A stretch of DNA of 45,821 bases, from the IMG/VR virus record IMGVR_UViG_2695420343_000003. One strand, given 5' to 3'. Below, piece after piece: positions 1 to 45,821 of this stretch. The translations under genes and the position numbers were made by a program. Positions within the stretch are counted from its first letter, which is position 1; each line of letters starts with the position of its first letter. This stretch comes from a virus. Lineage: Duplodnaviria; Heunggongvirae; Uroviricota; Caudoviricetes. Below the pieces are notes generated by a model. The model did no database searches. It was not told the origin of the DNA and worked only from the letters and a program-made list of their open reading frames with translations.

Positions 1-342
1 ATGATGAGAAAAAGTATTCTGGCGTTTCTGTTACTCACCAGTTCTGCAGCTGCGCTGGCGGCACCGCAGGTGATTACCGTCAGCCGTTTTGAAGTGGGTA
101 AAGACAAATGGGCGTTTAATCGCGAAGAGGTGATGCTGACTTGCCGACCGGGTAATGCTTTGTATGTCATTAACCCAAGTACCCTCGTGCAGTATCCTTT
201 AAACGATATCGCACAAAAGGAAGTTGCCAGTGGGAAGACTAAAGCCCAACCCATTTCGGTGATTCAGATTGATGATCCTAACAATCCCGGCGAAAAAATG
301 AGTCTGGCACCGTTTATAGAGCGAGCTGAAAAACTCTGTTAA
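1..342 (+). CDS. yebY: YebY-like periplasmic protein (DUF2511), host gene
   Basis: 113-aa ORF with N-terminal signal peptide ([20 protein letters not shown]); matches my recollection of E. coli YebY; followed by a hairpin terminator. Confidence 0.75.
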
Positions 343-370
343 TTACCTAAAATAGCCTTTTGATTTCCAA

Positions 371-409
371 TAAAAAACCGCCTCAGTTCTTTCACCAGAA
401 CGGGCGGTT
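371..409 (+). terminator. Rho-independent terminator downstream of yebY
   Basis: A-run, GC stem (ccgcc...ggcgg), T-run: aaaaaccgcctcagttctttcaccagaacgggcggttttt. Confidence 0.55.
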
Positions 410-499
410 TTTAACATTTAAGCTGATGACCACCACGCTTTTTATTGACCATTTTGCACGCAAACTGGAAAACCTGGCGTCGTCATCTATTCTTAAAGA

Positions 500-602
500 G
501 CAAGGCAACTAAGCCTGCATTAATGCCAACTTTTAGCGCACGGCTCTCTCCCAAGAGCCATTTCCCTGGACCGAATACAGGAATCGTATTCGGTCTTTTT
601 TT
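500..602 (+). ncRNA. sdsR: SdsR (RyeB) small RNA, sigma-S dependent; 3' end overlaps prophage attL
   Basis: Sequence gcaaggcaactaagcctgcattaatgcc...ccgaatacaggaatcgtattcggtcttttttt matches my recollection of E. coli SdsR/RyeB, ending in a terminator hairpin and T-run; lies between yebY and pphA homologs as in K-12. Confidence 0.7.
577..596 (+). repeat. attL core (direct repeat with attR), inside sdsR terminator
   Basis: acaggaatcgtAttcggtct here vs acaggaatcgtGttcggtct at 44729..44748 (19/20 identical); integrase gene lies 140 bp away. Confidence 0.6.
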
Positions 603-733
603 AATTGTATTTAAAATCAATCGGTTGCAAACGTCTTCCCGAAATTCCCCGAAATTTACTCGAATTTCTGTATTCCGGTCTTTTTTGGTTATATCACAAC
701 CAAAACGCATTTAACAATCCATTTACGTTAAAA

Positions 734-1810
734 TCAGAGCAGTAAGTACGTTTTTTCTCTCTCATCAAGATACATTTTTGTTGTCTTCTCCGATGTGTGG
801 CCAAGTAGACGCTGAGCAAATTCTTCTCCACATGTTTCTTTGTACAATCGTCCAGCCAGACTTCTGATCTCGTGAAAAGTTGGTGGGTTTTCACTGAACT
901 GGATACCTGTTAATTTTCTGGCTGCGACAAATTTTTTTGTCAGGCCATCCGGGTGAATGCTGCCGTCAGGGCTGTTTTTTCTAATCCCGGCACTGATTAG
1001 ATAATCTCCCCGGCTTACCAGGCGGCAGCGTTCAACTACTGTACCAAGCCGTAGACCAGCGACAGGAAGTCTGAGTGACAGGGGGATAGCAATCATCATT
1101 CCTGTCTTAATTTGCCTGATGTGGAGACGATCATCATAAATCTCACTGAACCGCATATTTGTTATGTCTTCGCGACGTTGTCCTGTTACAAGGGCTAAGT
1201 CCATAGCTAATGGGAACCATGTCGGAAGTTGATCTGCTGCCTCCCTGATGCAGTTGTATGTCTTTAGTTTCAGCCGTTCTCTTGTAACTACTATTTTCGG
1301 TGCTCTTGTTGGCGTTACTGGATTTTGAGATATACGTCCTTCAACAATGGCCTCGCGGAACATATCAGATAACACAGAACGCATTGATCCTGCCATCGTG
1401 TTTTTCCCTCCTTCAATCCACAAATCAAGAAACTCGGCAATATGGCGAGTGGTTATTTCTGTCAGTAAAACCCCTCCTAATTTTTCTTTTATTGTCTCCA
1501 GTTGATTTACCCGAATTTTATAAGTATTTCTGGACACTTTTCTCCTTATAAGAATCGTTTTGTAACGTTCAATCCAGTCTGCCATAGTAAATGAGTCGAA
1601 CCCTTTTAGTTTTTCAATTAAGGCAGCAGGAGAGTAGTTTTTGTATATATAATGATTTGCTTCAATTGCCTGCGCTACTGCATCTCTTCTTGAAATTTTA
1701 CCTAGTGTAAATTCTTCTTTCGTCAGAGGGTTGCGCCAGTAATATGCTTTGTCCCTCCTTCGATATGTTAAGTTTTTAGGCAAATTGGGATCGTATTTTT
1801 TCCGCTGCAT
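734..1810 (-). CDS. Phage integrase (tyrosine recombinase, lambda Int family)
   Basis: 358-aa ORF; C-terminal catalytic-domain residues consistent with tyrosine recombinases (…[11 protein letters not shown]…[13 protein letters not shown]); adjacent to att site and overlapped by the xis ORF. Confidence 0.9.
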
Positions 1811-2063
1811 GTTTTAACTTCTCCAGTAACGGACTGTCTCTCCCTTGTCGCCCATTAGGCTGATGGTGTGTTATATCGGTATCAACCTTATTTGGGTTGA
1901 TATAGAAAGCTTCCGGAACCACCCTGTAACTCCTCCCGTGTAGTTCAGGTGCAGGATAAATGTTTCCATTCCTTGCCCATCGTCTCAGCGTTGATATTGA
2001 TGGTGGGTTATCCGGATATCTGAGTTTTCCCCACGTTTTGAGTGTCACAAGATTCATTGCCAT
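1776..2063 (-). CDS. Excisionase (Xis-like)
   Basis: 95-aa basic protein immediately upstream of and overlapping int; motif TLRRWARNGNIYPAP resembles lambda Xis DNA-binding region. Confidence 0.7.
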   Translation of the reverse strand: MAMNLVTLKTWGKLRYPDNPPSISTLRRWARNGNIYPAPELHGRSYRVVPEAFYINPNKVDTDITHHQPNGRQGRDSPLLEKLKHAAEKIRSQFA

Positions 2064-2163
2064 ACCTCTTACGATATGACCGCCAGTAAATATACAGAAT
2101 ACTGGCGGATGTGGTTGATTTTTAATAATCAGCTATGAAGTTCTAATTTGTATATAATGCAAC

Positions 2164-2352
2164 TCACGAGGACAGAAGTTTCTCGCAATTAAAATTTATC
2201 AGCTTTACTTTCTGCTCTCTGGAAACGCCTGCTTCTTTTTTCCCTGAGAGCATTTTTTCGCATTCTGATTTCGTTAATTTAGATTTTGAATATCTTGTCC
2301 AGTTAGTAGGAGTGCCACCTTCCTTTTCAATAGTGGCAGTAATTTTATACAT
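2164..2352 (-). CDS. YdaC-like small protein (DUF1187), hypothetical
   Basis: 62 aa from ATG at 2352 preceded by GGAGG RBS; the track ORF 2164..2421 has an unsupported N-terminal extension; position matches ydaC in Rac. Confidence 0.45.
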   Translation of the reverse strand: MYKITATIEKEGGTPTNWTRYSKSKLTKSECEKMLSGKKEAGVSREQKVKLINFNCEKLLSS

Positions 2353-2539
2353 GAACACCTCCATTATTATTTCCAGTAGTTCGTTTATTCCATCTTTCGA
2401 GTGCTTCTTTTTCACTTCCACTATAGCCGGTTCGGGATTCGCATCCGTTACACTTTGCGCGGTAATATCCTGAAATGGCTTTCACCGTTACTGATGGACA
2501 ACCACAAAACGGACATGGTTTGACTTTTTCATACCGCAT
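2345..2539 (-). CDS. ralR: Restriction alleviation protein Lar/RalR
   Basis: MRYEKVKPCPFCGCPSVTVKAISGYYRAKCNGCESRTGY… matches recalled Rac RalR (Cys4 zinc ribbon); start placed at internal Met. Confidence 0.8.
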   Translation of the reverse strand: MRYEKVKPCPFCGCPSVTVKAISGYYRAKCNGCESRTGYSGSEKEALERWNKRTTGNNNGGVHV

Positions 2540-2602
2540 TGTCTTTTCTCTCATAAAATAAAGTTTTGTTATGGCGGTGAGGCTACACCGCCATAGTAAA
2601 TA

Positions 2603-3655
2603 TCAGGAGCCGATATATTCTGGTTTCATATCTGTCAGTGTCGTTTTATACGCCTCATATAATTCTCCCAGATGTGGTCGTGCAGCATTCAGCGTATTTT
2701 CCAGAGCAATAAATTTTTGTTCTGCTTCTGGATCACCTGATGAAGGCAGGTCATTTATCATCGTCTCAATACGGGCAATAGCATTGAGACGGTGATGACG
2801 CTGAACCACTTTTCCTTTAAGTTCTGTGTAGAGAGCGCCAAGTGTATTTTTATGATCTTCCACTTCCTGGCGAAGTGATGTTGTTTCTCCGGTGCTTTGT
2901 GCCTGCTCAATACGTTCACGGAAAGCACTGATCCAGTTTTCCCCGGCATCCTGCTCAATAATTGTTGTTTCACGTTCCGCACGGCAGGCGGATGTATTTT
3001 TATGTTCCTGAACCGGATTAATGATTTTTTCCTGTGGTTCGTCCAGTTCGTCCCGGGTGTACACTCCAAGAATCACTTCAGGGCAATAAAGGCGCGCCCA
3101 GCGTTTCAGTGCCAGATAGGCAAGCTGCTGGCGAGGATCATCGGCCCATAACGTTGAGTTACGTGTTCTGGCCTGCGCCAGAAGTAACTCCAGTACGCGT
3201 GGCTTGCTCTCTCCGCGTAGTGTTGCCTGGACGCGAACTCCGATCCCGTTTTCATCGGCCAGCTTCCAGCCAGGTACACGATATTCTTTCCCCTTGTCGT
3301 TCTTCCTGATTTCAAATTTCCCGATAATTTTTTCCCACGGCCCGAACCAGTCATATTCAATACGCCCGGTTAACGGCCCACGAGTACTGATTACGGCATT
3401 AACCAGTTGCGCTTCATATCCGAGCACACCATTCACAACGAAAGTTTTCTGAGCTACTGCGTAAGGGTTCATTTGCCACTGCATCGCCTGCATGGTGATG
3501 GCCATGCAGTCTGATGGATTTCCCCGGAGGTGTTCCGGTACAGTAGCCATGCCGGAAGCCATTACCTGGGAAAATGTCTGAATTGCAGCCAGGGACTGAG
3601 GGCTGAAAACCGCAACATTAGAGTTAATATTTTCTTGTTGAGTTAATTCGTTCAT
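2603..3655 (-). CDS. Putative single-strand annealing recombinase (RecT-like partner of RecE)
   Basis: 350-aa ORF in the position of recT, directly upstream of recE on the same strand; call is from synteny, sequence differs from K-12 RecT. Confidence 0.5.
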   Translation of the reverse strand: MNELTQQENINSNVAVFSPQSLAAIQTFSQVMASGMATVPEHLRGNPSDCMAITMQAMQWQMNPYAVAQKTFVVNGVLGYEAQLVNAVISTRGPLTGRIEYDWFGPWEKIIGKFEIRKNDKGKEYRVPGWKLADENGIGVRVQATLRGESKPRVLELLLAQARTRNSTLWADDPRQQLAYLALKRWARLYCPEVILGVYTRDELDEPQEKIINPVQEHKNTSACRAERETTIIEQDAGENWISAFRERIEQAQSTGETTSLRQEVEDHKNTLGALYTELKGKVVQRHHRLNAIARIETMINDLPSSGDPEAEQKFIALENTLNAARPHLGELYEAYKTTLTDMKPEYIGS

Positions 3656-3666
3656 TGTGTCCTTCC

Positions 3667-6600
3667 TCAGATGCTCAGTGCTTCAAGACGACGAAGATCA
3701 AAGTCGTTTAATTCGTCGGTATAACTTTCGGTAATCGGTGCTGGCCAGTTGTTTGTCTCCAGAGCTTCGTTTATCTGTCGTAGTGTCCGGCGATATTCCT
3801 GTCGACCAAGTTCCAGGAGTTCCTGCGAGGCTTCCACGACGGCCACCCAGTGATAGCCAGCATCTTTGTTGACGAAGATCCAGAAAAATTTGTCCAGGTT
3901 TGCCACATCGCAATACATTGCTGCGCTGAGGTGATAATCACGTTCAATAATTTCACGGTGCAGGCGATCTTTCAGTCGTTCCTGTCGCACATAACCGAGG
4001 CTGACTGACTTCACGTCGGCGCAAATGCTTTCGTATGGCAGCCGGATTTCGATATCAGGACGGACCCTGATTTCCAGCCCGGTTTCTTCATCAAACCCGA
4101 AATAGCTGATTTCAGATTTGCGATCCGGGTGGTTGAGTAGCCTTGCTGCATCAGTATTGTTTTGCAGTGCTGCGTGAATATTTTTTGCCTGTTCATACAT
4201 ATCCGGACTGATAAACGTTTTTCCGGCGTTTTCTTCTTGCTGGCGTTTTTGCCAGTCCTCCAGTGTTACCAGTTCCGGGCGAATTTTCCGGGCGATTTCG
4301 GTTAATTGCTCTTTTGTGCCACTGATGTTGTAAGGCAAAGATTTAGCACGTTCTTTTTTTGCCAGTTCTGGATCTACAGTTTCAATTTGCTCCAGGAGCT
4401 GCTCTCGTGTTCCACTGGCTTTCAGCAGAGGAGGGAGGCTTGCGTTGTATTCTTTAATACAGGCTTTCATTGCTGATGCTGTGTGTTTTTCCCCCTCAGG
4501 AATACGCCGGAATTCCTCCGGAAGCGAACCGTAAAGGATGCCTGTTTCTTCGGCCCCGGCACTTACCGACAGTGGCTGTATAAGAGTGCTGTTGTAGCTT
4601 TCGATCCACTCTTTCATCTGCTCTGGTGTCATCAGTGCTGGCAGACTGGCATTGTGTTTTTTAATGATGGCGATCAGTTCGTTAGAAGTAGTAACCACAT
4701 ATTCAGGAACCGGTACCGGAATGGCATACTCATCAGCGAATTTATCCGTTTCCAGAACATAGCTGTGAATAATCCGCCCACGCAGCAATGCATCACTTTC
4801 CTCGCCCGGAATAGTTCCGGCAATGTGCCGTCCGTGGTAATACATCAGGCTGATGCGGGCATCCTTCAGCATTGTGCTGCTTATTCCGTTGGCGGAGTGA
4901 TAAACCTCGTTCGGGAGGTTTTCATAGCGGCCAGGCTCGAAATATGACGGCCACATGATTTCAGTTACTACAGGTGCTGTCGTTTCACCAGCTTCATCAC
5001 TGCAATCGCAATGCGGATTGCTGCCAGCGTTCTCCTTGTGCGGATGTTCAGCACCTTCCATTTCCTCCAGACCTTTTTCCTGATATTCATTCTGATTTTC
5101 TTCATTAAAGGTTTTCTGATACGTTGCGTCGCCCATCACCGCGCCACAGTCAGGACAGTTGCCGCCGCCAGCCTTACCGCAGGCGGTGCAAACTTTCTCC
5201 GTTTCCTGTTGTTGCACTACTGGCTCAGGCTGTTTCGTTTCTGGCTCGTTTTGTTGCGTATTTGGGTCGTTCTGTTCCGTTTCTGGCTGATTCTGGTACA
5301 CAGAATCGCGGGTCTGGATCCCCTTAACCCATTTCGGATCATTCGGGTCGCTAATCCCTTCAACAAATTCTCCGCGAGAGGCAGCCAGTAATTTGTCTGC
5401 ATCGACAGGATTTTTGGGCGGAATGTTTTTCCGGGCTTCATAGAGTTCTGCCCGCAGTTTCTGATATTTCGCATCAACAGAATTTACCTGTGACTGAGCA
5501 TCCAGCGGCTGCGTGTCCTGATGATGTTCAGTTGCATCCGGTTCCACTGTTTCAGCCGTTGCCTGTTCATCTGCCATTGCGCAAGATGGTTGCAGTTTTT
5601 CTTCATCATCCTGTTTTTCTTCTTCTGTTACACGCTGCGGCATCGGGGCAGAGGAACGACCGCAGGCAATATCCACGATTTCTGGATCAGGGTTGGCATG
5701 ATCAGTTTCAGTCAGTACTTTGTTAAGATATTCAGTGACGTGTGCGGGGATAACCTCGATCCCAATTGGTGCTTCTTTTACGGACGCAACCACGATGGCG
5801 CGGGAATAATCCAGCCCGCCAGGCATGGTGATGAATTTGTCGCGGAAAACAGAAAAGGGCGGTTTATTTTCAGCGATAATTTCCTCGACACGTTTAGCGT
5901 GTGCCGGATGAAGGTTATAAATGTCCACGTCCATTGAACGAGCCAGTACGCCAGTGGCTACGTCGCGCGCCAGTGACGTCAGATCGTGAACGAAACCTTC
6001 GCCGCGATCGGTGAGGTTCCCGCCGCCAGCATTAGCGCCGGAAGCCGTGCGCGTGATGCGTGAAACACGATTTCCTTTCATCCACTCTTTTGTCAGCAGA
6101 CCGCGATCGGTGTAGTCTGCGTCCAGGTATGCTTCGAAAAAAGCAGTCATCAGCCCCAGGCTTGAATTGCCTGGATTAGGGAAAACTCTGTCAGTATCAC
6201 GCACCAGTTTATGGAGATCGCGAATTTCCAGCGGGTCGAGCAGGCTGGTTTTGTGGGAAACAGCCAGGGCAGTAACAGCTGGTAGTTCTTCAGCCCGTGC
6301 AATGTGTAATGCCTGGAGTCCGTCGCGTGAAACGTGCGTTACCGGTTTTTCGCTGCCGTGTTGAGCAGGCCAGCGAATGGGCAGCTCCTGACCGGAAATC
6401 GGGAGTAGCATATTCTCCTCAATCTCCGTCATGTCTTCGCCATTAACATTGGTATTGTCAGTGCTGGCTGGTTTGTCCTGCGCAGAGGATGAGGGCGCGA
6501 TAAATACCATTGTGATGCCATCTTCCCCGCCTTTTTCGTAACGGTTGCAGAATTCCGTATCAAATACGCCCTCTGGTGGAAGGTCATCAACAACGGGCAA

Positions 6601-6795
6601 ATTGACGCGAACAGGTTTTTTAAAGTCATCTTCATCGTAGCCAGCATCGTCAATCGCAACAGCACCACGGGATATGGCAATGGATAATTTTTTCGCTTCA
6701 GCCCAGTAGAAACCGCCTTTAATACCGAGACGTTTTCTTACTTTGTCATTTTTTGCTTCGTAATACAGTGGGTAAACTTGTTTATCGGTGCTCAT
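3667..6795 (-). CDS. recE: Exodeoxyribonuclease VIII (RecE)
   Basis: 1042-aa ORF with long identical stretches to recalled Rac RecE ([29 protein letters not shown]…, [29 protein letters not shown]). Confidence 0.9.
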
Positions 6796-6923
6796 TGTTT
6801 TTTAACCTCAACTCAGATTAAAATTAATGCGAGTGATGAATAAATGTCCCAGGTTCTTCACTCAGGCCTGCACAGTGTGCAGGCTTTCTTTTTTTCAGAT
6901 TTCACCTTTTAATTTCATTGCAA

Positions 6924-7169
6924 TCAGAGTTGCCAGAAATTCGGCTTTTTTTCTGCGGGCAGATTCTTTCCTATGTGCACCAGACACATTTTTTTAACAC
7001 CATCGTTAAGTGTTTTAACGTTGCCTGATGGACCGTCGATATCAACCACAGTGAATGGGGTTTCTTTATTTTCTGTCTTAATCACGTAGCCAATACGCTT
7101 TCCTTCCAGGGTAACTTCGTGAACAATGTCATCAGTAGTAACAACAGTGGCTTCATAACTGGTAATCAT
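6924..7169 (-). CDS. racC: RacC-like protein
   Basis: MITSYEATVVTTDDIVHEVTLEGKRIGYVIKTENKETPFTVVDIDGPSGNVKTL… matches recalled RacC; start at internal Met with AAGGAG RBS. Confidence 0.7.
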   Translation of the reverse strand: MITSYEATVVTTDDIVHEVTLEGKRIGYVIKTENKETPFTVVDIDGPSGNVKTLNDGVKKMCLVHIGKNLPAEKKPNFWQL

Positions 7170-7243
7170 GTTTTTCTCCTTAATTAAGGTTGAGTGAATC
7201 CCTGCCATTGCTGGCATAAATTCAGTTTCGGATAGTCAGTTAA

Positions 7244-7414
7244 TTAAAGTTCGTGTGCCATCTGGTCTTTTTCGGCACAGATTTCACTACAATATTTTTT
7301 CATTTCCGTCGTTGGTATAACTCCACGCATGAAATGAAGTGGTCTTGTAATGATTTTGCTTTCTTCAATTTCTTTATTGCAAAGGTGATAAGCACATTTT
7401 ATTTTCTTAGTCAT
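7244..7414 (-). CDS. ydaE: YdaE-like zinc-binding small protein (56 aa)
   Basis: Translated by hand (below the 60-aa ORF track cutoff): [56 protein letters not shown]; start ATG overlaps kilR stop (TAATG). Confidence 0.7.
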   Translation of the reverse strand: MTKKIKCAYHLCNKEIEESKIITRPLHFMRGVIPTTEMKKYCSEICAEKDQMAHEL

Positions 7415-7635
7415 TACCATGACTCCGCCTTTACAGGTAAACCATCACGACCGAGGAAGACTTTAATCATGCAGTCAGAAATGCATGTTTTTGTAGTCAG
7501 GCTACGAATATAAAGTTTTCGCTTTTTAATATTGTTTGCCGAGGCGATATACGTCCGGCCTTCATGAAGAACATAATCGCCAGGGGTCACACACTGACGT
7601 GGTATTTCATCAGTTCCGAAGTGATGAGCAATCAT
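7414..7635 (-). CDS. kilR: KilR (FtsZ-targeting cell division inhibitor)
   Basis: [49 protein letters not shown]… matches recalled Rac KilR; start at second Met with GGAG RBS. Confidence 0.8.
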
Positions 7636-8059
7636 AATTATCTCCATTTTTACAAATGAATTTTGTCGATGCGGTGCCTGGTGCCTCCAGGTGACGTTAA
7701 CCAGTTAACAATTAACGCCGGATAATCCACCCATAACACTGATGCTTTTAACTGTTCCGCGTGCGCTTAGCCGCATTCACCGCATCACAAAATTCACTTT
7801 AAAAAGGGGCGGCAGGGCAGCCACGGAGTAGAACTGATGCCGCCAAAGACTACACAAAGCAATGTCGTTATTTACAACCGGAGGCGCACTCCCACCATTT
7901 AAATTTAACAGACAAGACCGACTCTTTATGGATACCGGAAATGCGCCTTCGTGTTGTGCCCGGTTTTATTTCACCACCTCCGGGCTTTGGTGGTATCTTT
8001 ACTGGAGTTCTCACACAACCAGTAAGGAAATGAATATGCCAACGTATCTCGCCAGAGTA

Positions 8060-8067
8060 GAACTATA
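8060..8067. repeat. IS1 target-site duplication, left copy (gaactata); right copy at 8836..8843
   Basis: Identical 8-bp direct repeat immediately flanking both IS1 ends. Confidence 0.75.
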
Positions 8068-8082
8068 GGTAATGACTCCAAC

Positions 8083-8586
8083 TTATTGATAGTGTTTTAT
8101 GTTCAGATAATGCCCGATGACTTTGTCATGCAGCTCCACCGATTTTGAGAACGACAGCGACTTCCGTCCCAGCCGTGCCAGGTGCTGCCTCAGATTCAGG
8201 TTATGCCGCTCAATTCGCTGCGTATATCGCTTGCTGATTACGTGCAGCTTTCCCTTCAGGCGGGATTCATACAGCGGCCAGCCATCCGTCATCCATATCA
8301 CCACGTCAAAGGGTGACAGCAGGCTCATAAGACGCCCCAGCGTCGCCATAGTGCGTTCACCGAATACGTGCGCAACAACCGTCTTCCGGAGCCTGTCATA
8401 CGCGTAAAACAGCCAGCGCTGGCGCGATTTAGCCCCGACGTATCCCCACTGTTCGTCCATTTCCGCGCAGACGATGACGTCACTGCCCGGCTGTATGCGC
8501 GAGGTTACCGACTGCGGCCTGAGTTTTTTAAATGGCGGAAAATCGTGTTGAGGCCAACGCCCATAATGCGGGCGGTTGCCCGGCAT
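8083..8586 (-). CDS. insB: IS1 transposase InsB
   Basis: 167-aa ORF matching recalled InsB ([30 protein letters not shown]…). Confidence 0.9.
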
Positions 8587-8780
8587 CCAACGCCATTCAT
8601 GGCCATATCAATGATTTTCTGGTGCGTACCGGGTTGAGAAGCGGTGTAAGTGAACTGCAGTTGCCATGTTTTACGGCAGTGAGAGCAGAGATAGCGCTGA
8701 TGTCCGGCGGTGCTTTTGCCGTTACGCACCACCCCGTCAGTAGCTGAACAGGAGGGACAGCTGATAGAAACAGAAGCCAC
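8505..8780 (-). CDS. insA: IS1 InsA
   Basis: 91-aa ORF matching recalled InsA ([43 protein letters not shown]…). Confidence 0.9.
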
Positions 8781-9078
8781 TGGAGCACCTCAAAAACACC
8801 ATCATACACTAAATCAGTAAGTTGGCAGCATCACCGAACTATATAATGCTGAGCCAGAGGATTACGAAGGGCTTCATAAATATATGCTCTCACTAGGATT
8901 CAGGAGAACGATCCCCCATGGAGATGGTTCGTATAATCAACTCCCGGACGGAACTTATGTTTCCGAAAAGGGCGGTGATATTTATCAAATTCGCAGCCAG
9001 ATATCTGACTATGCAGACCGACTATCCAGATATCGCGCGTCTGTTTTTGTTTGCGAATTCAGTCAATGCGCATGGTAT

Positions 9079-9282
9079 TTATACCCCGCCAAGACCCGGT
9101 GAATATCCTGCACGGCCTTCTGCTTTGTAGAAGGCTTCTTCGCTATCATTATCGCCAGATTCCAGCGCTTCTTTAGCCAGCCAGATGCGGGCTTCAGTGC
9201 CTGCATTTGGCTCCAGTTGCTGGAGGCGTTTTGCATCTTCTAGGAGTAGAGCGATAACGTGTTTTAATTCTGTCTCGTTCAT
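9079..9282 (-). CDS. Small hypothetical protein (YdaG-like)
   Basis: ORF MNETELKHVIALLLEDAKRLQQLEPNAGTEARIWLAKEALESGD…; downstream of repressor on same strand, as ydaG in Rac. Confidence 0.4.
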   Translation of the reverse strand: MNETELKHVIALLLEDAKRLQQLEPNAGTEARIWLAKEALESGDNDSEEAFYKAEGRAGYSPGLGGV

Positions 9283-9283
9283 T

Positions 9284-9439
9284 TTACTCACCTGAATGTC
9301 TTCCCAACCAGCGGCGTGCGCCAGCTTCGGTTTTAAACGTTTTGCTTTTGGTATACGTCATGGCGGTGAATGTGCCGTCCTGATTGGGAAACACGCCACA
9401 TACCAGAGATTCGTTGTTGCCAAGATCGATAGTATCCAT
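9284..9439 (-). CDS. Small hypothetical protein (YdaF-like, 51 aa)
   Basis: MDTIDLGNNESLVCGVFPNQDGTFTAMTYTKSKTFKTEAGARRWLGRHSGE resembles recalled Rac YdaF; start at internal Met of track ORF. Confidence 0.45.
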   Translation of the reverse strand: MDTIDLGNNESLVCGVFPNQDGTFTAMTYTKSKTFKTEAGARRWLGRHSGE

Positions 9440-9690
9440 GTTGACCTCATTTCCCCTTAACGCCGGGTGGCGGAACGTTTTATCTACTGCGCTTTGTATC
9501 AATCAACAACTGCCGTCATGTTCGTATGCCTCAGGCTGGCTACTTAGCCCTGTTCAGTGGCTGGATAACTCGAGGTATTGTCCAGCCGTTCTCTGGTGGG
9601 GCGTTGTTTGGATATGCTTATTAAACACAATGCGTTTTCTTATGTCAACACGAAATGTGTTTTGTGGTGAGTGTCATATGATGATGGTAC

Positions 9691-9714
9691 AAAAAAGCCC
9701 GCTGATAGCGGGCT
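9691..9714 (-). terminator. Rho-independent terminator after the repressor gene
   Basis: Minus-strand reading gives hairpin agcccgctatcagcgggct followed by TTTTTT. Confidence 0.55.
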
Positions 9715-9744
9715 GATTGGCATATTACTGTGATAGCAAGATCA

Positions 9745-10164
9745 TTACTCCGGTGGGGGATTATCTTTAAGCCTGCCTCTCAAATATTTTTCTACATACT
9801 CATCGATTTCTTTTAGCCGGACTTCAAATAGCTCAATCATTCGTTGTTGTTCTGAGCCCGGTAGCTGGTTAAACAACTCAAGAAGTTTTCGTTGGGATTC
9901 ATTTAACCACAATTCAGAAGATTCCTGTTCTCCAAATAGGAGCTCAGGAGGAGATATGCCAAGTGCCTTTCCCAATACGACAGCGTCATGCACTCCAACA
10001 TTTCTGCTGCCCGCCTCATAGTTACCTATACGCGATTGCGTCCATCCGCAGATTTCAGCAAGTTTTCCTTGAGATAAACCAAGCTTCTGCCTGCGCTCTT
10101 TAAGACGCATTGCAATTTTGTCATTGAGCCTACTAGCGGCAATTTTTTCGTTTTCTTTTTCCAT
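9745..10164 (-). CDS. Phage repressor (CI-like, XRE-family HTH)
   Basis: 139 aa with HTH motif (LGLSQGKLAEICGWTQSRIGNYEAG); divergent from a Cro-like gene across a 96-bp operator/promoter region. Confidence 0.8.
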   Translation of the reverse strand: MEKENEKIAASRLNDKIAMRLKERRQKLGLSQGKLAEICGWTQSRIGNYEAGSRNVGVHDAVVLGKALGISPPELLFGEQESSELWLNESQRKLLELFNQLPGSEQQRMIELFEVRLKEIDEYVEKYLRGRLKDNPPPE

Positions 10165-10175
10165 TGCATCCTTGT

Positions 10176-10190
10176 ATCACGAATCGTGAT
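10176..10190. promoter_or_regulatory. Candidate operator palindrome in the immunity intergenic region
   Basis: Perfect 7-1-7 palindrome atcacgaAtcgtgat; second palindrome acacaAGGtgtgt at 10223..10235 lies between candidate -35 TTGACC (10212..10217) and an A/T-rich -10. Confidence 0.45.
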
Positions 10191-10260
10191 TTACATAAAA
10201 CACAAAACAGCTTGACCATATAACACAAGGTGTGTTTAAAATTGTCATCGGAGGTTTTCA

Positions 10261-10503
10261 ATGAACAAAATTTCAACATATCGAAAACAGCTTGGGCTGT
10301 CTCAAAGACAACTTGCTGTTCAGTTAGGGTGGATACAAAGCCGACTGGCAAATTACGAAGCAAATTTTCGTACCCCTGGACTAGAGGAGTGCAGAAAAAT
10401 TGTTTCTACCCTTAATCGGCTTGGCGCTCATTGTGGACTTGACGATATATTCCCCCCAGACGGTAAGCATAGCGAAAACAGCATAGGAGCGGTTGATTCA
10501 TGA
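10261..10503 (+). CDS. Cro-like HTH regulator
   Basis: 80 aa; HTH (LGLSQRQLAVQLGWIQSRLANYEA); first gene of rightward operon, GGAGG RBS. Confidence 0.7.
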   Translation: MNKISTYRKQLGLSQRQLAVQLGWIQSRLANYEANFRTPGLEECRKIVSTLNRLGAHCGLDDIFPPDGKHSENSIGAVDS

Positions 10504-10922
10504 AAATCAGGCATGAGCACATCGAATCAGTGTTGTTAGCCCTGGCAGCCGAAAAAGGGCAGGCGTGGGTCGCTAACGCAATTACTGAAGAATATCTGCG
10601 CCAGGGGGGCGGCGAATTGCCCCTTGTACCAGGCAAGGACTGGAACAATCAGCAGAATATCTATCACCGTTGGTTGAAAGGTGAAACGAAAGCGCAAAGG
10701 GAAAAAATTCAGAAACTGATCCCTGCGGTTCTGGCAATTCTTCCGCGCGAGCTGCGTCACCGACTCTGCATCTTCGATACCCTGGAACGCCGTGCATTAC
10801 TGGCGGCGCAGGAAGCGTTGAGTACGGCAATTGATGCGCATGATGATGCAGTCCAGGCCGTTTACCGGAAAGCACATTTCAGCGGTGGTGGGTCGCCCGG
10901 CGATTCTGTCGTAGTGCATTGA
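10500..10922 (+). CDS. ydaT: YdaT-like protein (CII functional analog / putative toxin)
   Basis: 140 aa; MKIRHEHIESVLLALAAEKGQAWVANAITEEYLRQGGGELPLVPGKDWNNQQNIYHRW… matches recalled Rac YdaT. Confidence 0.7.
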   Translation: MKIRHEHIESVLLALAAEKGQAWVANAITEEYLRQGGGELPLVPGKDWNNQQNIYHRWLKGETKAQREKIQKLIPAVLAILPRELRHRLCIFDTLERRALLAAQEALSTAIDAHDDAVQAVYRKAHFSGGGSPGDSVVVH

Positions 10923-10966
10923 TTGAAATTAATCGTGCCGGATTGTTTTGTTCGGTATCAGTTAAA

Positions 10967-11386
10967 TGTAACGCTGCGAGCGTTACAAGGTGAAAACAAA
11001 TGGCTTCAAACTGGATAAAGCTCGAGGTTATTACGCCGGATAAGCCGGAAATATTCAGGCTTGCTGAGATTCTGAATATTGATCCAGATGCCGCATTAGG
11101 GAAGGTTATTCGCTTCTGGGCATGGGCGGATCAACAAATGATAGACGGTAATGCAAATTGTAACGCTCGCGGCGTTACAAAAAGTGCAATAGATCGCATC
11201 ACTTTTATGGCTGGTTTTGCTGATGCGTTAATTCAGGTTGGATGGCTGGTCGAAAATGACGTTGGGCTTTCTCTACCTAACTTTGAACGTCATAACGGAA
11301 AAAGCTCTAAAAAACGGGCGGTTACAAACGAGCGAGTTACAAAAATACGCGAACTGAAACGAAAAGGTAACGCTGCCAGCGTTACA
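10967..11386. repeat. Iteron-like palindromic repeats GTAACGC-N5-GCGTTAC (candidate origin / initiator binding sites)
   Basis: Copies at 10967..10987, 11159..11179, 11367..11386, plus tandem GTTACAAA x2 at 11321..11344; one upstream of and three inside the O-like gene. Confidence 0.55.
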
Positions 11387-11788
11387 CAAACGGATCAAAA
11401 AGCGTTACCAGAGGAAGAGGAAGAGGAAGATCTAAATACTGATCTCCCCCTAAATCCCCCTCGCCAAAAACGAGCGTCTAAAAAATTCGAGCCGGAGGCT
11501 ATTGAGCTGCCCGATTGGTTGCCGGAAACACTCTGGCATGAGTGGGTCCGGTTCAGACAGGCATTGCGAAAACCGATTCGAACGGAGCAGGGCGCTAACG
11601 GGGCGATACGGGAACTGGAAAAATTCCGTCAGCAGGGTTTTACACCTGAGCAGGTGATTCGACACAGCATCGCCAATGAATACCAGGGCCTGTTCGCGCC
11701 GAAAGGTGTTCGGCCTGAGACGTTGCTCCGACAGGTTAACACCGTCTCGTTGCCGGACAGTGCGATCCCGCCAGGCTTCAGGGGGTAA
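11000..11788 (+). CDS. Replication initiation protein (lambda O-like / YdaU-like)
   Basis: 262 aa; position upstream of the DnaC-like gene; internal repeat array and acidic linker (EEEEEED) as in O-type initiators. Confidence 0.65.
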   Translation: MASNWIKLEVITPDKPEIFRLAEILNIDPDAALGKVIRFWAWADQQMIDGNANCNARGVTKSAIDRITFMAGFADALIQVGWLVENDVGLSLPNFERHNGKSSKKRAVTNERVTKIRELKRKGNAASVTQTDQKALPEEEEEEDLNTDLPLNPPRQKRASKKFEPEAIELPDWLPETLWHEWVRFRQALRKPIRTEQGANGAIRELEKFRQQGFTPEQVIRHSIANEYQGLFAPKGVRPETLLRQVNTVSLPDSAIPPGFRG

Positions 11789-11794
11789 CGGACC

Positions 11795-12541
11795 ATGAAA
11801 AATATTGCGACAGGAGGCGTTCTGGAGCGTATCCGCAGACTGACCCCACCACATGTAACCGCCCCATTCAGAACGGTTGCGGAGTGGCGCGAGTGGCAAC
11901 TTGCTGAAGGCCAGAAACGTTGCGAGGAGATCAACCGCCTGAATCGTCAGTTGCGGGTGGAAAAAATCCTGAATCGCTCTGGCATCCAGCCGTTGCACCG
12001 CAAATGCTCGTTTGCGAATTACCAGGTGCAGAACGAAGGGCAGCGATACGCGTTAAGCCAGGCGAAATCCATCGCCGATGAACTGATGACCGGGTGTACA
12101 AATTTTGCGTTCAGCGGAAAACCTGGTACCGGGAAGAATCACTTAGCGGCAGCTATCGGGAATCGCCTGCTGAAAGACGGTCAGACAGTGATTGTGGTTA
12201 CCGTGGCTGATGTCATGAGCGCCCTGCACACCAGCTATGACGACGGGCAGTCAGGCGAAAAATTTTTGCGGGAGCTGTGCGAAGTGGATCTGCTGGTTCT
12301 TGATGAAATTGGCATTCAGCGCGAGACGAAAAACGAGCAGGTGGTACTGCACCAGATTATTGATCGACGGACAGCGTCGATGCGTAGCGTGGGAATGCTG
12401 ACAAACCTGAACTATGAGGCCATGAAAACATTGCTCGGCGAGAGGATTATGGATCGCATGACCATGAACGGCGGGTGTTGGGTGAATTTTAACTGGGAGA
12501 GCTGGCGTCCGAATGTCGTCCAGCCAGGAATTGCGAAGTGA
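11795..12541 (+). CDS. DnaC-like helicase loader (IstB-type AAA+ ATPase)
   Basis: Walker [12 protein letters not shown] and Walker [10 protein letters not shown]; 248 aa. Confidence 0.85.
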
Positions 12542-12564
12542 TTTTTACCGGGAGGAAATTTTAA

Positions 12565-13325
12565 TGGAGACTGTTTTTGACGCACTGAAAGCAATGGGAA
12601 AAGCCACGTCGGTAGAACTGGCTGCGCGACTTGATATCAGTCGTGAAGAGGTACTGAACGAGCTGTGGGAACTGAAAAAGGCTGGTTTCGTTGATAAAAG
12701 CGTATACACTTGGTGTGTGGCTGATAACAACGTTCAGCAGGAACAGCCAGAGCAGGCAGAACTGCCGGAAGAAACCACCACGGCAACAGTCGCGAAAATT
12801 TCGGAGTGCGATTTAACTGCGGCGATTGAACAACGTGGACCACAAACGGCGGATGAGTTGGCTACATTGTTCGGTACCACATCACGCAAAGTGGCTTCAA
12901 CGTTGGCAATGGCAATCAGCAAAGGTCGTCTGATTCGCGTAAATCAGGGCGGTAAATTTCGTTACTGCATACCGGGCGATAATTTACCAGCAGAGCCGAA
13001 AGCAGCATCGGTAGCGGAAACTGATGGTAAGGCCTTTCCTCAGCCCGCAGGTGTTGCGTTACCAGTACAGGAGGCTGCAACACAGGAAGATATTAAAACA
13101 GAAACTGTGGCGGACATTGTGCAGTCGCTGCCATCGTTTACTGAAACGCGAGCGGATGACCTGGTTTTACCATCACTGCATATGGCAAACCGCGAACTGC
13201 GTCGGGCGAAAAATCATGTCCAGAAGTGGGAGCGTGTCTGCGCCGCGCTGCGTGAGTTGAACAAGCACAGGGATATTGTACGACAGATTACTGATTCTTC
13301 CCGCCATGTTGCATCGGAAAAGTGA
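12565..13325 (+). CDS. Hypothetical phage protein (N-terminal winged-helix-like)
   Basis: ATG at 12565 with GGGAGG RBS; track ORF start at 12513 probably an over-extension. Confidence 0.5.
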
Positions 13326-13340
13326 TTGCCGGAGGCACCT

Positions 13341-13772
13341 ATGGCAAAAGTATTTACACCAGAAGAGCGGGAAAAAATTAAAGGGCAGGTTGTTGAACTT
13401 GTACGTCTGAGCGGTCGCGAGACGTTACGGGCTCTGGAGGCTAAAACCGGTGCATCAAGGTATTACATAAGCACTCTCGCCAGAGAACTGGTCGCCAGTG
13501 GTGATGTTTACAATTCAGGCTACGGATTATTCCCGTCTGAGCAGGCTCGTAAGGACTGGCAAAACGCCCGCAAAAAACTATCCAGGGCAAAGGTGAAAAA
13601 AACGGTTGTGGTTGATCCTGACCTTATCTGGTCATTACCAGACGGAGAAATACGCCGCTACGACAGGCGCCTGAATATAATCTGTCGCGAGTGCCGGAAA
13701 AGCGAAGTTATGCAGCGTGTACTGGCATTTTACCAGAGTAATTTCAGGAGGTTGTCTGGTGAGCACGATTAA
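13341..13772 (+). CDS. Hypothetical phage protein
   Basis: 143 aa from ATG with GGAGG RBS; C-terminal CxxC (CRECRK). Confidence 0.5.
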   Translation: MAKVFTPEEREKIKGQVVELVRLSGRETLRALEAKTGASRYYISTLARELVASGDVYNSGYGLFPSEQARKDWQNARKKLSRAKVKKTVVVDPDLIWSLPDGEIRRYDRRLNIICRECRKSEVMQRVLAFYQSNFRRLSGEHD

Positions 13773-13805
13773 CTACTAGGGGGGATAACAATAAAATAAA
13801 GCCTC

Positions 13806-14846
13806 CTAGGAGGCTTTGATTATATTAAGCAAATGTTTTCCAATCGTTTCAGACATCTTCGGAGGGACCGCATTTCCTATTTGACGAGCCCGAGATTGCA
13901 AAGAACCAATAAATTTATAATCCAAAGGAAATGTTTGTAGACACGCTGCTTCACGAACCGATATTGCTCGATTTTGTGTTGGATGTCCAAAACGTCCATT
14001 TGAATAGCTAATACAACGAGTTGTTAGTCCGCTGGCTGGTTTGTCCCAACTCAAACGTCCATATACGTCTGTATGCCCTTTATGGTTACGATGGCATTCT
14101 AAAATCAATTCATCTGGCCAAAATTCTCGACTTCCACCTTCAGGAGTGCATTTTATTCTACGTAAATTAAGCTCTGATAAGCGTGCAGCTTCATGATCAG
14201 GAATACTATTATGCTTTTCTCCTGCTTCTATCTTCGGTAAATTAGCGATCCAGTCCTTTACTGTTGAATAGGGAGTATTTCCAACCCCATGTGTAGGAGA
14301 AGGCAATGCGACATAAAAATCCTTGGATGCAATGAGCACTAATCTTTCTCGCGTCTGTGGTACACCGTACCACGCAGCTGGCATTACTTTATAATCTACA
14401 CTATATCCCTTTGATGAAAGCATTTCTAAAAACATCATGAATGTTCCTTCATTTTTGTTAAACTTTTGCATTCCTGGCACGTTTTCAACAAAAATAAAAT
14501 CAGGCATATAATGCTCTACAAAACGACTGAATTCCTTTAATAGATCTAATCGTGGATCATCATTTTTTTTATTTGAGTTTTGCTTAGAGTACGGTTGACA
14601 AGGCGCACATCCTGAAAAAAGAATGTAATCATTACGATGTTTTTTTACTAACTTGTTTATGGCATTGTTGTCGATTAACCTAATGTCCGAGTTAATAAAA
14701 GCAGCTTGCGGGAAATTTGCACGAAATGAACTGGCTGCATCAACGTCGAAATCGAGGCCAAAAACAATATCCATTCCAGCTTGATGGAAACCTTGGCTGG
14801 TTCCACCACAACCGGAAAAGAAGTCAAACACTTTGATTTTTTTCAT
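13806..14846 (-). CDS. DNA (cytosine-5)-methyltransferase (Dcm-like)
   Basis: C5-MTase motifs: I FDFFSGCGG, IV GCAPCQPYS (catalytic Cys), VI FVENVPGM, VIII QTRERLVLIA, X GNAVPP; AT-rich; 23 bp downstream of the ATPase gene on the same strand. Confidence 0.9.
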   Translation of the reverse strand: MKKIKVFDFFSGCGGTSQGFHQAGMDIVFGLDFDVDAASSFRANFPQAAFINSDIRLIDNNAINKLVKKHRNDYILFSGCAPCQPYSKQNSNKKNDDPRLDLLKEFSRFVEHYMPDFIFVENVPGMQKFNKNEGTFMMFLEMLSSKGYSVDYKVMPAAWYGVPQTRERLVLIASKDFYVALPSPTHGVGNTPYSTVKDWIANLPKIEAGEKHNSIPDHEAARLSELNLRRIKCTPEGGSREFWPDELILECHRNHKGHTDVYGRLSWDKPASGLTTRCISYSNGRFGHPTQNRAISVREAACLQTFPLDYKFIGSLQSRARQIGNAVPPKMSETIGKHLLNIIKAS

Positions 14847-14869
14847 TTTTCCCTCTGCATCCAGAATCA

Positions 14870-16699
14870 CTATCTAATGATACCACGGTCAAGAGCCTGA
14901 GTAATTATTTTTCTTATTTTTATAAATTCAGGCAATTCATTTTTAAGTCTTGCGGTCATCATTTGTTGGAGGCAAAAAATTTCCTCTGCATTTACTTCTT
15001 CTTTATCATACAGGTGTTGCGCTAATAATCTTATTTGATTCTTATACAGCTCTGGATCATTAGAACTCCAGGTCTGTGAATCAATTATTTCTTTTTCACT
15101 TGGCGTAATTGCCTTTTCAATGAGTAATTGTTCGGGAGTATCAAATGGTAAATACTGCACTTTATTGAATGCATACTCAAGCACTTGCCTTTTGAGTCTA
15201 TTAGATTCTTGTTCATTTTTTTTGCCATTACTACCACTGGCATTGATAATTAACTCGCAACCATAATATTTGCACATTGTATTAACTAAATCAGCATCAG
15301 CAATTTCACTAATTCTTACTGGTTTTATTTTTTTGTTTTTATCACCATCAAGTAAAAACAAAATATCATTGCGTTCTACCACAGCGTAACTGGGAAGATG
15401 CTTGCTTAAAATTGTCTCCGAACCACCTGGTATATAACTTACACTAAATGATAAACTTAATCTTTCATAATTTTTAATCGCTTTATCTATAATTGCTTTA
15501 GCTAATTTATCTTCTACAATTATTGTTTTCTTGTTAATATCATGCCCTAGCTCTATAAAAGCTTCATCCGGTGCTATATTTTGAACTATTTTAGCTGTTT
15601 CACTCTCTTCATCAAAAACAAATAATTTAATAGCATCTTTGGGAAGAGTGTTCACAATAACAGGAGAATGGGTTGATATTACCACTTGATGTTTTTTCTG
15701 CTCAACAATAGAGTACAGAACATCCATCATCCTTTTCTGTGCACCAGGGTGAAGTGAAACTTCTGGTTCGTCAAGAAGAATTAATGAATTAGGTTTGGCC
15801 GAATAAATATTGAGTATTAGTGAAACTATTGCAAATTCACCACTTCCAGCAAAAGCTTCTGTATAGTTCAACTTATCAGTTGAAAGTAAAGCGGTTCCTC
15901 CTCTGGTTCCAAATAACCGATGCTCAAGAAATTTAATGACTTTATATTTTTTTCCTAATATAAATGAGACGTGCTCAACTAGTTCTGGCGCCAAGGTTAT
16001 ATTTTTAACAATGGTTTCCGTCCCCCAAAGTCTTAAATTATTTAGCTTTTCATCAAAAGCTTTCTTTATATATTTAGATTTGCTTCTGATATAGTCTTGC
16101 TTTGTAATTAATACACCACTCTTCTTCTTTCTTAATTTAAAATCAGAGTGATACATACATCTATCAAATGCACTTATTTCCGATCTGAAATCTAGGAAAA
16201 CCAATCCCTTCTTGATTTTTTTCCATCTGGTTGCATTACTATTAGCACCCAGATCATCCGAAATACTCTCCATGTTATCACCAACAGATGGTCGACTTGT
16301 TTCCCAATAATCGATTGTTTTCTTGGTAGCATTGATACGCGCTTGGAGTATTTCAACTAAACGGCCATCAGCATTTTTATATCCATATATATATCTAGGC
16401 TTAAGAGAACTGCCATCAGCAAGTTTTAGGTCAGGAAACTCATCTGTTTCAGTTGTGAACCAATAACGAGTTATATTTTTACCATGTGGGCAACCAAATA
16501 GCGCTTTGATAACAGAACTTTTATTAGTTCCATTTTTTCCTACTAAAGCCGTTATAGGGAACTGAAAATCGATCCTTGCATTCTGCTCTATATTTTTAAA
16601 GTATGGAAAACGGATATGTTGTATGAATGGTTCAAATTCACCGTTTTTTAACGCGCACTGGAGTGTTCGAATTTTGCTCTTGTATGCGGAAGTGCTCAT
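14870..16699 (-). CDS. OLD-family ATP-dependent nuclease (ABC-type ATPase + Toprim-like domain)
   Basis: Walker A LVGKNGTNKSS, signature-like AGSGEF, Walker B LILLDEPEVSLHP, H-loop ISTHSP; C-terminal Toprim-like motifs TIIVEDK and FLLDGDKN; very AT-rich. Confidence 0.8.
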   Translation of the reverse strand: MSTSAYKSKIRTLQCALKNGEFEPFIQHIRFPYFKNIEQNARIDFQFPITALVGKNGTNKSSVIKALFGCPHGKNITRYWFTTETDEFPDLKLADGSSLKPRYIYGYKNADGRLVEILQARINATKKTIDYWETSRPSVGDNMESISDDLGANSNATRWKKIKKGLVFLDFRSEISAFDRCMYHSDFKLRKKKSGVLITKQDYIRSKSKYIKKAFDEKLNNLRLWGTETIVKNITLAPELVEHVSFILGKKYKVIKFLEHRLFGTRGGTALLSTDKLNYTEAFAGSGEFAIVSLILNIYSAKPNSLILLDEPEVSLHPGAQKRMMDVLYSIVEQKKHQVVISTHSPVIVNTLPKDAIKLFVFDEESETAKIVQNIAPDEAFIELGHDINKKTIIVEDKLAKAIIDKAIKNYERLSLSFSVSYIPGGSETILSKHLPSYAVVERNDILFLLDGDKNKKIKPVRISEIADADLVNTMCKYYGCELIINASGSNGKKNEQESNRLKRQVLEYAFNKVQYLPFDTPEQLLIEKAITPSEKEIIDSQTWSSNDPELYKNQIRLLAQHLYDKEEVNAEEIFCLQQMMTARLKNELPEFIKIRKIITQALDRGIIR

Positions 16700-16847
16700 T
16701 GTTTACTAAAGTCCATAATAGGCTATTAACAGGTTGAGGATGACATGATAGCGATTTTTAATGCAGATAAAAGAGGTTTGTTGGTTAGCACACAACAGAA
16801 AAAGTGACCTTACCGCTTGAACGAAAGGTAAGGGTAAGTAGGCTGTG

Positions 16848-17000
16848 ATGCAGCAAAAGGCGATGTTAATCGCCCTGATCGTCATCTGTTTAACCGTCGT
16901 TGTGACGGCACTGGTAACGAGGAAAGACATCTGCGAGGTACGAATCCGAACCGGCCAGACGGAGGTCGCTGTCTTCACAGCTTACGAACCTGAGGAGTAA
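16848..17000 (+). CDS. hok: Hok/Gef-family type I toxin (50 aa)
   Basis: Hand-translated: MQQKAMLIALIVICLTVVVTALVTRKDICEVRIRTGQTEVAVFTAYEPEE, near-identical to recalled HokD/RelF; short upstream ORF ends TGATG-coupled to the start (mok-like). Confidence 0.8.
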   Translation: MQQKAMLIALIVICLTVVVTALVTRKDICEVRIRTGQTEVAVFTAYEPEE

Positions 17001-17067
17001 GAGACCCGGCGGAGGAGAAATCCCCCGCCACCTCTGATGTGTCAGGCATCCTCAACGCACCCGTACT

Positions 17068-17089
17068 TAGCCGCTTCGGCGGGTTTTTT
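17068..17089 (+). terminator. Terminator at 3' end of hok mRNA
   Basis: gccgcttcggcggg hairpin + TTTTTT. Confidence 0.65.
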
Positions 17090-17274
17090 GTTGCGCGCTG
17101 AATACGCAGGGTGAAAAATAACCATATATTTGATTATATACACAACAAAAAATAAAAGTCATTGTACCTGCACATTAAATAATCAAATATACGGCGTGAA
17201 ATAAATATTTTTCAGATTAATATTTTTGTCTCTATGTGGATATAACCGTTTGTACTTATAAACTCGGAGGCATC

Positions 17275-17487
17275 GTGGAAAAAATAAAGAAACTATTTAG
17301 TTGTAAATACGCAGTCATACGTCGTGATGACCTGTCAGTTATAGTCGAAATGGATTACTTCCCTGAAACCCCAAAATCAATGATGTATCGTAATGGTCGA
17401 AAGGCAATTTTTTTACCGATGAGGGTAAGTGACATTATGGGAAATGATAAACTGCTGGATGAATTGCGAGTCAGAGCATCCTGTTAG
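17275..17487 (+). CDS. Hypothetical small phage protein
   Basis: GTG start preceded by GGAGG (alternative ATG at 17236 lacks an RBS); 70 aa. Confidence 0.4.
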   Translation: MEKIKKLFSCKYAVIRRDDLSVIVEMDYFPETPKSMMYRNGRKAIFLPMRVSDIMGNDKLLDELRVRASC

Positions 17488-17558
17488 TATTGGCATTAAT
17501 TCTGGTATACTACATAACGGGCTGAACACCCATTCTACTGCGCCAGCGGAGAACTACG

Positions 17559-18158
17559 ATGGCGCATATACAACTGGTCAAACAAACCTCTTCCGGATTA
17601 CTTCTCCCGGCGACGCCGGAGAGTTGCGATTTTTTGCATCAAATCAAAATAGGTGAGTGGATACACGCAGACTTTAAGCGTGTGCGTAACTACGCATTCC
17701 ATAAGCGTTTTTTCAAACTTCTGCAACTCGGATTCGATTACTGGACTCCGGTCGGTGGGGCGATCACTCCTCGCGAGCTAAAACTGGTGTCCGGTTTCGT
17801 TGATTATCTGTGCGAATCAGTAGGCCGGGAACATACGCCAGCTCTGAGCGAAGCCGCAGAGCAATATCTGAATACAGTTGCGACACACAGAACCCGAGAT
17901 ACAGCATTGCTAAAGTCGTTTGAGGCTTTCCGCGAGTGGGTAACCATTCAGGCCGGATTTTACACCGAGCATATTTATCCGGACGGTAGCCGTGGGCGCA
18001 GGGCGAAATCCATCTCGTTTGCGAATATGGACGAAACCGAGTTTCAGCAGGTTTATAAATCTGTACTGAATGTGCTGTGGAACTGGATCCTGTTCCGTAA
18101 ATTTTCCTCTCCGGAGGAAGTCGAAAATGTGGCTGCGCGGTTACTGGAGTTTGCGTAA
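17559..18158 (+). CDS. Nin-region phage protein (DUF1367-like), hypothetical
   Basis: 199 aa; GGAGAA RBS; located just upstream of a YbcO-like gene. Confidence 0.5.
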   Translation: MAHIQLVKQTSSGLLLPATPESCDFLHQIKIGEWIHADFKRVRNYAFHKRFFKLLQLGFDYWTPVGGAITPRELKLVSGFVDYLCESVGREHTPALSEAAEQYLNTVATHRTRDTALLKSFEAFREWVTIQAGFYTEHIYPDGSRGRRAKSISFANMDETEFQQVYKSVLNVLWNWILFRKFSSPEEVENVAARLLEFA

Positions 18159-18448
18159 TGGTGGATTTACGTAAAGCGGCGCAGGGGCAGATGTGCACCG
18201 TCAGAATTCCTGGCTACTGCAATCACAATCCCGAAACATCTGTGCTGGCGCATTACAGGCTGGCGGGGACGTGCGGAACAGCGACAAAACCACACGATAT
18301 GCAGGCAGCGATTGCCTGCAGCTCATGCCACGATTTAATCGACGGGCGGGTAAAAACCAGCGATTACACCAAAGAAGAATTACGCCTGATGCATGCAGAA
18401 GGTGTTTTTCGCACACAAGAAATCTGGAGAAAGGAAGGTTATTTATGA
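18158..18448 (+). CDS. YbcO-like putative nuclease (DUF1364)
   Basis: 96 aa; MVDLRKAAQGQMCTVRIPGYCNHNPETSVLAHYRLAGTCGTATKPHD…ACSSCHD resembles recalled DLP12 YbcO. Confidence 0.7.
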   Translation: MVDLRKAAQGQMCTVRIPGYCNHNPETSVLAHYRLAGTCGTATKPHDMQAAIACSSCHDLIDGRVKTSDYTKEELRLMHAEGVFRTQEIWRKEGYL

Positions 18449-18987
18449 TTTACCCAACAAATACAGGCAAAAGCGGGGAACACCTTCGTCTCACCACGCT
18501 GGAAAGTGTCTGGATTCAGGGAAAACTGCGCATGTGGGGGCGCTGGTCGTATATTGGCGGCGGTAAGACGGGAAATATGTTTAACCAGTTGCTGGCATCC
18601 AAAAAATTGACGAAAACAGCCGTCAACGAAGCCCTGCGCAGGATGAAAAAAGCAGGTCTGGACAAACCTGAACTTGAGGCTTTTTTGCGGGATATGATCA
18701 ACGGCAAGCAAAAAAGCTGGCTGGTGCATTGTACTGATGCAGAGGCGTTATGTATTGATAGAGTCATAAGTGAGGTGCTGGCAGAGCATCCTGGATTGAT
18801 TAGTGTCCTCCGGCAACGGTATGAAGGGCGGGGGATGACTAAGCGCAAAATGGCTGAATTGCTAAATGATGTACATCCTGAGTGGTGTTTTAGCACATGC
18901 GAAAAGCGAATTGCTAATTGGTTGGCTGTTGCTGAGTATGCCCTATATATTCCCATGCGAGAATCATTTGCTCAAAAAATAGCTTGA
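18445..18987 (+). CDS. Putative late-gene antiterminator (Q-like)
   Basis: 180 aa, last gene before the lysis region; TTATGA overlap with the YbcO-like gene; call is positional, not motif-based. Confidence 0.4.
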   Translation: MIYPTNTGKSGEHLRLTTLESVWIQGKLRMWGRWSYIGGGKTGNMFNQLLASKKLTKTAVNEALRRMKKAGLDKPELEAFLRDMINGKQKSWLVHCTDAEALCIDRVISEVLAEHPGLISVLRQRYEGRGMTKRKMAELLNDVHPEWCFSTCEKRIANWLAVAEYALYIPMRESFAQKIA

Positions 18988-19061
18988 TTTTTTACGCATA
19001 AACTGCTTCAATTCCGGTATGCTTCGCAAAGCTGTATCGCGAGGCGAACCAAGCGCATGAA

Positions 19062-19085
19062 CTTTACCAGAACCCGCCATTGAGC
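19062..19085 (+). terminator. Candidate tR'-like terminator downstream of the Q-like gene
   Basis: cccgccattgagcggg hairpin followed by ttttgttgttt; ~75 bp after the Q-like stop; candidate promoter -35 TTGATT 18976..18981, -10 TTCAAT 18999..19004. Confidence 0.4.
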
Positions 19086-19112
19086 GGGTTTTGTTGTTTC
19101 TGGAGAACACCC

Positions 19113-19343
19113 ATGAAATTTTATGAATTATCTTCTGATTCCCGATCTCAGGCCAGAATCACACTGGGTCAGTTCATTGTGGCTCGGGCTAACGCGGGGG
19201 TGGATGATTTTGAAAATTTGGGGCATTGCATCGCTGCCGCGTTTATTGCGATGGAGCGCTATGAAAGCGCCCCTGAGGTTGGTGAGGGGCGTAGCGGGAA
19301 CGGAATACCCGTTAATGGCGATCAAAACTCACTTCTTGATTAA
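19113..19343 (+). CDS. Hypothetical small protein (77 aa)
   Basis: ATG with GGAG ~8 nt upstream; convergent with and overlapping the 3' end of the 19329..19607 gene. Confidence 0.3.
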   Translation: MKFYELSSDSRSQARITLGQFIVARANAGVDDFENLGHCIAAAFIAMERYESAPEVGEGRSGNGIPVNGDQNSLLD

Positions 19344-19607
19344 ATGCCATGAGCGATCTGCTGCTTGAGTGACTAGCACCCGAGGGTTCTTTTTTATTGT
19401 CCCAGCGATGGCTACAACTTCTTCTCGGACTGCGCGAGCAGATGCGTTTTTTTCGGCTGTGTACTCAGCGTCTGGAAGATAAAACCAGTTTCCTGCTCCA
19501 TCTTGAATTTCGCGAAAGTATCTTCGGGATTCCATCGCCTCATGAAGGCGATTGTAGTCATCGGATGATGCACCCACAAGCTCAACGCGGACAGTAAAAC
19601 TAGCCAT
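19329..19607 (-). CDS. Hypothetical protein (92 aa), reverse-oriented moron between Q and holin
   Basis: ATG at 19607 with strong AAGGAG RBS; MASFTVRVELVGASSDDYNRLHEAMESRRYF…. Confidence 0.5.
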   Translation of the reverse strand: MASFTVRVELVGASSDDYNRLHEAMESRRYFREIQDGAGNWFYLPDAEYTAEKNASARAVREEVVAIAGTIKKNPRVLVTQAADRSWHLIKK

Positions 19608-19701
19608 ATATACTCCTTTAATTGATATGGTTACTTTTGGCGATTTAACGATATCAAACACGAGGATATACCGCCAGAAGCTTAATCTGGCACTCCAGCT
19701 G

Positions 19702-19726
19702 GCCCCGGCATGTCCCGGGGCTTTTT
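19702..19726 (+). terminator. GC-rich hairpin terminator upstream of holin
   Basis: gccccggcatgtcccggggc + TTTTT. Confidence 0.5.
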
Positions 19727-19824
19727 CGTTGTCAGGCTCCGGAAACATCCTCGACTTCTTGTGAGCAAGCCTGAGAGCCTGAATCTTACATTTAGCACCA
19801 TCCGAACTCTCGGAGGTGAGGCTT

Positions 19825-20166
19825 ATGAAAATGCACAATGCCCCTCATTCCTGGCCTGACTTACTGGAACTCTTACAAAGTTGGTGGCGTGGAGATACGC
19901 CGCTGGGCGCAGTGATCATGTCAATTATTATGGCTGGTTTGCGCATTGCCTATTTTGGCGGTGGCGGCGGCTGGAAACGAAAAACGCTTGAGATTTTGCT
20001 CTGTGGTGCCCTGACGCTGACCTTTGCATCCGCGCTTGAGTATGTCGGATGGCCTAAATCACTTTCTGTTGCCATTGGTGGTGGGGTGGGGCTGATTGGT
20101 GTTGATGCTATTCGTGGTGCGGCAATGAGGGTCATCGGTAACAAGTTCGGTGCCCATAAGGAGTAA
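19825..20166 (+). CDS. Class I holin with lambda S-like dual start (MKM)
   Basis: GGAGG RBS 8 nt before ATG AAA ATG; three predicted TM segments; charged C-terminus; immediately upstream of endolysin. Confidence 0.65.
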   Translation: MKMHNAPHSWPDLLELLQSWWRGDTPLGAVIMSIIMAGLRIAYFGGGGGWKRKTLEILLCGALTLTFASALEYVGWPKSLSVAIGGGVGLIGVDAIRGAAMRVIGNKFGAHKE

Positions 20167-20169
20167 TTA

Positions 20170-20646
20170 ATGCAGACACTTAATTCCCAGCGTAAAGCTT
20201 TCCTTGATATGGTGGCATGGTCAGAAGGAACAGATAACGGACGGCAGAAAACCAGAAATCACGGTTATGATGTTATTGTCGGTGGCGAACTGTTCACTGA
20301 TTACTCCGATCACCCCCGCAAACTTGTCACGCTAAATCCGAAACTCAAATCAACAGCCGCCGGACGTTACCAGCTTCTTTCTCGCTGGTGGGATGCCTAC
20401 CGCAAGCAACTTGGCCTGAAAGATTTTTCCCCAGAAAGTCAGGATGCTGTAGCGCTGCAGCAGATTAAAGAGCGTGGCGCTTTACCGATGATTGACCGCG
20501 GCGATATTCGTCAGGCAATCAACCGTTGTAGCAATATCTGGGCGTCGTTACCTGGTGCAGGTTACGGTCAGTATGAACATAGAATCGGTGACCTGATTTC
20601 CCGATTTAAAGAAGCTGGTGGGGTGGTAAATGAAGCTGAGATATAA
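20170..20646 (+). CDS. R: Endolysin, lambda R-like lytic transglycosylase
   Basis: 158 aa, near-identical to recalled lambda R (…QRKAFLDMVAWSEGTDNGRQKTRNHGYDVIVGGELFTDYSDHPRKLVTLNPKLKST…). Confidence 0.9.
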   Translation: MQTLNSQRKAFLDMVAWSEGTDNGRQKTRNHGYDVIVGGELFTDYSDHPRKLVTLNPKLKSTAAGRYQLLSRWWDAYRKQLGLKDFSPESQDAVALQQIKERGALPMIDRGDIRQAINRCSNIWASLPGAGYGQYEHRIGDLISRFKEAGGVVNEAEI

Positions 20647-21022
20647 GCTGGTTATTGTTGCCTTCTTTGTTACCGTCATCGGTTCTTTTATCTGGTCTGC
20701 CGGGCATTACTACAGCAAATATCAACACGAAAAGGAGCGTGCTGATGAGGCTGTACGAAATGCTGAATCTGCAACAGCTATTACCAGTAACGTCCTGCAA
20801 TCACTGCAAATCATCAATACAGTTATAGAGGCTAACCAGCATGCAAAACAGCAGATCGCACTGGAGTCACAGAGAACCCAGGAAGATATCAAAGTGGCTG
20901 TTGCGGATGATGATTGCGCTGTTCGTATCGTTCCTTCTGGCGCAGTTAAGCGGTTGCACGAATACGCGAACGGTATACGTGTCGGTGCCGGTCGTTCCGT
21001 TACCAGCCAGTCTGACGGATGA
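20630..21022 (+). CDS. Rz-like i-spanin
   Basis: N-terminal TM segment (LVIVAFFVTVIGSFIWSA) then coiled-coil periplasmic domain; follows endolysin. Confidence 0.65.
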   Translation: MKLRYKLVIVAFFVTVIGSFIWSAGHYYSKYQHEKERADEAVRNAESATAITSNVLQSLQIINTVIEANQHAKQQIALESQRTQEDIKVAVADDDCAVRIVPSGAVKRLHEYANGIRVGAGRSVTSQSDG

Positions 21023-21185
21023 AACACCCCAGCCAGATTTACCCGACCCGTTTACGTGGGGAGCCAGCCTTAACCTGAATGTTGCGTTGTTGTCAGCGTT
21101 AGCACAGTGCAACAGGGATAAGGCTGATATCAGGACTTTTGAGAAAAACAGGGCAGCACAAACTAATGGCACGATTAAACGTTGA
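20910..21185 (+). CDS. Rz1-like o-spanin lipoprotein (overlapping, +1 frame)
   Basis: Lipobox LAQLSGC followed by Pro-rich segment (PVVPLPASLTDETPQPDLPDPF); starts inside Rz and extends 163 nt beyond its stop. Confidence 0.5.
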   Translation: MIALFVSFLLAQLSGCTNTRTVYVSVPVVPLPASLTDETPQPDLPDPFTWGASLNLNVALLSALAQCNRDKADIRTFEKNRAAQTNGTIKR

Positions 21186-21488
21186 AGTTATCCCACCAGA
21201 CAGCGAAACGATGAACGGGATTTTTGCAGAGATTGAACGTAAATATGCGCATCAGCCGATGACGCCAAAAGTTATCGATGAAATGCAACGCGAAGCGGCG
21301 CGCCTTGTAAGGCGAGCGACAAACACGAAGGTTACGTTTGTTCGGGACTGACATTACAGAAGCTCCTTTGATAAGGAGCTTCGATAATGTCACTAAGAGG
21401 AAAAATTCATGGCAAAACCGGACTGGGAGGCCATCGAATCGGTGCCCCGGGCCAGATTGCTCTCTCCGTTAAATCAGAACTCAAAATC

Positions 21489-21950
21489 CTATCCGTGGAA
21501 AATATTTGCATCCAAATCATCTATGAGATTAGACCTAACTGATTCATAATTTTTCCCATATGCGGCCCCTTTACCTGAATGGGTTACATGCCCAATAGGA
21601 CCGTACAGAAGTATAGAGATTGTGAATGATATTTCATCAGAAATGCCGCCTATCTTTTGAAACCAAAGTTCCGGGTTACGATTCCGGTCGGTTACAACGT
21701 CAAATACAAGCGCGATAAGATCTGGGAGATAGTTCATGTTAAATCCGCCATTTGGGGTCAACTCGAGATTCAACAGGGCTTTGATGGAGGGATAATTGCT
21801 TACATCATCCTGAATGCCATTCTTAAGAGTTGTAAACACAAAGTTCAGCATTTCAGCAACTTTATCTTTGTTTGGTTCTACTCCATTTCTGAAGGACCGC
21901 TCTCCAGATTCATATTTTTCAACACAAAAATCTAATAAATTCATTATCAT
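21489..21950 (-). CDS. Hypothetical protein (153 aa), AT-rich reverse-oriented moron
   Basis: Minus-strand ORF between lysis cassette and terS; AT-rich; hairpin gaagctcctttgataaggagcttc at ~21360..21385 downstream. Confidence 0.5.
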   Translation of the reverse strand: MIMNLLDFCVEKYESGERSFRNGVEPNKDKVAEMLNFVFTTLKNGIQDDVSNYPSIKALLNLELTPNGGFNMNYLPDLIALVFDVVTDRNRNPELWFQKIGGISDEISFTISILLYGPIGHVTHSGKGAAYGKNYESVRSNLIDDLDANIFHG

Positions 21951-21966
21951 TCCCCGAGGTAACTAA

Positions 21967-22518
21967 ATGGCGCTCACCGACAAACAAGAGATGTTCTGTC
22001 GCGAGTACCTCATCGATTTAAACGCCACGCAAGCGGCTATTCGGGCGGGGTACAGCGCTAAGACAGCTAACCGTACCGCATCCGAAAACCTGTCAAAACT
22101 TGACATCAAGTTAAGAATCGCCGAACTGAAAGCGCAACGCAATGATCTTGTTGGTATTAATGCAGAATATGTACTTAATCGCCTTATTGAAATCGACCAG
22201 ATGGATGTGCTTGACATTCTCCTGCAAAACGGTGAGCTAAAACCCATTAAAGACTGGCCTAAGGTATGGCGCACAACGCTATCAGGAATGGATGTCGTGG
22301 AGATGGTATCCGCAGATAGCGCCGCACTTCTGAAGAAAATCAAATGGCCTGATAAGGTTAAAAACCTTGAGTTGCTTGGGCGCCATATTTCTGTTCAGGC
22401 GTTTAAAGACAACGTCAAAAATGAAGTGACTGGTGCTGACGGAGGACCAGTCAGAACAGAAATTACCAACTTAACGCCGGAGCAGGCTGCAGAAGCGTAT
22501 AAAAAAATGATGGGCTAA
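21967..22518 (+). CDS. Terminase small subunit
   Basis: 183 aa; N-terminus [30 protein letters not shown] typical of Terminase_2-type small subunits; directly precedes the large subunit. Confidence 0.8.
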
Positions 22519-22520
22519 GT

Positions 22521-24143
22521 ATGCCGTTACCATTTCACTTCGATTTTAAACATCCTGATTACCAGATGGTTTTTGAATGGCGGATGGAACGCTTACAGCG
22601 CATTCGCCAGAACCCTGAAATATTGCCTGCACTAAAACAGTTTTATCGCACCAACCCGGCACAGTTCATCATCGACTGGGGTATGACTACTGACCCGCGT
22701 AACATCGATTATGGCCTGCCGGTCACCATCCCTTTTCTGCTGTTCCCGAAACAGGAAGAGTGGATTCACTGGATCATGGAGCGGCGCGAACGACTGGAGA
22801 ACGGCATCACCGAAAAGAGCCGCGAAATGGGGCTCAGTTGGACCGCGATCGGGCTGGCCTGCTCGCTTTGTCTCTTCAACAAAGAAATGGTTATCGGTTT
22901 CGGCTCCCGTAAAGAGGAATACGTCGACAGCACCGGTGACCCGAAGGCGCTGTTCTGGAAGGCGCGAAAGTTCGTGGAAACACTGCCCATCGAGTTTCGT
23001 GGTTCGTGGGACGAGAAGAAGCATGCGCCGTATATGCGCGTTGAGTTTCCAGATACTGGCGCGGTTATCAAAGGAGAGGCTGGCGACAATATCGGACGTG
23101 GTGACCGTACCACGCTCTACCTGGTGGATGAAGCTGCATTCCTCCAGCGTCCTCTGTTGATTGATGCGGCGCTGTCGCAAACCACCCGTTGCCGTATTGA
23201 CCTGAGCTCGGTTAATGGCATGGCGAACCCGTTCGCGCAGAAGCGCCACGGCGGAAAAATACCAGTATTCACGTTCCACTGGCGAGATGACCCGCGCAAG
23301 GATGAAGAGTGGTATCGCAGGGAGTGCGAGAAAATCGACAATCCGGTGGTGGTGGCGCAGGAACTTGACCTGAACTACAGCGCATCTGCGGAAGGCGTCC
23401 TGATCCCGTCCGACTGGGTACAGGCTGCCGTCGACGCGCATATCAAACTTGGTATTCAGCCAACGGGCAAGCGACTGGGCGCGATGGACGTCGCCGACGA
23501 AGGCCGGGACAAAAATGCCTTTTCGACCCGTCACGGCTTCCTTCTGGAGAACGTGCGTGAATGGTCCGGCGTTGGCAGCGACATTTACCAGTCTGTTGAG
23601 AAGGTCTTCGGCTTTTGCGAACAGGACAACCTCGAAGAGTTTCGCTTCGACGAGGACGGCCTGGGTGCTGGCGTTCGCGGCGATGCGCGCGCCATCAACG
23701 AACTGCGTTACGCAGCGCGCCGACCGTCAATACTCGCCACACCGTTTCGTGGTAGCGGCGCGGTATTTGATCCGGATGATGAAGCTGTTCGCGGGGACAA
23801 CGGGCAAGCCGCACGTCTGAACAAGGACTTCTTCGCTAACGCCAAAGCCCAGAGCTGGTGGCGGTTACGTAAACTTTTTCAGAATACCTGGCGCGCCGTG
23901 GTTGAAGGTATGGCTTACAACCCGGACGAAATCATCTCAATCAGCAGTAGCATGGCACTCAAAGATAAACTCATCATCGAGCTTTCGCAGCCGACCTATT
24001 CCATTAATGGTGTGGGAAAAATCGTTATTGATAAACAGCCTGATGGAACCCGATCGCCAAACCTTGCCGACTCGGTGATGATCAACTATGCCCCAATGAA
24101 TTCAGCCCTGAACATCTGGGAGCTGCTAGGGAGACAGGCCTGA
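22521..24143 (+). CDS. Terminase large subunit
   Basis: 540 aa; Walker B-like [11 protein letters not shown]; located between terS and portal. Confidence 0.75.
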
Positions 24144-25609
24144 TGGCACGAAACAAACAAGCCCTGCGGCGAACTGCGCAGGCCACAGCTGATGGTTATG
24201 AGAATTTTATTGCCCGCGTAGGGATGCAGACACCTAACCAGCACTCAGCATCCACCTACCGGGCTAATTTCACCAGTCGTAACCGCATGCTGGTGGAATG
24301 GTCCTATCGTTCGTCCTGGATTATCGGCGAAGCGGTCGATGCTATCCCGGATGATATGACCCGCAAAGGCATTCGCATCACGTCGGAAATTGATGCAAAA
24401 GATCGCGGCATTCTCGAATCACAACTGGATGAGTTGCAAATCTGGGATGCGCTGAATGACGTGCTGAAATGGTCGCGCCTCTACGGCGGCGCGGTGGGTT
24501 TCATCATGATTGAGGGGCAGGCACCAATGACCCCGCTGCGACCCGAAACCATCGGTAAGGGCAAGTTTAAGGGTATTCTCCCGCTCGACCGCTGGATGAT
24601 CGACCCGGTACTGACCCGCCGCATTAAAGATATGGGGCCGGACCTGGGTAAACCTGAGTTTTACGATGTGGTGACCACAGCAACGGGAATTCCAGCCTGG
24701 CGCATTCATCACAGTCGCCTGATTCGCTTTGATGGCGTCACGCTGCCATTTCAGCAGAAGATGACCGAGAACGAATGGGGAATGTCGGTTGTAGAGCGTA
24801 TCTGGGATCGTCTTACCGCGTTCGACAGCGCTACTGTCGGTGCGGCGCAGTTGGTCTACAAGGCGCATCTGCGCACCTACAGCGTGGAGAAGCTACGCGA
24901 GCTTATCGCACTTGGTGGTCCTGCGTATGAAGCGTTGCTGAAGAATATCGACCTGATTCGACAGTTCCAGAGCAATGAAGGTATGACGCTCATGGACTCG
25001 CGGGATAAGTTTGAAACGCATCAGTACAGCTTCAGTGGTCTGGATGACATCCTATCGCAGTTTGCAGAACAGATTAGTGGCGCTGTTGGTATCCCACTGG
25101 TGCGGTTGTTCGGACAGTCCCCGAAAGGATTTTCTACCGGTGATGCAGACCTTGCCAACTATTACGACCGCATCAGTTCGCTGCAGGAGAGGCGTTTACG
25201 TCTTCCGGTGCGGCGGATACTGGACATCATGCATCGCTCGGAACTTGGCAAGCCGCTGCCGGACGATTTCACGTTTGAGTTTAACCCGCTCTGGCAAATG
25301 TCTGATGTCGATCGCTCAACGGTGGCGTTAAACACCACCAACGCAATCAGTACAGCGCTGGGTGATGGTCTGATGACACTGAAAGCCGCTATGACCGATT
25401 TGCGCGAAAATTCTGACGTAACCGGCATCGGGGCATCCATTACCGACGAGGACATCGAGAATGCCGAAGACGAAGCGCCGCCCGGCATCGGCGAACCTGA
25501 TGACGAACCGCAGGAACCGTCAGGCGGAAATCCGCTATCGAACCAGCCTACGCAGGATAGCGCGGGCGGTCGGGGACATCGTAAATGGTCACTACGATGG
25601 TTCAAATGA
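24143..25609 (+). CDS. Portal protein
   Basis: 488 aa following terL (ATGA overlap); acidic C-terminus; order terS-terL-portal-MuF. Confidence 0.7.
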   Translation: MARNKQALRRTAQATADGYENFIARVGMQTPNQHSASTYRANFTSRNRMLVEWSYRSSWIIGEAVDAIPDDMTRKGIRITSEIDAKDRGILESQLDELQIWDALNDVLKWSRLYGGAVGFIMIEGQAPMTPLRPETIGKGKFKGILPLDRWMIDPVLTRRIKDMGPDLGKPEFYDVVTTATGIPAWRIHHSRLIRFDGVTLPFQQKMTENEWGMSVVERIWDRLTAFDSATVGAAQLVYKAHLRTYSVEKLRELIALGGPAYEALLKNIDLIRQFQSNEGMTLMDSRDKFETHQYSFSGLDDILSQFAEQISGAVGIPLVRLFGQSPKGFSTGDADLANYYDRISSLQERRLRLPVRRILDIMHRSELGKPLPDDFTFEFNPLWQMSDVDRSTVALNTTNAISTALGDGLMTLKAAMTDLRENSDVTGIGASITDEDIENAEDEAPPGIGEPDDEPQEPSGGNPLSNQPTQDSAGGRGHRKWSLRWFK

Positions 25610-26234
25610 CAGTATCACGGAAATTATTGAGGCGCTGGAACGCTACAGTGAAATCATCACCCCCTGGGCGACAAAGGTCGCGGAAAACTTTACCGCCGAC
25701 ATTGTGCGCAAGAATGATGAGCAGTGGCGTAAACACAGCAAAACCATCAGCCGTGAGCTACGCAATCTGGTAAACAGTGCCCCTCCAGGGCAGGTTATGA
25801 AATCCATCGTTGCTGAACAGGTTAAGTACATCAAATCGCTATCCCTCGAGGCGGCTGACAGGGTGTACGACATCCAGAATCGGGCGATAGAAGCTGTTGT
25901 TACCGGTGGGAGAGCGGAACATTTTGCTAAAGAAATAGCCGCATCGGGTGATATAGCAAAGTCCAGAGCTGACCTGATTGCCCGTACTGAACTTGGACGT
26001 GCAACCGGAGCGCTGGATCAGGCGCGTGCGCTGTCAATTGGTTCGAATGGTTATATCTGGCGTACAGCCGAAGATGGTGACGTCAGGCATTCTCATCAGG
26101 AAATGGAAGGTAAATTTGTCGAATGGGGTAAACCTCCAACGCTTGACGGCATGACAGGTCATGCTGGCGAGCTCCCGAATTGTCGCTGTTATAAAGAAAT
26201 CGTTTTTCCCACCTCCCAATCTTATCCCGCCTGA
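25461..26234 (+). CDS. Head morphogenesis protein (Mu F-like minor capsid protein)
   Basis: C-terminal hallmark …DGDVRHSHQEMEGKFVEW…GELPNCRCY; true start uncertain (track ORF overlaps portal by 149 nt). Confidence 0.65.
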   Translation: MPKTKRRPASANLMTNRRNRQAEIRYRTSLRRIARAVGDIVNGHYDGSNDSITEIIEALERYSEIITPWATKVAENFTADIVRKNDEQWRKHSKTISRELRNLVNSAPPGQVMKSIVAEQVKYIKSLSLEAADRVYDIQNRAIEAVVTGGRAEHFAKEIAASGDIAKSRADLIARTELGRATGALDQARALSIGSNGYIWRTAEDGDVRHSHQEMEGKFVEWGKPPTLDGMTGHAGELPNCRCYKEIVFPTSQSYPA

Positions 26235-26248
26235 ATCGCAGGTAACCC

Positions 26249-27469
26249 ATGAAATATTTTTTCAATACCCGGCTGGGAGAAACCCGCTACCAGCTGGCTG
26301 ACGGCTCGTTGCTGTGCAAAGACGTGCCGATAGGACGAACAGGTAAGCAGCTCTATGGTGCTGATGACCTGCCAAAACTGAAACCCGATAAGTTCGGTGA
26401 AATAGTCGTCACACGTTCTCCTGAGCAGGTATTCCATCCGGCCACGCTTGCCTCATTCGAAGGGATGAGCATCACGATCCTGCATCCTGAAGATGAAAAC
26501 GGGAATGTGCGGCTGGTAAATCCCGAGAACTGGAAAGAGCTTGCTGTCGGGCACCTCCAGAATGTCCGGCGCGGGACGGGTGTGCAGTCTGATTTGATGC
26601 TGGCTGACCTTATCGTCAAAGACGAAAACGCCATTCAGCTGATCGAAGATGGTCTGCGCGAAGTGTCGTGCGGCTATGACGCTGAGTACGAGCAGACCGA
26701 ACCCGGAAAAGCCGAGCAGGTCGATATTACCGGAAACCATGTGGCTCTTGTCCCTAAAGGCAGAGCCGGAAATCGTTGTGCAATTGGAGACAGAGACACA
26801 ATGGCAAATCAAAAGAAAAGCTGGTGGACCCGCATGCGCACGGCCATCAAAACGGGTGATGCTGACACCATGAACGAACTGCTGGACTCTGCGCCAGCGG
26901 CGGTAACGGGCGATGAAGGGGATCTGCCGAGCGGCGTTAACCTCAACATTAATCTTTCACCGCAACAACCATTGCCGGACAAAAAGCCGGAAATGGGCGG
27001 AGAGCCAACCGGCGACGGCGAGGACGATATCAAAACCTTGCTCAAAGCCCTGCTGGCTAAGCTGGAAGGTACTGCAACGGGCGATAACGATAATAAGCCT
27101 GACGATAATCCGACCGGTGACGGCGAGGGCGATGAAGAGGAAACCACGATTACTGGTGACTCAGCCTGGCGTGCCGAAGTTATCGTTCCGGGTATCGATC
27201 TGAGCCGTAAGATGAAACCGACCGCGTTCAAACGCGAGGTTCTGGCTTCTGCTGACAAAACGCTGGTTCGCCAGATAGTCGGTGATGCGGATATCCGCAA
27301 ATTGCCGAAACAATCGGTCGACATGGCGTTTAATGCCGTGTCTGAGATTGCCAAAGGGCGAAACACCCGCGCCACCACCGGCGATGCACAGCGCCTAAAC
27401 ATGGGCATGACCAGTATCGCTTCCCTGAACAAACAAAACGCTGAATTCTGGGCAAACCGTAAAGGGTAA
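26249..27469 (+). CDS. Putative scaffolding-like head protein
   Basis: 406 aa with long acidic low-complexity stretch (GDGEDD…DNDNKPDDNPTGDGEGDEEE); between MuF-like and capsid genes. Confidence 0.45.
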   Translation: MKYFFNTRLGETRYQLADGSLLCKDVPIGRTGKQLYGADDLPKLKPDKFGEIVVTRSPEQVFHPATLASFEGMSITILHPEDENGNVRLVNPENWKELAVGHLQNVRRGTGVQSDLMLADLIVKDENAIQLIEDGLREVSCGYDAEYEQTEPGKAEQVDITGNHVALVPKGRAGNRCAIGDRDTMANQKKSWWTRMRTAIKTGDADTMNELLDSAPAAVTGDEGDLPSGVNLNINLSPQQPLPDKKPEMGGEPTGDGEDDIKTLLKALLAKLEGTATGDNDNKPDDNPTGDGEGDEEETTITGDSAWRAEVIVPGIDLSRKMKPTAFKREVLASADKTLVRQIVGDADIRKLPKQSVDMAFNAVSEIAKGRNTRATTGDAQRLNMGMTSIASLNKQNAEFWANRKG

Positions 27470-27472
27470 AAA

Positions 27473-27979
27473 ATGAATAATGTATTTCTGTACCGGATGC
27501 CTGTTGGCATTGCCGGGGCTGTCTCTCGCCCGCAGGACTTAACCGTCGAACCGGTGGTCCTTAAATCCGATAACGCCTTCGCTGTCTATGGCCTGGCTGG
27601 TAAATACGATGATGACGGTTTTTTCGTGCCGCTGGCAGATGGTGATACCGCAGACAAGGTGAAGGGGATCTACGTGCGCCCTTATCCGACCACTTCGCAG
27701 CCGGACATGGTTCGCCAGGTGGGGACTGGCAAGAACTTCCCGGGCGACGCCATGAAGCGTGGCTACGTGACCGTTAATCTCGGTTCTGATTTTGATGCCA
27801 GCACCATCAAAAAAGGCGACCCGGTATACGTTGTCGTCTCCACTGATGAATCCATCAAAGTGCCGCTGGGTGGATTCATGTCCACGTCAGTCAGTGGCAA
27901 AAACGTGGTGCTGACCAACGCTGAATTCACAGGTGCCGGTGATGCTGACGGCAATGCAGAAATTTCCTGGAAGATTTAA
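27473..27979 (+). CDS. Phage structural protein (possible head decoration)
   Basis: 168 aa immediately upstream of major capsid gene. Confidence 0.45.
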   Translation: MNNVFLYRMPVGIAGAVSRPQDLTVEPVVLKSDNAFAVYGLAGKYDDDGFFVPLADGDTADKVKGIYVRPYPTTSQPDMVRQVGTGKNFPGDAMKRGYVTVNLGSDFDASTIKKGDPVYVVVSTDESIKVPLGGFMSTSVSGKNVVLTNAEFTGAGDADGNAEISWKI

Positions 27980-27990
27980 GGAACAGACGA

Positions 27991-28932
27991 ATGATTACTT
28001 TTGATCAGGCAACCGTTGACAGCTCTGGTGCCTTTCTCATCGGGGAGCTGGAGCGACTCGACCAGACGCTGAACCTGCCACTGGTGGGGTACACCTGGAC
28101 CCGCGATATTCAGTTGCGTGAAGATGTCTCTATCGCAGATGACATTTCCAGCTGGACGAATACCAGCTTCGCCGCTGCGGGTACTGGTGCAAATCCGAAT
28201 GGCAAAAACTGGGTAGGCAAAGACTCAACCGCTATTGCTGGCGTGAACGTGGATACCGGCAAATCCGGTAACCCGCTGAACCTGTGGGGGATGGAACTTG
28301 GCTGGACGGTCATAGAATTGCAGGCTGCTCAGCAGGTCGGCCGCCCGATTGATACGCAGAAGTATGACGGGATGCAACTGAAATGGCAGATGGATAACGA
28401 TGAACAGGTATATGTTGGCGATTCCGCATTAAACCTGAAAGGCCTTGTTACCCTGGACGGCGTGCCTGTCAACAACGCTGCCAAAACGTGGGCAACCTCA
28501 ACACCGGACGAAATCCGTGCAAGCATTAACCAGGTGCTGTCTGATGCGTGGGCCGCTTCCGGTTACTCTGTGGTTCCGCGTGATTTGCTGATCCCGCCTG
28601 AGCAGTTTGCTCTGTTGTCCAGCATCATCGTTTCATCTGCGGGTAACCAGTCCCTGTTGACGTACCTTCAGACCAACACCATCAGCTATCACCAGAACGG
28701 TGTTCCGCTGAATATCCGCGCGGTTAAATGGCTGAAAGGCCGTGGTGTGGGGAATAAGGATCGCATGGTTGCGTACACCAACGATAAAAAATACGTCCGC
28801 TACCCGCTGGTTCCGCTTCAGAGCGTGCCGGTGCAGTATCGCGGTCTGTATCAGATCGTCACTTACTACGGCAAGCTGGGTGCAGTCGAGCCAGTGTATA
28901 AAGAAACTCTGTCCTATGTGGACGGTATCTGA
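27991..28932 (+). CDS. Major capsid protein
   Basis: 313 aa in the expected position of the head module; followed by a hairpin (ggccccgaaaggggcc). Confidence 0.65.
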   Translation: MITFDQATVDSSGAFLIGELERLDQTLNLPLVGYTWTRDIQLREDVSIADDISSWTNTSFAAAGTGANPNGKNWVGKDSTAIAGVNVDTGKSGNPLNLWGMELGWTVIELQAAQQVGRPIDTQKYDGMQLKWQMDNDEQVYVGDSALNLKGLVTLDGVPVNNAAKTWATSTPDEIRASINQVLSDAWAASGYSVVPRDLLIPPEQFALLSSIIVSSAGNQSLLTYLQTNTISYHQNGVPLNIRAVKWLKGRGVGNKDRMVAYTNDKKYVRYPLVPLQSVPVQYRGLYQIVTYYGKLGAVEPVYKETLSYVDGI

Positions 28933-28972
28933 TAACCAGAATGGCCCCGAAAGGGGCCTGAAGGAAACTGAA

Positions 28973-29341
28973 ATGGCGAAAGAAAAGCTGGTTACCATCC
29001 ATGTTCACACCCCGTTTACGCTGACGCTCGGCGATCAGTCAAAACAGGAGTTTGGCCGGGGACGGCATAACGTACCGGAAGAGGTCGCGTCGCACTGGTT
29101 CACCCAGGCGCACTCTGAGCTTTCCGAAAGCGTGATTAGCGACACCGATGATCTGCAACCCATTATCGACGGCCTGCAAGCGCAGATTGCCGACAAAGAT
29201 AAGCTGATTGCCGATCTGAAAGATGCATTGCTCAAACTGCAGGAGCAGAACGACAGCCTGCAGGCGCAGATTACTACCGCCCGGACTGGCGGTAATGGGG
29301 CTAAAGATGCCAAAGAATCAAAGTCTGCCAGCGGTAAGTGA
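28973..29341 (+). CDS. Hypothetical virion protein (coiled-coil)
   Basis: ATG with AAGGAA RBS; heptad-rich [33 protein letters not shown]. Confidence 0.4.
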
Positions 29342-29714
29342 TTTTCGACGCGACTTCCCGCAGTTTGCTGACCCGGCAAAATATCCCGACGCCCAAATCG
29401 GGTTCCGTCTGAATCTGGCCGATGAACTGCTGAGCGAAAATGTCACCGGCAAAAAGTTGTTTCCGTACTTTGCCGGATTGTTCGTTGCGCACTACATGAC
29501 GCTCTGGGCGGCAGACAGCCGGGCGATGCTGGCTGGTGGTCCGGGCGGTTCAACCAATGGTGTTCAGTCCTCAAAGTCCGTGGATAAGGTAAGCGTCAGT
29601 TATGACACCAGCGCGACGCTGAATCCTGATGCAGGTTTCTGGAATAACACCCGATATGGCGCTGAATTTTATCAGTTGATCACGATGTTCGGTGCAGGCG
29701 GTCGCCAGCTATGA
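29307..29714 (+). CDS. Hypothetical head-tail joining protein (DUF4054-like)
   Basis: ORF in head-tail connector region; start uncertain. Confidence 0.4.
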
Positions 29715-30265
29715 GTTTCAAAAGCGGTGTAACAACGAGGGTGGATAACGCTAAGGCCATTCTGGATGCGCTCAGGTCGTTAACCAAAAAAGATGTGCTG
29801 GTCGGCATCCCTTCGGAAGACAGCGAACGGGATGAGGTTCCGTTTGGTAATGCGGGCATCGGTTACCTCAACGAATACGGCTCACCAGAGCAGAACATCC
29901 CGCCACGACCTCACCTGGTCCCCGGCGTTAAATCGGCAGAAGAGCAGACGGTGCCGCAGCTCAAAGCCGCGGCGCAGGCTGCACTTGATGGTAATGCTGC
30001 GGGAGCAGAAAGTGCACTCAACCGTGCCGGAACGCTGGCCGTTAATGGCGTCAGGCGTTACATGACCATTACCGGCTTTACGCCGCTTGCTGACAGCACT
30101 GTTGAAGCCCGGGCTCGTCGGGGGCGCAAGGGAGCAACACTGGAACTTGCCCGGCGTGCTGCTGGCGAATCTCCGGGAACCGAACTGGCGAAACCATTAA
30201 TTGATACCGGGCAATATCGCAGAGCGATTACCCATATTGTGAGGGATAAAGATGCCGACTCTTGA
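29711..30265 (+). CDS. Hypothetical head-tail joining protein
   Basis: ATGA-coupled to upstream gene; 184 aa. Confidence 0.4.
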
Positions 30266-30641
30266 TGTAACAGATGTGCTTTTTGACCCCGATTTTTGCG
30301 ACTTCAATTTGTGGGTAACACGGCGTGTGCAAACGGTGGATGAGGACGGGATCGGTAGCGACAGTGAAGTTAAAAAGCAGTTTGCCGGAGTCGTAACTGT
30401 TGATCGCTCTCTGGAAAACCGCCGTATGCAGGCAGGGCAGGTAATCAGCGGTGCAATTCTGATTGTGACGACTGAGCGACTGACGCAGGGACAGACTGGC
30501 CGTGATGCCGATATCGTGACGTATCAGGGCCGTGATTATCGTGTGACCTTCGTCGACCCGTATACAGCTTATGGTGCCGGATTCGTTCAGGCGCATTGTG
30601 AGTTGCTGCCGTTTGATGGGGGAATTCCGGTTGAGCAATAA
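30252..30641 (+). CDS. Hypothetical head-tail joining protein
   Basis: 129 aa, overlaps neighbours by a few codons. Confidence 0.4.
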   Translation: MPTLDVTDVLFDPDFCDFNLWVTRRVQTVDEDGIGSDSEVKKQFAGVVTVDRSLENRRMQAGQVISGAILIVTTERLTQGQTGRDADIVTYQGRDYRVTFVDPYTAYGAGFVQAHCELLPFDGGIPVEQ

Positions 30642-31179
30642 CACCAGTACAGAGCGCGGATGGCTGATACCAACCAGTGGCGATCCGGATTATGACGAAG
30701 CGCTCGACAGGCTGTTAAGCCAGTGGATGCGTAACGTTTCCGGTCTGTCTGCCGGGATGGTTCGCCCGCGCTGGCAGAAAGAGCAGCCGCCACTGCTACC
30801 GGCTGAAACGAACTGGTGTGCGTTTGGGGTTATCGGATGGTCAGGTGATGACAGTCCGGCATTCACCAGACAGACCGATGATGGCTCTAAGCTCTGGCGG
30901 CATGAAACGATTGAGTGTATGGCTTCGTTTTATGGTCCGGCGGGGATGGTGTATGCGTCCCGGTTTCGTGACGGTATATCTGTACCGCAGAACAATGCAG
31001 CACTGAATGCGCTGGGGCTGTCTCTTGGCGATTACACAGGTCTGACCCCCTTCCCTGAACTTATTAATCAGCAATGGGTCCGCCGCTACGATATGACGGT
31101 GCGCCTGCGCCGGAAGGTTGTGCGCGAGTACGGTATTAAATCGCTGGTGGAAGCACCAGTCATCTTTTTCGGAGATTAA
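30632..31179 (+). CDS. Hypothetical tail completion-like protein
   Basis: Probable TTG start after GGGGGA; ~182 aa; directly precedes sheath gene. Confidence 0.35.
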
Positions 31180-31182
31180 GCT

Positions 31183-32328
31183 ATGGCACAGGGCTTGCCT
31201 GTATCAAACGTTGTTAATGTTGATGTGATCATGTCGCCGCGTGCAGCATCAGGGCGAAATTTTGGTGCATTACTCATTCTCGGCCCGTCCACAATCATTC
31301 CGGTAAGTGAGCGCATTCGCCGTTATTCTGCCGCGGAAGATATTGGAAAAGATTTTGGCGTGGAATCACCAGAATATAAGGCTGCGCAGGTGTTTTTCTC
31401 ACAATCACCGAAACCTCAGGAGGTTTTTGTTGGTCGTTGGGTGAAAACGAAGGGTGACAGCGAACAGGCCACGCCTGAGACGCTGGAGCAGGCTGTGAAT
31501 GCCATGCTCGATTATACTTCATGGTATGGGCTGGGGATTGCAGACGATGAAGATATTCCGGATGCAGACTGGCTGAAAGTGGCTGCGGCGATCGAATCCT
31601 CTTCTGTAAGCCGTATTCTGGCGATTACGACAAGCGATGATAAATGCCTGCAGACTGCATCCAGCGATGATTTGGCATCAAAACTGAAAACCGCCGGATA
31701 TTCACGCAGTTTTATTCAGTATTCATCGGGTAATAAATACGCTGCGTTATCTGCATTTGGCCGGGTATTCACGGTTAATTTCAATGGCAGTAATACCGCG
31801 ATTACGCTCAAGTTTAAGCAGGAGCCGGGTGTCGGGTATGAAACACTGACAGTCAGCCAGGCATCGGCACTTGATGCAAAAAACTGCAATGTATTCGTGT
31901 ACTACCAGAATGATACGGCTATCCTCCAGCAGGGAGTGATGGCTAACGGCGATTTCTTTGATGAACGCCACGGCCTGGACTGGTTACAGAATTATGTGCA
32001 GACCAACCTCTATAACCTGCTTTATACCAGCACCACGAAAGTTCCCCAGACTGAAGCCGGTATTACCCGACTGTTATCAAATGTTGAAAAATCACTGGAT
32101 CAGGCCGTTCAGAATGGACTGATTGCTCCGGGCGTATGGAACGGGGGCGACCTTGGTCAGTTGTCATCAGGTGACACACTGCCCAAAGGTTATTACGTAT
32201 ACGCCCAGCCGCTGGATGAACAGGCACAATCAGAACGTGAAGCCCGTAAGGCTCCGGTGATTCAGGCTGCAATAAAACTTGCAGGCGCGGTTCATTACGC
32301 TGACGTACAGATTAACGTTGTTCGCTAA
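31183..32328 (+). CDS. Tail sheath protein (DUF3383-like)
   Basis: 381 aa, first of sheath-tube-chaperone-tape measure order typical of contractile tails. Confidence 0.6.
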
Positions 32329-32338
32329 GGGGAAGTGA

Positions 32339-32779
32339 ATGTCTACCTATTCTTTTATGGATGTCACTGCGACGCTGACCGGCCCGACCGGTTCGATTGA
32401 CCTCGGGTACGGTTCTGCAAGTTCTGAAGAGGGGATTGTGGTTGCGATGGGCGGTCCTAAAAACACCATGACCATCGGTGCTGATGGCGAAGTGATGCAC
32501 AGCCTCCATGCAGATAAAAGCGGGACGATTACCGTTAACCTTCTGAAGACATCACCGACAAATAAAAAATTGTCGCTGGCGTATAACGCACAGAGCCAGT
32601 CTTCTGCCACATGGGGGAATAACGTTATCGTGATCCGCAACAAGGTCAGCGGCGACATCATCACGGCACGCAGTGTTGCGTTCCAGAAACAACCGGATAA
32701 TGCCAACGCTAAAACCGGTAATACGATGCCGTGGGTGTTTGACTGCGGCAAGATTGACCAGGTTCTCGGGGAGTTTTAA
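32339..32779 (+). CDS. Tail tube protein
   Basis: 146 aa directly after sheath gene. Confidence 0.55.
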   Translation: MSTYSFMDVTATLTGPTGSIDLGYGSASSEEGIVVAMGGPKNTMTIGADGEVMHSLHADKSGTITVNLLKTSPTNKKLSLAYNAQSQSSATWGNNVIVIRNKVSGDIITARSVAFQKQPDNANAKTGNTMPWVFDCGKIDQVLGEF

Positions 32780-32782
32780 TAC

Positions 32783-33235
32783 ATGGAATTCGAAATCAAA
32801 GGCGTGAAATATCGCGTGGCAAAACTCAGCGTTTTTGACCAGCTGAAAGTGACCCGCAAACTTCTGCCGGTACTGGCGGGAATGATGTCAGATTTCGGGA
32901 GCATTCGCTCCCGTTTGCCTGCTGACGGCAAAATCGACACCGTGAAATTCGAGCAGTTAAAACCGGTGTTTGAAACCATGCTCCCGCGTATCGCTGAGGA
33001 ACTGTCTTCCCTGACCGAAGATGACACCGATGCGATTATTCATCCCTGTCTTGCGGTGGTATCGCGGCGTCATATGGACGGATGGGTGCCGGTATTTACC
33101 CAGGGCGAACTGATGTTTGATGATATTGACCTGCTGGTCATGCTGCAGCTGGTGGCGCGGGTGGTCGCCGATTCGCTGGGAAATTTTTTGCCTACACCCC
33201 TTACCAGCACGACGCAGAGCCTGCAACAGGGCTGA
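32783..33235 (+). CDS. Tail assembly chaperone (G-like)
   Basis: 150 aa immediately upstream of tape measure; contains slippery T_TTT_TTG at 33184..33190 with open -1 frame to 33432. Confidence 0.6.
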   Translation: MEFEIKGVKYRVAKLSVFDQLKVTRKLLPVLAGMMSDFGSIRSRLPADGKIDTVKFEQLKPVFETMLPRIAEELSSLTEDDTDAIIHPCLAVVSRRHMDGWVPVFTQGELMFDDIDLLVMLQLVARVVADSLGNFLPTPLTSTTQSLQQG

Positions 33236-33432
33236 CGTTTAACAGCCTGCCGGACGGGCTGTCCTACCTTCTCAATCCGGTTGACGCCGGGTTAATTCCT
33301 TATACAGCACTTAAAGATGGCTCTGTCGATTTGTACGACATTGCTCTCTTGAATGACCATCTGGCGGTAAAAGCGGATAACCAGCGGCGCATTGAGAAAT
33401 GGAGAGAGGATAATGAACGCCGAGACTATTAA
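33184..33432 (+). other. Candidate -1 programmed frameshift extension of tail chaperone (GT-like product)
   Basis: Heptamer t ttt ttg in zero frame; -1 frame open from 33184 to TAA at 33430..33432 (…AYTPYQHDAEPATGLTFNSLPDGLSYLLNPVDAGLIPYTALKDGSVDLYDIALLNDHLAVK…). Confidence 0.5.
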
Positions 33433-35401
33433 AGATTTCCTTGTCTCGCTTGGCTTCAGTGTGGATGATGCAGGAGCGAAAAAATTCGGTTCTGTCCTCG
33501 CCGGTACAACTGCAAATGTCATCAAAATGGGGCTGGCCGTCGAAGGAGCGGCGCTGTCCGTGGTGGCCTTCACGGCTAAGATCGCCTCCGGCCTGGATAA
33601 TCTTTACTGGGCGTCACAGCGCACCGGCGCGACAGTCCAGGGAATTCAGTCTATTGGCTATGCGGTTTCGCAGGTTGGCGGCAGCGTGGACGCTGCGCGA
33701 TCTTCTCTGGAAAACCTCTCCCGGTTTATTCGTAATAATCCCGGGGCGGAGGGATTTCTGAATCGTCTGGGGGTACAGACACGGGATGCCAGCGGTAACA
33801 TGCGTGACATGGCCGCTATTTTTACAGGGGTAGGCCAGAAGCTCAGCGACATGCCGTATTACCGTGCTAACCAGTATGCGCAGATGCTGGGCATTGACGA
33901 AAATACCCTGTTGGCTATGCGTCGCGGTGTGGGTGGCTTCTCCGGGCAGTACAGCGCAATGGCGAAAGCTATCGGCTTCAATGCTGACGAGGCGGCCAGA
34001 AGCTCCAACAAATTTATGACCTCCCTGCGTGAGTTTGGCGCGATGGCAGGCATGGCCCGTGACAAAATCGGCTCTAATCTTGCGGGTGGGCTTGCGGGTT
34101 CGCTGGACACACTGCGCCGCCATATCCTGGACAACTTCCCGCGTATCGAGCAGACCCTGACGAAAGCCATAAAAGGCATTCTGGCGCTCGGGGATATTAT
34201 CGGGCGGCTGTTCTTCAGACTGATTGAGGGGACATCAGGCCTCATCACCTGGTGGCAATCGCTGGATAAGCAAACGCGGGAGTTGATCTCGCTGTTTGGC
34301 GCACTGACGATTGCGCTGCGCATTCTGAACAGTACGTTCTGGATGTCGCCGATTGGCCTCATTACCGCGCTGGCGGCGGGGATTGCCCTCCTGTGGGAGG
34401 ACTATCAGACCTGGAAGGAAGGCGGCGACAGCCTGATTGACTGGGGCAAGTGGAAACCGGAGGTTGATGCCGCGCTGAAGATGGTTCGTGACCTTAAAAC
34501 GACCGTTAACGACCTGGTGAAAGCGCTGGCGAAACTGCTCAATATTGACCCCAAATCATGGTCCCTGAAGTGGGATTTCAGCAACTTCATCGACCAGATG
34601 GGCGAATTCAGCAAAATGCTGAACATGATCGCCGACCTGCTCAACGCTATCAAAGATGGCCGCTGGGCTGATGCCGTCAGCATCGGCAAACAGATACTTA
34701 ATCAGGGCAGCGAAAATCCGTCAGCGATGCCGATGGTTACAGACAGCGCTAACAGTACTGCCGACTGGATTAAAGAGCACTGGGGATTTGATCCCCGCAG
34801 TGTGGGCCGGACGGTACGCGGCTGGTTTGGTGATGATGAGCCGGAACAACATGCACAGGCTACGAAACGAGGAGAACGGAATAACAATCCGGGAAACCTT
34901 AATTTTGCTGGTCAGGCAGGGGCTTCTCTTGAACGCCCGGGCGGGCGATTTGCCAGATTTGAAACTGCCTTTGATGGATTACGGGCTCTTGCTCGTCAGT
35001 TAATGCTGTACGCCGGACGGGGAATAAACAGTGTGGAGAAAATTATCTCTACCTGGGCACCTGCGTCTGATAATAACAACACAACTGCGTATATCAGGGC
35101 TGTATCGCAACGACTGGGAGTGGATCCCCGGGCTGCCCTGAATATGAGCGATCCGCAAACCATGTCAGCATTGATGAGCAGCATTATCCAGCATGAGAAT
35201 GGAAGAAATATCTATTCTCGGGAGCTGATTAATAAGGCTGCCGTGGCGGGAATTAGTGGCAAAGTGACAGAGGTTAACCAGCAAAATACCTACCACATTT
35301 ACGGTGGCGGAGATCCGCACGCTGTCGGTAATGAGGTTGCACGTCGGCAACAGTCTGCAAATGCTCAGGTCATGCGAAGTAATCAGGTGAGGGTGGGTTA
35401 G
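33413..35401 (+). CDS. Tail tape measure protein
   Basis: ~662 aa from ATG with GGAGAGAGG RBS; Gly/Ala-rich helical regions; position after chaperone frameshift. Confidence 0.8.
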   Translation: MNAETIKDFLVSLGFSVDDAGAKKFGSVLAGTTANVIKMGLAVEGAALSVVAFTAKIASGLDNLYWASQRTGATVQGIQSIGYAVSQVGGSVDAARSSLENLSRFIRNNPGAEGFLNRLGVQTRDASGNMRDMAAIFTGVGQKLSDMPYYRANQYAQMLGIDENTLLAMRRGVGGFSGQYSAMAKAIGFNADEAARSSNKFMTSLREFGAMAGMARDKIGSNLAGGLAGSLDTLRRHILDNFPRIEQTLTKAIKGILALGDIIGRLFFRLIEGTSGLITWWQSLDKQTRELISLFGALTIALRILNSTFWMSPIGLITALAAGIALLWEDYQTWKEGGDSLIDWGKWKPEVDAALKMVRDLKTTVNDLVKALAKLLNIDPKSWSLKWDFSNFIDQMGEFSKMLNMIADLLNAIKDGRWADAVSIGKQILNQGSENPSAMPMVTDSANSTADWIKEHWGFDPRSVGRTVRGWFGDDEPEQHAQATKRGERNNNPGNLNFAGQAGASLERPGGRFARFETAFDGLRALARQLMLYAGRGINSVEKIISTWAPASDNNNTTAYIRAVSQRLGVDPRAALNMSDPQTMSALMSSIIQHENGRNIYSRELINKAAVAGISGKVTEVNQQNTYHIYGGGDPHAVGNEVARRQQSANAQVMRSNQVRVG

Positions 35402-35988
35402 TGGATATTCTCTCTACACTTTTTCATCAGCAGAGCAGAAAAATAGGAATGATTGTTCCCAGTGTTGTTATTTCAGAGAAGCATACAGATATGCTTGAAA
35501 TAACAGAGCATCCGGTAGAGGTTGGGGCCGCTGTCGCTGATCATGCCTATAAAAAACCGTCAGAAGTGGTGATGGAGGTTGGTTTCGCCGGTGGCGGCGC
35601 ATTGCTGGATTTTGCCAGTAATCTGACGGCTACCAGCCTGCTCGGCCTGAGTCCTCAGCAGACGTATCAGGAGCTACTGGATCTGCAGGAAAGCCGTATC
35701 CCCTTCGATGTGGTAACCGGTAAACGACTGTACAGCAACATGTTGATCCGGGCGCTGGAAGTGACGACGGACAAGACAACCGAAAACGTCCTGTCCGCCG
35801 TCCTCACCCTGAGGGAGGTCCTTATCTCCCGGACACAGCAGATTACCGTCGCGGATAAAACCAACATGAAGGAAGGGGCCAGCACGTCGGCGGTACAGAA
35901 TAGCGGCAACAAAACCACAAAGCCTCCAGATACTTCACTGCTGAAAAGCATCACGGGTAACGTGGCGTCATTACTGGGGGGCGGCTAA
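35401..35988 (+). CDS. Tail protein (hypothetical)
   Basis: GTG start overlapping TMP stop (TAGTG); 195 aa. Confidence 0.45.
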   Translation: MDILSTLFHQQSRKIGMIVPSVVISEKHTDMLEITEHPVEVGAAVADHAYKKPSEVVMEVGFAGGGALLDFASNLTATSLLGLSPQQTYQELLDLQESRIPFDVVTGKRLYSNMLIRALEVTTDKTTENVLSAVLTLREVLISRTQQITVADKTNMKEGASTSAVQNSGNKTTKPPDTSLLKSITGNVASLLGGG

Positions 35989-36290
35989 TGACAATTCAGG
36001 AAATTCCGCTGACAGCGGACAACCAGCAGTTCAGCATCGTCTTAGGTGGTGTTACTTGGCGGATTAGCATCATATGGCGCGATCTGTACTGGATTATGGA
36101 CCTGCAGAACGACAGAGGGGAGCCGGTAATCTCCGGTATTCCTCTCGTCACTGGTGCCGACCTGCTGGCGCAGTACGCCTGTATGGGGCTTGGTTTTAAG
36201 CTGGTGGTGGTCTGTGATGACAACACACAGGATTACCCCACAAAAACTGACCTGGGCGGTCGCAGCCATTTACTGGTATCAACGGAGTAA
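35988..36290 (+). CDS. Tail protein (hypothetical)
   Basis: TAATG-coupled; 100 aa. Confidence 0.45.
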   Translation: MTIQEIPLTADNQQFSIVLGGVTWRISIIWRDLYWIMDLQNDRGEPVISGIPLVTGADLLAQYACMGLGFKLVVVCDDNTQDYPTKTDLGGRSHLLVSTE

Positions 36291-36292
36291 GC

Positions 36293-37357
36293 ATGTCACA
36301 GAACTGGATGAGACATTTCGAGCTGCAGCTTGTGGACGAGAACGGTCAGGGAATTGAGCTAAGTGATTTTAAAGTTACCTTTACGATCGACTGGTTCAAC
36401 ATCAGCAGTGCATCCCGGGTAGGGACTATCAAAATTTATAACCTCTCGGCAGATACTGTGAACCGAATCACCGGACAGGAGTTTTCGAAAGTGCGTCTGA
36501 TTGCGGGTTACGACGGTATCGCGCCGGAGGTGTCGGCAAGCGACGTCGGGACAGTGCGGGAAGTTGACGCGGCGGACGTGGGCCAGAGTGATGGCCGCAA
36601 CTACGGACTGATTTTCAGCGGTGAAATTCGCTACTCGGTCACAGGAAAAGACAGTCCGGTTGATACCTACGTCCTGATTCAGGCAGCAGATACTGATCTG
36701 GCTTTTGCTACCAGTATAACCTCACAGACGCTGGCTGCCGGTTACACGGTCGCTAATGTGAACCGTGCGCTGATGAAAGACTTCGAAGCCAAAGGCGCGA
36801 CCGAAGGCCTGACGCCTGAAATGCCTGCTACTGTATTCCCCCGGGGGCGGGTACTCTTTGGCATGACGCGGCATCTAATGGATAACGTAGCCGGACAATG
36901 TGGCGCAACATGGCAATTCGTGGACGGTCAGCGCCAGATGGTGGCGAATAACGAATATGTTCACGAAGCGATTGTGCTCAACAGCGCTACCGGGCTTATT
37001 GGAATGCCGCAGCAGACTATCGGTAACGGCGTAAACGTCCGCGCGCTTATTAATCCGAACATCCGGGTTAACGGGCTCATTCAGCTGGATCAGGCTTCCG
37101 TCTATCGTACCGCGTTGTCGAACAACGATATTGCGATGGCTGGTGGTCAGATCACCGACCAGAACACGGACGGAAATATCACGCTCAGCGGCACCACATC
37201 GCAGCCTGCCAGCATCGCAACGGATGGCGTTTATATTGTGCGCGGGATTATGTACACTGGCGACACAAGAGGCCAGGCCTGGTACATGGATATGATGTGC
37301 GAAGCGCGCGGTGCGCAGGATATGCCATCCAGCACTGCTTTGCAGAGAGGATTATAG
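36293..37357 (+). CDS. Tail/baseplate hub-like protein
   Basis: 354 aa between TMP-distal genes and baseplate genes. Confidence 0.5.
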   Translation: MSQNWMRHFELQLVDENGQGIELSDFKVTFTIDWFNISSASRVGTIKIYNLSADTVNRITGQEFSKVRLIAGYDGIAPEVSASDVGTVREVDAADVGQSDGRNYGLIFSGEIRYSVTGKDSPVDTYVLIQAADTDLAFATSITSQTLAAGYTVANVNRALMKDFEAKGATEGLTPEMPATVFPRGRVLFGMTRHLMDNVAGQCGATWQFVDGQRQMVANNEYVHEAIVLNSATGLIGMPQQTIGNGVNVRALINPNIRVNGLIQLDQASVYRTALSNNDIAMAGGQITDQNTDGNITLSGTTSQPASIATDGVYIVRGIMYTGDTRGQAWYMDMMCEARGAQDMPSSTALQRGL

Positions 37358-37359
37358 AA

Positions 37360-37710
37360 ATGAAACGATGGATATTTTCATTGCTGGCGTTAGTGTCTGT
37401 TGGTGTAAGTGCAAACACCATAACGATGCAATGCGGTAACTTTCGTATGGATGCGATCCCTGACTCATTATTTAAAATCAATGGCGAAACAGTAACGTCC
37501 CAAAAAGTAAAAATGTTGGGTAAAGACGGTACAGGCATGCAGATCAAAATGGGGCTGATGCCTGCCAAAGATGGCCACAATTATGGGTTCGAGTATATCC
37601 ATCTACCAGGCACCGAAACGCGATTCCTGAGCGTCCAGCTTCTGCAAAACAGCATGGATGCGCCGAAAATCATCGGATCATTCCCTTGTAAAAAAGTGGC
37701 TGGGCGATGA
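37360..37710 (+). CDS. Secreted small protein (signal peptide), moron
   Basis: ATG 2 nt after upstream stop, AGAGAGGA RBS; MKRWIFSLLALVSVGVSA signal peptide; followed by AT-rich intergenic region. Confidence 0.5.
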   Translation: MKRWIFSLLALVSVGVSANTITMQCGNFRMDAIPDSLFKINGETVTSQKVKMLGKDGTGMQIKMGLMPAKDGHNYGFEYIHLPGTETRFLSVQLLQNSMDAPKIIGSFPCKKVAGR

Positions 37711-37875
37711 TTTTTGACGTCCATAATATTATGGATGAACTGTTGCCAATTGCGCTAATTTTAACAAAATAATACTGGTTAACGCATTTTTTGAACCATC
37801 TGTACACAGTAGTTGTCTATACTTTACCTTAAAGGTAAACTCTGCGCTCCACTGATGTTCACTATGGGAGGGGAT

Positions 37876-38115
37876 ATGAGGAAAATCGTTAACCGTTACT
37901 TAGCCGCTGCCGGTAGTGTTATGGACATTATGCCGACTACAGATTACTGGCAATATGCTGCTTCTGGATCTGATTGTCGGGCAATAAGAAGTGATGTTAA
38001 AGTCATTGCAAGTGACATGAACAGAGTTATCAGGTATGAGTTCAAAACCCCGCAAGCAGGCGGCCGTTCTCAAAAAGCATCAGGAAAACAAAGCGTCGCA
38101 AAAAGCCGTTCCTGA
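37876..38115 (+). CDS. Hypothetical small protein (79 aa)
   Basis: ATG preceded by GGGAGGGG; overlaps the next ORF by 80 nt in another frame. Confidence 0.35.
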   Translation: MRKIVNRYLAAAGSVMDIMPTTDYWQYAASGSDCRAIRSDVKVIASDMNRVIRYEFKTPQAGGRSQKASGKQSVAKSRS

Positions 38116-38608
38116 TTCGGATGGTATCGACGAAGCTATTGATTCCTCGGAATATGATGAGTCTCAGGAAGTAGTGGAAAAGCTGTCTGCAGTTGCCAAC
38201 CTTGATCCTGAGCTAAAATCGAAGTTAACACCTGAACTTCTTGAGAGAGTTTCTAAGAACCCGAAGGTTATTGCCATGTTTCAGCAGGAGTCTTTTCAGG
38301 GACCACTCCCACCTCCTGCTATGCTCTTACAATATAATCAAATATTACCCGGCGGCGCTGAGAGAATTTTCAGGCTAACCGAAAAAGAGCAAGAGCATAG
38401 GCATAAGACGCAAAGTGATGCATTACTTGGTGCGGTTTCACGCGACAAACGTGGGCAATGGATGGGATTTTGCATTGCAATGGTAGTGCTTATAATGGCT
38501 GCGTTTTTTGCTAATCGCGGTAACACTTGGTTCGCAGGTACTCTTGCTACTTTAGATCTCGTAGGATTAACTACAGTGTTTGTTTATGGTAGGAAGAAAC
38601 CTAAATAA
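38036..38608 (+). CDS. Predicted membrane protein (DUF2335-like), moron
   Basis: 190 aa; acidic N-terminal half, conserved-looking segment PLPPPAMLLQYNQILPGGAERIFRL, two C-terminal TM helices; followed by terminator. Confidence 0.5.
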   Translation: MSSKPRKQAAVLKKHQENKASQKAVPDSDGIDEAIDSSEYDESQEVVEKLSAVANLDPELKSKLTPELLERVSKNPKVIAMFQQESFQGPLPPPAMLLQYNQILPGGAERIFRLTEKEQEHRHKTQSDALLGAVSRDKRGQWMGFCIAMVVLIMAAFFANRGNTWFAGTLATLDLVGLTTVFVYGRKKPK

Positions 38609-38623
38609 TCCATACATCCTTTC

Positions 38624-38647
38624 AAACCCGCTTCGGCGGGTTTTTTG
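38624..38647 (+). terminator. Rho-independent terminator closing the tail-embedded moron unit
   Basis: cccgcttcggcggg + TTTTTT. Confidence 0.65.
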
Positions 38648-38665
38648 CTTTCTGGAGCCTACTAA

Positions 38666-39418
38666 ATGGCCGTATCTGACCAGACCCGCAGCGGCGACCT
38701 TGCCGAAACATTCAAATCTGAACGGGAAACAACAAAGAACCAGATCCGTGTCGCCTTGCCTGGCATTATTCAGTCATTCGATCCTGATGCGGTGACGGCA
38801 GTTGTGCAGCCTGCTATCCGTTCGGTTGAAAAGGATAATGACGGCAACCGCATTACCCAAAATTACCCATTGCTGGTGGATGTGCCAGTGGTATTCCCGC
38901 GCGGTGGAGGATGCACGCTAACGTTCCCAGTTAAAGCCGGTGATGAATGTTTGATGATTTTTGCCGATCGTTGTATTGATTTCTGGTGGCAGAACGGCGG
39001 GATACAGGAGCCTGTTGATGACAGAATGCATGATTTATCGGATGCGTTTTGTATTGTCGGTCCCCAGTCGCAGGCTAGGAAGATTAGCGGTATTAATACC
39101 AGTGCCACACAGTTGCGTAGTGACGATGGCAGCACCTATTTTGAGCTTAATCCTGATACCGGGAAAATTAAAATTGTCGCTCCGGGTGGTCTTGATGTGG
39201 TTGCCCCTCTGGCTGATTTTTCTGAGAAAGTAACCATTCATGGCCTGTTAACCTGGATGGGAGGCATGGTGGGGTCTGTTGTTTCTGGTGTGGCTTCAAA
39301 AATCACTGGTGCTGTTGAGTTTTTGGGTAGCGTGAAGGCTAACGGCAAGCCAATCGATGATACGCACACTCATGGTGGTGTTCAGCGCGGTGGAAGCAAT
39401 ACCGACGGAGTAAACTGA
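38666..39418 (+). CDS. Baseplate spike / assembly protein (gpV-like)
   Basis: 250 aa at start of baseplate cluster; Gly-rich C-terminus. Confidence 0.5.
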   Translation: MAVSDQTRSGDLAETFKSERETTKNQIRVALPGIIQSFDPDAVTAVVQPAIRSVEKDNDGNRITQNYPLLVDVPVVFPRGGGCTLTFPVKAGDECLMIFADRCIDFWWQNGGIQEPVDDRMHDLSDAFCIVGPQSQARKISGINTSATQLRSDDGSTYFELNPDTGKIKIVAPGGLDVVAPLADFSEKVTIHGLLTWMGGMVGSVVSGVASKITGAVEFLGSVKANGKPIDDTHTHGGVQRGGSNTDGVN

Positions 39419-39771
39419 TGCGATACAGACGTGAAGACGCCGATGGCGATTACACCTTTGGCAGCGGTGATGACACCTGGCTGATTAACTCACCGGAGGC
39501 CGTGGCGCAGGCGGTAAAAACGCGATTCGAATTGTGGTATGGGCAATGGTTTCTCGACACCACCGAGGGGACTCCGTGGATCCAGTCCGTACTCGGTAAG
39601 CAGAAGCCGGAAACCTACAACCTGGCGATCCGTAAGCGCATCCTCGAAACGCGGGGCGTTAAATCAATTCTCTCTTTCAATACGACGGTGGATACCACGA
39701 CCCGACGTGTCATGTTTTCCGCTGAAATCGACACTCTTTATGGAATAACGACTGTTACATCGGAGGCGTAA
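39418..39771 (+). CDS. Baseplate protein (gpW/gp25-like)
   Basis: 117 aa, coupled between spike and J-like genes. Confidence 0.5.
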   Translation: MRYRREDADGDYTFGSGDDTWLINSPEAVAQAVKTRFELWYGQWFLDTTEGTPWIQSVLGKQKPETYNLAIRKRILETRGVKSILSFNTTVDTTTRRVMFSAEIDTLYGITTVTSEA

Positions 39772-40970
39772 TGGCTCTGAACCTTGATTCTCTCGGTTTA
39801 TCTGCAAAGGTAACCGCGGAGGGGATCAGTGCGCCTGATTATCAGACGATACTCAGCACCCTGATTAGCTATTTTCAGCAGATTTATGGCAGTGATGCCT
39901 ACCTCGAACCGGACAGCAAAGACGGTCAGATGATGGCTCTGATGGCGCTGGCGATTCATGATGCCAATAATACGGCGATAACTGTCTACAACTGTTTTTC
40001 ACCGGCAACCGGCTATGGGGCTGCACTGACCAGTAACGTGAAAATAAATGGTATTTCACGTAAAGGCGCGACGAACTCTACGGTTGATTTGCTTCTTACA
40101 GGAACTGCAGGAACAACCATCATTAATGGCAGCGTGAAAGACAGTAATAATGTGATATGGCGTTTGCCTGCTTCAGTGGTGGTCGGCGTGGATGGTACAG
40201 TGATGGCGACCGCAACATGTTCTGTCAGTGGTGCAGTGGCGGCGCTGGCTGGAACTATCACTGAAATTAATACGCCAACCCGTGGCTGGGTTTCGGTAAC
40301 CAATCCTGCTGCAGCTACTGTGGGCACTCCGGCAGAAACTGATGCGGAGTTACGTATCCGCCAGTCGCAAAGTGTTGCGTTGCCATCAATAACCCCATTT
40401 GAAGCACTGGATGGTGCTGTTTCTAATGTTACAGGTGTAACCCGCCACAAACTCTATGAAAACGATACTGGTTCGGAGGACGGTAACGGGTTACCGCCAC
40501 ACTCTGTTGCTGTGATTGTGGATGGCGGTGATGTGACGGATATTGCTCAGGCTATCAGAGGGAATAAAGGTCAGGGGACAGCCACTCACGGTACAACATC
40601 CGTTACGGTTCCGGATAAATACGGCAATCCCCATGTAATCAAGTTCTCGCGTTCCAGTGATGTACCTGTTTATGCCCGGATCAAATTAAAAGTTTTTACG
40701 GGTTATACCTCACAGATAGGGCAGCAGATCCAGCAGGCTATTTCCGACTATATCAATAGTCTGATGATTGGTGATTCGGTCCTTTTAAATCGCATTTACT
40801 CACCGGCGAATCTTGGCGTGGTGAGTGGCGGGAATGCACGCTATTACGATATTCAGGAACTGACGATTGGGAAATCCCCGGGGGCTTTGTCGTCATCAAA
40901 CATTGATATCAGATACAACGAACATGCGTCCTGTACCCCGGAAAATATCGTTATAACGGTGGAGTCATGA
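39771..40970 (+). CDS. Baseplate J-like protein
   Basis: 399 aa in canonical V-W-J-I-fibre order. Confidence 0.65.
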   Translation: MALNLDSLGLSAKVTAEGISAPDYQTILSTLISYFQQIYGSDAYLEPDSKDGQMMALMALAIHDANNTAITVYNCFSPATGYGAALTSNVKINGISRKGATNSTVDLLLTGTAGTTIINGSVKDSNNVIWRLPASVVVGVDGTVMATATCSVSGAVAALAGTITEINTPTRGWVSVTNPAAATVGTPAETDAELRIRQSQSVALPSITPFEALDGAVSNVTGVTRHKLYENDTGSEDGNGLPPHSVAVIVDGGDVTDIAQAIRGNKGQGTATHGTTSVTVPDKYGNPHVIKFSRSSDVPVYARIKLKVFTGYTSQIGQQIQQAISDYINSLMIGDSVLLNRIYSPANLGVVSGGNARYYDIQELTIGKSPGALSSSNIDIRYNEHASCTPENIVITVES

Positions 40971-41647
40971 GCAAATACACCGAACTAATCACGAACAACC
41001 ACGCCACCAAACCTAAATTTCTTGCACATGTTGATCTGATGACCCGGCCGCTTATTGATGTTGCGGCTGCCACCAGAGGGCTGATTACTGCATTTGATAT
41101 TGACTCTGCGGTTGGTGTGCAACTTGACATTCTTGGATTGTGGATCGGACGTAGCCGTGTTGTCAGCCAGCCTATCTCAGGTGTCTATTTCAGCTGGGAT
41201 ACCGACGGGCTTGGATATGATCAGGGGGTATGGCAGGGACCATACGATCCTGATTCAGGATACATGTATCTCAGCGATGAAACTTATCGTGTCATTCTTA
41301 AAGCGAAGATTGCGATTAATAACTGGGACGGACGGAATGATTCGCTTCCGGCAATTCTTGACGCGGCAACAGCAGGATCCGGGCTGCGAATGCAGATAGT
41401 CGATAACCAGGACATGACGATATCGGTCTGGGTCTTTCCTGATACTGATATTTCAGATGTATCGCGTGAGTTAATTGCGGCAATTAAACAGGGGTATCTC
41501 ACAGTAAAAGCCGCCGGGGTATGGGCGGGTGGCATTGAAACACCTTCGGTGGAAACCCCATCGGAAGGCTCAAAATTTTTTGGTTTTGATATGGATAACG
41601 AATTCATCAGTGGTTTTGATGTAGGAGCATGGGGAGTATTACTCTGA
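40967..41647 (+). CDS. Baseplate/tail protein (gpI-like)
   Basis: 226 aa; ATGA overlap with J-like gene. Confidence 0.5.
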
Positions 41648-42501
41648 TGGCGAAAAATGACTTTAAAGCGTTTGCAACGGATCGAAATGCCAATGTTATA
41701 TCGCAGGAGGAATGGGAAGCGTTGCCCGCGCTTTTATCTGGATTTACAGCAGGGAAAGCCTCCAGTGCGCAAGTCAATAAGGTTATTCGGCAGGCCAGCT
41801 TTATTGCTGCAGCTCTGGCCCAGTTTGTAAGTGATAAAACGCAACGGGATGTGCTTGATAATGGTGATCTGCCCGGTTTTGTTGAATTGCTGGGATCGGG
41901 GTTTGCTGTTGAATACCTGAGCCGCAAGAATCCGTTTGGTGATATCAAATCGGATGGCACGGTGGAAACGGCTCTCGAAAACCTTGGTTTGGGGGAAGGC
42001 TCTGCATTGCCTGTTGGTGTACCGGTTCCGTGGCCCACCGCCACACCGCCAGCAGGCTGGTTAAAGTGCGACGGGCGCGCCTTTACAAAAGAACAATATC
42101 CTGTTCTGGCCAGAGTCTACCCGACCCTCCGTCTTCCCGATTTGCGCGGTGAGTTTATCCGTGGATGGGACGACGGGCGCAAAGTTGATACAGGACGTAA
42201 GTTGCTGTCCGCACAAGGGGCAACGCTGTTAAGAACAGCAATGCTGGATTATTATAACCAGGACACTACGGGAACCTCGGGGATAGTCGGCATGGGATTC
42301 AACAATGAAGATTCCATTACAGACCTTCGTGAGGGCAGCTTTAAAATGCCGGACGGGACAACATTCAGCGATCCTGTCATAGCAATGTCAGACAATGGTA
42401 TGCAGGCTACTATTCTGACCTCTATCAGAAGCGGGTATGCGAAGGGTATCACTGTCAGACCCCGTAGCATTGCACTTAATTACATTGTGAGGGCAGTTTA
42501 A
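41647..42501 (+). CDS. Tail fibre protein (constant N-terminus + variable C-terminus Sv)
   Basis: Tail-collar-like segment …[65 protein letters not shown]…; alternative start 41629. Confidence 0.75.
41973..41998. repeat. Invertase crossover-like site (left), gix/pix-like
   Basis: Reverse complement ttcccccaaaccaaggttttcgagag; inverted partner ttcccccaaaccaacgtttatgaaaa at 43575..43600; bounds ~210-bp inverted homology (41986..42195 vs 43381..43590). Confidence 0.55.
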
Positions 42502-43115
42502 TGAGTAACACTGCAGTTCTGGATGAAAACGGTATCGCCACTGTAGCGGGCGATATCACTGTATATCACTATGACGAGGAAACCCGGGAATACACCTCAT
42601 CCTCTGTGGAGTATCTCGCCCTTGGGGTGGGTACTCCGGCACATTCGTGCGCCGATGCACCGCCGGAGGCAATTTCGGGTTACGTGGTTTGCCGGACTGC
42701 CACGCTGAACGGGTGGGAGCATGTGCCTGATCACCGCGGCGAGACGGTATACAGCACGGAGAACGGTAACCCCGTTCTGATTACCCAACCGGGTGATTAC
42801 CCGGCGGACACCACCACAAAACAGCCTGCCACACCATGGGATACCTGGAACGGTGAAGCGTGGGTAACTGATACTGAACGGCATAGAGCCGCAGAGCTGG
42901 AGACTGCCAGACTGCAACGCCAGAAACGGGTGGATCAGGCGATGAAGTCCATCGACCTCATCAACCTCAAACTGCGGGCAGGTCGCAGTCTGAAACCAGA
43001 AGAAACGGCAAAACTGAACGCCGTGCTGGATTATATCGACGAGCTGAACGCACTGGATATCAGCAAGGCACCTGAAATCAGCTGGCCGGAAGCGCCACTG
43101 GCGCTTGCCGGCTGA
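42501..43115 (+). CDS. Tail fibre assembly protein (Tfa)
   Basis: 204 aa immediately after fibre gene (TAATG overlap); C-terminal region typical of Tfa chaperones. Confidence 0.7.
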   Translation: MSNTAVLDENGIATVAGDITVYHYDEETREYTSSSVEYLALGVGTPAHSCADAPPEAISGYVVCRTATLNGWEHVPDHRGETVYSTENGNPVLITQPGDYPADTTTKQPATPWDTWNGEAWVTDTERHRAAELETARLQRQKRVDQAMKSIDLINLKLRAGRSLKPEETAKLNAVLDYIDELNALDISKAPEISWPEAPLALAG

Positions 43116-43121
43116 ACGGTA

Positions 43122-43586
43122 TCACGCCGCCCTCACGATATAGTTAAATGCGATATTGCGGGGGCGAGCTGATACATAAGCCCACCAGTCATATCTTTGT
43201 GCACCTTTAGAGGATGCATCAAATATCCACTTTTTGCCATTTATGACCCCCAGTTGATTAGAGGTTAAAGCGTCACCAAATCCGTATTGTGTAGAGCCGA
43301 GCGAACTGATATCTCCGGTATCATTATCATCAAAACCGGATACGATAGTCCCTTCCTGAAATGAAAGTAGCGCACGCCCGGTATCAACTTTGCGCCCGTC
43401 GTCCCATCCACGGATAAACTCACCGCGCAAATCGGGAAGACGGAGGGTCGGGTAGACTCTGGCCAGAACAGGATATTGTTCTTTGGTGAACGTAGCTCCG
43501 TTGCACTGTAACCAGCCTGCTGGCGGTGTGGCGGTGGGCCATGGAACCGGTACACCAACAGGCAATGCAGAGCCTTCCCCCAAACC
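43122..43586 (-). other. Silent alternative tail-fibre C-terminal cassette (Sv') in inverted orientation
   Basis: Minus-strand ORF sharing [26 protein letters not shown]…[34 protein letters not shown] with the expressed fibre, then diverging; no in-frame constant N-terminus in this orientation. Confidence 0.6.
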
Positions 43587-43600
43587 AACGTTTATGAAAA
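43575..43600. repeat. Invertase crossover-like site (right), gix/pix-like
   Basis: ttcccccaaaccaacgtttatgaaaa; imperfect dyad with AAACC half-sites; 55 bp upstream of truncated invertase gene. Confidence 0.55.
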
Positions 43601-43654
43601 TGCAGAAATAACGAGCAAATGGCATCATTCCTGCTTTTGTCAGGGAGATCTACC

Positions 43655-43750
43655 ATGCTTATTGGCTATGTACGTGTGTCAACAAATGACCAGAACACAG
43701 ATCTACAACGTAATGCGCTGAACTGTGCAGGATGCGAGCTGATTTTTTGA
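43655..43750 (+). pseudogene. Truncated DNA invertase (Pin/Gin/Hin family serine recombinase), 31 codons
   Basis: MLIGYVRVSTNDQNTDLQRNALNCAGCELIF* matches recalled N-terminus of Pin/Gin including catalytic Ser in VRVSTNDQ; GGGAGA RBS; downstream sequence unrelated. Confidence 0.75.
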
Positions 43751-44040
43751 GGGTAAATCATCAGCATGAGACTAATAATTTAGCGTCCAATTCTGGTTTT
43801 TTTGGTTGCGCTCTCCCCGCCCAGAATTGTGCGTCAATTAGCCCAGAAAAACGCGAAGTTACAAATGTCGACCATTTTCGAACATGGTGTGAGGTGTCAC
43901 ATCTTGGTAGTACGTTGCAGTATTTCGTGGCGTATGGTGAGAAGATAAACCCGGTGAGTGAACATCGTATGACGTAGAAGAACATGTGCGACATGGGATA
44001 AAATAGCCCATTAATAATCCACAGATAAACGGAGGTAGTA

Positions 44041-44229
44041 ATGTGTGATGTAACGCATGATAACGGGTACAGCTTTGAGGAATGGCTGGAGGAACTGAAA
44101 GCATGTGCATCTGCGCAAGGAGACACCGTTAATGCGGACAATAATGACTGGTTTGGTGATGCTGAATGGTACGATGACTACAAGATGGAGGTGTGTGCTT
44201 GTGAGGCGTATCATCATAAGTTTGGATAG
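44041..44229 (+). CDS. Hypothetical small acidic Cys-containing protein (62 aa)
   Basis: Strong RBS GGAGG 5 nt upstream; D/E-rich (MCDVTHDNGYSFEEWLEELKACASAQGDTVNADNNDWFGDAEWYDDYKMEVCACEAYHHKFG). Confidence 0.45.
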   Translation: MCDVTHDNGYSFEEWLEELKACASAQGDTVNADNNDWFGDAEWYDDYKMEVCACEAYHHKFG

Positions 44230-44728
44230 TGCAGCATAATATTATACCCCGCGCTTGGTATGTTTAAGCGGGGGTATTGTCCTAACCCGAATAAATTATT
44301 GCTCAATTATGAGGGGAGGATTTGTAGCTTCCCCTTTCGTCTGAAATTGCCAGTTAGTTTGTCCAAAAAGTCACGAAGCAACACATACGAAATAATTTAA
44401 AGAGTTATTTGTCTAATGTTGAAAGCCGCAGCCACGTCGTATGCAAGAACGTGCCACGGCTGGCTGATGGACGTTCGATAGCGCGAGTTTGAATGAAAAT
44501 CAGCCGGAGGTGATTTTACATAATTGTTGCGGAATCATTCAATATAGGGATTGCTTATTTCTGCCTGGATTGGTCTGAAATAGTCCCGAAATTTTCTCTA
44601 AAAAACTCGAAAAAAATGGTAACTAATTGAATGCATTAATATGCAATGGTACGTGTTTGGGATTAAAAGATGAGCGTAATTTTGCTTAACAAATTAATTT
44701 AAAAAGGGTTTCTTGTTTGTTGACGAAA

Positions 44729-44748
44729 ACAGGAATCGTGTTCGGTCT
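44729..44748 (+). repeat. attR core (direct repeat with attL); displaced 3' fragment of sdsR
   Basis: acaggaatcgtgttcggtct + ctttttat; duplicate of the sdsR terminator region found at 577..596. Confidence 0.6.
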
Positions 44749-44888
44749 CTTTTTATCTGTTAAAAGCCAGAAGCATTCCCTTCGCTGACTTTATAGTCAA
44801 CCATAACACACACTCTACTGTCTGAGTCCAGCGTTTTTTAACATTCTTGTTAAGATTATGTGATCTTTAGCGCGGGAGGAAAATATTG

Positions 44889-45545
44889 ATGAAACAGCCT
44901 GCGCCCGTTTATCAGAGAATTGCGGGTCATCAATGGCGACATATCTGGCTTTCAGGCGATATACACGGTTGTCTTGAGCAGTTGCGCCGCAAATTATGGC
45001 ATTGTCGTTTTGATCCGTGGCGAGATTTACTTATCTCAGTGGGAGACGTTATCGATCGTGGGCCGCAAAGTTTACGTTGCCTGCAGTTACTGGAACAACA
45101 TTGGGTTCGTGCGGTAAGAGGCAATCATGAACAGATGGCGATGGATGCGCTGGCATCCCGGCAGATGTCTTTATGGTTGATAAATGGCGGCGACTGGTTT
45201 ATTGCGCTGGCAGATAATCAACAGAAACAAGCGAAAACGGCGCTGGAAAAATGTCAGCATTTGCCCTTTATTCTTGAATTACACAGTCGCACCGGCAAAC
45301 ATGTTATTGCTCATGCCGATTATCCAGATGATGTCTATGAATGGCAAAAGGACGTCGATTTGCATCAGGTCTTGTGGAGCCGCTCGCGATTAGGTGAACG
45401 CCAAAAAGGGCAGGGAATTGCAGGTGCTGATCATTTCTGGTTTGGTCATACACCTTTGCGCCATCGCGTGGATATTGGCAACCTGCATTATATTGATACC
45501 GGTGCTGTCTTTGGGGGAGAACTGACTCTTGTGCAATTGCAATAA
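44889..45545 (+). CDS. pphA: Serine/threonine protein phosphatase 1 (PrpA/PphA), host gene
   Basis: MKQPAPVYQRIAGHQWRHIWLSGDIHGCLEQLRRKL… with metallophosphatase motifs (GDIHG, GDVIDRG, GNHE); GGGAGG RBS. Confidence 0.9.
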   Translation: MKQPAPVYQRIAGHQWRHIWLSGDIHGCLEQLRRKLWHCRFDPWRDLLISVGDVIDRGPQSLRCLQLLEQHWVRAVRGNHEQMAMDALASRQMSLWLINGGDWFIALADNQQKQAKTALEKCQHLPFILELHSRTGKHVIAHADYPDDVYEWQKDVDLHQVLWSRSRLGERQKGQGIAGADHFWFGHTPLRHRVDIGNLHYIDTGAVFGGELTLVQLQ

Positions 45546-45737
45546 TTAAAAATCACCGTACTCCTGTGCAGGTCGCCAGAAACCATCTATAAAATCCTCA
45601 ATCGGAAAACAACCGCCATGGCGGATCCGTTGATCGCTCATAGAATAAAGACACTGCTGTTCCGTGTTGTAGATATCCACAACAATGTCTTCACAACCGC
45701 CATCCAGGTAGCAAACAAAAAGTACCAGCGCGAACAT
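45546..45737 (-). CDS. yebW: YebW-like small protein, host gene
   Basis: MFALVLFVCYLDGGCEDIVVDIYNTEQQCLYSMSDQRIRHGGCFPIEDFIDGFWRPAQEYGDF; track ORF extends to window edge at 45821, internal Met chosen from recollection of K-12 YebW. Confidence 0.55.
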   Translation of the reverse strand: MFALVLFVCYLDGGCEDIVVDIYNTEQQCLYSMSDQRIRHGGCFPIEDFIDGFWRPAQEYGDF

Positions 45738-45821
45738 TTCATCCCCGAAGTGTGGTGCCGTACCGTTAAGTTTAGGAGAGATTTTACAACGGGGGAATAA
45801 CCCGGACAAATAACCCGCCAT

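Follow-up and report, generated by a model that had tools for sequence, protein, structure and literature searches.

A prophage between yebY-sdsR and pphA that leaves a full-length sdsR at its left junction and a split ryeA

Genetic elements of the P4, P22 and HP1 type integrate into the 3' ends of tRNA and tmRNA genes, and bring a replacement 3' end with them. The small RNA gene sdsR (ryeB) is not a new integration site either, as phage integration into it was published in 2008 for Salmonella (Balbontin et al., 2008, J Bacteriol 190:4075; PMC7380047, PMC3333887, PMC3603311). In the available portions of these reports, PhiW104 of Salmonella DT104 uses the last 23 bp of ryeB, its lysogeny is accompanied by a decrease in ryeA and an increase in ryeB, and the ryeA/ryeB locus of Salmonella enterica, with its older islands, is a recurrent hot spot (PMC7380047, PMC3333887, PMC3603311). 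Here, we describe the same locus in a viral record of 45,821 nucleotides, the whole of which was analyzed and is called the window. The two copies of a 20-nt repeat are the attL and attR of a prophage of about 44.15 kb located between yebY-sdsR and pphA (Table 1). As with PhiW104 and the Salmonella islands, to the extent covered by those portions, the target is the last 20-23 bp or so of ryeB/sdsR, internal to ryeA, and the 5' part of ryeA is replaced. Unlike PhiW104, the host species and the phage mosaic are different; from the same portions, the core sequence would be identical and the integrases related. Very probably, a temperate phage entered the 3' end of the chromosomal sdsR by site-specific recombination, and the interpretation given in the initial annotation was supported in every element tested.

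Table 1. Features of the prophage and its flanks, with positions in the window.
Feature	Position	Strand	Evidence or remark
yebY, left-flank host gene	1..342	+	113-aa ORF; annotated yebY in CFT073, K-12 and lysogens
Bidirectional terminator hairpin between yebY and sdsR	370..412		Minus strand is the RyeA terminator
sdsR (ryeB), full length	499..602	+	Rfam RF00111; K-12 sdsR mapping; attB against attP
attL core repeat	577..596	+	attB left side and attP right side
P' arm	597..733	+	Nearly identical in two attP records and O111:H2 attL
Tyrosine integrase, lambda Int type	734..1810	-	Pfam Phage_integrase 5e-16, Phage_int_M, Arm-DNA-bind_1 2e-6
Excisionase	1776..2063	-	Pfam Exc 6.5e-14; PGAP excisionase in relatives; adjoins Int
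RalA antitoxin sRNA	2168-2346	+	Rfam RF02694, 223.8 bits
ralR toxin	2345-2554	-	PGAP ralR in relatives; PHROG Lar-like
recT and recE, Rac-type recombination module	2603..6795	-	PHROG RecT 1.7e-145; exonuclease VIII
kilR	7414-7647	-	PHROG Kil 1e-37
DicF sRNA	7858-7807	-	Rfam RF00039, 63.5 bits
IS1, 768 bp	8068..8835	-	Both terminal inverted repeats exact; Pfam DDE_Tnp_IS1 2e-78
Immunity/replication region	9745..12541	.	PHROG; PGAP annotation of relative
C5 cytosine DNA methyltransferase, cargo	13806-14870	-	Pfam DNA_methylase 5e-61; PADLOC MTase_II 1e-96
OLD/ABC-type ATPase, 609 aa, cargo	14870-16699	-	Pfam AAA_15, AAA_21; PADLOC HEC-04 6e-35
Q-like antiterminator, holin, endolysin, spanin region	18193..21022	+	PHROG
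Late operon, myovirus type	21967..43115	+	PHROG; collinear with O111:H2 prophage at 96-97%
Inverted tail-fibre C-terminal fragment	43122-43628	-	Pfam Collar 1e-15
pin invertase, only 31 codons left	43656-43751	+	Reads MLIGYVRVSTNDQNTDLQRNALNCAGCELIF then stop
P arm	44420..44728	+	Conserved with pPE4 and IMG/VR attP records and O111 attR, from about 44420
attR core repeat	44729..44748	+	Displaced host sdsR 3' end runs on to about 44754
Orphaned ryeA promoter and 5' end	44749..44810	-	K-12 ryeA annotation mapped
pphA, right-flank host gene	44889..45545	+	Annotated pphA in CFT073, K-12 and lysogens

The integration module resembles that of lambda. The 358-aa integrase, whose translation displays the R, HxxR, H, and Y motifs, shares an arm-binding domain and 39-41% identity over its full length with the Int proteins of lambda, HK022, HK97, and 434. 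Its ORF ends 138 nt from the left repeat copy, close to the 140 bp first reported, and the Pfam domains agree with its assignment as a tyrosine integrase. As in lambda, xis and int lie beside a P' arm that is short and contains candidate arm-type repeats in tandem, and a longer P arm carries a distal candidate repeat. The P' arm has tandem CCCGAAATT(C/T) decamers at 638-647 and 648-657 and a degenerate third at 659-668, and the P arm has a candidate arm-type repeat, CCCGAAATTT, at 44585-44594. These CCCGAAATT repeats (two in P', one in P) are conserved in the attP records and are candidate arm sites; over the whole window, the motif shows no enrichment (8 matches at up to one mismatch, 4.9 expected). 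At 671-686, the P' arm also holds a degenerate version of the sdsR terminator's 3' half. The P arm also contains a conserved hairpin (44438-44475) and a 77-bp stretch that is 88% identical to HK97 DNA beside the annotated sib site, and no sib element as such was identified in this element. The two systems differ in the core, which here is the sdsR terminator and in lambda the gal-bio attB, and in the sequence of the arm repeat.

The element looks largely complete, with a Rac-like early region joined to a myovirus late region. It has recE, recT, ralR/RalA, ydaE, kilR, a RacR/DicA-like repressor, ydaS/ydaT-like genes, and ydaV in common with the Rac prophage of E. coli K-12, but Rac is defective and without late genes, whereas here there is a full myovirus late region. 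The immunity/replication region contains a DicA/RacR-like repressor gene on the minus strand, along with genes for Cro-like and YdaT/CII-like proteins, a replication initiator, and a DnaC-like loader. The late operon includes the small and large terminase, portal, major head, tail sheath, tape measure, baseplate J, tail fibre, and assembly protein genes, and beyond it 43122..43751 is the remnant of an invertible tail-fibre switch. The interior had initially been described as filled by phage genes; it is indeed phage throughout, except for one IS1 and the cargo genes. This IS1, in the early-left region, is flanked by an 8-bp target duplication, GAACTATA. Integrases 94-99% identical to this one, together with the same attP or attL, are found in PP818812.1 (“Actinobacillus phage vB_Apl-pPE4”) and in the prophages of E. 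coli O111:H2 12A and O55:H7 DEC5E. The two prophages also sit between yebY and pphA, and their late genes are 96-97% identical. In contrast, pPE4 differs in its replication, lysis, and structural modules, and the O111 prophage lacks IS1, has pinE intact, and carries other cargo at 13.8-16.7 kb. The exact mosaic is absent from the complete-genome set, in which each half is matched at best with 96-98% identity over 80-86% of its length.

This gene content bears on whether the prophage is still functional. It might be a locked-in defective prophage that entered at sdsR and is now unable to excise or form particles, the att sites being scars. The IS1, with its fresh duplication, separates the repressor from DicF-kilR-recET-xis-int, making polarity on xis and int plausible; pin is truncated; and the pPE4 phage has a more perfect P-arm hairpin. 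However, the int, xis, repressor, replication, Q, and lysis ORFs are full length and sized as in relatives, as are those for the terminase, portal, head, sheath, tape measure, and baseplate. Both att arms match the attP of a sequenced phage at 90-97% identity, and the loss of pin only freezes the choice of tail fibre. Full-length ORFs are thus present for every module (immunity, replication, antitermination, lysis, packaging, head, and tail), yet IS1 is in place in the early-left region and pin is cut short. We regard a locked-in prophage as possible but rather unlikely, although the IS1 upstream of kil-recET-xis-int may be polar and excision may be impaired.

The boundaries support entry of the phage by site-specific recombination. 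The left (ACAGGAATCGTATTCGGTCT) and right (ACAGGAATCGTGTTCGGTCT) repeat copies are identical at 19 of 20 positions, as claimed, and they are the sole matches on either strand of the window when up to three mismatches are allowed; 100 dinucleotide-preserving shuffles of the window yielded none. The similarity stretches to 37 nt (572-608 against 44724-44760, 86%), and the T-runs are those first described, tcttttttt in the left copy and tctcttttt in the right. Chance, or a homology-driven rearrangement, might still have produced the repeat, with the true ends elsewhere, such as in a tRNA or within a gene: considered alone, a 19/20 match has an expectation of about 0.06 over some 1e9 position pairs, which is not overwhelming. 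We give this practically no credence. Besides the empty shuffles, a tRNA search of the window found none, joining the flanks yields, base for base, the empty site seen in thousands of genomes, phage records contain an uninterrupted attP, and the same junctions recur in 228 genomes; the empty site and the contiguous attP refute it. The left limit of the phage-derived DNA falls between 577 and 588, and the right limit between 44728 and 44739. The initial annotation began the element at position 500, but this is the 5' end of sdsR and is host DNA.

When the window flanks are joined at the repeat, the resulting sequence is contiguous, with a single sdsR between yebY and pphA, in 5190 of 5426 complete E. 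coli genomes, and the K-12 annotation has the expected order yebY - sdsR/ryeA - pphA. The refuting condition named in the initial annotation was thereby examined, and the proposal survived it. Compared to CFT073, 996 of 997 positions are identical, the sole difference being position 588. The attB reads ...CGTGTTCGGTCTCTTTTTATCTG in CFT073 and K-12. The attP, ...CGTATTCGGTCTTTTTTTAATTG, is present and contiguous in PP818812.1, a deposited phage genome, and in the IMG/VR contig IMGVR_UViG_2690316286_000019. Reciprocal recombination between the two gives attL and attR exactly, with the right side of attP found in attL and the right side of attB in attR. This comparison agrees with the earlier proposal of a phage-supplied sdsR 3' end on the left and a displaced host 3' end on the right. 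The sdsR remnant at attR has no hairpin (fold -4.9 kcal/mol, z +0.5), and its Rfam matches are partial and sub-threshold. The reverse assignment, in which the left copy is all host, the right all phage, and an uninterrupted sdsR is accompanied by a phage-borne decoy, would fit the position of the left copy within a full-length, high-scoring sdsR, but it is rejected as extremely improbable by the base comparison of attB, attP, and K-12: native K-12 and CFT073 sdsR have G at 588, a C-interrupted U-tail, and then ATCTG, as does attR, whereas attL has the attP-type A, an unbroken T-run, and AATTG.

With host sequence on the left of attL and phage sequence on its right, the single mismatch of the repeat at 588 is a phage A against a host G, and in IMG/VR junctions of the same phage type A is found in 15/15 attL and G in 8/8 attR. 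This difference narrows the crossover to the 11 bp ACAGGAATCGT at 577-587, which include the 7-nt SdsR terminator loop; the interval presumes a G in the strain's attB before integration, as backed by attR, K-12, and CFT073. Because two positions within the 23 bp differ between the E. coli attB and attP, uninterrupted identity is down to 11 bp. In the proposed mechanism, the lambda-type integrase would recombine the phage attP (...GACGAAAACAGGAATCGTATTCGGTCTTTTTTTAATTG...) with the host attB (...GACCGAATACAGGAATCGTGTTCGGTCTCTTTTTATCTG...), with strand exchange occurring inside the 11 common bases. We infer that the overlap region is the terminator loop AGGAATC (581-587), flanked on both sides by the inverted stem arms, which would act as inverted core-binding sites.

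Such an exchange would restore full-length sdsR at attL and push the host 3' end to attR. The sdsR found there is host DNA at 499-576, common to host and phage at 577-587, and phage DNA at 588-602, and it is full length because attP brings the 3' half of the terminator and the U-tail. Rfam RF00111 (SdsR_RyeB) matches 503-602 over model positions 1-100 with 118.1 bits (gathering score 38), compared to 114.4 for the native allele. The terminator hairpin at 568-596 (-15.8 kcal/mol, followed by U7) has the same energy as the native one, with an A-U pair in place of a G.U pair and a longer U-run. The left repeat copy, initially called an SdsR-like terminator, corresponds to its loop and 3' half. 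The 50 nt or so upstream of 499 are identical to K-12, and the only nearby difference is G to A at 499. The native sigma-S promoter is therefore predicted upstream of the rebuilt gene from this identity; its function has been demonstrated in K-12, according to the available part of that study (PMC6610125).

The opposite strand fares differently. K-12 ryeA (1923066-1923337, 272 nt) maps with its start at 44792 on the minus strand and its 3' end at about 370, confirming the predicted split of RyeA/SraC. As defined in K-12, RyeA is no longer contiguous, its start and its body (596-370) being 44 kb apart. The promoter and the first 55-65 nt or so are at attR, where an extended -10 (TGtTATGGT) lies at 44808-44800, the 44749-44810 segment differs from K-12 by 1 nt, and no terminator is predicted downstream of the orphaned start. 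The other 210-220 nt or so are at attL without that promoter, and end in the 370-412 hairpin, whose minus strand folds at -20 kcal/mol (z -4.5) and is followed by UUUUUUAUU. The Rfam RyeA model still scores 180 bits at attL, since its 145 nt cover that part only. The sigma-70 promoter and 5' piece of RyeA now point into the right (P) arm of the phage and would be transcribed in that direction. Transcription of the remainder at attL would have to start in phage DNA, either as int transcripts that read through or at a weak promoter-like site on the minus strand of the P' arm (631-604), which is no better than shuffled sequence (1 found, 3.8 expected). On the right flank, the distance from the sdsR promoter to pphA is now 44 kb; in K-12, the available part of the study reports that pphA is transcribed mainly via read-through from PsdsR (PMC6610125).

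As in tRNA and tmRNA integrators, the target is a hairpin whose symmetric stems flank a 7-nt loop, and the RNA gene is kept intact. Unlike them, the element here targets an sRNA that depends on sigma-S, binds Hfq, and has a cis-antisense partner, which is why the RyeA strand is not preserved. The same integrase module adjoins yebY-sdsR in 228 of the 5426 complete E. coli genomes, including O55:H7, O111:H2, and avian strains, and in 67 of 70 IMG/VR junctions with sdsR on the left, an Int homologue (49-99% identity) lies 56-450 bp from sdsR. By these sequence comparisons, there is an integrase clade that targets the 3' end of sdsR across diverse elements.

The two ends of the prophage carry copies of a 20-nt repeat that agree at 19 of 20 positions, as the initial annotation stated, and these copies are the sole matches to the core in the window when up to three mismatches are allowed on both strands. 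No match was obtained in 100 dinucleotide-preserving shuffles. A repeat search stretches the likeness to 37 nt at 86% identity (572-608 against 44724-44760; repeat family D9). The left copy, which had been placed in the terminator of an SdsR-like sRNA, corresponds to the loop and 3' half of the SdsR terminator, whose hairpin spans 568-596. As to an alternative att site, no tRNA or tmRNA is present anywhere in the window. The proposed alignment to a prophage-free locus was made by joining window 100-596 to 44749-45248 and searching all complete E. coli genomes: the joined flanks match in 5426/5426 genomes, and the join is contiguous in 5190. The order yebY-sdsR/ryeA-pphA is given by the K-12 annotation, and empty sites hold one sdsR each. 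The attL junction with the prophage integrase is contiguous in 228 of the 5426 genomes (about 4%), nearly all of the 236 that lack a contiguous empty site. In O55:H7 DEC5E, O111:H2 12A and one avian strain, a prophage with this integrase lies between yebY and pphA.

CFT073 matches the joined flanks at 996 of 997 positions. The sole difference is at window 588, which is A here and G in CFT073, and K-12 MG1655 also has G at the equivalent position. The predicted excision products are attP (...GACGAAAACAGGAATCGTATTCGGTCTTTTTTTAATTG...) and attB (...CCGAATACAGGAATCGTGTTCGGTCTCTTTTTATCTG...). The predicted circular junction is contiguous in PP818812.1, the record of phage pPE4 (94% identity across the join), and one IMG/VR contig matches it exactly over 37 nt. 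The left junction combines the left side of attB with the right side of attP, and the right junction the left side of attP with the right side of attB. This bears out the proposal that a phage-supplied sdsR 3' end lies on the left and the displaced host 3' end on the right. Since attL and attR are the reciprocal products of attB and attP, the exchange falls within 11 shared bases, 577-587. Among the IMG/VR matches listed, A is found in 15/15 attL sites of this phage type and G in 8/8 matching attR sites, which places the A/G position consistently to the right of the exchange. Judged from these alignments, the single mismatch in the repeat is a phage-versus-host difference (A/G) and not noise, and the predicted crossover is narrowed to 11 bp. 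A crossover in TTCGGTCT was considered and dropped: K-12 and CFT073 both have G at 588, so the interval is 577-587. The shared bases include the 7-nt terminator loop AGGAATC, with inverted stem arms on either side. We infer that the loop would be the overlap region and the stems the core-type Int sites. Integration into tRNA anticodon loops follows the same logic. As a difference between attP and E. coli attB, the A/G position serves as a natural marker.

Attachment sites, RNAs and principal genes of the prophage (window coordinates unless stated).
Feature	Position	Strand	Details
Left core repeat	577-596		ACAGGAATCGTATTCGGTCT
Right core repeat	44729-44748		ACAGGAATCGTGTTCGGTCT
attB			GGACCGAAT-ACAGGAATCGT-G-TTCGGTCT-C-TTTTTATCTG
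attP			TTGACGAAA-ACAGGAATCGT-A-TTCGGTCT-T-TTTTTAATTG
attL			GGACCGAAT-ACAGGAATCGT-A-TTCGGTCT-T-TTTTTAATTG
attR			TTGACGAAA-ACAGGAATCGT-G-TTCGGTCT-C-TTTTTATCTG
SdsR_RyeB	503-602	plus	Rfam full length; 118.1 bits, gathering score 38
SraC/RyeA Rfam match	606-462	minus	180 bits
Integrase	734-1810	minus	358-aa ORF; Phage_integrase, Phage_int_M and lambda Arm-DNA-bind_1 domains
Excisionase	1776-2063		Exc family; follows int
IS1	8068-8835		768 bp; both terminal inverted repeats exact; 8-bp target duplication GAACTATA
C5 cytosine methyltransferase	cargo pair 13806-16699	minus	354 aa
OLD/ABC-type ATPase	cargo pair 13806-16699	minus	609 aa; PADLOC HEC-04 6e-35, ATPase-Toprim_I-B 7e-27
Inverted tail-fibre C-terminal fragment	43122-43628		Collar domain; beside pin
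pin/Gin-type invertase	43656-43751		truncated to 31 codons
Conserved P-arm hairpin	44438-44475; L004 1495-1560		about 255-290 nt from core

At attL, sdsR is rebuilt from host sequence up to 576, the shared bases 577-587, and phage sequence from 588. The terminator hairpin (-15.8 kcal/mol) is unchanged in energy relative to the native one and is followed by seven T; the rebuilt SdsR tail is U7, and the native tail UCUUUUU. The remnant of sdsR at attR has no fold (-4.9 kcal/mol, z +0.5) and yields only sub-threshold Rfam matches. Compared with native E. coli, the lysogen scores 118.1 against 114.4 bits for SdsR, and 180 against 175-176 for the RyeA model. Among the matches listed, the variable position is A in most IMG/VR sdsR junctions, and together with the higher Rfam score this indicates that the G allele of K-12 and CFT073 departs further from the family consensus than the phage copy does. 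In these two strains, the native sdsR terminator contains a G.U pair and its U-tail is interrupted by a C (window 588 and 597). The phage end restores an A-U pair and an uninterrupted U-run, as in the Rfam consensus and most IMG/VR junctions. Because it swaps both the terminator pair and the U-tail, lysogeny converts the sdsR allele. The locus is a base-by-base textbook case of an sRNA terminator hairpin used as an att site, with the cut gene repaired by the phage.

The integrase, reported initially at about 140 bp from the left repeat, has its stop codon 138 nt away. Int carries the R, HxxR, H and Y motifs, and its full-length identity to the Ints of HK022, HK97, 434 and related phages is 39-41%. 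The int-proximal P' arm (597-733) holds a tandem pair of CCCGAAATT(C/T) decamers (638-657) plus a third, degenerate copy, and the distal P arm has the repeat CCCGAAATTT at 44585-44594. The two attP records and the O111:H2 attL preserve these repeats along with most of each arm. Window-wide, the motif is not significantly enriched (8 occurrences, 4.9 expected), so that a function of these repeats as arm sites is only plausible. Likeness to other carriers of the att module resumes at about 44420, which we take as the probable outer edge of the P arm. At 671-686, the P' arm also contains GTATTCCGGTCTTTTTT, which repeats the 3' half and T-run of the sdsR terminator in degenerate form. This copy is invariant in the two attP records and the O111 attL, and no convincing fold was found for it at 650-700 (z -0.8). 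The P-arm hairpin may be a sib- or terminator-like element. In pPE4 the 14-bp stem is perfect (-28 kcal/mol, z -4.3); relative to the window and IMG/VR copies, it differs by two paired changes (CTGCGG/CCGCAG against CCGTGG/CCACGG) that keep the pairing. HK97 is 88% identical over 77 bp (window 44420-44496), beside and not over its annotated sib site. This segment was not called as an equivalent of lambda sib, since the match misses the HK97 sib and the window fold is unremarkable (z -0.6).

The 20-nt core is found in at least 120 IMG/VR contigs and, among the matches listed, is bordered by many different phage-side and host-side flanks. An Int homologue lies 56-450 bp away in 67 of the 70 sdsR-left junctions listed (49-99% identity, mostly full length), which points to one integrase clade dedicated to the sdsR site across many phage lineages. 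The clade evidently spans several enterobacterial hosts. A protein search with Int found only two near-identical loci in the genome contigs. Among deposited phage records, just three have an Int of this clade: pPE4 (98%), Salmonella phage ZC-S1_prp (73%) and Flyfo siphovirus Tbat2_3 (50%). Rare among isolated phages, this clade is frequent in genomes, and it could aid automatic att-site annotation. PP818812.1 is labelled "Actinobacillus phage vB_Apl-pPE4", with A. pleuropneumoniae as host. Its attP is an enterobacterial sdsR 3' end and its Rac-like recET/kil/ydaT genes are 91-97% identical to those of the present E. coli prophage, so this host label looks doubtful.

The early region is Rac-like, with xis-int, ralR and the RalA sRNA (223.8 bits), recT, recE, kilR and the DicF sRNA (63.5 bits), followed by a DicA/RacR-like repressor, Cro-like and YdaT/CII-like genes, a replication initiator, a DnaC-like loader and a Q-like antiterminator. 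The prophage has small regulators of its own: the RalA antitoxin sRNA at 2168-2346, DicF at 7807-7858, and a Hok/Gef-like small ORF at about 16845-17000, the place of an annotated Hok/Gef gene in the relative. The late region is of myovirus type (holin, endolysin, small and large terminase subunits, portal, major head, sheath, tape measure, baseplate J, tail fibre), and each of these genes is full-length, the region being collinear (96-97%) with its O111:H2 counterpart. IS1, which departs from the relatives as do the truncated pin and the cargo pair, sits in the early-left region, with DicF/kilR on one side and the repressor on the other. Polar effects on kil-recET-xis-int are possible, and the chief doubt about prophage excision concerns such polarity on xis and int. 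The slot at 13806-16978 holds the cargo pair and a 90-aa ORF that gave no matches; in the O111:H2 prophage it holds "sce7726 family" and "beta family" proteins instead, and for this reason it looks like a variable defence slot. The invertase is truncated here, whereas pinE is intact in the O111:H2 relative, and the tail-fibre switch appears frozen. This exact mosaic is absent among complete E. coli genomes, where the best matches reach 96-98% over 80-86% of each half.

The insertion also splits RyeA, as anticipated. In K-12, ryeA occupies 1923066-1923337 (272 nt). Its start maps to window 44792 on the minus strand, with an extended -10 (TGtTATGGT) at 44808-44800, and a strong terminator (-20 kcal/mol, z -4.5) marks its 3' end near position 370. 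attR keeps the promoter and the first 55-65 nt or so, and attL the remaining 210-220 nt or so without that promoter. The orphaned promoter faces the phage P arm, and no terminator is predicted downstream of it or between the tail-fibre genes and pphA. On the minus strand from the int stop codon to the core, neither a predicted terminator nor notable structure is found, so read-through from int is possible. A promoter scan around attL gave a single minus-strand site, TTTGCA-16-TACAAT at 631-604, which is no better than those in shuffles; it is a candidate replacement promoter for the RyeA remainder. RyeA has been described as a roughly 270-nt sigma-70 transcript and an antagonist of the SdsR toxin, with most pphA transcription due to read-through from the sdsR promoter (PMC6610125). 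In the lysogen, pphA is 44 kb from that promoter. The layout suggests that expression of both RyeA and pphA would be affected, in agreement with PhiW104 lysogeny in Salmonella, where ryeA is reported to go down and ryeB to go up (PMC7380047).

A further, quite improbable scheme is that, in the prophage state, the putative int mRNA ends in RyeA sequence, with SdsR and RNase III exerting the control that sib provides in lambda. Transcripts of int would cross attL, run antisense through sdsR and end at the RyeA terminator, gaining about 227 nt of RyeA as their 3' end. Pairing of this tail with SdsR, which is abundant and sigma-S-dependent, could then lead to RNase III cleavage. Compared with sib retroregulation of lambda int, the proposed counterpart would be driven by a host sRNA and dependent on growth phase. 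Lysogeny would also deprive the SdsR toxin of its RyeA antitoxin and break the link between pphA and the sdsR promoter. If this were true, the use of sdsR as an att site would be a regulatory choice, more than a convenient hairpin.

Phages and older islands are reported to integrate into ryeB within its final 23 bp, a stretch that lies inside ryeA, and ryeA expression is altered (Balbontin et al., 2008, as cited in PMC7380047, PMC3333887 and PMC3603311), and "RyeB" is already a target name in island catalogues (PMC10111431). The initial reading of a prophage in the sdsR 3' end was correct in every respect tested; both the site and the type of event were already known, and the category stays as it was. 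What is added here is a base-level map of the crossover, an explanation of the mismatch, occupancy figures for E. coli and a dedicated integrase clade. The insertion in sdsR is a clean textbook example, not a discovery. In strains with an sdsR prophage, RyeA is cut from its own promoter and pphA from its main K-12 driver, and work on SdsR, RyeA and pphA should allow for that.

Follow-up and report, generated by a model that had tools for sequence, protein, structure and literature searches.

A lambdoid prophage at the sdsR locus combines a Rac-type early region with an SEN34-type contractile-tail virion module

The stretch of DNA analyzed here (45,821 nt; hereafter the window) very probably carries a single temperate lambdoid prophage of ~44.15 kb, an assessment that concerns its identity and architecture, with inducibility set apart. 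The prophage is a mosaic of modules, of a sort that is common in E. coli, and GC content shifts among its parts (early region 41–51%, cargo 33–38%, virion genes 50–57%). In our model it would comprise six modules: a non-Rac integrase, excisionase and att site; a Rac-type early-left operon (ydaF, DicF, kilR, ydaE, racC, recE, recT, ralR/RalA, rcbA); a switch formed by a DicA-like repressor and a cro-like gene, distinct from RacR/YdaS; a Rac-type replication and nin-like block up to a Q-type antiterminator; a lambda-family holin and lambda R-type transglycosylase with non-lambda spanins; and SEN34-type packaging, head and contractile-tail genes with an invertible fibre segment.

From int (734–1810, minus strand) to tfa (42501–43115, plus strand), the ORFs are at the positions given in the initial annotation. 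The element itself, which that annotation confined to 734–43115, reaches ~604–44755 when the att core is aligned. Its edges are a duplicated 32-bp core (attL, 572–603; attR, 44724–44755) whose pattern has exactly two copies in the whole window, at the outer ends, and bases 666–697 of the empty K-12 site align with both ends of the window. The insertion point is the 3′ end (terminator) of sdsR, between yebY and pphA. The attL copy of the sdsR 3′ terminator segment forms the present end of sdsR; two of its bases differ from K-12, and the terminator hairpin is retained (−15.8 kcal/mol). The attR core is the K-12-like copy of this segment and adjoins the displaced promoter side of ryeA and pphA. 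Insertion would have occurred by site-specific recombination, a lambda/HK022-type tyrosine integrase acting on the terminator, which makes up the last ~30 bp of sdsR, and the phage supplying the replacement terminator. The sdsR/ryeB 3′ end has already been published as a phage att site (PMC7380047, PMC3603311); both papers credit Balbontin et al. (2008) with the ryeB/sdsR att site of Salmonella phage PhiW104, which lies within the last ~23 bp of the gene, internal to ryeA, and resembles the core described here.

The integrase (358 aa; Pfam Phage_integrase, Phage_int_M and Arm-DNA-bind_1) is of the lambda/HK022 type, with 41% identity to HK022 Int and 98% to the integrase of a prophage in E. 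coli DEC5E. It is followed by an excisionase (1776–2063, minus strand; Pfam Exc, E = 6.5e-14) identical (100%) to DEC5E Xis. Neither IntR nor XisR of K-12 has a match in the window at E<1e-3 (tblastn). Just inside attL, tandem CCCGAAATT(C/T) repeats (638–657, plus strand) have a matching copy inside attR (44585–44594), and exact CCCGAAATTT occurs just twice in the 45.8 kb, at 648 and 44585. These repeats are candidate arm-type Int binding sites, in line with the arm-DNA-binding domain of the integrase.

The Rac gene order that had been proposed for the left arm holds for rcbA/ydaC, ralR, recE, racC, ydaE, kilR, ydaF, ydaT, half of ydaU, ydaV and ydaW (67–96% aa identity), whereas int and xis merely occupy the Rac positions. 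Beyond xis in coordinate order, on the minus strand, rcbA/ydaC and the ralR toxin gene (2167–2539) are 94% and 95% identical to their K-12 Rac counterparts, and the RalA antisense sRNA lies on the plus strand (2168–2346; Rfam RalA, 223.8 bits). Next come a RecT-family recombinase (350 aa) and RecE (1042 aa) at 2603–6795 (minus strand; Pfam RecT, Exonuc_VIII, DUF3799). Residues 11–734 of K-12 RecE are matched at 67% identity and the C-terminus at 29%; K-12 recT has no tblastn match in the window, and identity to the full-length relative Rac-SA53 (KU052037) is 81% for RecE and 63% for RecT. By these comparisons, the N-terminus of RecE is Rac-like, and its C-terminal nuclease domain and RecT are of the Rac-SA53 rather than the K-12 type. 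A racC-like gene, ydaE and kilR (6924–7647, minus strand) match K-12 Rac at 91, 73, and 94.5% (tblastn), the first with a 3′ frameshift near codon 79. Just upstream of kilR in the same operon is a DicF-family sRNA (7807–7858, minus strand; Rfam DicF, 63.5 bits against a gathering score of 48) that aligns with the kilS region of K-12. The first recognizable gene of the operon is a ydaF-like DUF1391 gene (9284–9502, minus strand; 88% aa identity to K-12 YdaF).

Between the presumed early-left promoter and the genes from kilR through xis and int, the operon carries an IS1 of 768 bp (8068–8835, minus strand; Pfam DDE_Tnp_IS1) flanked by the 8-bp target duplication GAACTATA. It interrupts a plus-strand ORF of 98 aa (8030–8067 and 8836–9102) that, when rejoined, matches phrog_8894 and has a paralogue at 19329–19610. 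The IS1 junction was found in none of 5426 complete genomes, and since it is unique in this set the insertion is probably recent.

The immunity region (9745–10503) consists of a DicA-like HTH repressor of 139 aa (9745–10164, minus strand) and a divergent cro-like HTH gene (10261–10503, plus strand). The repressor is 100% identical to that of the DEC5E prophage and matches Pfam HTH_3 only, with an NCBIfam DicA-subfamily hit below cut-off; Pfam detected no S24 peptidase (self-cleavage) domain in it. No LexA box (CTGT-N8-ACAG) occurs anywhere in the window, and racR, ydaS and sieB of K-12 have no tblastn match there. AACAC-N5-GTGTT palindromes are present at 9647 and 10222, at a count not above chance. 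The replication block that follows (10500–13772, plus strand; tblastn, Pfam) encodes YdaT, a YdaU-like initiator, a YdaV DnaC/IstB-like ATPase, YdaW/DUF1627 and a DUF977 protein. Identity to K-12 Rac is 95% for ydaT, 85% for the C-terminal half of ydaU (its N-terminal half has been replaced), 96% for ydaV and 95% for ydaW.

Between DUF977 and a hok-like type I toxin gene (16845–17000, plus strand; 96% aa identity to DEC5E HokD) lies a low-GC (33–38%) cargo pair found in 32 of the 5426 genomes (13806–16699, minus strand; Pfam, PADLOC, NCBIfam). It encodes a 354-aa m5C DNA methyltransferase and a 609-aa ABC-ATPase/Toprim-like protein of the OLD family, the latter with weak PDB matches to OLD, AriA and PtuA; the motifs IIVED and LLDGD can be read in the cargo sequence. 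A DUF1367 gene, a YbcO-like nuclease gene and a DUF1133 Q-type late antiterminator gene (17559–18987, plus strand; Pfam) precede the lysis genes, with 74–92% aa identity to the irsA, ybcO and q products of Rac-SA53.

The lysis cassette (19825–21185, plus strand; TIGR01594, Pfam LysC and DUF2570) encodes a lambda-family holin, an R-type endolysin, a DUF2570 inner-membrane spanin and a LysC-type outer-membrane spanin. The endolysin (20170–20646) had been described as essentially lambda R, and indeed the two are 87.3% identical across all 158 aa. The cassette as a whole is only in part lambda-like, as the holin and lambda S share 26% identity yet belong to the same HMM family (E = 4.6e-41), the spanins are of the DUF2570 and LysC types, and lambda Rz/Rz1 have no tblastn match in the window.

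The virion genes, all on the plus strand up to tfa, follow the order read initially, from terS, terL, portal and MuF-like gene through sheath, tube, chaperone, tape measure and baseplate to fibre and tfa; Pfam, PHROGs and collinearity with Salmonella phage SEN34 (Brunovirus SEN34, NC_028699) agree on it. Packaging and head genes (21967–28932) comprise terS, terL, portal (DUF1073), a MuF-like gene, a DUF2213 protease/scaffold, a cement-like gene and the major capsid gene; apart from terS, their products are full-length and 79–95% identical to those of SEN34. Five head–tail connector and neck genes (28973–31179; 76–96%) lead to the sheath (DUF3383), tube (KPP10_Orf10), tail assembly chaperone and tape measure genes (31183–35401; 65–93%). 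The baseplate block (35401–41647), collinear with SEN34, encodes a Dit-like protein, a Pam3 gp18-type plug, a hub, a spike with a GpV apex motif, a W-like wedge, Baseplate_J and DUF2612 proteins, and includes a variable moron locus with a DUF2335 membrane protein (37360–38608). This contractile-tail module was correctly set apart from Rac and lambda: other than a weak 27% match in baseplate J, it has no significant match to the K-12 Rac remnant or Rac-SA53, and, R excepted, the segment of the lambda late region that was compared shows no similarity in nucleotides.

The fibre region (41629–43628; Pfam Collar and Caudo_TAP) contains the tail fibre gene (41629–42501), tfa and an inverted alternative fibre C-terminus (43122–43628, minus strand). 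Inverted repeats of 231 nt (41979–42209 and 43363–43593; 92% complementary) bound the invertible segment, which holds one tfa; on comparison with DEC5E, AVS0196 and OkiPb01676, the second tfa present in relatives is missing. Beyond it is a Pin/Gin-type invertase remnant of 31–32 codons (43656–43750, plus strand) that matches only PinE residues 1–31, followed by an unrelated 672-bp replacement segment (43748–44419). Only 2 of the 5426 genomes share this truncation, and in them it bears a pseudogene annotation.

The closest relative identified, at ~78% intergenomic similarity, is the prophage of E. coli O55:H7 DEC5E (NZ_CP038383.1, ~3.045–3.087 Mb), which shares the yebY/sdsR–pphA site, int/xis (98–100% aa), the replication genes, the lysis cassette and the SEN34-type virion module (95–100% aa). 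It differs in having no IS1, an intact pinE, two tfa genes and, at the DUF977–hok hot spot, “beta family” and “sce7726” proteins where the present element has its methyltransferase and OLD-like genes. Further differences lie in the middle of recE, at the fibre tip and in several moron loci. FDAARGOS_1289 and OkiPb01690 carry the same architecture at the same site. The int/xis pair is present in 228 and the sheath–tube block in 363 of the 5426 complete genomes, and no genome in the collection holds the exact mosaic (best coverage 77% of positions 1–22000 and 87% of 21900–45821).

Similarity to phages is lower: 43% to vB_EcoM-606R2 and 34% to SEN34, the latter below the 70% genus line. SEN34 is collinear from terL to the fibre N-terminus (24 proteins, all full-length, 65–96% aa) and has an overall lambdoid gene order, but differs in terS, integrase, immunity, O/P replication genes, endolysin and recombination genes (exo/RecT/Gam versus RecE/RecT). 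The virion module of Escherichia phages vB_EcoM-606R2, -611R5 and -683R1 (ON470579, ON470588, ON470593) is 96.6–96.7% identical in nucleotides across 73% of the window's late half, whereas 606R2 differs in its early region (DNA polymerase, helicase, another repressor) and integration locus. vB_EcoM-683R1, among the top matches of the window, is the nearest neighbor of urinary E. coli phage 923, an induced phage whose imaging showed a myovirus (PMC12945033); SEN34 is temperate, mitomycin-inducible, plaque-forming and a myovirus by EM (PMC5261728). Lambda shares the gene order, the Int family with its arm-binding domain, the endolysin and the holin HMM family, but the window has a contractile tail and a repressor lacking S24.

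It is improbable that the element is instead a true full-length Rac, an undegraded member of the K-12 Rac lineage at a different site. Eleven early genes in K-12 Rac order, including ralR/RalA, would fit such a reading, as would the nin and Q region shared with Rac-SA53. However, integrase, excisionase, att site, repressor and cro are without similarity to those of Rac, which integrates at ttcA via IntR, has RacR/YdaS (K-12) or DicA/DicC (SA53) immunity and, in Rac-SA53, an unrelated virion module. Only 5.4 kb (~13% of the prophage) aligns to K-12 Rac in nucleotides, and intergenomic similarity is 15% to K-12 Rac and 16% to Rac-SA53; the initial designation as a Rac-relative was thus too strong. 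For most genes, module comparison points to a place outside the ttcA-integrated Rac clade, and since PP818812 joins the same int and early region to the Rac-SA53-type virion module, modules appear to reassort freely. The shift in GC and database affinities between ~20.6 and 22.3 kb might also suggest an artefact or composite, either two prophages side by side or a chimeric assembly, with its junction between the lysis genes and terS. We consider this extremely unlikely: the single integrase and the two outermost att cores argue for one mosaic element, and the lysis-to-terS junction and overall layout recur in the independent complete genomes DEC5E, AVS0196 and OkiPb01690.

A more serious possibility, although one we regard as somewhat doubtful, is that the prophage has recently become defective and is now grounded, with IS1 stopping transcription of the early-left operon ahead of kilR, recET, xis and int, so that excision and a normal yield would fail while the late genes stay intact. 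The position of the IS1, its clean target duplication and its uniqueness are in line with this, as are the further marks of decay (pin remnant, missing second tfa, racC frameshift). IS1 is classically polar; polarity can be overridden by antitermination, as in the classical work on lambda N, and no N-like antiterminator was recognized in the window. On the other hand, the IS1 breaks only a small opposite-strand accessory ORF with a paralogue, int and xis are undamaged and might be served by a promoter of their own, and the essential genes are all full-length.

In the mosaic prophage that we favor, loss of repression would start divergent early transcription, Q would switch on the late operon (lysis and virion genes), and Xis and Int would excise the prophage at the sdsR core. 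All genes known to be necessary for such a cycle are intact. The initial impression of completeness is borne out for the lysis, packaging, head and tail genes, which are full-length relative to relatives, with no inactivating damage found in the structural genes by this comparison; it does not extend to accessory functions, where damage has begun (the early-left IS1, the loss of pin and of one tfa, the racC frameshift). The odds that the prophage still yields infectious particles are roughly even: as SEN34 and phage 923 demonstrate (PMC5261728, PMC12945033), infectious myoviruses are built from this virion module, which argues for potential inducibility, while the IS1 upstream of xis/int, the repressor without S24 and the lack of a LexA box in the window argue against it. 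At 44.15 kb, the prophage is 2–3.4 kb longer than those of DEC5E (~41.8 kb) and OkiPb01690 (~41.7 kb) and SEN34 (40.7 kb), and the extra length could matter if packaging is headful. Overall, many sequenced E. coli genomes already contain the combination of a Rac-type early region with an SEN34-type virion module, and the element is an ordinary, nearly complete prophage.

The prophage lies at sdsR on an E. coli chromosome, between yebY (1-342) and pphA (44886-45545, with yebW beyond). After yebY, the left flank holds two overlapping small RNA genes, SdsR (503-602, plus strand) and SraC/RyeA (462-606, minus strand). Bases 666-697 of the K-12 empty site (reversed) align with both ends of the window, at 572-603 (attL) and again at 44724-44755 (attR), and the att core, CAGGAATCGT(A/G)TTCGGTCT, occurs exactly twice in the window compared with 0.01 occurrences expected by chance. 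Thus, the prophage spans approximately 604-44755 (about 44.15 kb). The extent of 734-43115 proposed in the initial annotation falls inside the element, but the duplicated core places the true ends further out. The core is the sdsR terminator, and its attL copy carries two phage-derived substitutions that leave the stability of the terminator hairpin unchanged (predicted -15.8 kcal/mol). The last ~23 bp of ryeB (sdsR) are the published attachment site of phage PhiW104 (Balbontin 2008, as cited in PMC7380047 and PMC3603311). As far as the citing papers describe that site, the usage here is of the same type, in that both ends of the prophage carry a copy of the core from the final ~23-30 bp of sdsR. 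In the literature searched, we found no specific E. coli description of a prophage at sdsR/yebY.

The integrase is of the lambda/HK022 type (41% identical to HK022 Int) and the excisionase is lambda-type. Only two exact copies of CCCGAAATTT are present in the window, 45 bp inward of attL and 140 bp inward of attR. These are candidate arm-type sites, and their placement fits an integrase with an arm-binding domain. A further sequence, GTATTCCGGTCTTTTTT at 672-690, lies about 70 bp inward of attL. Apart from an extra base, it is similar to the 3' half of the core (GTATTCGGTCTTTTTTT), and it could be an additional core-type site or a relic.

Inward from the integrase, the early-left genes rcbA, ralR/RalA, recT, recE, racC, ydaE, and kilR are arranged as in the Rac lineage, most with 73-95% amino acid identity. 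Searches (tblastn) with proteins of Rac, the K-12 prophage remnant at ttcA, matched rcbA (94%), ralR (95%), racC (91%), ydaE (73%), kilR (94.5%), and ydaF (88%), and nucleotide alignment to K-12 Rac covers 5.4 kb at 76-94% identity. The ydaT-ydaU-ydaV-ydaW replication block of the lineage is also present (YdaT 95%, YdaV 96%, YdaW 95%), although the N-terminal half of ydaU has been replaced. The resulting YdaU-like replication protein (11000-11788) keeps the Rac C-terminal half (85%) and has an unrelated N-terminal half with no Pfam match, reminiscent of origin-specificity swaps in lambda O-type initiators. Residues 11-734 of K-12 RecE are matched at 67% identity, with just 29% in the C-terminal nuclease part, and the RecE of the window is 81% identical to that of Rac-SA53 (KU052037), a full-length Rac relative. 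The 350-aa product at the recT position belongs to the RecT family and is 63% identical to Rac-SA53 RecT; both it and the RecE C-terminus are of the Rac-SA53 rather than the K-12 type. Likewise, DUF1367, YbcO, and the DUF1133 product are 74-92% identical to their Rac-SA53 counterparts. The latter (DUF1133, 6e-108; Phage_antitermQ, 27.6 bits relative to a cut-off of 26) is encoded upstream of the lysis genes and is a probable Q-type late antiterminator.

On the other hand, K-12 Rac IntR, XisR, RecT, SieB, YdaG, RacR, and YdaS gave no tblastn match in the window. Rac prophages integrate at ttcA by an IntR-type integrase with XisR, whereas this element occupies sdsR and matches neither protein; the RacR/YdaS immunity pair is absent, and a repressor with a DicA-like HTH is encoded instead. 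The left arm was initially read as reproducing the Rac gene order from int onward. While the order itself is right, int and xis correspond to their Rac counterparts in position and not by homology, and the immunity module is foreign to Rac. Matches to recET and kilR are therefore insufficient grounds for labelling such elements "Rac."

Directly upstream of kilR, which encodes an FtsZ inhibitor, we identified a DicF-family small RNA (7807-7858, minus strand; Rfam, 63.5 bits). This placement of a DicF-like RNA next to a cell-division inhibitor gene parallels dicF-dicB of the Qin prophage. No DicF was found in K-12 Rac at the Rfam threshold. The homologous K-12 Rac stretch (9406-9503 of record L002), annotated as kilS, aligns well with the DicF-family RNA except in the terminator stem, and the alignment shows kilS to be a diverged homologue.

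Downstream of the early genes, the lysis cassette is lambda-like only in part. As initially noted, the endolysin is close to lambda R (87.3% identical), and the holin is assigned to TIGR01594, the lambda holin family (E = 4.6e-41); however, the holin is just 26% identical to lambda S, and the spanins, of the DUF2570 and LysC types, had no tblastn match to Rz/Rz1. A 153-aa ORF (orf153, 21489-21950, minus strand) located between the spanin genes and terS has no match in Pfam, PADLOC, NCBIfam, or PHROGs. Its position looks like a moron slot because the related prophage of E. coli AVS0196 has a different opposite-strand ORF there.

Pfam and PHROGs assignments describe a contractile-tail virion module unlike that of Rac, as had been proposed. 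Packaging and head genes encode a Terminase_2 small subunit, TerL, a DUF1073 portal, a Mu F-like protein, a DUF2213 protease-like protein, a cement-like protein, and a PF09950 capsid protein. These are accompanied by neck proteins, a DUF3383 sheath, a KPP10_Orf10 tube, a TAC_15 chaperone, and a tape measure, and by a baseplate and fibre set comprising Dit-like, Pam3 gp18 plug, hub, GpV-apex-motif spike, wedge, Baseplate_J, and DUF2612 proteins, a Collar-domain fibre, and a Caudo_TAP chaperone. From terL on, 24 of the 27 virion genes of Salmonella phage SEN34 (NC_028699) have full-length, collinear counterparts at 65-96% amino acid identity, and the fibre is matched over its N-terminal 90 residues only. 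The Rac-SA53 virion module, in contrast, is unrelated apart from one J-like protein (27%). The module is also present in the E. coli phage records vB_EcoM-606R2, 611R5, and 683R1, with a nucleotide identity of 96.6-96.7%. SEN34 is mitomycin-inducible, plaque-forming, and a myovirus by electron microscopy, and its authors already described the combination of lambda-like early genes and a contractile tail (PMC5261728). Phage 923 of urinary E. coli, whose nearest neighbour is 683R1, was likewise obtained by induction, and imaging showed a myovirus (PMC12945033). Together with the micrographs of these two phages, the genes for sheath, tube, and baseplate suggest myovirus morphology here as well, with a head of ~55 nm and a contractile tail of ~110-150 nm expected, as in SEN34. 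No paper on vB_EcoM-606R2 or vB_Apl-pPE4 was found in the literature searched. Within the baseplate module, a locus between hub and spike (37360-38608) carries a phrog_3443 gene, a small ORF, and a gene for a DUF2335 membrane protein (PHROGs class: moron); its content differs in each of DEC5E, SEN34, AVS0196, and OkiPb01690.

The element thus follows the lambdoid order (int, xis, recombination, immunity, replication, nin, Q, lysis, virion) while combining modules of different ancestry. Such a composition could in principle also arise from tandem prophages or an assembly chimera, but the single integrase, the two outer att cores, and the same layout in independent genomes rule these out. The same architecture occurs at the same site in O55:H7 E. 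coli DEC5E (NZ_CP038383.1), where nearly every gene is 95-100% identical, and, with further module swaps, in E. coli FDAARGOS_1289 and OkiPb01690; in the latter, Gam-Bet-Exo replaces part of recET. Intergenomic similarity to the window prophage is 78% for DEC5E, 72% for OkiPb01690, and 43% for 606R2. It falls to about 34% for SEN34 (VIRIDIC-style calculation), below the 70% ICTV genus criterion for Brunovirus, and to 16% for Rac-SA53 and 15% for K-12 Rac, also below the genus level of ~70%. Among 5426 complete E. coli genomes, 228 (~4%) carry the int/xis pair and 363 the sheath-tube-chaperone block; the exact mosaic of the window is in no complete genome of this collection.

The closest integrase among phage records (97.8%) is that of PP818812.1, in which the same integrase and early region are joined to a Rac-SA53-type virion module. 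This record ("Actinobacillus phage vB_Apl-pPE4") is attributed to Actinobacillus pleuropneumoniae, yet it matches Rac-type prophage sequence of E. coli at 94-98% identity, its virion module is laid out gene-for-gene like the Rac-SA53 annotation, and its integrase is of the sdsR type. On these comparisons, the host attribution looks doubtful.

Overall, the Rac-type early region with an sdsR-specific integrase has been joined to at least two unrelated virion modules, and the SEN34-type virion module to at least three different early regions. As a mosaic lambdoid prophage, the window element is ordinary, and the population to which it belongs has been sequenced repeatedly and characterised in part. 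It illustrates clearly how temperate phages of enterobacteria reassort their modules and is of little importance by itself.

A low-GC (33-38%) two-gene cargo (13806-16699, minus strand) lies between DUF977 and hok. It encodes an m5C DNA methyltransferase of 354 aa together with an OLD-family ABC ATPase (609 aa) that has the Toprim-like motifs IIVED and LLDGD. In PADLOC the ATPase scores best against HEC-04 and ATPase-Toprim_I-B, and its RefSeq name is "ATP-dependent nuclease." The pair looks like a candidate methylation-guarded nuclease defence system. It is present in 32 of the 5426 complete genomes, and DEC5E carries a different cargo at this spot.

The initial annotation also held that the element looks complete. 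This stands for the att sites, int, xis, and the lysis and virion genes, which are uninterrupted: compared with DEC5E and SEN34, none of the genes for lysis, packaging, head, or tail is shortened, and we found none of the inactivating mutations in structural genes that the initial annotation had named as grounds for rejecting its reading. Several lesions elsewhere were overlooked, and the early and regulatory operons are not free of them. Within the early-left operon, an IS1 of 768 bp (8068-8835) interrupts a 98-aa plus-strand ORF (phrog_8894). The IS1 is flanked by an 8-bp duplication of the target (GAACTATA) and lies between the repressor/ydaF end and DicF, kilR, recET, xis, and int. The insertion is recent, given that its junction is absent from all 5426 complete genomes. 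A second, intact phrog_8894 gene is located at about 19329-19610 (minus strand). The racC homologue (6924-7217, minus strand) matches K-12 and DEC5E RacC only to residue 79, and its last 18 residues lie in another frame, which indicates a frameshift near codon 79; the OkiPb01690 copy is likewise annotated as frameshifted.

In the region 43656-44419, only 31-32 codons of the pin invertase gene remain (43656-43750), followed by 672 bp of unrelated DNA. This segment carries a 62-aa acidic ORF (44041-44229); in the libraries searched, this ORF and those at 19080-19368 and 9079-9291 have no match or match only PHROG families of unknown function. The truncation is shared with only two genomes, E. 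coli OkiPb01676 and OkiPb01690, where pin is annotated as a pseudogene. The adjacent invertible fibre segment (41979-43593) is bounded by 231-nt inverted repeats (41979-42209 and 43363-43593) and contains the fibre C-terminus, tfa, and an inverted alternative fibre C-terminus. DEC5E, AVS0196, and OkiPb01676 have two opposed tfa genes here, compared with one in the window. With pin truncated, the segment is therefore locked, barring the action in trans of another Pin/Gin homologue.

Whether the prophage still yields infectious particles is, in our estimate, evenly balanced. The intact att sites, int, xis, switch, replication genes, Q, and lysis and virion genes favour function, as does the viability of relatives. 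Against this, IS1 is classically polar, and its insertion could affect the early-left operon; the small ORFs that follow the repressor gene include no recognisable N-like antiterminator; and the prophage genome is 2-3.4 kb longer than those of relatives. The wiring to the SOS response is a further point of doubt. The 139-aa repressor resembles DicA, with an HTH_3 domain only and without an S24 peptidase domain, and we found neither the RecA-cleavable cI/LexA-like repressor nor the LexA-controlled antirepressor that SOS induction of lambdoid phages would call for. No LexA box (CTGT-N8-ACAG) occurs in the window, nor in DEC5E, OkiPb01690, or Rac. This absence is not decisive, however, because the inducible SEN34 has a sole LexA box just upstream of dinI and likewise lacks an informative one. 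Palindromes of the form AACAC-N5-GTGTT at 9647 and 10222 are no more frequent than expected by chance and give at most a hint of operators. A promoter and terminator scan of 7600-10600 revealed no enrichment, and only the terminator after the repressor gene was convincing.

Because its insertion point is precisely the sdsR terminator, the prophage may act on the SdsR/RyeA/pphA locus. Most pphA transcription in K-12 starts at the sdsR promoter and reads through, and the ryeA promoter dampens sdsR through transcriptional interference as well as antisense pairing (PMC6610125). In K-12 coordinates, the start and promoter of ryeA lie ~38 nt beyond the sdsR 3' end. Here, 44 kb of phage DNA lies between sdsR with the RyeA body on the attL side (462-606) and the ryeA promoter with pphA on the attR side (about 44724-44800). 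We tentatively suggest, as a possibility somewhat short of even, that the prophage is a lysogenic-conversion switch that uncouples the ryeA promoter and pphA from sdsR. An effect of this kind at this locus was reported for PhiW104 in Salmonella, according to a citing paper (PMC7380047); no test of an sdsR insertion in E. coli was found in the literature searched. If the suggestion is true, more SdsR, little native RyeA, and less pphA would be expected in lysogens, among them the ~4% of complete E. coli genomes with this integrase, and a prophage at the sdsR site may change an sRNA circuit of the host.

Follow-up and report, generated by a model that had tools for sequence, protein, structure and literature searches.

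Conserved 19-bp palindromes in the initiator gene of a Rac-like prophage: the probable recognition element of a gene-embedded replication origin

Palindromes and the initiator gene

Copies of a palindrome lie in and just upstream of a putative replication initiator gene in the viral DNA studied here. They raise the question of whether they are binding sites of the encoded initiator, forming a replication origin embedded in its own gene, or whether they serve instead as operators, as hairpins or as targets of some other protein. The window, by which we mean the whole stretch of 45,821 bp that was analyzed, is a Rac-like lambdoid prophage. Its genes include an integrase, RecT and RecE, DUF1627 and DUF977 genes and an IS1 insertion. 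Upstream of the initiator gene lie a leftward repressor gene (9745-10164, minus strand), a Cro-like gene (10261-10503) and a YdaT/cII-like gene (10500-10922). The nearest phage records are vB_EcoS-666R9 (95%) and the Rac phage from E. coli 442/2 (93%), in which the initiator ORF is named "replication protein O" or ydaU. Of 5,426 complete E. coli genomes, 690 contain the stretch 10900-11500, with the gene annotated as "hypothetical protein".

A pattern scan of the whole window found three perfect copies of GTAACGC-N5-GCGTTAC (GTAACGCNNNNNGCGTTAC), at 10968-10986, 11160-11178 and 11367-11385, and no further copies even when two mismatches were permitted. The three palindromes with 7-bp arms and a 5-bp spacer reported in the original prediction are thereby confirmed as real and perfect. 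Shuffling gave an expectation of 0.15, and at least three copies were obtained in 0 of 100 shuffles. Each site is an inverted repeat of about 19 bp, composed of two 7-bp arms and the spacer. In the first two copies the arms reach 8 bp (TGTAACGC/GCGTTACA), the second extending to 9 bp (11158-11180), and in the third they are 7 bp long. The positions first given for the palindromes were right as to location and took in one extra paired base on each side. The full sites are spaced by 192 bp and then 207 bp. We call them U, A and B; like the half sites described below, they are given without strand.

Site U (10967..10987, TGTAACGC-TGCGA-GCGTTACA) lies between the cII/YdaT-like gene and the initiator ATG, in the non-coding gap of 77 bp from the stop of the upstream gene (10922) to the ATG at 11000. 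It is located 13 bp 5′ of the ATG and directly adjoins the ribosome-binding site AAGGTG (10987-10992). Site A (11159..11179, TGTAACGC-TCGCG-GCGTTACA) covers codons 54-60, which encode the peptide CNARGVT, and site B (11366..11386, (G)GTAACGC-TGCCA-GCGTTAC(A)) covers codons 123-129, which encode GNAASVT. One copy precedes the ATG and the other two lie inside the ORF (11000-11788), the arrangement originally described. The same ORF contains three half sites. Two of them, 5′ of site B (11320..11343), are copies of GTTACAAA at 11321-11328 and 11336-11343, 15 bp apart, and correspond to the tandem half sites that had been noted at 11321..11344. The third, GCGTTAC at 11402..11408, lies 23 bp past the right arm of site B. 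In the window as a whole the heptamer GCGTTAC occurs 13 times against 4.5 expected, and 7 of the 13 fall inside 10968-11408.

The initiator gene (11000..11788, plus strand) encodes a protein of 262 residues with a weakly winged-helix-like N-domain (residues 1 to about 100), a basic helix, an acidic linker and a domain similar to the DnaT C-terminal domain (residues 170-262). The gene had been described as O-like, and this description did not survive. A lambda O homologue was rejected on three grounds: the protein hits no Pfam family at E<=0.01, its N-domain belongs to no family in Pfam or NCBIfam, and its C-terminal domain is DnaT-like. The sole lambda-O-type match, to PHROG 678 ("O-like"), is limited to residues 102-236. 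PHROG 2509, "replication initiation protein", matches over the full length (E=8e-89). Residues 170-262 are similar to the C-terminal domain of E. coli DnaT (phmmer, PDB 2ru8, E=9e-5), with which the protein also has the extreme tail VNTVSxPDSxIPPGFRG in common. The similarity to DnaT is restricted to these residues, the DnaT N-terminal domain being absent, and the NCBIfam DnaT model scores 16 bits against a cut-off of 201. The Pfam DnaT domain, PF17948, is significant in the homologues from Pseudomonas phage VW-6S and epsilon15 and was not reported for the window protein.

An AlphaFold2 model of the N-domain alone (pLDDT 74) contains helices at 16-25, 29-48, 61-68 and 73-80 and a hairpin at 84-91. 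The rest of the protein is modeled as a basic helix (104-121), a disordered acidic linker and a three-helix C-terminal domain with helices at 176-225. Matches of the N-domain to winged-helix proteins are weak and include a plasmid RepA_N initiator and the winged-helix domains of ORC/MCM proteins. The next gene (11795..12541, plus strand) encodes a DnaC-like, YdaV-like helicase loader with IstB_IS21 and Bac_DnaA ATPase domains (PHROG 50; NCBIfam PRK12377, E=5e-153, and DnaC, E=1e-90), presumed to be the partner of the initiator. With the PHROG match, the DnaT C-terminal domain, the weak winged-helix matches and the DnaC-like loader downstream, the gene product looks like an initiator.

Conservation of the sites and selection on the DNA

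The initiator family is large. A profile search returned more than 4,600 proteins at E<=1e-5, from Proteobacteria, Planctomycetota and Verrucomicrobiota. By tblastn, the N-domain is found in 59 phage records, among them E. coli phages TL-2011b and ZX5, Enterobacter phage BUCT554, Klebsiella phages, Xanthomonas phage CP2, Pseudomonas phages VW-6S and PAN70, Ralstonia and Vibrio phages and Salmonella phage epsilon15. A scan of one genome per species gave 80 loci, from Enterobacterales, Pseudomonas, Xanthomonadales, Burkholderiales, Planctomycetota, Verrucomicrobiota and others.

Sites A and B occupy equal positions in the gene in phages of E. coli, Enterobacter and Klebsiella (about 65% amino acid identity), and their position is also kept in Xanthomonas, Pseudomonas and Ralstonia phages at 41-48% identity. 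The same holds for most of the 80 species-level genomes, Planctomycetota included, with relatives down to 41-53% protein identity. In nearly all members of the clade whose proteins start with MAG or MAS, site A is found at +149, +152 or +161, and in relatives from this clade site B is found at +338 to +394. The check proposed originally was conservation of the repeats in homologous genes: A and B are retained at the same positions to about 41-45% protein identity, and the absence from close homologues that was to speak against the idea was not seen.

The palindromes could in principle be a by-product of an encoded peptide motif, NAxxVT, or of chance, and Asn51, Ala52 and Val59 are indeed invariant or nearly so in protein alignments. 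The synonymous positions, however, are fixed as well. At site A the valine codon is GTT in 64 of 66 genes, as against 356 of 1090 valine codons (33%) elsewhere in the same genes; asparagine is AAC in 66/66, and the preceding codon ends in T in 66/66. These genes are related and the counts are not independent, although they come from several phyla and range in GC content from 45 to 67%. The reading frame across site B is frame 2 in most loci but frame 1 in 14 others, giving the peptide GNAASVT in the window and VTPTAL in TL-2011b; what is conserved here is the DNA, not the peptide. In the AlphaFold2 model, moreover, the site A peptide is a low-confidence loop between helices and the site B peptide is part of the disordered linker. 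Site U does not code for protein at all, and three copies are far above the chance level given earlier. Forced codons, the use of two frames, a non-coding copy, loop or disordered peptides and arms that are fixed next to free spacers show that selection acts on the DNA and not on the peptide. The palindromes are a real feature under strong selection as DNA, and we attach next to no weight to an origin in peptide constraint or chance.

The contrast between arms and spacers is evident among 58 unique close relatives, in which variation affects 4 of the 42 arm positions and 10 of the 15 in the spacers (Fisher p=5e-5). All three perfect sites are kept in 53 of the 58. Compared with their surroundings in these close relatives (63 of 453 positions variable), the arms are not significantly less variable, and the strength of the case for conservation of the DNA comes from the distant relatives.

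Site U behaves differently from A and B in being clade-specific. It is a feature of most of the sampled Enterobacterales with site A at +161, occurring in full at -31 to -43 in E. coli/Shigella, Serratia, Yersinia and Pantoea; at other distances it occurs in a few further lineages, such as at -92 in Stenotrophomonas. The full site is missing from the phages of about 65% identity (TL-2011b, BUCT554, ZX5 and Klebsiella phi3.2) and from most distant relatives, and degenerate copies are present in some Verrucomicrobia. Site U may have a role in regulation rather than in the firing of an origin. One Verrucomicrobia clade of the initiator family has degenerate sites only, which counts against the reading that we favour below. 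The distance between A and B ranges from 189 to 288 bp, and an analysis of distinct distances gave no significant helical phasing. Sites A and B flank the conserved core of the N-domain, so that the distance between them may be set mainly by where an embedded site can be accommodated in the protein.

Coordinated site switches and the candidate reader

Two clades carry a different site sequence at both intragenic places. In a clade of Vibrio phages both site positions have GTCAC..GTGAC; in one member (L178) the site is GTCACGC-N5-GCGTGAC, one base per arm away from the main class. In both copies this switch combines a non-synonymous change in one arm, AAC to CAC (Asn to His), with a synonymous change in the other, GTT to GTG. 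In the epsilon15 clade the sequence is GTCCGC-N7-GCGGAC, located at +65 and +344 in about 60 non-identical loci. The site is 19 bp long in every class. Within a genome the copies always agree, and all arms change together. Such coordinated changes fit a common trans-acting reader of the duplex sequence, and not independent hairpins in RNA or DNA.

Hairpins nevertheless deserve consideration, since each copy folds with -10 to -14 kcal/mol on either strand. The copies could then function in RNA or single-stranded DNA, as elements of mRNA stability or translation, as antisense terminators or as single-strand initiation signals, and not as duplex sites. T-rich runs follow sites A and B on the minus strand, where they were flagged as terminator-like, and the loops would be formed by the spacers, which are hypervariable. 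The number of terminator-like matches on the minus strand does not, however, exceed the shuffle expectation. On the plus strand no T run follows the stems, and no Rfam family was matched, a permissive threshold yielding noise only. The loops are free to vary, whereas those of protein-recognized hairpins are usually conserved. Furthermore, the arms are the same in all copies of a genome and invariant across phyla, whereas structure alone would allow separate stems to drift separately, and the switches hit all arms of both copies. We consider a role as hairpins highly improbable.

If the sites are read as duplex DNA, the reader could be the initiator or some other protein, either of the host or encoded by the cII/YdaT-like, DUF1627 or DUF977 genes of the phage. 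That a single sequence is so conserved across phyla could mean a conserved host factor. The hosts themselves, however, belong to several phyla, N-domains of different clades go with different site sequences, and the motif is missing from the rest of the phage genomes examined. Upstream of the initiator gene the neighbours differ wholly among carriers (a methylase, a KilAC antirepressor, Roi, Rha or YdaT), and the downstream genes are various, so that across unrelated genome contexts the initiator gene is the only constant neighbour of the sites. The encoded protein is consequently the most economical candidate for the reader. We think it likely that this protein binds the sites, and very unlikely that a host factor or another phage product is the binder.

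The three site classes track the clades of the N-domain, and the residues that differ between classes cluster at positions 45, 47, 99, 109 and 113. With only two independent switches, these class-linked residues are a lead and not a test.

A further indication that N-domain and sites belong together comes from the Rac prophage of E. coli K-12. Its YdaU has only the last 124 residues in common with the window protein (81% identity). The N-domain of K-12 YdaU is a DUF1376 domain, which the window protein lacks, and hhalign did not relate the two N-domains to each other. The corresponding place in K-12 ydaU is taken by repeats of another type, the TGTTCAAACA type, clustered within about 110 bp (2972-3088 of locus L001). 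The cluster is followed by the stretch GATCTAAA...CCCCCTAAATCC, which is the same as window 11429-11459. In the window, this stretch (11429..11459, no strand) reads GATCTAAATACTGATC and then CCCCCTAAATCCCCC, and lies just past the left end of the shared C-terminal module, for which the protein alignment with K-12 YdaU starts at codon 139 (about 11414). The contrast between the two genes indicates that the N-domain and the repeats behave as a single module that is exchanged as a whole, while the C-terminal module is shared.

A candidate gene-embedded origin and its relation to known systems

Site B is the centre of a symmetric array of half sites, arranged in relatives in steps of about 12 bp. 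To the left of its left arm, TAAC is found at 12 bp in 43 of 70 non-identical loci and at 24 bp in 8; to the right of its right arm, GTTA is found at 11-12 bp in 49 of 70 and at 23 bp in 12. The window has a looser version, its half sites lying at 11321, 11336 and 11402. The GTTACAAA half sites vary more than the full sites: position 11338 is T in 45 and A in 13 unique sequences, and the change from T to A turns GTTAC into GTAAC. A GCGTTAC-like half site about 45 nt 5′ of site B is also present in Serratia, Yersinia, Pantoea and Rouxiella.

Past site B lies a polypurine tract, AGAGGAAGAGGAAGAGGAAGA or (GAGGAA)3 (11410..11430, plus strand), which encodes the acidic linker EEEEEE. The purine run after site B measures 21 nt in the window and is accompanied by two GATC sites. 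In a set of 72 distinct genes, the 90 nt that follow site B contain a longest purine run of median 15 nt and maximum 32 nt, versus 8 nt elsewhere in the gene. Most clades have a (GAGAA)n repeat here, and Enterobacterales have (GAGGAA)n. The peptide encoded by the repeat depends on the clade (EEEEEE or REEKRRE), and the purine character is kept. AGA accounts for 91 of the 148 arginine codons after site B as against 63 of 1013 elsewhere, and this holds in GC-rich Pseudomonas genomes too. The tract is a candidate unwinding or single-strand-binding element. Alternatively, the AGA-rich, polypurine tract could be a charged (acidic) linker born by slippage and not a selected DNA element; its length differs by 6-nt indels between close relatives. 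GC content is 40-47% across about 11280-11440, with a strong excess of A on the plus strand, and this interval contains no sharp AT-rich block beside the sites. No DnaA box was found in the region. GATC occurs six times in 11081-11444, compared with a window mean of one per 320 bp.

We infer from these features that the palindromes are probably binding sites of the encoded initiator and form an origin within its gene. Its parts would be the three palindromes, the half sites surrounding site B and the polypurine tract that follows them, and it would be embedded in the first half of that gene. The winged-helix-like N-domains would bind the 19-bp duplex sites as dimers, contacting the arms and not the 5-bp spacer, and extra protomers would occupy the half sites beside site B. 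The purine-rich tract and a GATC- and A-rich stretch (11410-11445) would then open, the DnaT-like C-terminal domains would cover the single strand, and the DnaC-like product of the next gene would deliver host DnaB. Sites U and A would be auxiliary, serving in looping or higher-order assembly or as roadblocks that limit transcription of their own operon. The binder, the unwinding, the loading of helicase and the activity of the origin are all predictions. We think that this locus is probably the origin of the prophage.

The main alternative is that the sites are operators only, through which the initiator or another regulator throttles the ydaU-ydaV operon by roadblock or looping while replication starts elsewhere. 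Many initiators, plasmid Rep proteins among them, control their own synthesis. Site U is clade-specific and adjoins the ribosome-binding site, the wide spacing of the sites resembles that of auxiliary operators, and a strong AT-rich element is absent. A promoter scan, however, detected no sigma-70-like promoter near or overlapping any of the three palindromes. The sites are conserved across phyla along with the intragenic half-site array and the purine tract, and N-domain and repeats are swapped as a unit, as at lambdoid origins. The case of Pusillimonas sp. T7-7 also speaks against operators alone. Its "plasmid" record is a whole circular phage genome of 41 kb, in which the motif (the one type of repeat searched for, with at most one mismatch) occurs twice only, both times inside the initiator gene. 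The initiator and the DnaC-like gene are the sole evident replication-initiation genes of this phage. A minimal replicon that would map the origin was not found in the plasmid collection, which gave two records, Pusillimonas sp. T7-7 and E. coli CP088505.1, of which the first was examined. Overall, we judge a function as operators alone unlikely. Three other candidates were rejected. Against a rolling-circle nick site within the initiator gene, as in P2 and phiX174, stand the lack of any nuclease-family match and the DnaC-like loader as partner. For packaging the sites lie in the wrong part of the genome. For restriction or methylation, a target of 19 bp would be too long, and it would not be expected in the initiator gene alone.

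The palindromes most likely serve as the recognition element in a so far undescribed variant of the gene-embedded phage origin. A literature search of incomplete coverage, which gives no proof of novelty, found no published description of these sites and no mapped origin for the initiator family. More tentatively, and as a broader proposal that we hold to be possible but by no means the better bet, the locus may represent a previously unrecognized class of phage and prophage origins that spans phyla. In this class an initiator that fuses a sequence-specific winged-helix domain to a DnaT-type domain for binding single strands would recognize 19-bp palindromes within its own coding sequence, tolerated where a loop and a linker are encoded and read in either of two frames. 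It would open or occupy a polypurine repeat of 5- or 6-nt units, from which its charged linker is translated as well, and would load DnaB via a DnaC-like partner without PriA or PriB.

If the favoured reading is true, it would define the origin, and the code by which the initiator recognizes it, in a large set of temperate phages that has not been studied, among them epsilon15-like and TL-2011b-like phages and the Rac-like prophages of pathogenic E. coli. Such a code would be easy to test, since two natural specificity classes lie a single base change apart. The locus would also be a clean case of a cis element that constrains codon choice and reading frame within a gene, and would connect initiation at a specific origin with the DnaT branch of the primosome.

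The closest parallel is the lambdoid O origin (ori-lambda and those of the Stx phages P27 and 933W). There, too, initiator-binding repeats, which in our case are predicted to be such, lie inside the gene of the initiator, the helicase-loader gene comes next, and the N-terminal module is exchanged together with the repeats while the C-terminal module is shared. The original prediction had regarded the palindromic form as unusual; it is not, because the iterons of lambda are themselves imperfect inverted repeats of 19 bp (PMC7466680). Palindromic iterons of the lambdoid type are not new, and what is new here is the spacing of about 200 bp, the polypurine tract and the initiator family. The suggestion of lambdoid-style initiator sites holds in part: the comparative evidence favours recognition by the initiator, but the sites form no tight iteron cluster, and the leader copy is clade-specific. 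Lambdoid origins have 4-6 contiguous iterons, in contrast to full sites 192 and 207 bp apart, and here one site lies 5′ of the gene. A polypurine repeat takes the place of a clear AT-rich region, and the window protein, with its DnaT-like C-terminal domain, is not an O homologue. Finally, lambdoid sites differ between close phages, whereas the site sequence in this family is near-constant across phyla.

The Rac prophage of K-12 (racR-ydaS-ydaT-ydaU-ydaV-ydaW) has been reported to have an active origin, oriJ (PMC3945230). It is syntenic with the window in its repressor, cro-like gene, YdaT, initiator, DnaC-like YdaV and YdaW (DUF1627), and has a repeat cluster in the middle of ydaU. It differs from the window in the DUF1376 N-domain and the TGTTCAAACA-type repeats, neither of which is present in the window initiator.

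DnaT (primosomal protein I), which acts in PriA-PriB-DnaT restart, resembles the initiator in its C-terminal domain and tail and in having an acidic linker before that domain; its N-domain is unrelated. The C-terminal domain of DnaT coats lagging-strand single-stranded DNA in the preprimosome and forms filaments, and its acidic linker binds PriB (PMC13377028). In the initiator, a sequence-specific duplex-binding module would replace the structure-specific targeting of DnaT by PriA and PriB.

A further parallel is oriL of Bacillus phage SPP1 (PMC5737612), located in gene 38 (G38P, G39P, G40P). As is proposed for the locus described here, it is an origin inside the gene of an origin-binding protein, followed by loader and helicase genes. 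It is set apart by unrelated proteins, direct-repeat boxes beside an AT-rich region and a Gram-positive host.

Variable spacers and adjoining repeats at the putative origin

The three GTAACGC-N5-GCGTTAC palindromes enclose 5-bp spacers at 10975-10979 (site U, in the leader), 11167-11171 (site A) and 11374-11378 (site B), the last two lying inside the initiator gene. When 58 unique close relatives were compared, these spacers proved to be hypervariable, with differences at 10 of the 15 positions. By comparison, 63 of 453 positions vary in the sequence around the palindromes (10900-11409; Fisher p = 8e-6), and 32 of 124 do so among third-codon positions. The pattern suggests either that palindrome centres are mutational hot spots or that the spacers are subject to gene conversion between the copies or to diversifying selection.

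A purine tract lies 3' of site B (11410-11430) and is also found in relatives, with a length that differs even among close ones. Its repeating unit is five nucleotides long in most clades, (GAGAA)n, and six in the Enterobacterales, (GAGGAA)n. As a consequence of the tract, AGA is locally the main Arg codon (61% versus 6%). Six GATC sites occur within 364 bp (11081-11444), compared with a window average of one per 320 bp, and three of the six fall in only 52 bp (11393-11444). This GATC-rich stretch, which adjoins the putative origin, could be sensitive to Dam and SeqA.

Corresponding regions in other genomes

In the middle of the ydaU gene of the E. coli K-12 Rac prophage (locus L001, 2972-3088), a TGTTCAAACA-type motif is present in five direct and two inverted copies, and an A-rich stretch with GATC sites comes after the cluster. 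The repeats look like the iteron cluster of oriJ; the RefSeq record of K-12 carries no annotation for them.

In a Verrucomicrobia clade of the N-domain family, here called 'MRRPW' (L118, L140, L150-L152, L154, L156, L158, L162, L164-L167 and L169), the palindromes are kept in degenerate form only; one such version is GAACGCTCCAAGCGTTA at +356. This points either to drift of the recognition sequence in this clade or to a different location of the sites.

Locus L262 (NC_015459.1, Pusillimonas sp. T7-7, 41,205 bp) was deposited as a 'plasmid' and represents the entire circular genome of a temperate phage, including genes for integrase, terminase, capsid and tail. The initiator homologue and a DnaC-like ATPase are its only evident replication-initiation genes, and the purine tract lies at offsets ~400-440 of the initiator gene (38043-38816, minus strand).

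A longer form of the initiator

A common variant of the initiator (proteins P0011-P0058) is 374-380 aa long. Its first ~150 residues are 84-98% identical to the 262-aa query, with 57-65% query coverage. At the DNA level, the match of L023, L026, L049 and L059 to the window stops at ~11445 and restarts at ~11480, with ~340 extra bases in between, an insertion that we assume accounts for the longer proteins. Pfam assigned no family to the inserted part.

Neighboring genes of the prophage

An IS1 insertion (8083-8780, minus strand) lies to the left of the prophage immunity region and comprises InsB (8083-8586) and InsA (8505-8780), both assigned to Pfam IS1 families. Directly after the replication module, and in the opposite orientation to it, are genes for a C-5 cytosine DNA methylase (13806-14870, minus strand) and an AAA_15/AAA_21 ATPase (14870-16699, minus strand); the pair (13806-16699) resembles an accessory or defence-type island that was inserted here. 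Vibrio phage 1.211.A and epsilon15 also have a C-5 methylase, directly upstream of the initiator.

What the first reader, a model, noticed from the sequence alone, without database searches (positions are those of the whole stretch)
13806..16699. OLD-family ATPase/Toprim nuclease paired with a C5-cytosine methyltransferase: candidate undescribed restriction-modification-like defence module
Seen in sequence: two minus-strand genes 23 bp apart, both markedly AT-rich against the surrounding phage genes (by eye, not computed). The upstream 609-aa protein has ABC-ATPase motifs (LVGKNGTNKSS, AGSGEF, LILLDEPEVSLHP, ISTHSP) followed by Toprim-like motifs (TIIVEDK, FLLDGDKN), the architecture of OLD-family nucleases. 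The downstream 347-aa protein has the full C5-MTase motif set (FSGCGG, PCQ, ENV, QxRxR, GNAVPP). Established knowledge: OLD-type nucleases occur in P2 Old, Gabija GajA, PARIS and some retron effectors, normally alone or with helicase/other partners. Inference: a tightly linked C5-MTase as sole partner is not, to my knowledge, a described system; the MTase may protect self DNA from the nuclease. Alternatively the MTase is an orphan anti-restriction enzyme and the nuclease an independent abortive-infection gene.
Basis: partly seen in the sequence, partly recalled or inferred. Interest (0 to 1): 0.85.

Follow-up and report, generated by a model that had tools for sequence, protein, structure and literature searches.

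The report
OLD-type nuclease paired with cytosine methylase
A two-gene cassette in an E. coli prophage joins an ATP-driven OLD/Toprim nuclease to a DNA cytosine methylase, and because the same pair recurs across many bacterial phyla it is probably an untested kind of restriction-modification defence.

Summary
Two minus-strand genes sit 23 nt apart in a low-GC island (0.33-0.34 against about 0.5). One encodes a 609-aa ABC-ATPase/Toprim protein, the other a C5-cytosine methyltransferase of 346 aa (not 347).

The pairing is not chance:
- In 80 genome loci from many phyla, 77 have a C5-methylase within the fetched flanks, and 56 have it directly adjacent on the same strand.
- In 64 viral-contig loci, every evaluable case has one.
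- Starting from methylase relatives, 9 of 9 places carry the ATPase.
- The two proteins co-diverge (Mantel r = 0.61).
- 32 of 5,426 complete E. coli genomes carry the cassette, always with both genes, including ATCC 8739.

No PADLOC system, OLD class (1-5) or paper I could read describes this pair. The best PADLOC model, HEC-04/IbfA, is a single-gene relative and matches only partly.

The most likely mechanism (about 0.55) is restriction-modification with a Toprim nuclease as the restriction subunit. The main rival is a PrrC/PARIS-like abortive sentinel. No function has been tested, and the methylated motif is unknown.

The parts
14870..16699 (-). Gene for a 609-aa ABC-ATPase/Toprim (OLD-like) nuclease. 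RefSeq calls it 'ATP-dependent nuclease' (WP_000107695).
   Evidence: ORF; annotation; Pfam AAA_15/AAA_21; PADLOC HEC-04 6e-35 and ATPase-Toprim_I-B 7e-27; AF2 model pLDDT 85.
15584..16699 (-). ABC ATPase head (residues 1 to about 372): Walker A G54-K60-S61, signature S286-G287, Walker B D310-E311, H-loop H344.
14873..15538 (-). Toprim domain plus C-terminal helical region (residues about 388-609): E396-D397, D451-G452-D453, E523, K553.
14847..14869 (-). 23-nt intergenic spacer carrying a GAGGG ribosome-binding site for the methylase. Its shortness implies co-transcription.
   Evidence: Sequence read.
13806..14846 (-). Gene for a 346-aa C5-cytosine DNA methyltransferase with all catalytic motifs.
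   Evidence: Pfam PF00145 4.9e-61; TIGR00675 1.4e-48; PADLOC MTase_II 1.3e-96. PCQ, ENV and GN are invariant across 55 paired homologues.
13797..13818 (.). GC-rich hairpin with T-runs on both strands, overlapping the methylase stop codon. It looks like a bidirectional terminator closing the cassette and the convergent DUF977 gene.
   Evidence: Consensus scan. This is a pattern match only.
13738..16899 (.). Variable moron slot of the Rac-like prophage, holding the cassette and the 5' part of hokD. A related prophage has a ParA gene in the same slot.
   Evidence: blastn against L087: homology ends at 13737 and resumes at 16900. Annotation of L087; GC trough.

Best explanation
The two genes form one mobile, co-inherited defence cassette that most likely works as a restriction-modification system of an unusual build.

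Shown: the ATPase-Toprim gene and the C5-methylase gene travel together across phyla, co-diverge, and keep all catalytic residues of the ATPase, the Toprim nuclease and the methylase.

Inferred: the cassette is expressed from the prophage. The methylase marks a fixed short target in host and prophage DNA with 5-methylcytosine. The target probably contains CpG, because the target-recognition region is conserved across the family and resembles that of DNMT1. The ABC-ATPase/Toprim protein, probably as an ATP-gated dimer or higher oligomer like other OLD enzymes, nicks or cuts incoming DNA that lacks the mark. The methylase may also act as the specificity or partner subunit, as Mod does in Type III systems.

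On a prophage, the cassette would both exclude superinfecting phages and stabilise the element.
For: - Co-occurrence in genomes: of 80 genome loci found with the ATPase alone, 77 have a C5-methylase in the flanks. In 56 it is adjacent on the same strand, and gene order is shuffled between lineages.
- Co-occurrence in viral contigs: all evaluable loci among 64 have a methylase.
- Reverse test: 9 of 9 places found from methylase relatives have the ATPase immediately upstream.
- A second E. coli subfamily at 39% identity has the same pairing in a different prophage slot.
- All 32 E. coli genomes with the cassette have both genes.
- Co-divergence: Mantel r = 0.61, with 0 of 2000 permutations reaching it.
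- Catalytic residues of both ATPase and Toprim are invariant in 79-80 of 80 sequences, and the methylase catalytic motifs are invariant.
- Vsr, the repair nuclease for 5mC deamination, is adjacent in 18 loci, which implies the methylase is constitutively active.
- The only decayed copies seen are a frameshifted nuclease beside an intact methylase (L141, L158). This is the asymmetry expected if the nuclease is dangerous without the methylase.
- In most loci the Toprim protein is the only nuclease present.
- Relatives act on DNA: GajA, Vibrio Class 1 OLD and retron Eco8 cut or nick DNA (abstracts). HEC-04 defence needs Walker A and the Toprim metal site.
Against: - No experiment bears on this pair, and no cleavage, methylation motif or phage phenotype is known.
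- Toprim is not among the known restriction-enzyme folds (PMC2441816) and does not appear in the text of a 2025 R-M review (PMC12707154; zero 'toprim' occurrences, zero 'OLD').
- Some OLD-type Toprim nucleases are abortive tRNases rather than DNases: AriB, and P2 Old according to a 2026 preprint.
- In 7 Flavobacteriia loci the ATPase sits downstream of a complete HpaII methylase-endonuclease pair (RE_HpaII 5e-143). There it cannot be the sole restriction enzyme and looks more like an accessory.
- One locus (L024, Agromyces) has an intact ATPase with no methylase within 8 kb.
Confidence: 0.55

Rival explanations
1. A PrrC/PARIS-like abortive-infection sentinel. The ABC-ATPase/Toprim protein is a latent toxin, for example a tRNase, held in check by the methylase or by normal methylation activity. 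It is released when a phage interferes, for example through anti-restriction proteins, SAM depletion or methylase inhibition, and it kills or arrests the infected cell.
For: ABC ATPase plus nuclease is the architecture of PrrC, RloC, PARIS and P2 Old, which cleave tRNA. The family occurs beside a complete HpaII R-M system in 7 loci, and beside GHKL-HEPN (Ymh) proteins that have been proposed as PrrC analogues. AriB and AriA are among the structural hits. HEC-04 is toxic when induced.
Against: In 56 or more of the 80 genome loci the methylase is the only partner, so there is no restriction enzyme to guard. The invariant methylase catalytic motifs and the frequent Vsr point to real, continuous DNA methylation rather than a purely regulatory partner. 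The decay pattern, with the nuclease lost and the methylase kept, fits either model.
Confidence: 0.22
2. A methylation-linked DNA surveillance or repair module rather than a defence system. The ABC ATPase would play a MutS-like role and the GHKL protein a MutL-like role, and with Vsr they would process lesions created by the cassette's own 5-methylcytosine.
For: Extended variants encode methylase + ABC-Toprim + GHKL + Vsr in one operon. MutS is an ABC ATPase and MutL is a GHKL ATPase that stimulates Vsr (PMC2292703).
Against: The minimal and commonest form has neither GHKL nor Vsr. The cassette sits in prophage moron slots and next to integrases, has low GC and moves between slots. The nearest characterised relatives are all anti-phage effectors.
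Confidence: 0.05
3. Two unrelated genes that merely lie side by side: an orphan or anti-restriction methylase, and an independent stand-alone (Class 1-type) OLD abortive-infection gene.
For: Both gene types occur alone elsewhere, and lambdoid prophages often carry orphan methylases (a Dam gene is present in L082).
Against: Adjacency holds in nearly every evaluable locus across phyla and in both search directions, and the two proteins co-diverge. They are never separated in 32 E. coli genomes.
Confidence: 0.03

Closest known systems
OLD-family nucleases (Class 1: P2 Old, Thermus TsOLD, Vibrio OLD; Class 2: GajA of Gabija)
   Same: N-terminal ABC ATPase fused to a C-terminal Toprim plus helical region. 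TsOLD is the best PDB sequence hit. OLD and GajA C-terminal regions are the top structural hits. A catalytic Glu and a DxD motif are present.
   Different: Sequence matches to the Old and GajA models cover only the Walker B/H-loop stretch, residues about 300-370. The partner is a C5-methylase, not none (Class 1) or a UvrD-like helicase (Class 2). None of the published classes 1-5 has this context.
HEC-04 / IbfA (single-gene ABC-ATPase-Toprim defence)
   Same: It is the best PADLOC model (6e-35) and has the same fused architecture. Defence by HEC-04 needs Walker A and the Toprim metal site.
   Different: The match covers only residues 232-459 and 45% of the profile. HEC-04 and IbfA are about 500 aa and act alone; this protein is 609 aa and is tied to a methylase.
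Retron type I-B ATPase-Toprim effector (Class 3 OLD)
   Same: It is the second-best PADLOC model (7e-27), aligned over residues 41-464.
   Different: There is no reverse transcriptase or ncRNA nearby, and Rfam finds nothing in 12500-18500.
Type II and Type III restriction-modification systems with m5C methylases (for example HpaII)
   Same: A tightly linked methylase and nuclease move as one unit. Gene order is shuffled between lineages, the methylase is more conserved than the nuclease, Vsr is often nearby, and the location is on mobile elements.
   Different: The nuclease has a Toprim fold and an ABC ATPase, which no catalogued restriction enzyme has. Dependence on ATP would resemble Types I and III, but there is no helicase-like motor.
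PrrC-EcoprrI and PARIS (AriA/AriB)
   Same: An ABC ATPase is coupled to a nuclease and embedded in or guarding R-M functions. AriA and AriB are structural hits.
   Different: Those systems sense anti-restriction proteins and cut tRNA. Here the constant partner is a catalytically intact methylase and usually no restriction enzyme is present.
paraMORC (GHKL) R-M loci such as HgiDII and NmeAIP
   Same: A related methylase clade: one homologue carries the best-hit name 'M.HgiDII'. GHKL-Ymh and GHKL-kinase genes occur in extended versions of this cassette.
   Different: R.HgiDII has a GHKL N-terminus, not an ABC ATPase (PMC2441816). The window has no GHKL gene.

Membership tests
OLD-family nuclease (broad sense) | N-terminal ABC ATPase with Walker A, signature motif, Walker B and H-loop | tested here: met
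OLD-family nuclease (broad sense) | C-terminal Toprim domain with a catalytic Glu and a DxD motif | tested here: met
OLD-family nuclease (broad sense) | Full-length match to curated Old/GajA sequence models | tested here: not met
   PADLOC Old 1.7e-16 and GajA 2e-16 match only residues about 301-370. No NCBIfam model reaches its cut-off.
OLD-family nuclease (broad sense) | ATP hydrolysis and metal-dependent nuclease activity | not testable with these tools
   Needs biochemistry.
OLD Class 1 (stand-alone) | Single gene with no conserved partner | tested here: not met
   A C5-methylase partner is present in 77 of 80 genome loci and in all evaluable viral loci.
OLD Class 2 / Gabija | Adjacent UvrD/PcrA-like helicase GajB | tested here: not met
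   The neighbours are the methylase, a DUF977 gene and hokD.
OLD Class 3 (retron) | Adjacent reverse transcriptase and msr/msd ncRNA | tested here: not met
   No reverse transcriptase ORF; no Rfam family found.
OLD Class 4 / PARIS | ATPase (AriA) and Toprim (AriB) on separate polypeptides | tested here: not met
   A single 609-aa fused protein. The AriA models match the ATPase part only.
HEC-04 / IbfA | Full-length match to the HEC-04 profile, and single-gene operation | tested here: not met
   The match covers profile positions 160-383 of 494, and a methylase partner is conserved.
Restriction-modification system | Catalytically competent DNA methyltransferase | tested here: met
   PF00145 4.9e-61; motifs I, IV (PCQ), VI (ENV), VIII and X are conserved.
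Restriction-modification system | Nuclease gene genetically linked to and co-inherited with the methylase | tested here: met
Restriction-modification system | Nuclease cleaves unmodified target DNA and is blocked by the cognate methylation | not testable with these tools
   Needs phage plating with host-controlled modification and in vitro cleavage.
Restriction-modification system | Nuclease belongs to a catalogued restriction-enzyme fold (PD-(D/E)XK, HNH, GIY-YIG, PLD, half-pipe) | tested here: not met
   The fold is Toprim. Toprim is absent from the 2008 fold catalogue.
HgiDII-type R-M | Restriction protein with an N-terminal GHKL ATPase | tested here: not met
   The window protein is an ABC ATPase. 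R.HgiDII is described as GHKL in PMC2441816.

The most novel reading that the evidence does not exclude
This family is a previously unrecognised class of restriction enzyme and a sixth context class of OLD nucleases. It would be an ATP-gated Toprim endonuclease whose self/non-self discrimination comes from a dedicated, co-evolving DNMT1-like C5-methylase, which may also serve as its DNA-recognition subunit. It is spread by prophages and genomic islands through at least ten bacterial phyla. Some lineages wire it to GHKL-HEPN or GHKL-kinase/receiver modules as a second layer.
Probability: 0.4. Interest if true: 0.8.

Novelty: new variant of a known kind. Interest (0 to 1): 0.68.

Why it matters
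All catalogued restriction enzymes use one of five nuclease folds, and Toprim is not among them. OLD nucleases are currently understood as stand-alone, helicase-linked, retron-linked or split (PARIS) effectors. How they tell self from foreign is an open question.

A family in which an OLD-type nuclease is strictly tied to a cytosine methylase would bear on both points. It would give a simple, testable answer to self/non-self discrimination for one branch of the OLD family. It would also add a new enzyme type to restriction-modification.

The test is easy to set up. The cassette is present in the common laboratory strain E. coli ATCC 8739. A second, more abundant subfamily sits next to the Q antiterminator in many E. 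coli prophages.

Tried and rejected
- HgiDII lead. One methylase homologue is named 'Modification methylase HgiDII'. I checked whether the pair is simply the known HgiDII system. It is not: R.HgiDII is a GHKL protein with an unassigned C-terminus. The name is only a best-hit label, and GTCGAC remains an untested guess for the target.
- Known defence systems. PADLOC, NCBIfam, Pfam and PHROGs give no system-level match. The PHROGs hit is phrog_3940, 'unknown function'.
- Literature. Eight full-text searches and eleven papers read found no description of an OLD-methylase pair. Krishnan et al. 2020 (NAR 48:10045), the most likely place for a prior computational mention, is not held.
- Isolated phages and plasmids. 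There is no nucleotide or protein match in 50,697 phage records and only one weak plasmid hit.
- Retron or ncRNA involvement. Rfam finds nothing.
- Apparent exceptions to the pairing. Most turned out to be contig ends (L031, L058, L111, L139, L140), a fetch-limit truncation (L144) or frameshifted nucleases (L141, L158). Only L024 stands as a real exception.
- A 595-aa plus 347-aa ORF pair upstream in L144 looked like a second cassette but is terminase plus portal.
- The look-up of encoding contigs failed four times before it worked.
- I could not determine the methylated motif with the tools available.
Full report
**What is there**

The window is a Rac-like lambdoid prophage of E. coli. The nearly identical region (99.8% identity) in strain RM8385 lies beside yebY. 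It carries integrase, recET, kilR and replication genes, then this cassette, then hokD and nin-region genes.

On the minus strand, ORF 14870..16699 encodes a 609-aa protein, and ORF 13806..14870 encodes a C5-methyltransferase. Reading the junction shows the ATPase stop at 14870-14872, a 23-nt spacer containing GAGGG, and the methylase ATG at 14846.

GC falls to 0.33-0.34 across the cassette against about 0.5 on both sides. A hairpin with T-runs on both strands overlaps the methylase stop. Compared with a related prophage, homology breaks at 13737 and resumes at 16900, and that other phage carries a ParA gene in the same slot. The cassette is therefore a moron in a variable slot.

**What the two proteins are**

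- The methylase is unambiguous: PF00145 4.9e-61, TIGR00675, PADLOC MTase_II 1e-96.
- No sequence library recognises its last 240 residues. I therefore modelled residues 365-609 separately (pLDDT 89.6).
- Foldseek independently puts GajA and the Xanthomonas and Burkholderia OLD C-terminal regions in its top five, with probability 0.99-1.00.
- The scores are modest, but the ranking agrees between methods.
- The expected acidic residues E396-D397 and D451-G-D453, plus E523 and K553, are invariant or nearly so in 80 family members at 31-63% identity. So are Walker A, the signature motif, Walker B and the H-loop.
- The OLD-like architecture is confirmed.
- At sequence level the nearest models are HEC-04 (6e-35, but only residues 232-459) and the retron type I-B ATPase-Toprim effector (7e-27). 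The Old and GajA models match only around Walker B.

**Is the pairing meaningful?**

I searched one genome per species (GTDB) using the ATPase alone and obtained 80 loci. They come from Gamma-, Beta-, Alpha- and Zetaproteobacteria, Actinomycetota, Bacillota, Bacteroidota, Acidobacteriota, Planctomycetota, Nitrospirota, Fibrobacterota, Patescibacteria and others.

A tblastn search with the window methylase gave the following:

| Arrangement | Loci (of 80) |
|---|---|
| Close homologue (34-72% identity, full length) within 400 bp on the same strand | 56 (32 downstream, 24 upstream) |
| Adjacent on the opposite strand | 2 |
| Adjacent but cut by the contig end | 1 |
| Close homologue 1.7-4.9 kb away, with GHKL-type genes between | 9 |
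| Different C5-methylase clade nearby | 9 |
| No methylase found | 3 |

Of the three with none, two are contig-edge cases (L031, L058) and one is a real absence (L024).

Other tests agree:
- An independent scan of IMG/VR gave 64 loci, 58 with an adjacent methylase. The rest are contig-end truncations, one fetch-limit truncation, and two frameshifted ATPases beside intact methylases. About a dozen of these loci are the same E. coli prophage, so they are not independent.
- Starting from methylase homologues at 78%, 67% and 63% identity, all nine places examined have a 594-609-aa AAA_15/AAA_21 gene immediately upstream.
- A second E. coli subfamily, 39% identical and recorded in 520 blocks of the assembly index, has the same pairing with a 3-nt gap between the called genes. 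It lies between the Q antiterminator and the lysis genes of other lambdoid prophages.
- In Enterobacter and Yersinia the cassette sits next to the prophage integrase.
- Pairwise identities of the two proteins are correlated (Mantel r = 0.61; 0 of 2000 permutations reach it).
- Of 5,426 complete E. coli genomes, 32 carry the window's cassette at 99% identity or more. All have both genes, and ATCC 8739 is among them.

From general knowledge of how rare C5-methylase genes are (about one per genome), chance adjacency would be well under 1%. The 'two independent genes' reading is excluded.

The family is discrete. It has 374 clusters at E ≤ 1e-30 among 1.84 billion 50%-identity representatives, against 9,105 at E ≤ 1e-3, which include other ABC ATPases.

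**Variants of the cassette**

Clustering the neighbouring ORFs and annotating them with Pfam shows:
- Vsr in 18 loci.
- A 547-aa GHKL (HATPase_c_3) plus Hypoth_Ymh protein in about eight loci. Ymh is a HEPN family, and such paraMORC-HEPN fusions were proposed as PrrC analogues in R-M loci (PMC3710099; PMC2292703).
- In Bacteroidota and one viral contig, a roughly 1000-aa GHKL + HEF_HK + HATPase_c protein with a Response_reg_2 protein.
- In seven Flavobacteriia loci, a complete HpaII-type pair (RE_HpaII 5e-143) directly upstream of the ATPase gene.

The window has only the minimal two-gene form.

**Mechanism**

The shown facts are strict co-inheritance, co-divergence, retention of all three catalytic centres, frequent Vsr, location on mobile elements, and decay that removes the nuclease but not the methylase. 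The simplest model they fit is restriction-modification. In it the methylase marks self DNA and the ATP-gated Toprim nuclease attacks unmarked DNA.

The methylase's variable (target-recognition) region is as conserved as its catalytic core across the family: identity to the window is 0.58-0.74 in the close group. A single or narrow specificity is therefore likely.

Its best PDB sequence matches are eukaryotic DNMT1. These include residues 224-341, the C-terminal part that takes in part of the target-recognition region and the C-terminal motifs (4.5e-39 for the whole protein). The M.HaeIII and M.HhaI matches are far weaker and cover only the N-terminal part. This hints at a CpG-containing site but is only a lead.

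The main rival is a PrrC/PARIS-type abortive sentinel:
- Several Toprim effectors of this superfamily cut tRNA, including P2 Old according to a 2026 preprint.
- The HpaII-linked and GHKL-HEPN-linked variants show the ATPase can sit beside other effectors.
- Against it, in most loci there is no restriction enzyme to guard, and the methylase looks constitutively active.

I put R-M at about 0.55, the sentinel at about 0.22, a repair role at about 0.05 and independence at about 0.03. The remainder is unassigned.

**Comparison with what is known**

By architecture this is an OLD-family protein, but it fits none of the published context classes:
- Class 1: stand-alone.
- Class 2: with GajB.
- Class 3: retron-linked.
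- Class 4: split, as in PARIS.
- Class 5: archaeal Cran1.

A recent phylogeny notes ten further uncharacterised clades without describing a methylase link. HEC-04/IbfA is the closest tested relative, but it is a shorter, single-gene system.

The 2008 fold catalogue of Type II restriction enzymes and a 2025 R-M review do not mention Toprim. A 2026 paper cites Krishnan et al. [quoted passage not shown] I could not read that paper. A prior computational mention of this arrangement therefore cannot be excluded, and REBASE could not be consulted.

RefSeq names the genes only 'ATP-dependent nuclease' and 'DNA cytosine methyltransferase'.

**Verdict**

The finding is best rated a new variant of known kinds: an R-M-like system built on an OLD nuclease. 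It is widespread and conserved, untested, and directly testable in a common laboratory strain.

Noticed in passing
window 16845-17000 (+): A hokD (Hok/Gef family) toxin gene lies immediately upstream of the cassette. Its 5' part falls inside the variable slot, and the comparator prophage keeps only a 3' Hok fragment.
   Followed up: partly
window 13738-16899; L087 5038-6803: The slot between the DUF977 gene and hok is a swap site. A related E. coli prophage carries a ParA-family gene there instead of the nuclease-methylase cassette.
   Followed up: partly
L082-L086 6001-8835; L094-L096 2212-5050: A second subfamily (39% identical ATPase with a 346-349-aa methylase) is much commoner in Enterobacteriaceae. 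It is inserted antisense between the Q antiterminator and the lysis genes, which is the Shiga-toxin moron position. In Klebsiella it sits next to a HicAB pair.
   Followed up: partly
L088-L093 2148-5071: In Enterobacter and Yersinia the same cassette sits at the prophage edge, directly beside the integrase and excisionase genes. The pair therefore moves as a unit between at least three different prophage slots.
   Followed up: no
L030, L033, L034, L038 (for example L033 491-5433): A four-gene operon: methylase, ABC-Toprim, GHKL+Hypoth_Ymh (HEPN), Vsr. It appears to be a layered version of the cassette.
   Followed up: partly
L045, L062, L075, L054, L144 (for example L075 2163-9782): A variant with a roughly 1000-aa GHKL+HEF_HK+histidine-kinase-ATPase protein and a Response_reg_2 protein between the methylase and the ABC-Toprim gene. 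This suggests signalling-coupled control.
   Followed up: partly
L040, L047, L052, L060, L061, L064, L065 (for example L040 1623-5712): In Flavobacteriia the ABC-Toprim gene directly follows a complete HpaII-type methylase-endonuclease pair. Here it cannot be the only restriction enzyme, which is the strongest hint for an accessory or sentinel role.
   Followed up: partly
window 13806-14846 (protein): The methylase matches eukaryotic DNMT1 catalytic domains far better (4.5e-39, including a second matched stretch at residues 224-341) than it matches bacterial M.HaeIII or M.HhaI. It may belong to the bacterial clade closest to DNMT1 and may read a CpG-containing site.
   Followed up: no
L141 5001-7873; L158 5001-7815: Two viral contigs carry a frameshifted ATPase-Toprim gene beside an intact methylase. 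No clear converse case was seen, apart from L024, where the methylase is absent altogether.
   Followed up: partly
L024 7806-9713: An Agromyces genome has an intact family member, with all catalytic residues present, and no C5-methylase within 8 kb on either side. It is the one real exception to the pairing.
   Followed up: partly
window 14868-14872: An in-frame GTG overlaps the ATPase stop codon (TAGTG). It would give a 354-aa methylase translationally coupled to the nuclease. The ATG at 14846 with its GAGGG site looks the likelier start.
   Followed up: no

Follow-up and report, generated by a model that had tools for sequence, protein, structure and literature searches.

We report that a small toxin gene in a 45,821-nt virus sequence (IMG/VR record IMGVR_UViG_2695420343_000003, class Caudoviricetes; the whole stretch is called the window below) is, judged from its sequence, an orphan toxin gene like hokD of E. 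coli K-12 and not a complete hok/sok system. In our view, this hok is probably a 5'-truncated hokD orphan that lacks both Sok and mok, a silent and tolerated relic that constitutes no addiction module. As such, the window provides an independent truncation of the hokD leader, of a kind that is already known. The evidence comes from four parts of the locus: the toxin ORF and its 3' UTR, the missing regulatory half of the leader, the sequence that took its place, and the short retained region around the toxin start.

The toxin CDS (16845..17000, plus strand) is a single frame that contains two potential starts, GTG 16845 and ATG 16848, and ends with TAA at 16998-17000. According to the alignment with related genes the ancestral start corresponds to GTG 16845, giving a product of 51 aa, while the alternative ATG 16848 gives 50 aa. 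An earlier note on this DNA described a Hok/Gef-like 50-aa ORF at 16848..17000 that falls under the 60-aa cutoff of the ORF track. Both observations are borne out: the ATG does open 50 codons, and the cutoff is the whole reason why the ORF is absent from the track. The peptide matches the Pfam family Hok/Gef (PF01848) with an E-value of 1.5e-22 and 79.3 bits (cutoff 22), and its translated sequence, MMQQKAMLIALIVICLTVVVTALVTRKDICEVRIRTGQTEVAVFTAYEPEE, is the same as that of K-12 HokD at 48 of 51 residues, the differences being K2M, I19V and L29I. Residues matching C31, E32, E41 and E49 of the R1 toxin can be read from the window peptide as well. K-12 HokD, 94% identical to the window peptide, has been reported to be toxic when overexpressed (bioRxiv 10.1101/2025.08.07.668861). 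Four complete E. coli genomes contain the 651-nt stretch 16600-17250 at 99.8% identity, and in all four PGAP labels the 51-codon GTG ORF as 'type I toxin-antitoxin system toxin HokD'. By these similarities the small ORF is a genuine Hok-family membrane toxin gene of the hokD type, and one that has already been annotated. It is also the sole hok in the window, as tblastn found no second one. The ORF is uninterrupted in every carrier inspected (12 IMG/VR contigs and 3 of the 32 complete genomes described below). Together with the conservative nature of the three changes relative to HokD, this argues that the gene is not decaying as a pseudogene, a point that counts against the relic reading.

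The 3' UTR retains the elements expected of a hok transcript. A stem-loop at 17008..17029 (-14.9 kcal/mol, z -3.6), with one A.C mismatch, corresponds to the stem that ends processed hok mRNA. Next comes the fbi region (17047..17062), in which the canonical fbi sequence CCTCAACGCACCC occupies 17050-62 and is invariant in the alignment. The last element, a GCCGC-TTCG-GCGGG hairpin with a T6 run at 17070..17089, is a weaker version of the terminal hairpin at the 3' end of canonical hok loci. The earlier note had called it a strong terminator. The GC stem (4 bp) and the T6 run are indeed present; the strength is not, as the hairpin folds at -8.0 kcal/mol with a z of -0.5 (-12.6 kcal/mol for the K-12 counterpart) and the terminator scan made no call at 17070-17089. 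In the commonest variant of the locus (ATCC 8739 type) the T-run is gone too.

Two minor observations concern the same region. The interval 17009-17089 (plus strand) gives a sub-threshold match to the Rfam family isrK, a prophage sRNA of Salmonella (23 bits where the cutoff is 50; E 0.012 for the 801 nt searched). The match may reflect just the common shape of two hairpins plus a terminator. A promoter-like ATGACT-18-TATAAT (10/12) lies at 17133-17162 on the minus strand, 45 nt past the hok terminator and facing hok. We rejected it as a candidate, as it is located in a backbone segment common to canonical loci and the number of promoter-like sites equals the shuffle expectation.

To see what a complete leader looks like, we used related hok loci, 25 of which were collected by a genome-contig scan. 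The full-length hokD-type loci (L004, L005 and L008-L011) have a leader of ~170 nt that starts with the tac element GGGTGCTTGAGG. In canonical relatives, the mok-equivalent ATG is found 57 nt upstream of hok (opening a 70-aa ORF in L004), and the Sok promoter, TTGCCT-17-TAACCT on the minus strand, is at -14/-37. From the promoter positions we estimate that the canonical Sok RNA spans roughly -49 to -115. The published primers for hokW-sokW of prophage Sp5 fit this full-length hokD-type architecture (PMC8621323). The mok reading frame itself varies within the hok family: the mok-equivalent ATG is in the hok frame and yields a 70-aa ORF in L003 (an IncFII plasmid hok/sok), L004, L005 and L013, whereas the R1 codon numbering implies that mok is in a different frame (PMC9841398).

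Most of this leader has no counterpart in the window. The Rfam model of the hok leader/sok region (RF01794) reaches 117-120 bits with L004, L005 and L010, and 87 bits with an R1-type plasmid locus. In the window interval 16500-17300 it finds no match even at E<=10, and on K-12 hokD it finds nothing at the gathering threshold. The permissive Rfam search of 16500-17300 returned only the isrK-like sub-threshold match and noise, with no sok. A profile HMM built from 66 distinct canonical leaders and run with nhmmer aligns only 16809-16846, to the last 34 positions of the profile; BLAST similarity to canonical hok loci begins at 16822. Canonical hokD-type similarity can thus be followed to ~16809, or 36 nt 5' of the start codon, leaving 16809..16844 (plus strand) as the sole retained part of the canonical leader. 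No counterpart of the hok promoter, tac, ucb, the mok start, the Sok target or the Sok gene was detectable in the window leader. The leader profile found no leftover 5' half beyond the neighbouring cassette or elsewhere in the window, and the canonical tac GGGTGCTTGAGG is absent from the window. A hexamer TTACCT, resembling the Sok promoter -35 (TTGCCT), does occupy the canonical position, with unrelated sequence where the -10 would be and nothing detectably similar to the Sok-transcribed region in the window leader. In a promoter matrix the canonical Sok promoter scores 9.4 and the best minus-strand candidate of the window 6.4, and a consensus promoter and terminator scan found nothing on either strand of the window leader. 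We also discarded the idea that CATAATAGG...GGTTGAGG and GGTTAGC in the window leader go back to the hok promoter/tac and the Sok -10, since the 66-leader profile does not support it.

These results bear directly on the proposal, made in the earlier note, that a sok-like antisense gene lies on the minus strand at 16740-16840. We found no support for it: RF01794 does not match, the leader profile starts only at 16809 and the promoter candidates are weak. If the genome has further hok/sok copies, their Sok RNA would, given its estimated span, have no target here. On homology and consensus promoter scoring only, which could miss an unconventional promoter, we infer that no antisense RNA is involved at the window hok. 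The description of the locus as hok/sok-type therefore holds in part. The toxin, the 3' UTR elements and a helix closing the start (see below) belong to such a locus; sok, mok and the leader do not follow.

The same holds for the short ORF that overlaps the toxin ATG and had been seen as part of the system. The overlap is real: the TGA at 16846-48 and the ATG at 16848-50 form TGATG. The frame ending at this TGA is open only from 16789 and contains a single start, GTG 16804, with no SD (duplex energy +0.2 kcal/mol). The ORF (16804..16848, plus strand) has 14 codons, and it is the sole one to reach the hok start. Each of the three frames is interrupted by a stop in the 13 nt 5' of that start. 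The mok-equivalent frame is shut in the window by TAG 16839-41 and TGA 16818-20. The 14-codon upstream ORF is not homologous to mok.

In place of the regulatory half the window has an AT-rich sequence (16700..16808) that extends between the start of an ATPase gene and the retained hok leader, and presumably holds the divergent promoter region. Its GC content (0.34, taken over 16700-16805) agrees with that of the ATPase gene (0.338) and differs from the value of 0.547 for 16806-17090. Of 5426 complete E. coli genomes, 32 contain the sequence 16700..16808; there it is prophage-borne, at least 97% identical and always beside the same ATPase and methyltransferase pair. The ATPase (14870..16699, minus strand; 609 aa; Pfam AAA_15/AAA_21) is of the OLD type, annotated as 'ATP-dependent nuclease', with PADLOC matches to HEC-04 (6e-35) and ATPase-Toprim_I-B (7e-27) and also to AriA, PtuA and GajA. 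Adjacent to it is a C5 DNA cytosine methyltransferase (13806..14870, minus strand; PF00145, 5e-61) with PADLOC matches to MTase_II (1e-96) and also to DruM. The two genes make up an AT-rich cassette (13806-16699, minus strand; GC 0.34-0.39) that fills the cargo slot of the prophage from DUF977 to hok. We regard it as a candidate module for defence or a restriction-like function. Where the convergent DUF977 and methyltransferase genes meet, a perfect palindrome, AAAGCCTCCTAGGAGGCTTT (13798-13817), probably acts as a terminator in both directions and marks the left edge of the cassette.

The junction between the cassette and hok appears to be young and confined to a single lineage, because distant relatives of the ATPase (64-69% identity) have no hok adjoining. 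The leader together with the 5' end of the ATPase gene had no match in the phage collection. Among all carriers the leader differs at no more than three positions, as against a divergence of 5-10% in the hok CDS and 3' UTR, which points to recombination inside hok. An attempt to assign 16745-16808 to the ATPase's own upstream region by comparison with L039 and L040 was not significant (score 23; shuffle mean 18.2, maximum 30). It had been suggested that the hok locus might stabilise the adjacent AT-rich cargo. As the unstable antitoxin is absent, this idea loses its basis, and the cargo itself is what replaced the regulatory half. A published survey found hok genes to be enriched in prophages and not near defence systems (bioRxiv 10.1101/2025.08.07.668861).

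The retained start region differs from that of canonical loci in a distinctive way. Compared with the consensus of 74 canonical prophage hok loci, the window has six substitutions within 29 nt (-23 to +5) and three in the other 150 nt of the CDS (Fisher p 0.0007). Across the 74 loci, five of the six substituted positions are invariant and one is conserved in 73. The changes include SD AGGAG to AGGGT, CAG to TAG in the hok frame (16839-41), ATG to GTG at 16845, AAG to ATG at 16848 and C to T at -16. The SD is weakened as a result (AAGGG at 16830-34; ancestral AGGAG). The TGATG overlap arises because the ancestral ATG-AAG became GTG-ATG. The change at -16 completes a local hairpin over the SD, in which CCTTACC (16808-14) and GGTAAGG (16827-33) form 7 bp (-10.3 kcal/mol, z -2.8). 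The cluster reads as a silencing signature of presumed selective origin. Alternatively, given the recombination inside hok, the excess could mean that this segment has a different, older and more divergent ancestry, and when the more divergent ATCC 8739-type CDS is used for comparison, the excess is about nominally significant only (a hand estimate from the counts).

The start codon is predicted to be closed in a second way as well. In the MFE fold, 16838..16848 (plus strand) pairs with 16975..16985 in hok codons 44-47, forming 11 continuous bp. In all 19 hok loci compared, the start region forms a duplex with the part of the gene that encodes ...FTAYE, and the duplex sequence differs on both arms between subfamilies, as exemplified by GCCAUGAAA/UUUCAUGGC in R1. 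The window duplex, at -30.4 kcal/mol, lies outside the range of 98 other hok loci (-15.1 to -26.3, median -19.9), and four of the five substitutions within the modelled duplex segment stabilise it. As a side observation, low-level A-to-I editing of hokD mRNA has been published, and, by sequence position, the Tyr47 codon TACG at 16983-86, which is part of the 3' arm, appears to be the editing site (PMC12214031). Owing to the C to T change at 16839, A16984 faces a U, with which it makes a Watson-Crick pair, in place of a C, which is mismatched with A but would pair with inosine.

The comparison with other loci shows how this one arose. It began as a canonical hok/sok of a prophage, like hokW-sokW or full-length hokD, and lost its regulatory half: the AT-rich ATPase and methyltransferase cassette, on the opposite strand, replaced the hok promoter, tac, ucb, the mok start, and the Sok target and gene. 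Of the leader only the final ~36 nt are left, followed by the intact toxin ORF and by the 3' UTR with fbi and the stem-loops. In the remaining transcript the start region would be shut by the SD hairpin and by the long-range helix to codons 44-47, with no mok translation to open it. The weaker SD, the GTG, the in-frame TAG and the extra base pairs of the helix would have been gained as well. Since mok opening is lacking and the start region is both closed and weakened, the window hok is most likely kept from translation in cis, or else yields very little product.

The closest known parallel is hokD (relF) of the K-12 Qin prophage. The two loci share 48 of the 51 residues, the same 3' UTR and the same slot just upstream of a DUF1367 (ydfU-type) gene, the K-12 order at the equivalent place being relB-relE-hokD-rem-ydfU (DUF1367); a sok/mok leader is detectable in neither. 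They differ in what replaced the leader and where. In K-12 it was relBE, on the same strand, with a breakpoint at ~-17; in the window it is the opposite-strand cassette, with a breakpoint at ~-36. Co-transcription with upstream genes as in relBEF is accordingly a property of K-12 only, the neighbours in the window lying on the opposite strand. K-12 hokD also keeps the ancestral SD and ATG, whereas the window has AGGGT, GTG, the in-frame TAG and a stronger closing helix. In K-12, all hok loci except hokB have been described as inactivated by IS elements or rearrangement (PMC12214031). With complete loci of the same toxin subfamily (hokW-sokW of Sakai prophage 5, L004, L005 and L010) the window shares fbi, the 3' stem-loops and the prophage neighbourhood, and in the case of L005 also the downstream flank. 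The ~170-nt leader of these loci, with its tac, its mok-equivalent ORF and its promoter for Sok RNA, is missing from the window.

The resemblance to R1 hok/sok (parB) is more distant at the protein level (37% identity over 46 aa in tblastn) and extends to the pairing of the start region with the ...AYE-coding region and to the presence of the 3' fbi element that fold-back in R1 uses. Post-segregational killing by R1 needs mok translation and the Sok antisense RNA, and the window is without both. R1 is of interest for another reason. When the Sok promoter was inactivated in a FASTBAC-Seq experiment, every survivor carried a loss-of-function mutation in hok; among the classes recovered were stop codons in mok, altered start codons and substitutions by which a closed mRNA structure is stabilised (PMC9841398). 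The window combines changes similar to these suppressors: a stop upstream of the hok start, a changed start codon, changes next to the SD and a stabilised closed structure. The stem stabilised in the R1 suppressors is that of the mok SD and anti-SD (PMC9841398), whereas in the window it is the helix at the hok start. Moreover, the R1 suppressors are single mutations selected in the laboratory, whereas the window has several co-occurring natural substitutions, the selective origin of which is our interpretation.

A different role for the gene has to be weighed against its being a relic. We consider it possible, if unlikely, that hok serves as a Sok-independent toxin of the lytic cycle. By analogy with HokW of Sp5, antiterminated early-right transcription upon induction would cross the cassette and hok towards a Q-like gene and produce some Hok, helping to kill or lyse the host, while the closed mRNA and the weak start would keep the toxin off in the lysogen. 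The orientation of hok agrees with this suggestion. It is that of the early-right operon, so that the gene may be transcribed during induction, and it is shared with the replication genes upstream and with the DUF1367, YbcO and DUF1133 (Q-like) genes downstream. There is a precedent too, as hokW-sokW raises the release of Sp5 about twofold and HokW appears after mitomycin C (PMC8621323). Against this, the window has no mok-like ORF to open the start, its SD and start codon have been weakened and its closing helix strengthened, and in the commonest variant the terminator and 3' elements are degraded.

A further alternative, which we regard as improbable, is that hok has been rewired into a cis-regulated module without an antisense RNA. 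Its starting point is a 10-nt element unrelated to tac, GTTGAGGATG (16733..16742, plus strand), that could pair without a mismatch with CATCCTCAAC at 17047-56, a stretch overlapping fbi. A complement of at least 10 nt to the fbi region appeared in 0.5% of 5000 dinucleotide shuffles (0.26% when overlapping fbi), and the predicted pairing probability of 16733-42 with 17047-56 is ~1.0, provided that both ends are in one transcript. The element could be a substitute for the fold-back element or a chance match. It overlaps the SD (GAGGA) of a 20-codon upstream ORF (16745..16807, plus strand; ATG 16745), the stop of which, TGA 16805-07, overlaps GTG 16804 of the 14-codon ORF. Under this alternative, pairing of the element with fbi would lock the full-length mRNA, 3' processing would then free the SD of the 20-codon ORF, and a translational relay through GTGA (16804-07) and TGATG (16846-50) would replace mok. 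The divergent ATPase transcript might serve as the antisense. The substitutions would first have silenced hok after the loss of Sok and mok, and the fold-back and relay would now gate rare translation of the toxin, for example following 3' processing or in prophage induction. The rarity of the complement among shuffles, its predicted pairing and the chain of ORFs beginning with an SD speak for such an arrangement. The best plus-strand promoter candidate is TTGAGG-17-TTTAAT, in which the conserved A at position 2 of the -10 is lacking. What weakens the alternative is that this candidate, with a TSS at ~16769, would exclude both the 10-mer and the first ORF from the transcript, and that GTG 16804 has no SD. 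The leader is essentially invariant among carriers and provides no covariation to read, the junction is young, with deeper relatives of the cassette having no hok, and the pattern was found post hoc. Finally, there is the canonical hok/mok/sok locus of the earlier note, in which the minus strand would encode a Sok-like antisense RNA around 16740-16840. The toxin, fbi and terminal hairpins of the hok family and TTACCT at the Sok -35 position speak for it. We deem it extremely improbable: RF01794, which gives true loci 87-120 bits, finds no match at E<=10, the leader profile starts only at 16809, the Sok -10, the transcribed region and the mok start are undetected, and 16700-16808 has the composition and linkage of the cassette.

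The truncated hokD orphan, which is the reading we prefer, leaves the current understanding of type I toxin-antitoxin systems unchanged. It does illustrate that a Hok ORF alone does not imply a hok/sok system, and that annotation pipelines and readers should check the leader. Leader loss at this place is found repeatedly. Out of 80 sampled prophage loci encoding an identical HokD protein, 77 have the canonical leader and three a truncated one; in one locus (L122), an IS transposase at 41-1129 (minus strand) truncates the hokD leader at about -17. The site just upstream of prophage hokD has thus been overwritten by relBE in K-12, by an IS in L122 and by a candidate defence module in the window. 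If the cluster of changes in the start region does reflect selection, the window locus would be a natural counterpart of the laboratory suppressor screens and an example of a genome tolerating a toxin gene after the loss of its antitoxin.

As for the wider setting, the genes around hok are arranged in the order of replication-type genes, DUF1627 and DUF977 (plus strand), methyltransferase and ATPase (minus strand), and hok, DUF1367, YbcO and DUF1133/Q-like (plus strand). Full-length Rfam matches were obtained for SraC/RyeA and SdsR/RyeB (462-606), for RalA, the antitoxin of RalR (2168-2346), and for DicF (7807-7858). They assign the window to a lambdoid prophage of the Rac/Qin type that adjoins ryeA/ryeB. 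Related loci contain additional genes on either side of hok. In L004, a 228-aa protein is encoded at 577-1263 (plus strand) directly upstream of an intact hok/sok. In L005, which is the nearest of the canonical relatives, a segment at 2145-2914, inserted downstream of hok, is 90% identical over 770 nt to window positions 8066-8835, which would be a further sign of module shuffling among these prophages.

Follow-up and report, generated by a model that had tools for sequence, protein, structure and literature searches.

Within the 45,821-nt window, which is the whole stretch of DNA analysed here, positions 18987-19825 can be read as the regulatory head of the late operon in a lambdoid Escherichia coli prophage that carries an exchangeable, convergent two-gene accessory cassette. 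With an RNA-acting switch formed by the 92-aa and 76-aa cassette proteins included, we give this reading about an even chance of being right. Judged from its sequence, the Q-to-lysis interval is a classic moron slot, and the small-gene pair in it appears to be an uncharacterised two-gene module that recurs in many prophages and whose function we infer. What goes beyond the original prediction for this interval is the modelled GhoS/Cas2 fold of the 92-aa protein, the apparent recurrence of the convergent module, and the placement of the promoter side of the minus-strand gene in the phage backbone.

Layout of the Q-to-holin interval

The elements follow one another from 5′ to 3′ as Q, a promoter-like site, a short leader, the terminator tR', the cassette, a backbone segment, and the lysis genes. 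All of the elements that had been listed for the interval are present, with slightly corrected coordinates. As had also been predicted, the interval holds neither stx nor tRNA genes: a tRNA search of the whole window was empty, and no stx-like or membrane ORF was found in the interval. A search of Rfam at E ≤ 1 over 18400-20300 gave no match. The scan reported six terminator-like sites, compared with 2.2 ± 1.5 in shuffles, and both of the plus-strand terminators described below have counterparts in related phages that match them in position but not in stem sequence. The expected succession of a PR'-tR' region and a moron slot fits the comparison with related prophages, in which the position of tR' appears conserved and the content behind it replaced. 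The description of the interval as a moron/toxin site was correct in its first half, since the content is swapped in relatives; the toxin half was not upheld, as neither a toxin family nor a membrane peptide was found.

Late promoter candidates and tR'

The interval is directly preceded by a Q-type late antiterminator gene of the DUF1133 family (18445-18987, plus strand, 180 aa), which was assigned using Pfam and PHROG. The Q protein matches Pfam DUF1133 with 358 bits (6e-108) and PHROG 753, "anti-termination protein Q-like", at 3e-79; its match to Phage_antitermQ is weak (27.6 bits, cutoff 26). DUF1133 was named Q solely through HHpred-type inference (PMC8136144), and the antitermination activity of this Q-family gene is a prediction. 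The C-terminal ∼35 residues of Q vary together with the kind of promoter/terminator unit found downstream.

A candidate late promoter, PR', was read from the sequence at 18984-19012 on the plus strand. It consists of a −35 element TTGATT (18984-18989) that includes the TGA stop codon of Q, a 17-nt spacer, and a −10 element TTCAAT (19007-19012). A promoter had been expected within 18970-19010, and this positionally conserved candidate lies in that region. The consensus scan missed it, since its −10 element lacks an A at position 2. The only plus-strand promoter match that the scan gave near the interval is an alternative promoter-like site in the 3′ end of Q (18922-18951, TTGGCT/18/TATATT, 9/12). 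We compared 23 distinct sequences that follow DUF1133-type Q genes, the Q genes themselves being 58-100% identical. A −35/−10 pair begins on the Q stop codon in 19 of the 23, and the unit type found in locus L001 has TTGACT/18/TATATT, placed identically with respect to the Q stop. The 18922-18951 site lies outside the segment common to the orphan unit in L001, where homology begins at 18974. Both TTGATT/17/TTCAAT and the 18922-18951 site remain candidates for the late promoter, and the PR' start site and qut are putative assignments at this locus. A −10-like TATGCT (19018-19023) after the −10 element of the PR' candidate may be a sigma-dependent pause element; locus L068 has a similar TAGGCT after its −10.

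The intrinsic terminator tR' (19068-19099, plus strand) was found by scan and by folding and has a 10-pair stem, a 6-nt loop, and a T-rich tail. The terminator that had been placed at 19062-19085 corresponds to this predicted structure, with its stem corrected to 19068-19093 and its tail extending to ∼19099. RNA 19019-19100 folds with −26.9 kcal/mol (z = −2.1). A hairpin with a T-run stands at a fixed distance past the Q stop in 22 of the 23 Q-downstream sequences, and the hairpins at this position comprise at least five different stems. The promoter-on-stop-codon and terminator unit of DUF1133-type Q genes is directly usable for in vitro antitermination assays.

An exchangeable cassette beside a conserved backbone leader

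Behind tR' lie the two small ORFs of the original prediction. The plus-strand ORF, given there as 77 aa, spans 19113-19343 and encodes 76 aa plus the stop. The convergent 92-aa ORF (19329-19607, minus strand) has the strong ribosome-binding site that was claimed for it, with AAGGAG (19618-19613) 5 nt before the ATG (19607-19605). The ORFs are arranged tail-to-tail, and their 3′ ends share 15 nt. The 76-aa ORF has GGAG 7 nt before its ATG, and because this GGAG comes right after the tail of tR' there is no space for a promoter of its own; it would thus be the first ORF of the late transcript.

Homology breakpoints against two related loci delimit an exchangeable two-gene cassette at 19104-19615. 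Homology to L002 ends at 19103 and restarts at 19616, and homology to L003 ends at 19327, exactly between the two small genes, and restarts at 19619. Collinear relatives thus differ in content at these breakpoints: related E. coli prophages have other gene pairs in place of the cassette, and some relatives contain an extra ORF6N gene. The unrelated alternative cassette of L002/L003 is likewise a convergent overlapping pair, which indicates that the convergent layout owes something to the slot itself. Of 5,426 E. coli genomes, only 18 contain at least 80% of 18900-19900, and 1,724 contain parts of it. The cassette shows no GC anomaly (48.8%, compared with 48.6% for the window).

The cassette is followed by a conserved backbone segment (19616-19730) that contains a leader and a terminator. 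The leader, which we call type 3, lies upstream of the minus-strand gene (19622-19657, minus strand) and contains the inverted repeat TTGATATCGTTA / TAACCATATCAA with the core GTTAAATCGCCAAAAGTAAC (19649-19630). This exact 20-mer was found in at least 80 viral contigs, where it precedes at least seven unrelated cargo genes. We also considered the leader as an RNA element but make no such claim for it: 78.7% of the cells in its alignment pair, there is one covarying pair only (UA 9, CG 8), and RNAalifold gave no consensus structure. Rfam searches of 12 related loci found no leader family and returned only STnc100 (L054) and a tRNA (L130).

A candidate promoter for the minus-strand gene was read from the sequence at 19665-19693 (minus strand; −35 GTGCCA, 17 nt, −10 TATATC). 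It overlaps a GCCAG...CTGGC inverted repeat (19691-19673), and (T/G)TGCCA together with the inverted repeat recurs at this position in many type-3 loci; the consensus scan reported no minus-strand promoter over 19608-19730. The second GC-rich terminator, which had been placed at 19702-19726, was recovered by the scan between the cargo leader and the holin (19701-19727, plus strand), with a stem at 19701-19722 of eight pairs, seven of them G-C, followed by TTTTT. Other type-3 loci have a hairpin and a T-run at the same position, formed by unrelated stems. No minus-strand T-run follows the 19701 hairpin, so the terminator is directed to the plus strand only. The conserved leader and this terminator sit in the backbone beyond the exchanged segment, as does the candidate promoter; on this comparison, the promoter side of the minus-strand gene is conserved backbone and not part of the insert. 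Downstream are a lambda-family holin gene with an MKM dual-start motif (19825-20166, plus strand; TIGR01594, 4.6e-41; Pfam Phage_holin_3_1, 2e-27), a lysozyme gene (20170-20646, annotated as GH24 in related loci), and Rz (20630-21022; related loci annotate lysis proteins).

The 92-aa and 76-aa proteins

Homology searches with both small proteins, which had been proposed, found homologues at 22-85% identity, and in both ORFs the differences among homologues cluster at third codon positions. The 92-aa protein, encoded antisense to the late operon, was modelled with a pLDDT of 95. Structure searches with the model placed GhoS first by two methods and Cas2 next. According to the model, the 92-aa protein is one with a GhoS/Cas2-type ferredoxin-like fold, and it most likely binds or cuts RNA.

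The sequence relationship to GhoS is more distant. The 92-aa protein has no match to Pfam GhoS (PF11080) at E ≤ 1, and two relatives score above the PF11080 gathering threshold of 21 bits (P0007, 22.1 bits; P0019, 22.9 bits). Pfam GhoS was the sole family matched by relatives (11 of 19; 19 of 112 representatives at E ≤ 1e-3), and NCBI names some of them GhoS or DUF2622. Searching PDB sequences with profiles of the 92-aa family yielded noise only (E ≥ 0.07), and profile-profile comparison by hhalign with a shallow alignment of E. coli GhoS gave a probability of 10.8%. Arg28 is a key catalytic residue of GhoS (PMC4010927). In the weak hhalign alignment, R28 stands opposite the invariant H22 of the 92-aa family, and because the alignment is weak this replacement is tentative. 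The NCBIfam model YmfI_phage (NF051477) matches the 92-aa protein over its full length with 59.1 bits (E 4.5e-16), where the cutoff is 140 bits; by this score, the protein is a relative of the YmfI family and not an equivalog. Literature on DUF2622/PF11080 and the leader sequences yielded nothing relevant.

The 76-aa protein is small, acidic (pI 4.6), and helical, and it represents partner family A (phrog_26625, 6.7e-48). Its homologues (22-51% identity) have the motif MKFxEL...AFIxxE in common, and it has no match in Pfam, NCBIfam, or PADLOC. AF2 predicts two helices with low confidence, and the pLDDT of 59 was too low for a fold search. The partners of GhoS-like genes fall into at least five unrelated families (A-E) of small, acidic proteins. 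Remote homology among families A, B, and C was rejected, as hhalign probabilities were below 1%.

Pairing across loci

GhoS-like genes occur in a stereotyped setting. At GhoS-like loci, 73% of the flanking coding bases are on the opposite strand, and the same antisense layout recurs in Serratia, in e14 (ymfI/ymfJ), and in Kluyvera, there again between Q and holin. A convergent ORF of at least 40 aa overlaps or abuts the 3′ end of the GhoS-like gene at 76 of 92 loci; the partner is absent from the other 16, for example from L068, where the GhoS-like gene follows directly after tR'. When loci were instead found via partner A, a GhoS-like gene was present in 20 of 23.

One explanation of these pairs is that two independent morons share the slot, and that their convergent overlap results from tight packing between fixed signals (PR'/tR' and the backbone cargo leader). 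Several observations agree with this. The same leader stands ahead of at least seven unrelated cargo genes, the unrelated L002/L003 cassette is also a convergent overlapping pair, the L003 breakpoint falls between the genes, and the GhoS-like gene is missing from 3 of the 23 partner-A loci. In addition, the mutually unrelated partner families are exchanged between close GhoS-like proteins, which are 70-71% identical to one another. Other counts speak against independent morons. Among distinct combinations behind the same upstream leaders, partner families A-E occur in 15 of 23 GhoS-like combinations and in none of 62 with other cargo (Fisher 2.7e-11), and a convergent ORF is present in 23 of 23 GhoS-like combinations and 34 of 62 others, statistics that overstate independence because the counted loci are related prophages. 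The pair arrangement is also kept at three different genome sites. We consider two independent morons somewhat unlikely, and favor a recurrent two-gene module that is exchanged as cargo.

A predicted lysogeny/lysis switch and its alternatives

The arrangement suggests how such a module could operate. In the lysogen, the backbone leader would drive production of the 92-aa GhoS/Cas2-fold protein. The scan found no minus-strand terminator-like site between 19329 and 18988 and thus none before the 76-aa ORF or PR', so that the 92-aa transcript would run antisense over both. After induction, Q-modified polymerase from PR' would pass tR', making the 76-aa acidic protein the first late product. Past the 76-aa ORF, the scan gave no plus-strand terminator before 19432-19447 and a strong GC-rich one at 19701. 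Late transcription would then run antisense over the 92-aa gene and its leader, past the second terminator, to holin and lysozyme. As transcription in the two states would be opposed, the two genes would be expressed in mutually exclusive states, in an excludon-like manner; the genes are convergent, the ORFs overlap by 15 nt, and there is no terminator between them. Indirect support comes from the homologous e14 pair: ymfI-ymfJ is included as a convergent excludon in an RNA-seq list (PMC12288877), and ymfJ RNA and protein go up in the late SOS response with ymfI almost unchanged (PMC11002266). The 76-aa partner is most likely a lytic-phase antagonist or a target of the GhoS-like protein, and the lysogen would probably gain RNA-level control or exclusion. 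With the second terminator in place, lysis would stay strictly Q-dependent, whichever cargo lies upstream.

As a general proposal, GhoS-like (YmfI-family) proteins and their acidic partners could form an unrecognised class of prophage switch, in which a socket-expressed, RNA-acting protein is shut off at induction by read-through and by its partner. We advance this tentatively, as an idea that is rather unlikely to hold in full. The few conserved leader types may likewise be universal expression sockets for swappable, lysogen-expressed antisense genes in the lytic operons of enterobacterial prophages.

A related possibility is prophage defence with self-immunity, in which the GhoS-like protein attacks the RNA of superinfecting phages and the acidic partner turns it off during lytic growth. 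The GhoS-like gene occupies positions of lysogen-expressed exclusion genes, including antisense in the PL-proximal region, where sieB lies antisense in Rac, and it adjoins BstA in L130. The modelled RNase-type fold would suit such a role, the partners resemble many inhibitors in being diverse, small, and acidic, and the window contains other defence-like cargo. On the other hand, PADLOC 2.0 gave no match at E ≤ 0.1 to the two proteins or to four partner proteins of other loci, and a partner in the late operon would come late for anti-defence. We regard this function as unlikely.

A type V-like toxin-antitoxin system is very unlikely. In such a system, the 76-aa partner would be toxic, and the 92-aa protein, as a GhoS-type antitoxin RNase, would break down its mRNA until induction. 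GhoS is the closest solved structure, the GhoS or DUF2622 names given by NCBI to some relatives are in line with it, and overlapping convergent transcripts would give an RNase access to the partner mRNA. A GhoT-like membrane peptide is nevertheless missing: over 18988-19825, a search of both strands for hydrophobic ORFs of 18 aa or more was negative, the maximum 18-aa hydropathy being 1.1, and the partner is an acidic, soluble protein. The two genes are moreover convergent rather than in an operon, R28 is not conserved in the low-confidence alignment, some GhoS-like genes stand alone, and each unrelated partner family would require another RNA specificity. Finally, chance frames in a regulatory leader (6S-like RNA, nut-/qut-type signals) can be dismissed as extremely improbable, since, although small ORFs are common in intergenic leaders and neither ORF matches a curated family above threshold, there are full-length homologues down to 22-38% identity with third-position differences, the 92-aa model has a pLDDT of 95, both ORFs have strong ribosome-binding sites, and the e14 homologue YmfJ was detected as a protein (PMC11002266).

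Some of these points matter beyond this locus. The GhoS-related family comprises ∼2,400 clusters with no assigned function, yet its setting is highly stereotyped: the genes are antisense in lytic operons, and their stop codons overlap a family-specific small acidic partner. This provides a concrete hypothesis for ymfI/ymfJ of E. coli K-12 and for many relatives. The conserved leaders before unrelated small cargo are also markers for a systematic harvest of lysogen-expressed accessory genes, which are candidates for defence, exclusion, or regulation.

Comparison with known systems

The layout resembles the lambda late control region in that a candidate promoter, a short leader, an intrinsic terminator, and lysis genes come after a Q-family gene, and this likeness holds across DUF1133-type Q genes. 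It differs in its Q, a member of the unstudied DUF1133 family, in a predicted leader RNA of ∼80 nt, whereas that of lambda is 194 nt, in a −35 element that takes in the Q stop codon, and in an extra terminator before the holin. Morons are known from the Q-to-S interval of lambdoid phages, such as stx and tRNAs in 933W-type phages. The slot is the same here, and its content is likewise present, absent, or replaced among close relatives. Unlike those morons, the cargo is a convergent pair, its GC content is not anomalous, and the promoter side of the antisense gene is in the backbone.

The 92-aa protein departs from the GhoS/GhoT system (PDB 2LLZ, PF11080) in its sequence identity of 11-14%, in falling below the Pfam threshold, in the lack of a ghoT-like membrane gene, the partner being convergent, soluble, and acidic, and in the invariant His at the position of R28 in a weak alignment. 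In contrast to Cas2, it stands alone in prophage operons; it has no Cas2 Pfam match, and no cas gene was found among the ORFs examined around the interval.

A further parallel is ymfI-ymfJ of e14 in E. coli K-12, where a YmfI-like gene is antisense to a lytic operon and a small convergent partner extends over its 3′ end. The N-terminus of YmfJ falls into partner family C. Instead of lying between Q and holin, the e14 pair opens the early-left operon beside the repressor, and it has a different partner family and leader type; ymfI and ymfJ are uncharacterised as well. With excludons and phage antisense control, such as the lambda paQ and oop RNAs, the interval shares convergent units without a terminator between them, which would give overlapping transcripts. 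It differs from these in that both strands are protein-coding and in that the overlap of transcripts is predicted from sequence.

Gene organization of the Q-to-holin interval

The region looks like an E. coli-type lambdoid prophage. A DUF1367 gene (17559-18158) is followed by genes for a YbcO nuclease (18158-18448), a 180-aa DUF1133 protein (18445-18987), a lambda-family holin with an MKM dual start (19825-20166), a lysozyme (glycoside hydrolase family 24 by annotation in related loci), and Rz/Rz1. The DUF1133 protein, here termed Q, passes the Pfam Phage_antitermQ threshold by a narrow margin and is also a match to PHROG 753 (‘anti-termination protein Q-like’); in the literature consulted, DUF1133 is called Q by HHpred only (PMC8136144). 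The 837 nt between this gene and the holin gene contain the two small convergent ORFs of the original prediction, one of 76 aa on the plus strand (19113-19343, GGAG 7 nt 5' of the start) and one of 92 aa on the minus strand (19329-19607, AAGGAG 5 nt 5' of the start), which overlap by 15 nt. Both predicted terminators were recovered on the plus strand by a terminator scan, at 19068-19093 and 19701-19722, and the earlier description of the interval is correct except that the first had been placed about 6 to 8 nt off. The scan gave six terminator-like sites in 18400-20300 versus 2.2 ± 1.5 in shuffled sequences. A tRNA search of the interval was empty, in agreement with the earlier reading, an Rfam search of it returned no match at E ≤ 1, and neither a hydrophobic peptide nor a GC anomaly was found there.

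Further loci were observed in the window. A Hok/Gef family toxin gene (16845-17000, plus strand, 51 aa, Pfam HOK_GEF 1.5e-22) lies upstream of DUF1367 and is annotated likewise in related loci. At 13806-16699 on the minus strand, a C-5 cytosine DNA methyltransferase gene (354 aa) adjoins one for a 609-aa AAA_15/AAA_21 ATPase, for which PADLOC ranks HEC-04, ATPase-Toprim, and AriA/PtuA-type proteins highest; this defence-like pair lies in antisense orientation between the nin and replication regions. A 153-aa ORF (21489-21950, minus strand), with no Pfam or PADLOC match, lies antisense in the gap that separates Rz from the small terminase gene, the third slot in which other phages (L051 and L065) hold GhoS-like pairs.

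An exchangeable slot behind a late control region

Of 5,426 complete E. coli genomes, 1,724 contain some part of 18900-19900, and only 18 have at least 80% of the segment. Homology of the window to the related locus L002 ends at 19103 and restarts at 19616; homology to L003 ends at 19327, the exact junction of the two ORFs, and restarts at 19619. These breakpoints define an exchanged segment of 19104-19615, consisting of the two ORFs and their ribosome-binding sites, whereas ∼100 nt upstream of the minus-strand gene and the second terminator lie outside it. The alternative cassette (L002 2310-3063, L003 2393-3149) is also a convergent overlapping pair, in which the late strand encodes a membrane protein of 189 aa and the opposite strand a Pro/Gln-rich protein of ∼50 aa. 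The original reading of the interval as a moron slot was right. The finding is real and the locus is of an ordinary kind, a late control region plus a moron slot, and the slot carries conserved ‘socket’ signals.

A candidate -35 element, TTGATT (18984-18989), includes the Q stop codon and is followed 17 nt on by TTCAAT; the first terminator hairpin begins ∼55 nt beyond TTCAAT. The pair was absent from the consensus scan list because its -10 lacks an A at position 2, and the scan reported instead TTGGCT/18/TATATT at 18922-18951, within Q. Sequence comparison favours the candidate on the stop codon as the late promoter. A second Q allele (L001 and L003), 86-87% identical, has TTGACT/18/TATATT at exactly the same position, then a different terminator. 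Among 23 distinct sequences that follow DUF1133 Q genes (58-100% identity), 19 have a promoter-like pair beginning on the stop codon and 22 a hairpin and T-run at a fixed distance, formed by at least five unrelated stems. In L068, a Q that is 58% identical is followed by TTGAAA/18/TAAATT and a strong terminator.

Differences between the two Q alleles are nearly confined to the last ∼35 residues (∼146-180 in the window, 18880-18987), and the type of downstream promoter-terminator unit tracks this difference; in L002, both the Q C-terminus and the unit are as in the window. This fits a Q protein and cognate site that travel together, but simple linkage would explain it too. DUF1133 Q proteins may recognise DNA through these last ∼35 residues. 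In L001 (2985-3110) and L003 (1985-2110), the window-type unit is present as an orphan second copy after an extra ORF6N gene; the Q allele upstream of it is equipped with a different unit. In L054 (3626-3800), Q and the partner gene are separated by the Rfam sRNA STnc100, possibly that phage's PR' leader RNA.

A GhoS/Cas2-fold protein and its small partner

The 92-aa protein matches phrog_8894 (unknown function) and, below cutoff, the NCBIfam ‘YmfI family phage protein’. The motif MASFTVRVEL..DY..LH..M..G..LP.AEY..VLVTE..R is common to homologues with as little as 37% identity, and a full HMMER scan placed 2,389 clusters in the family at E ≤ 1e-3. Its AlphaFold model (pLDDT 95) has the order strand-helix-strand-strand-strand-helix-strand, and Foldseek was the second of two methods to rank the GhoS structure 2LLZ first, here as the sole match at E ≤ 1e-3. 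The protein itself has no match in Pfam, whereas among other members of the family 11 of 19 close and 19 of 112 distant ones match Pfam GhoS only; the GhoS gathering score is exceeded by two relatives, and NCBI names some relatives GhoS or DUF2622. Profile-profile comparison with E. coli GhoS is weak (10.8% probability), and in that weak alignment the family's invariant His22 stands opposite R28, a key GhoS residue (PMC4010927). We therefore file the 92-aa protein as a GhoS/Cas2-fold relative and not as a GhoS. In L007-L009, metagenomic contigs of non-prophage type, a GhoS-like gene is co-directional with 70-aa and 212-aa genes and adjoins an Eco57I-type restriction-modification gene, a context unlike that of the convergent prophage pairs.

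The 76-aa protein has a sole match, phrog_26625. Its relatives (22-51% identity) have MKFxEL...AFIxxE in common, together with an acidic tail that varies, and differ from it mostly at third codon positions (e.g., 9/8/19 and 21/19/37 at positions 1/2/3). Its structure model is poor (pLDDT 59, two helices).

The convergent pair as a recurrent module

The cargo is an uncharacterised yet widespread convergent gene pair around the GhoS/Cas2-fold protein. In Kluyvera, the same two families converge between a Q (PF06323) and a holin that both differ from those of the window; in Serratia and one metagenomic prophage, a GhoS-like gene near the repressor has other small convergent partners; and in the e14 prophage of E. 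coli K-12 the equivalent arrangement is ymfI/ymfJ. In 76 of 92 loci, the GhoS-like 3' end is overlapped (typically by 4-24 nt) or abutted by the stop of a convergent ORF that is 40 aa or longer. Relative to the GhoS-like gene, 73% of the coding bases flanking it are on the other strand. The partners are all small, mostly acidic proteins that cluster in at least five families: A (that of the window), B, C (YmfJ-like), D, and E, with a median pI of 4.5-5.1 for A-D and 6.5 for the two-member E. Common ancestry of A, B, and C was considered and rejected, the three being unrelated on comparison. Pairs occupy three sites, namely Q-to-holin, the start of the early-left operon beside the repressor, and the region separating the lysis genes from the terminase genes; families A and C are each represented at two of the three. 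In L130, a tRNA (3261-3329) and a gene with a BstA_C domain (BstA-like, 3617-4540) adjoin a GhoS-like pair.

Upstream of GhoS-like genes, ∼100 nt show stronger conservation than the genes do, and three strongly conserved leader types can be distinguished: type 1 (L037, L049, L053, and L130), type 2 (L010 5400-5500, L004, and L074), and type 3 (window 19616-19700, upstream of the minus-strand gene). The type-3 core, GTTAAATCGCCAAAAGTAAC (19649-19630), sits within an inverted repeat; the identical 20-mer was found in at least 80 viral contigs and precedes at least seven unrelated small cargo genes, most commonly that of the ∼50-aa Pro/Gln-rich protein. This leader is mostly divergent from a holin and preceded by a late-strand hairpin and T-run of variable stem. 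Its inverted repeat may act either as RNA or as DNA: in the alignment, 78.7% of cells pair and one pair covaries, but RNAalifold predicted no structure. Type 1 has a -35 TTTCCA, a 17-nt spacer, a -10 TATGTT, and a direct repeat, TTCCACAGTCAA, whose second copy can pair and hide the ribosome-binding site, with a compensatory UCUC/GAGA change in L048. GhoS-like genes are 17 of 47 distinct type-1 cargo genes; the many unrelated small cargo genes behind types 1 and 3 include those for zinc ribbons, coiled coils, and Pro/Gln-rich peptides.

The two genes could be independent morons. Against obligate pairing, GhoS-like proteins 70-71% identical have unrelated partners, 16 of the 92 loci (L068 among them) have none, and the L003 breakpoint at the ORF junction indicates that recombination can separate the genes. 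However, beneath leader types 1 and 3, 15 of 23 distinct combinations with GhoS-like cargo include a member of partner families A-E, compared with 0 of 62 with other cargo (Fisher 2.7e-11, an indicative value because the loci are related), and mainly for this reason we treat the genes as linked and not as chance neighbours. A search begun from family A likewise found an adjacent GhoS-like gene in 20 of 23 loci. The pair is a recurrent module.

Proposed mechanism

Layout, exchangeability, fold, and association are shown by the sequence analysis. For the biochemical role, we hypothesize that the 92-aa protein acts on RNA and that its partner is its lytic-phase antagonist or target. In the lysogen, the backbone leader would drive the GhoS-like protein. 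The scan places no terminator between this gene and the 76-aa ORF or PR' on the minus strand; the first such sites on that strand lie inside Q at 18670-18606. A transcript running antisense from the cargo leader could terminate at these two terminator-like sites (e.g., CAGGTTTGTCCAGACCTG then CTTTTTT) and would then be antisense to the 3' half of Q. The ribosome-binding site of the 76-aa ORF abuts the tail of the first terminator, tR', which suggests translation only from transcripts that pass tR'. After induction, Q-modified polymerase would pass tR', allowing the 76-aa protein to be made, then overrun the antisense gene and its leader and pass the second terminator into the lysis genes. The rival readings, each less probable, are the independent morons considered above, defence with self-immunity, and a type V-like toxin-antitoxin pair.

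The pair would gain interest if shown to be a functional switch. For the e14 homologues, ymfI-ymfJ is listed as a convergent excludon (PMC12288877), and late in the SOS response ymfJ increases in both RNA and protein, with ymfI nearly unchanged (PMC11002266); both fit the lysogen and induction picture outlined here.
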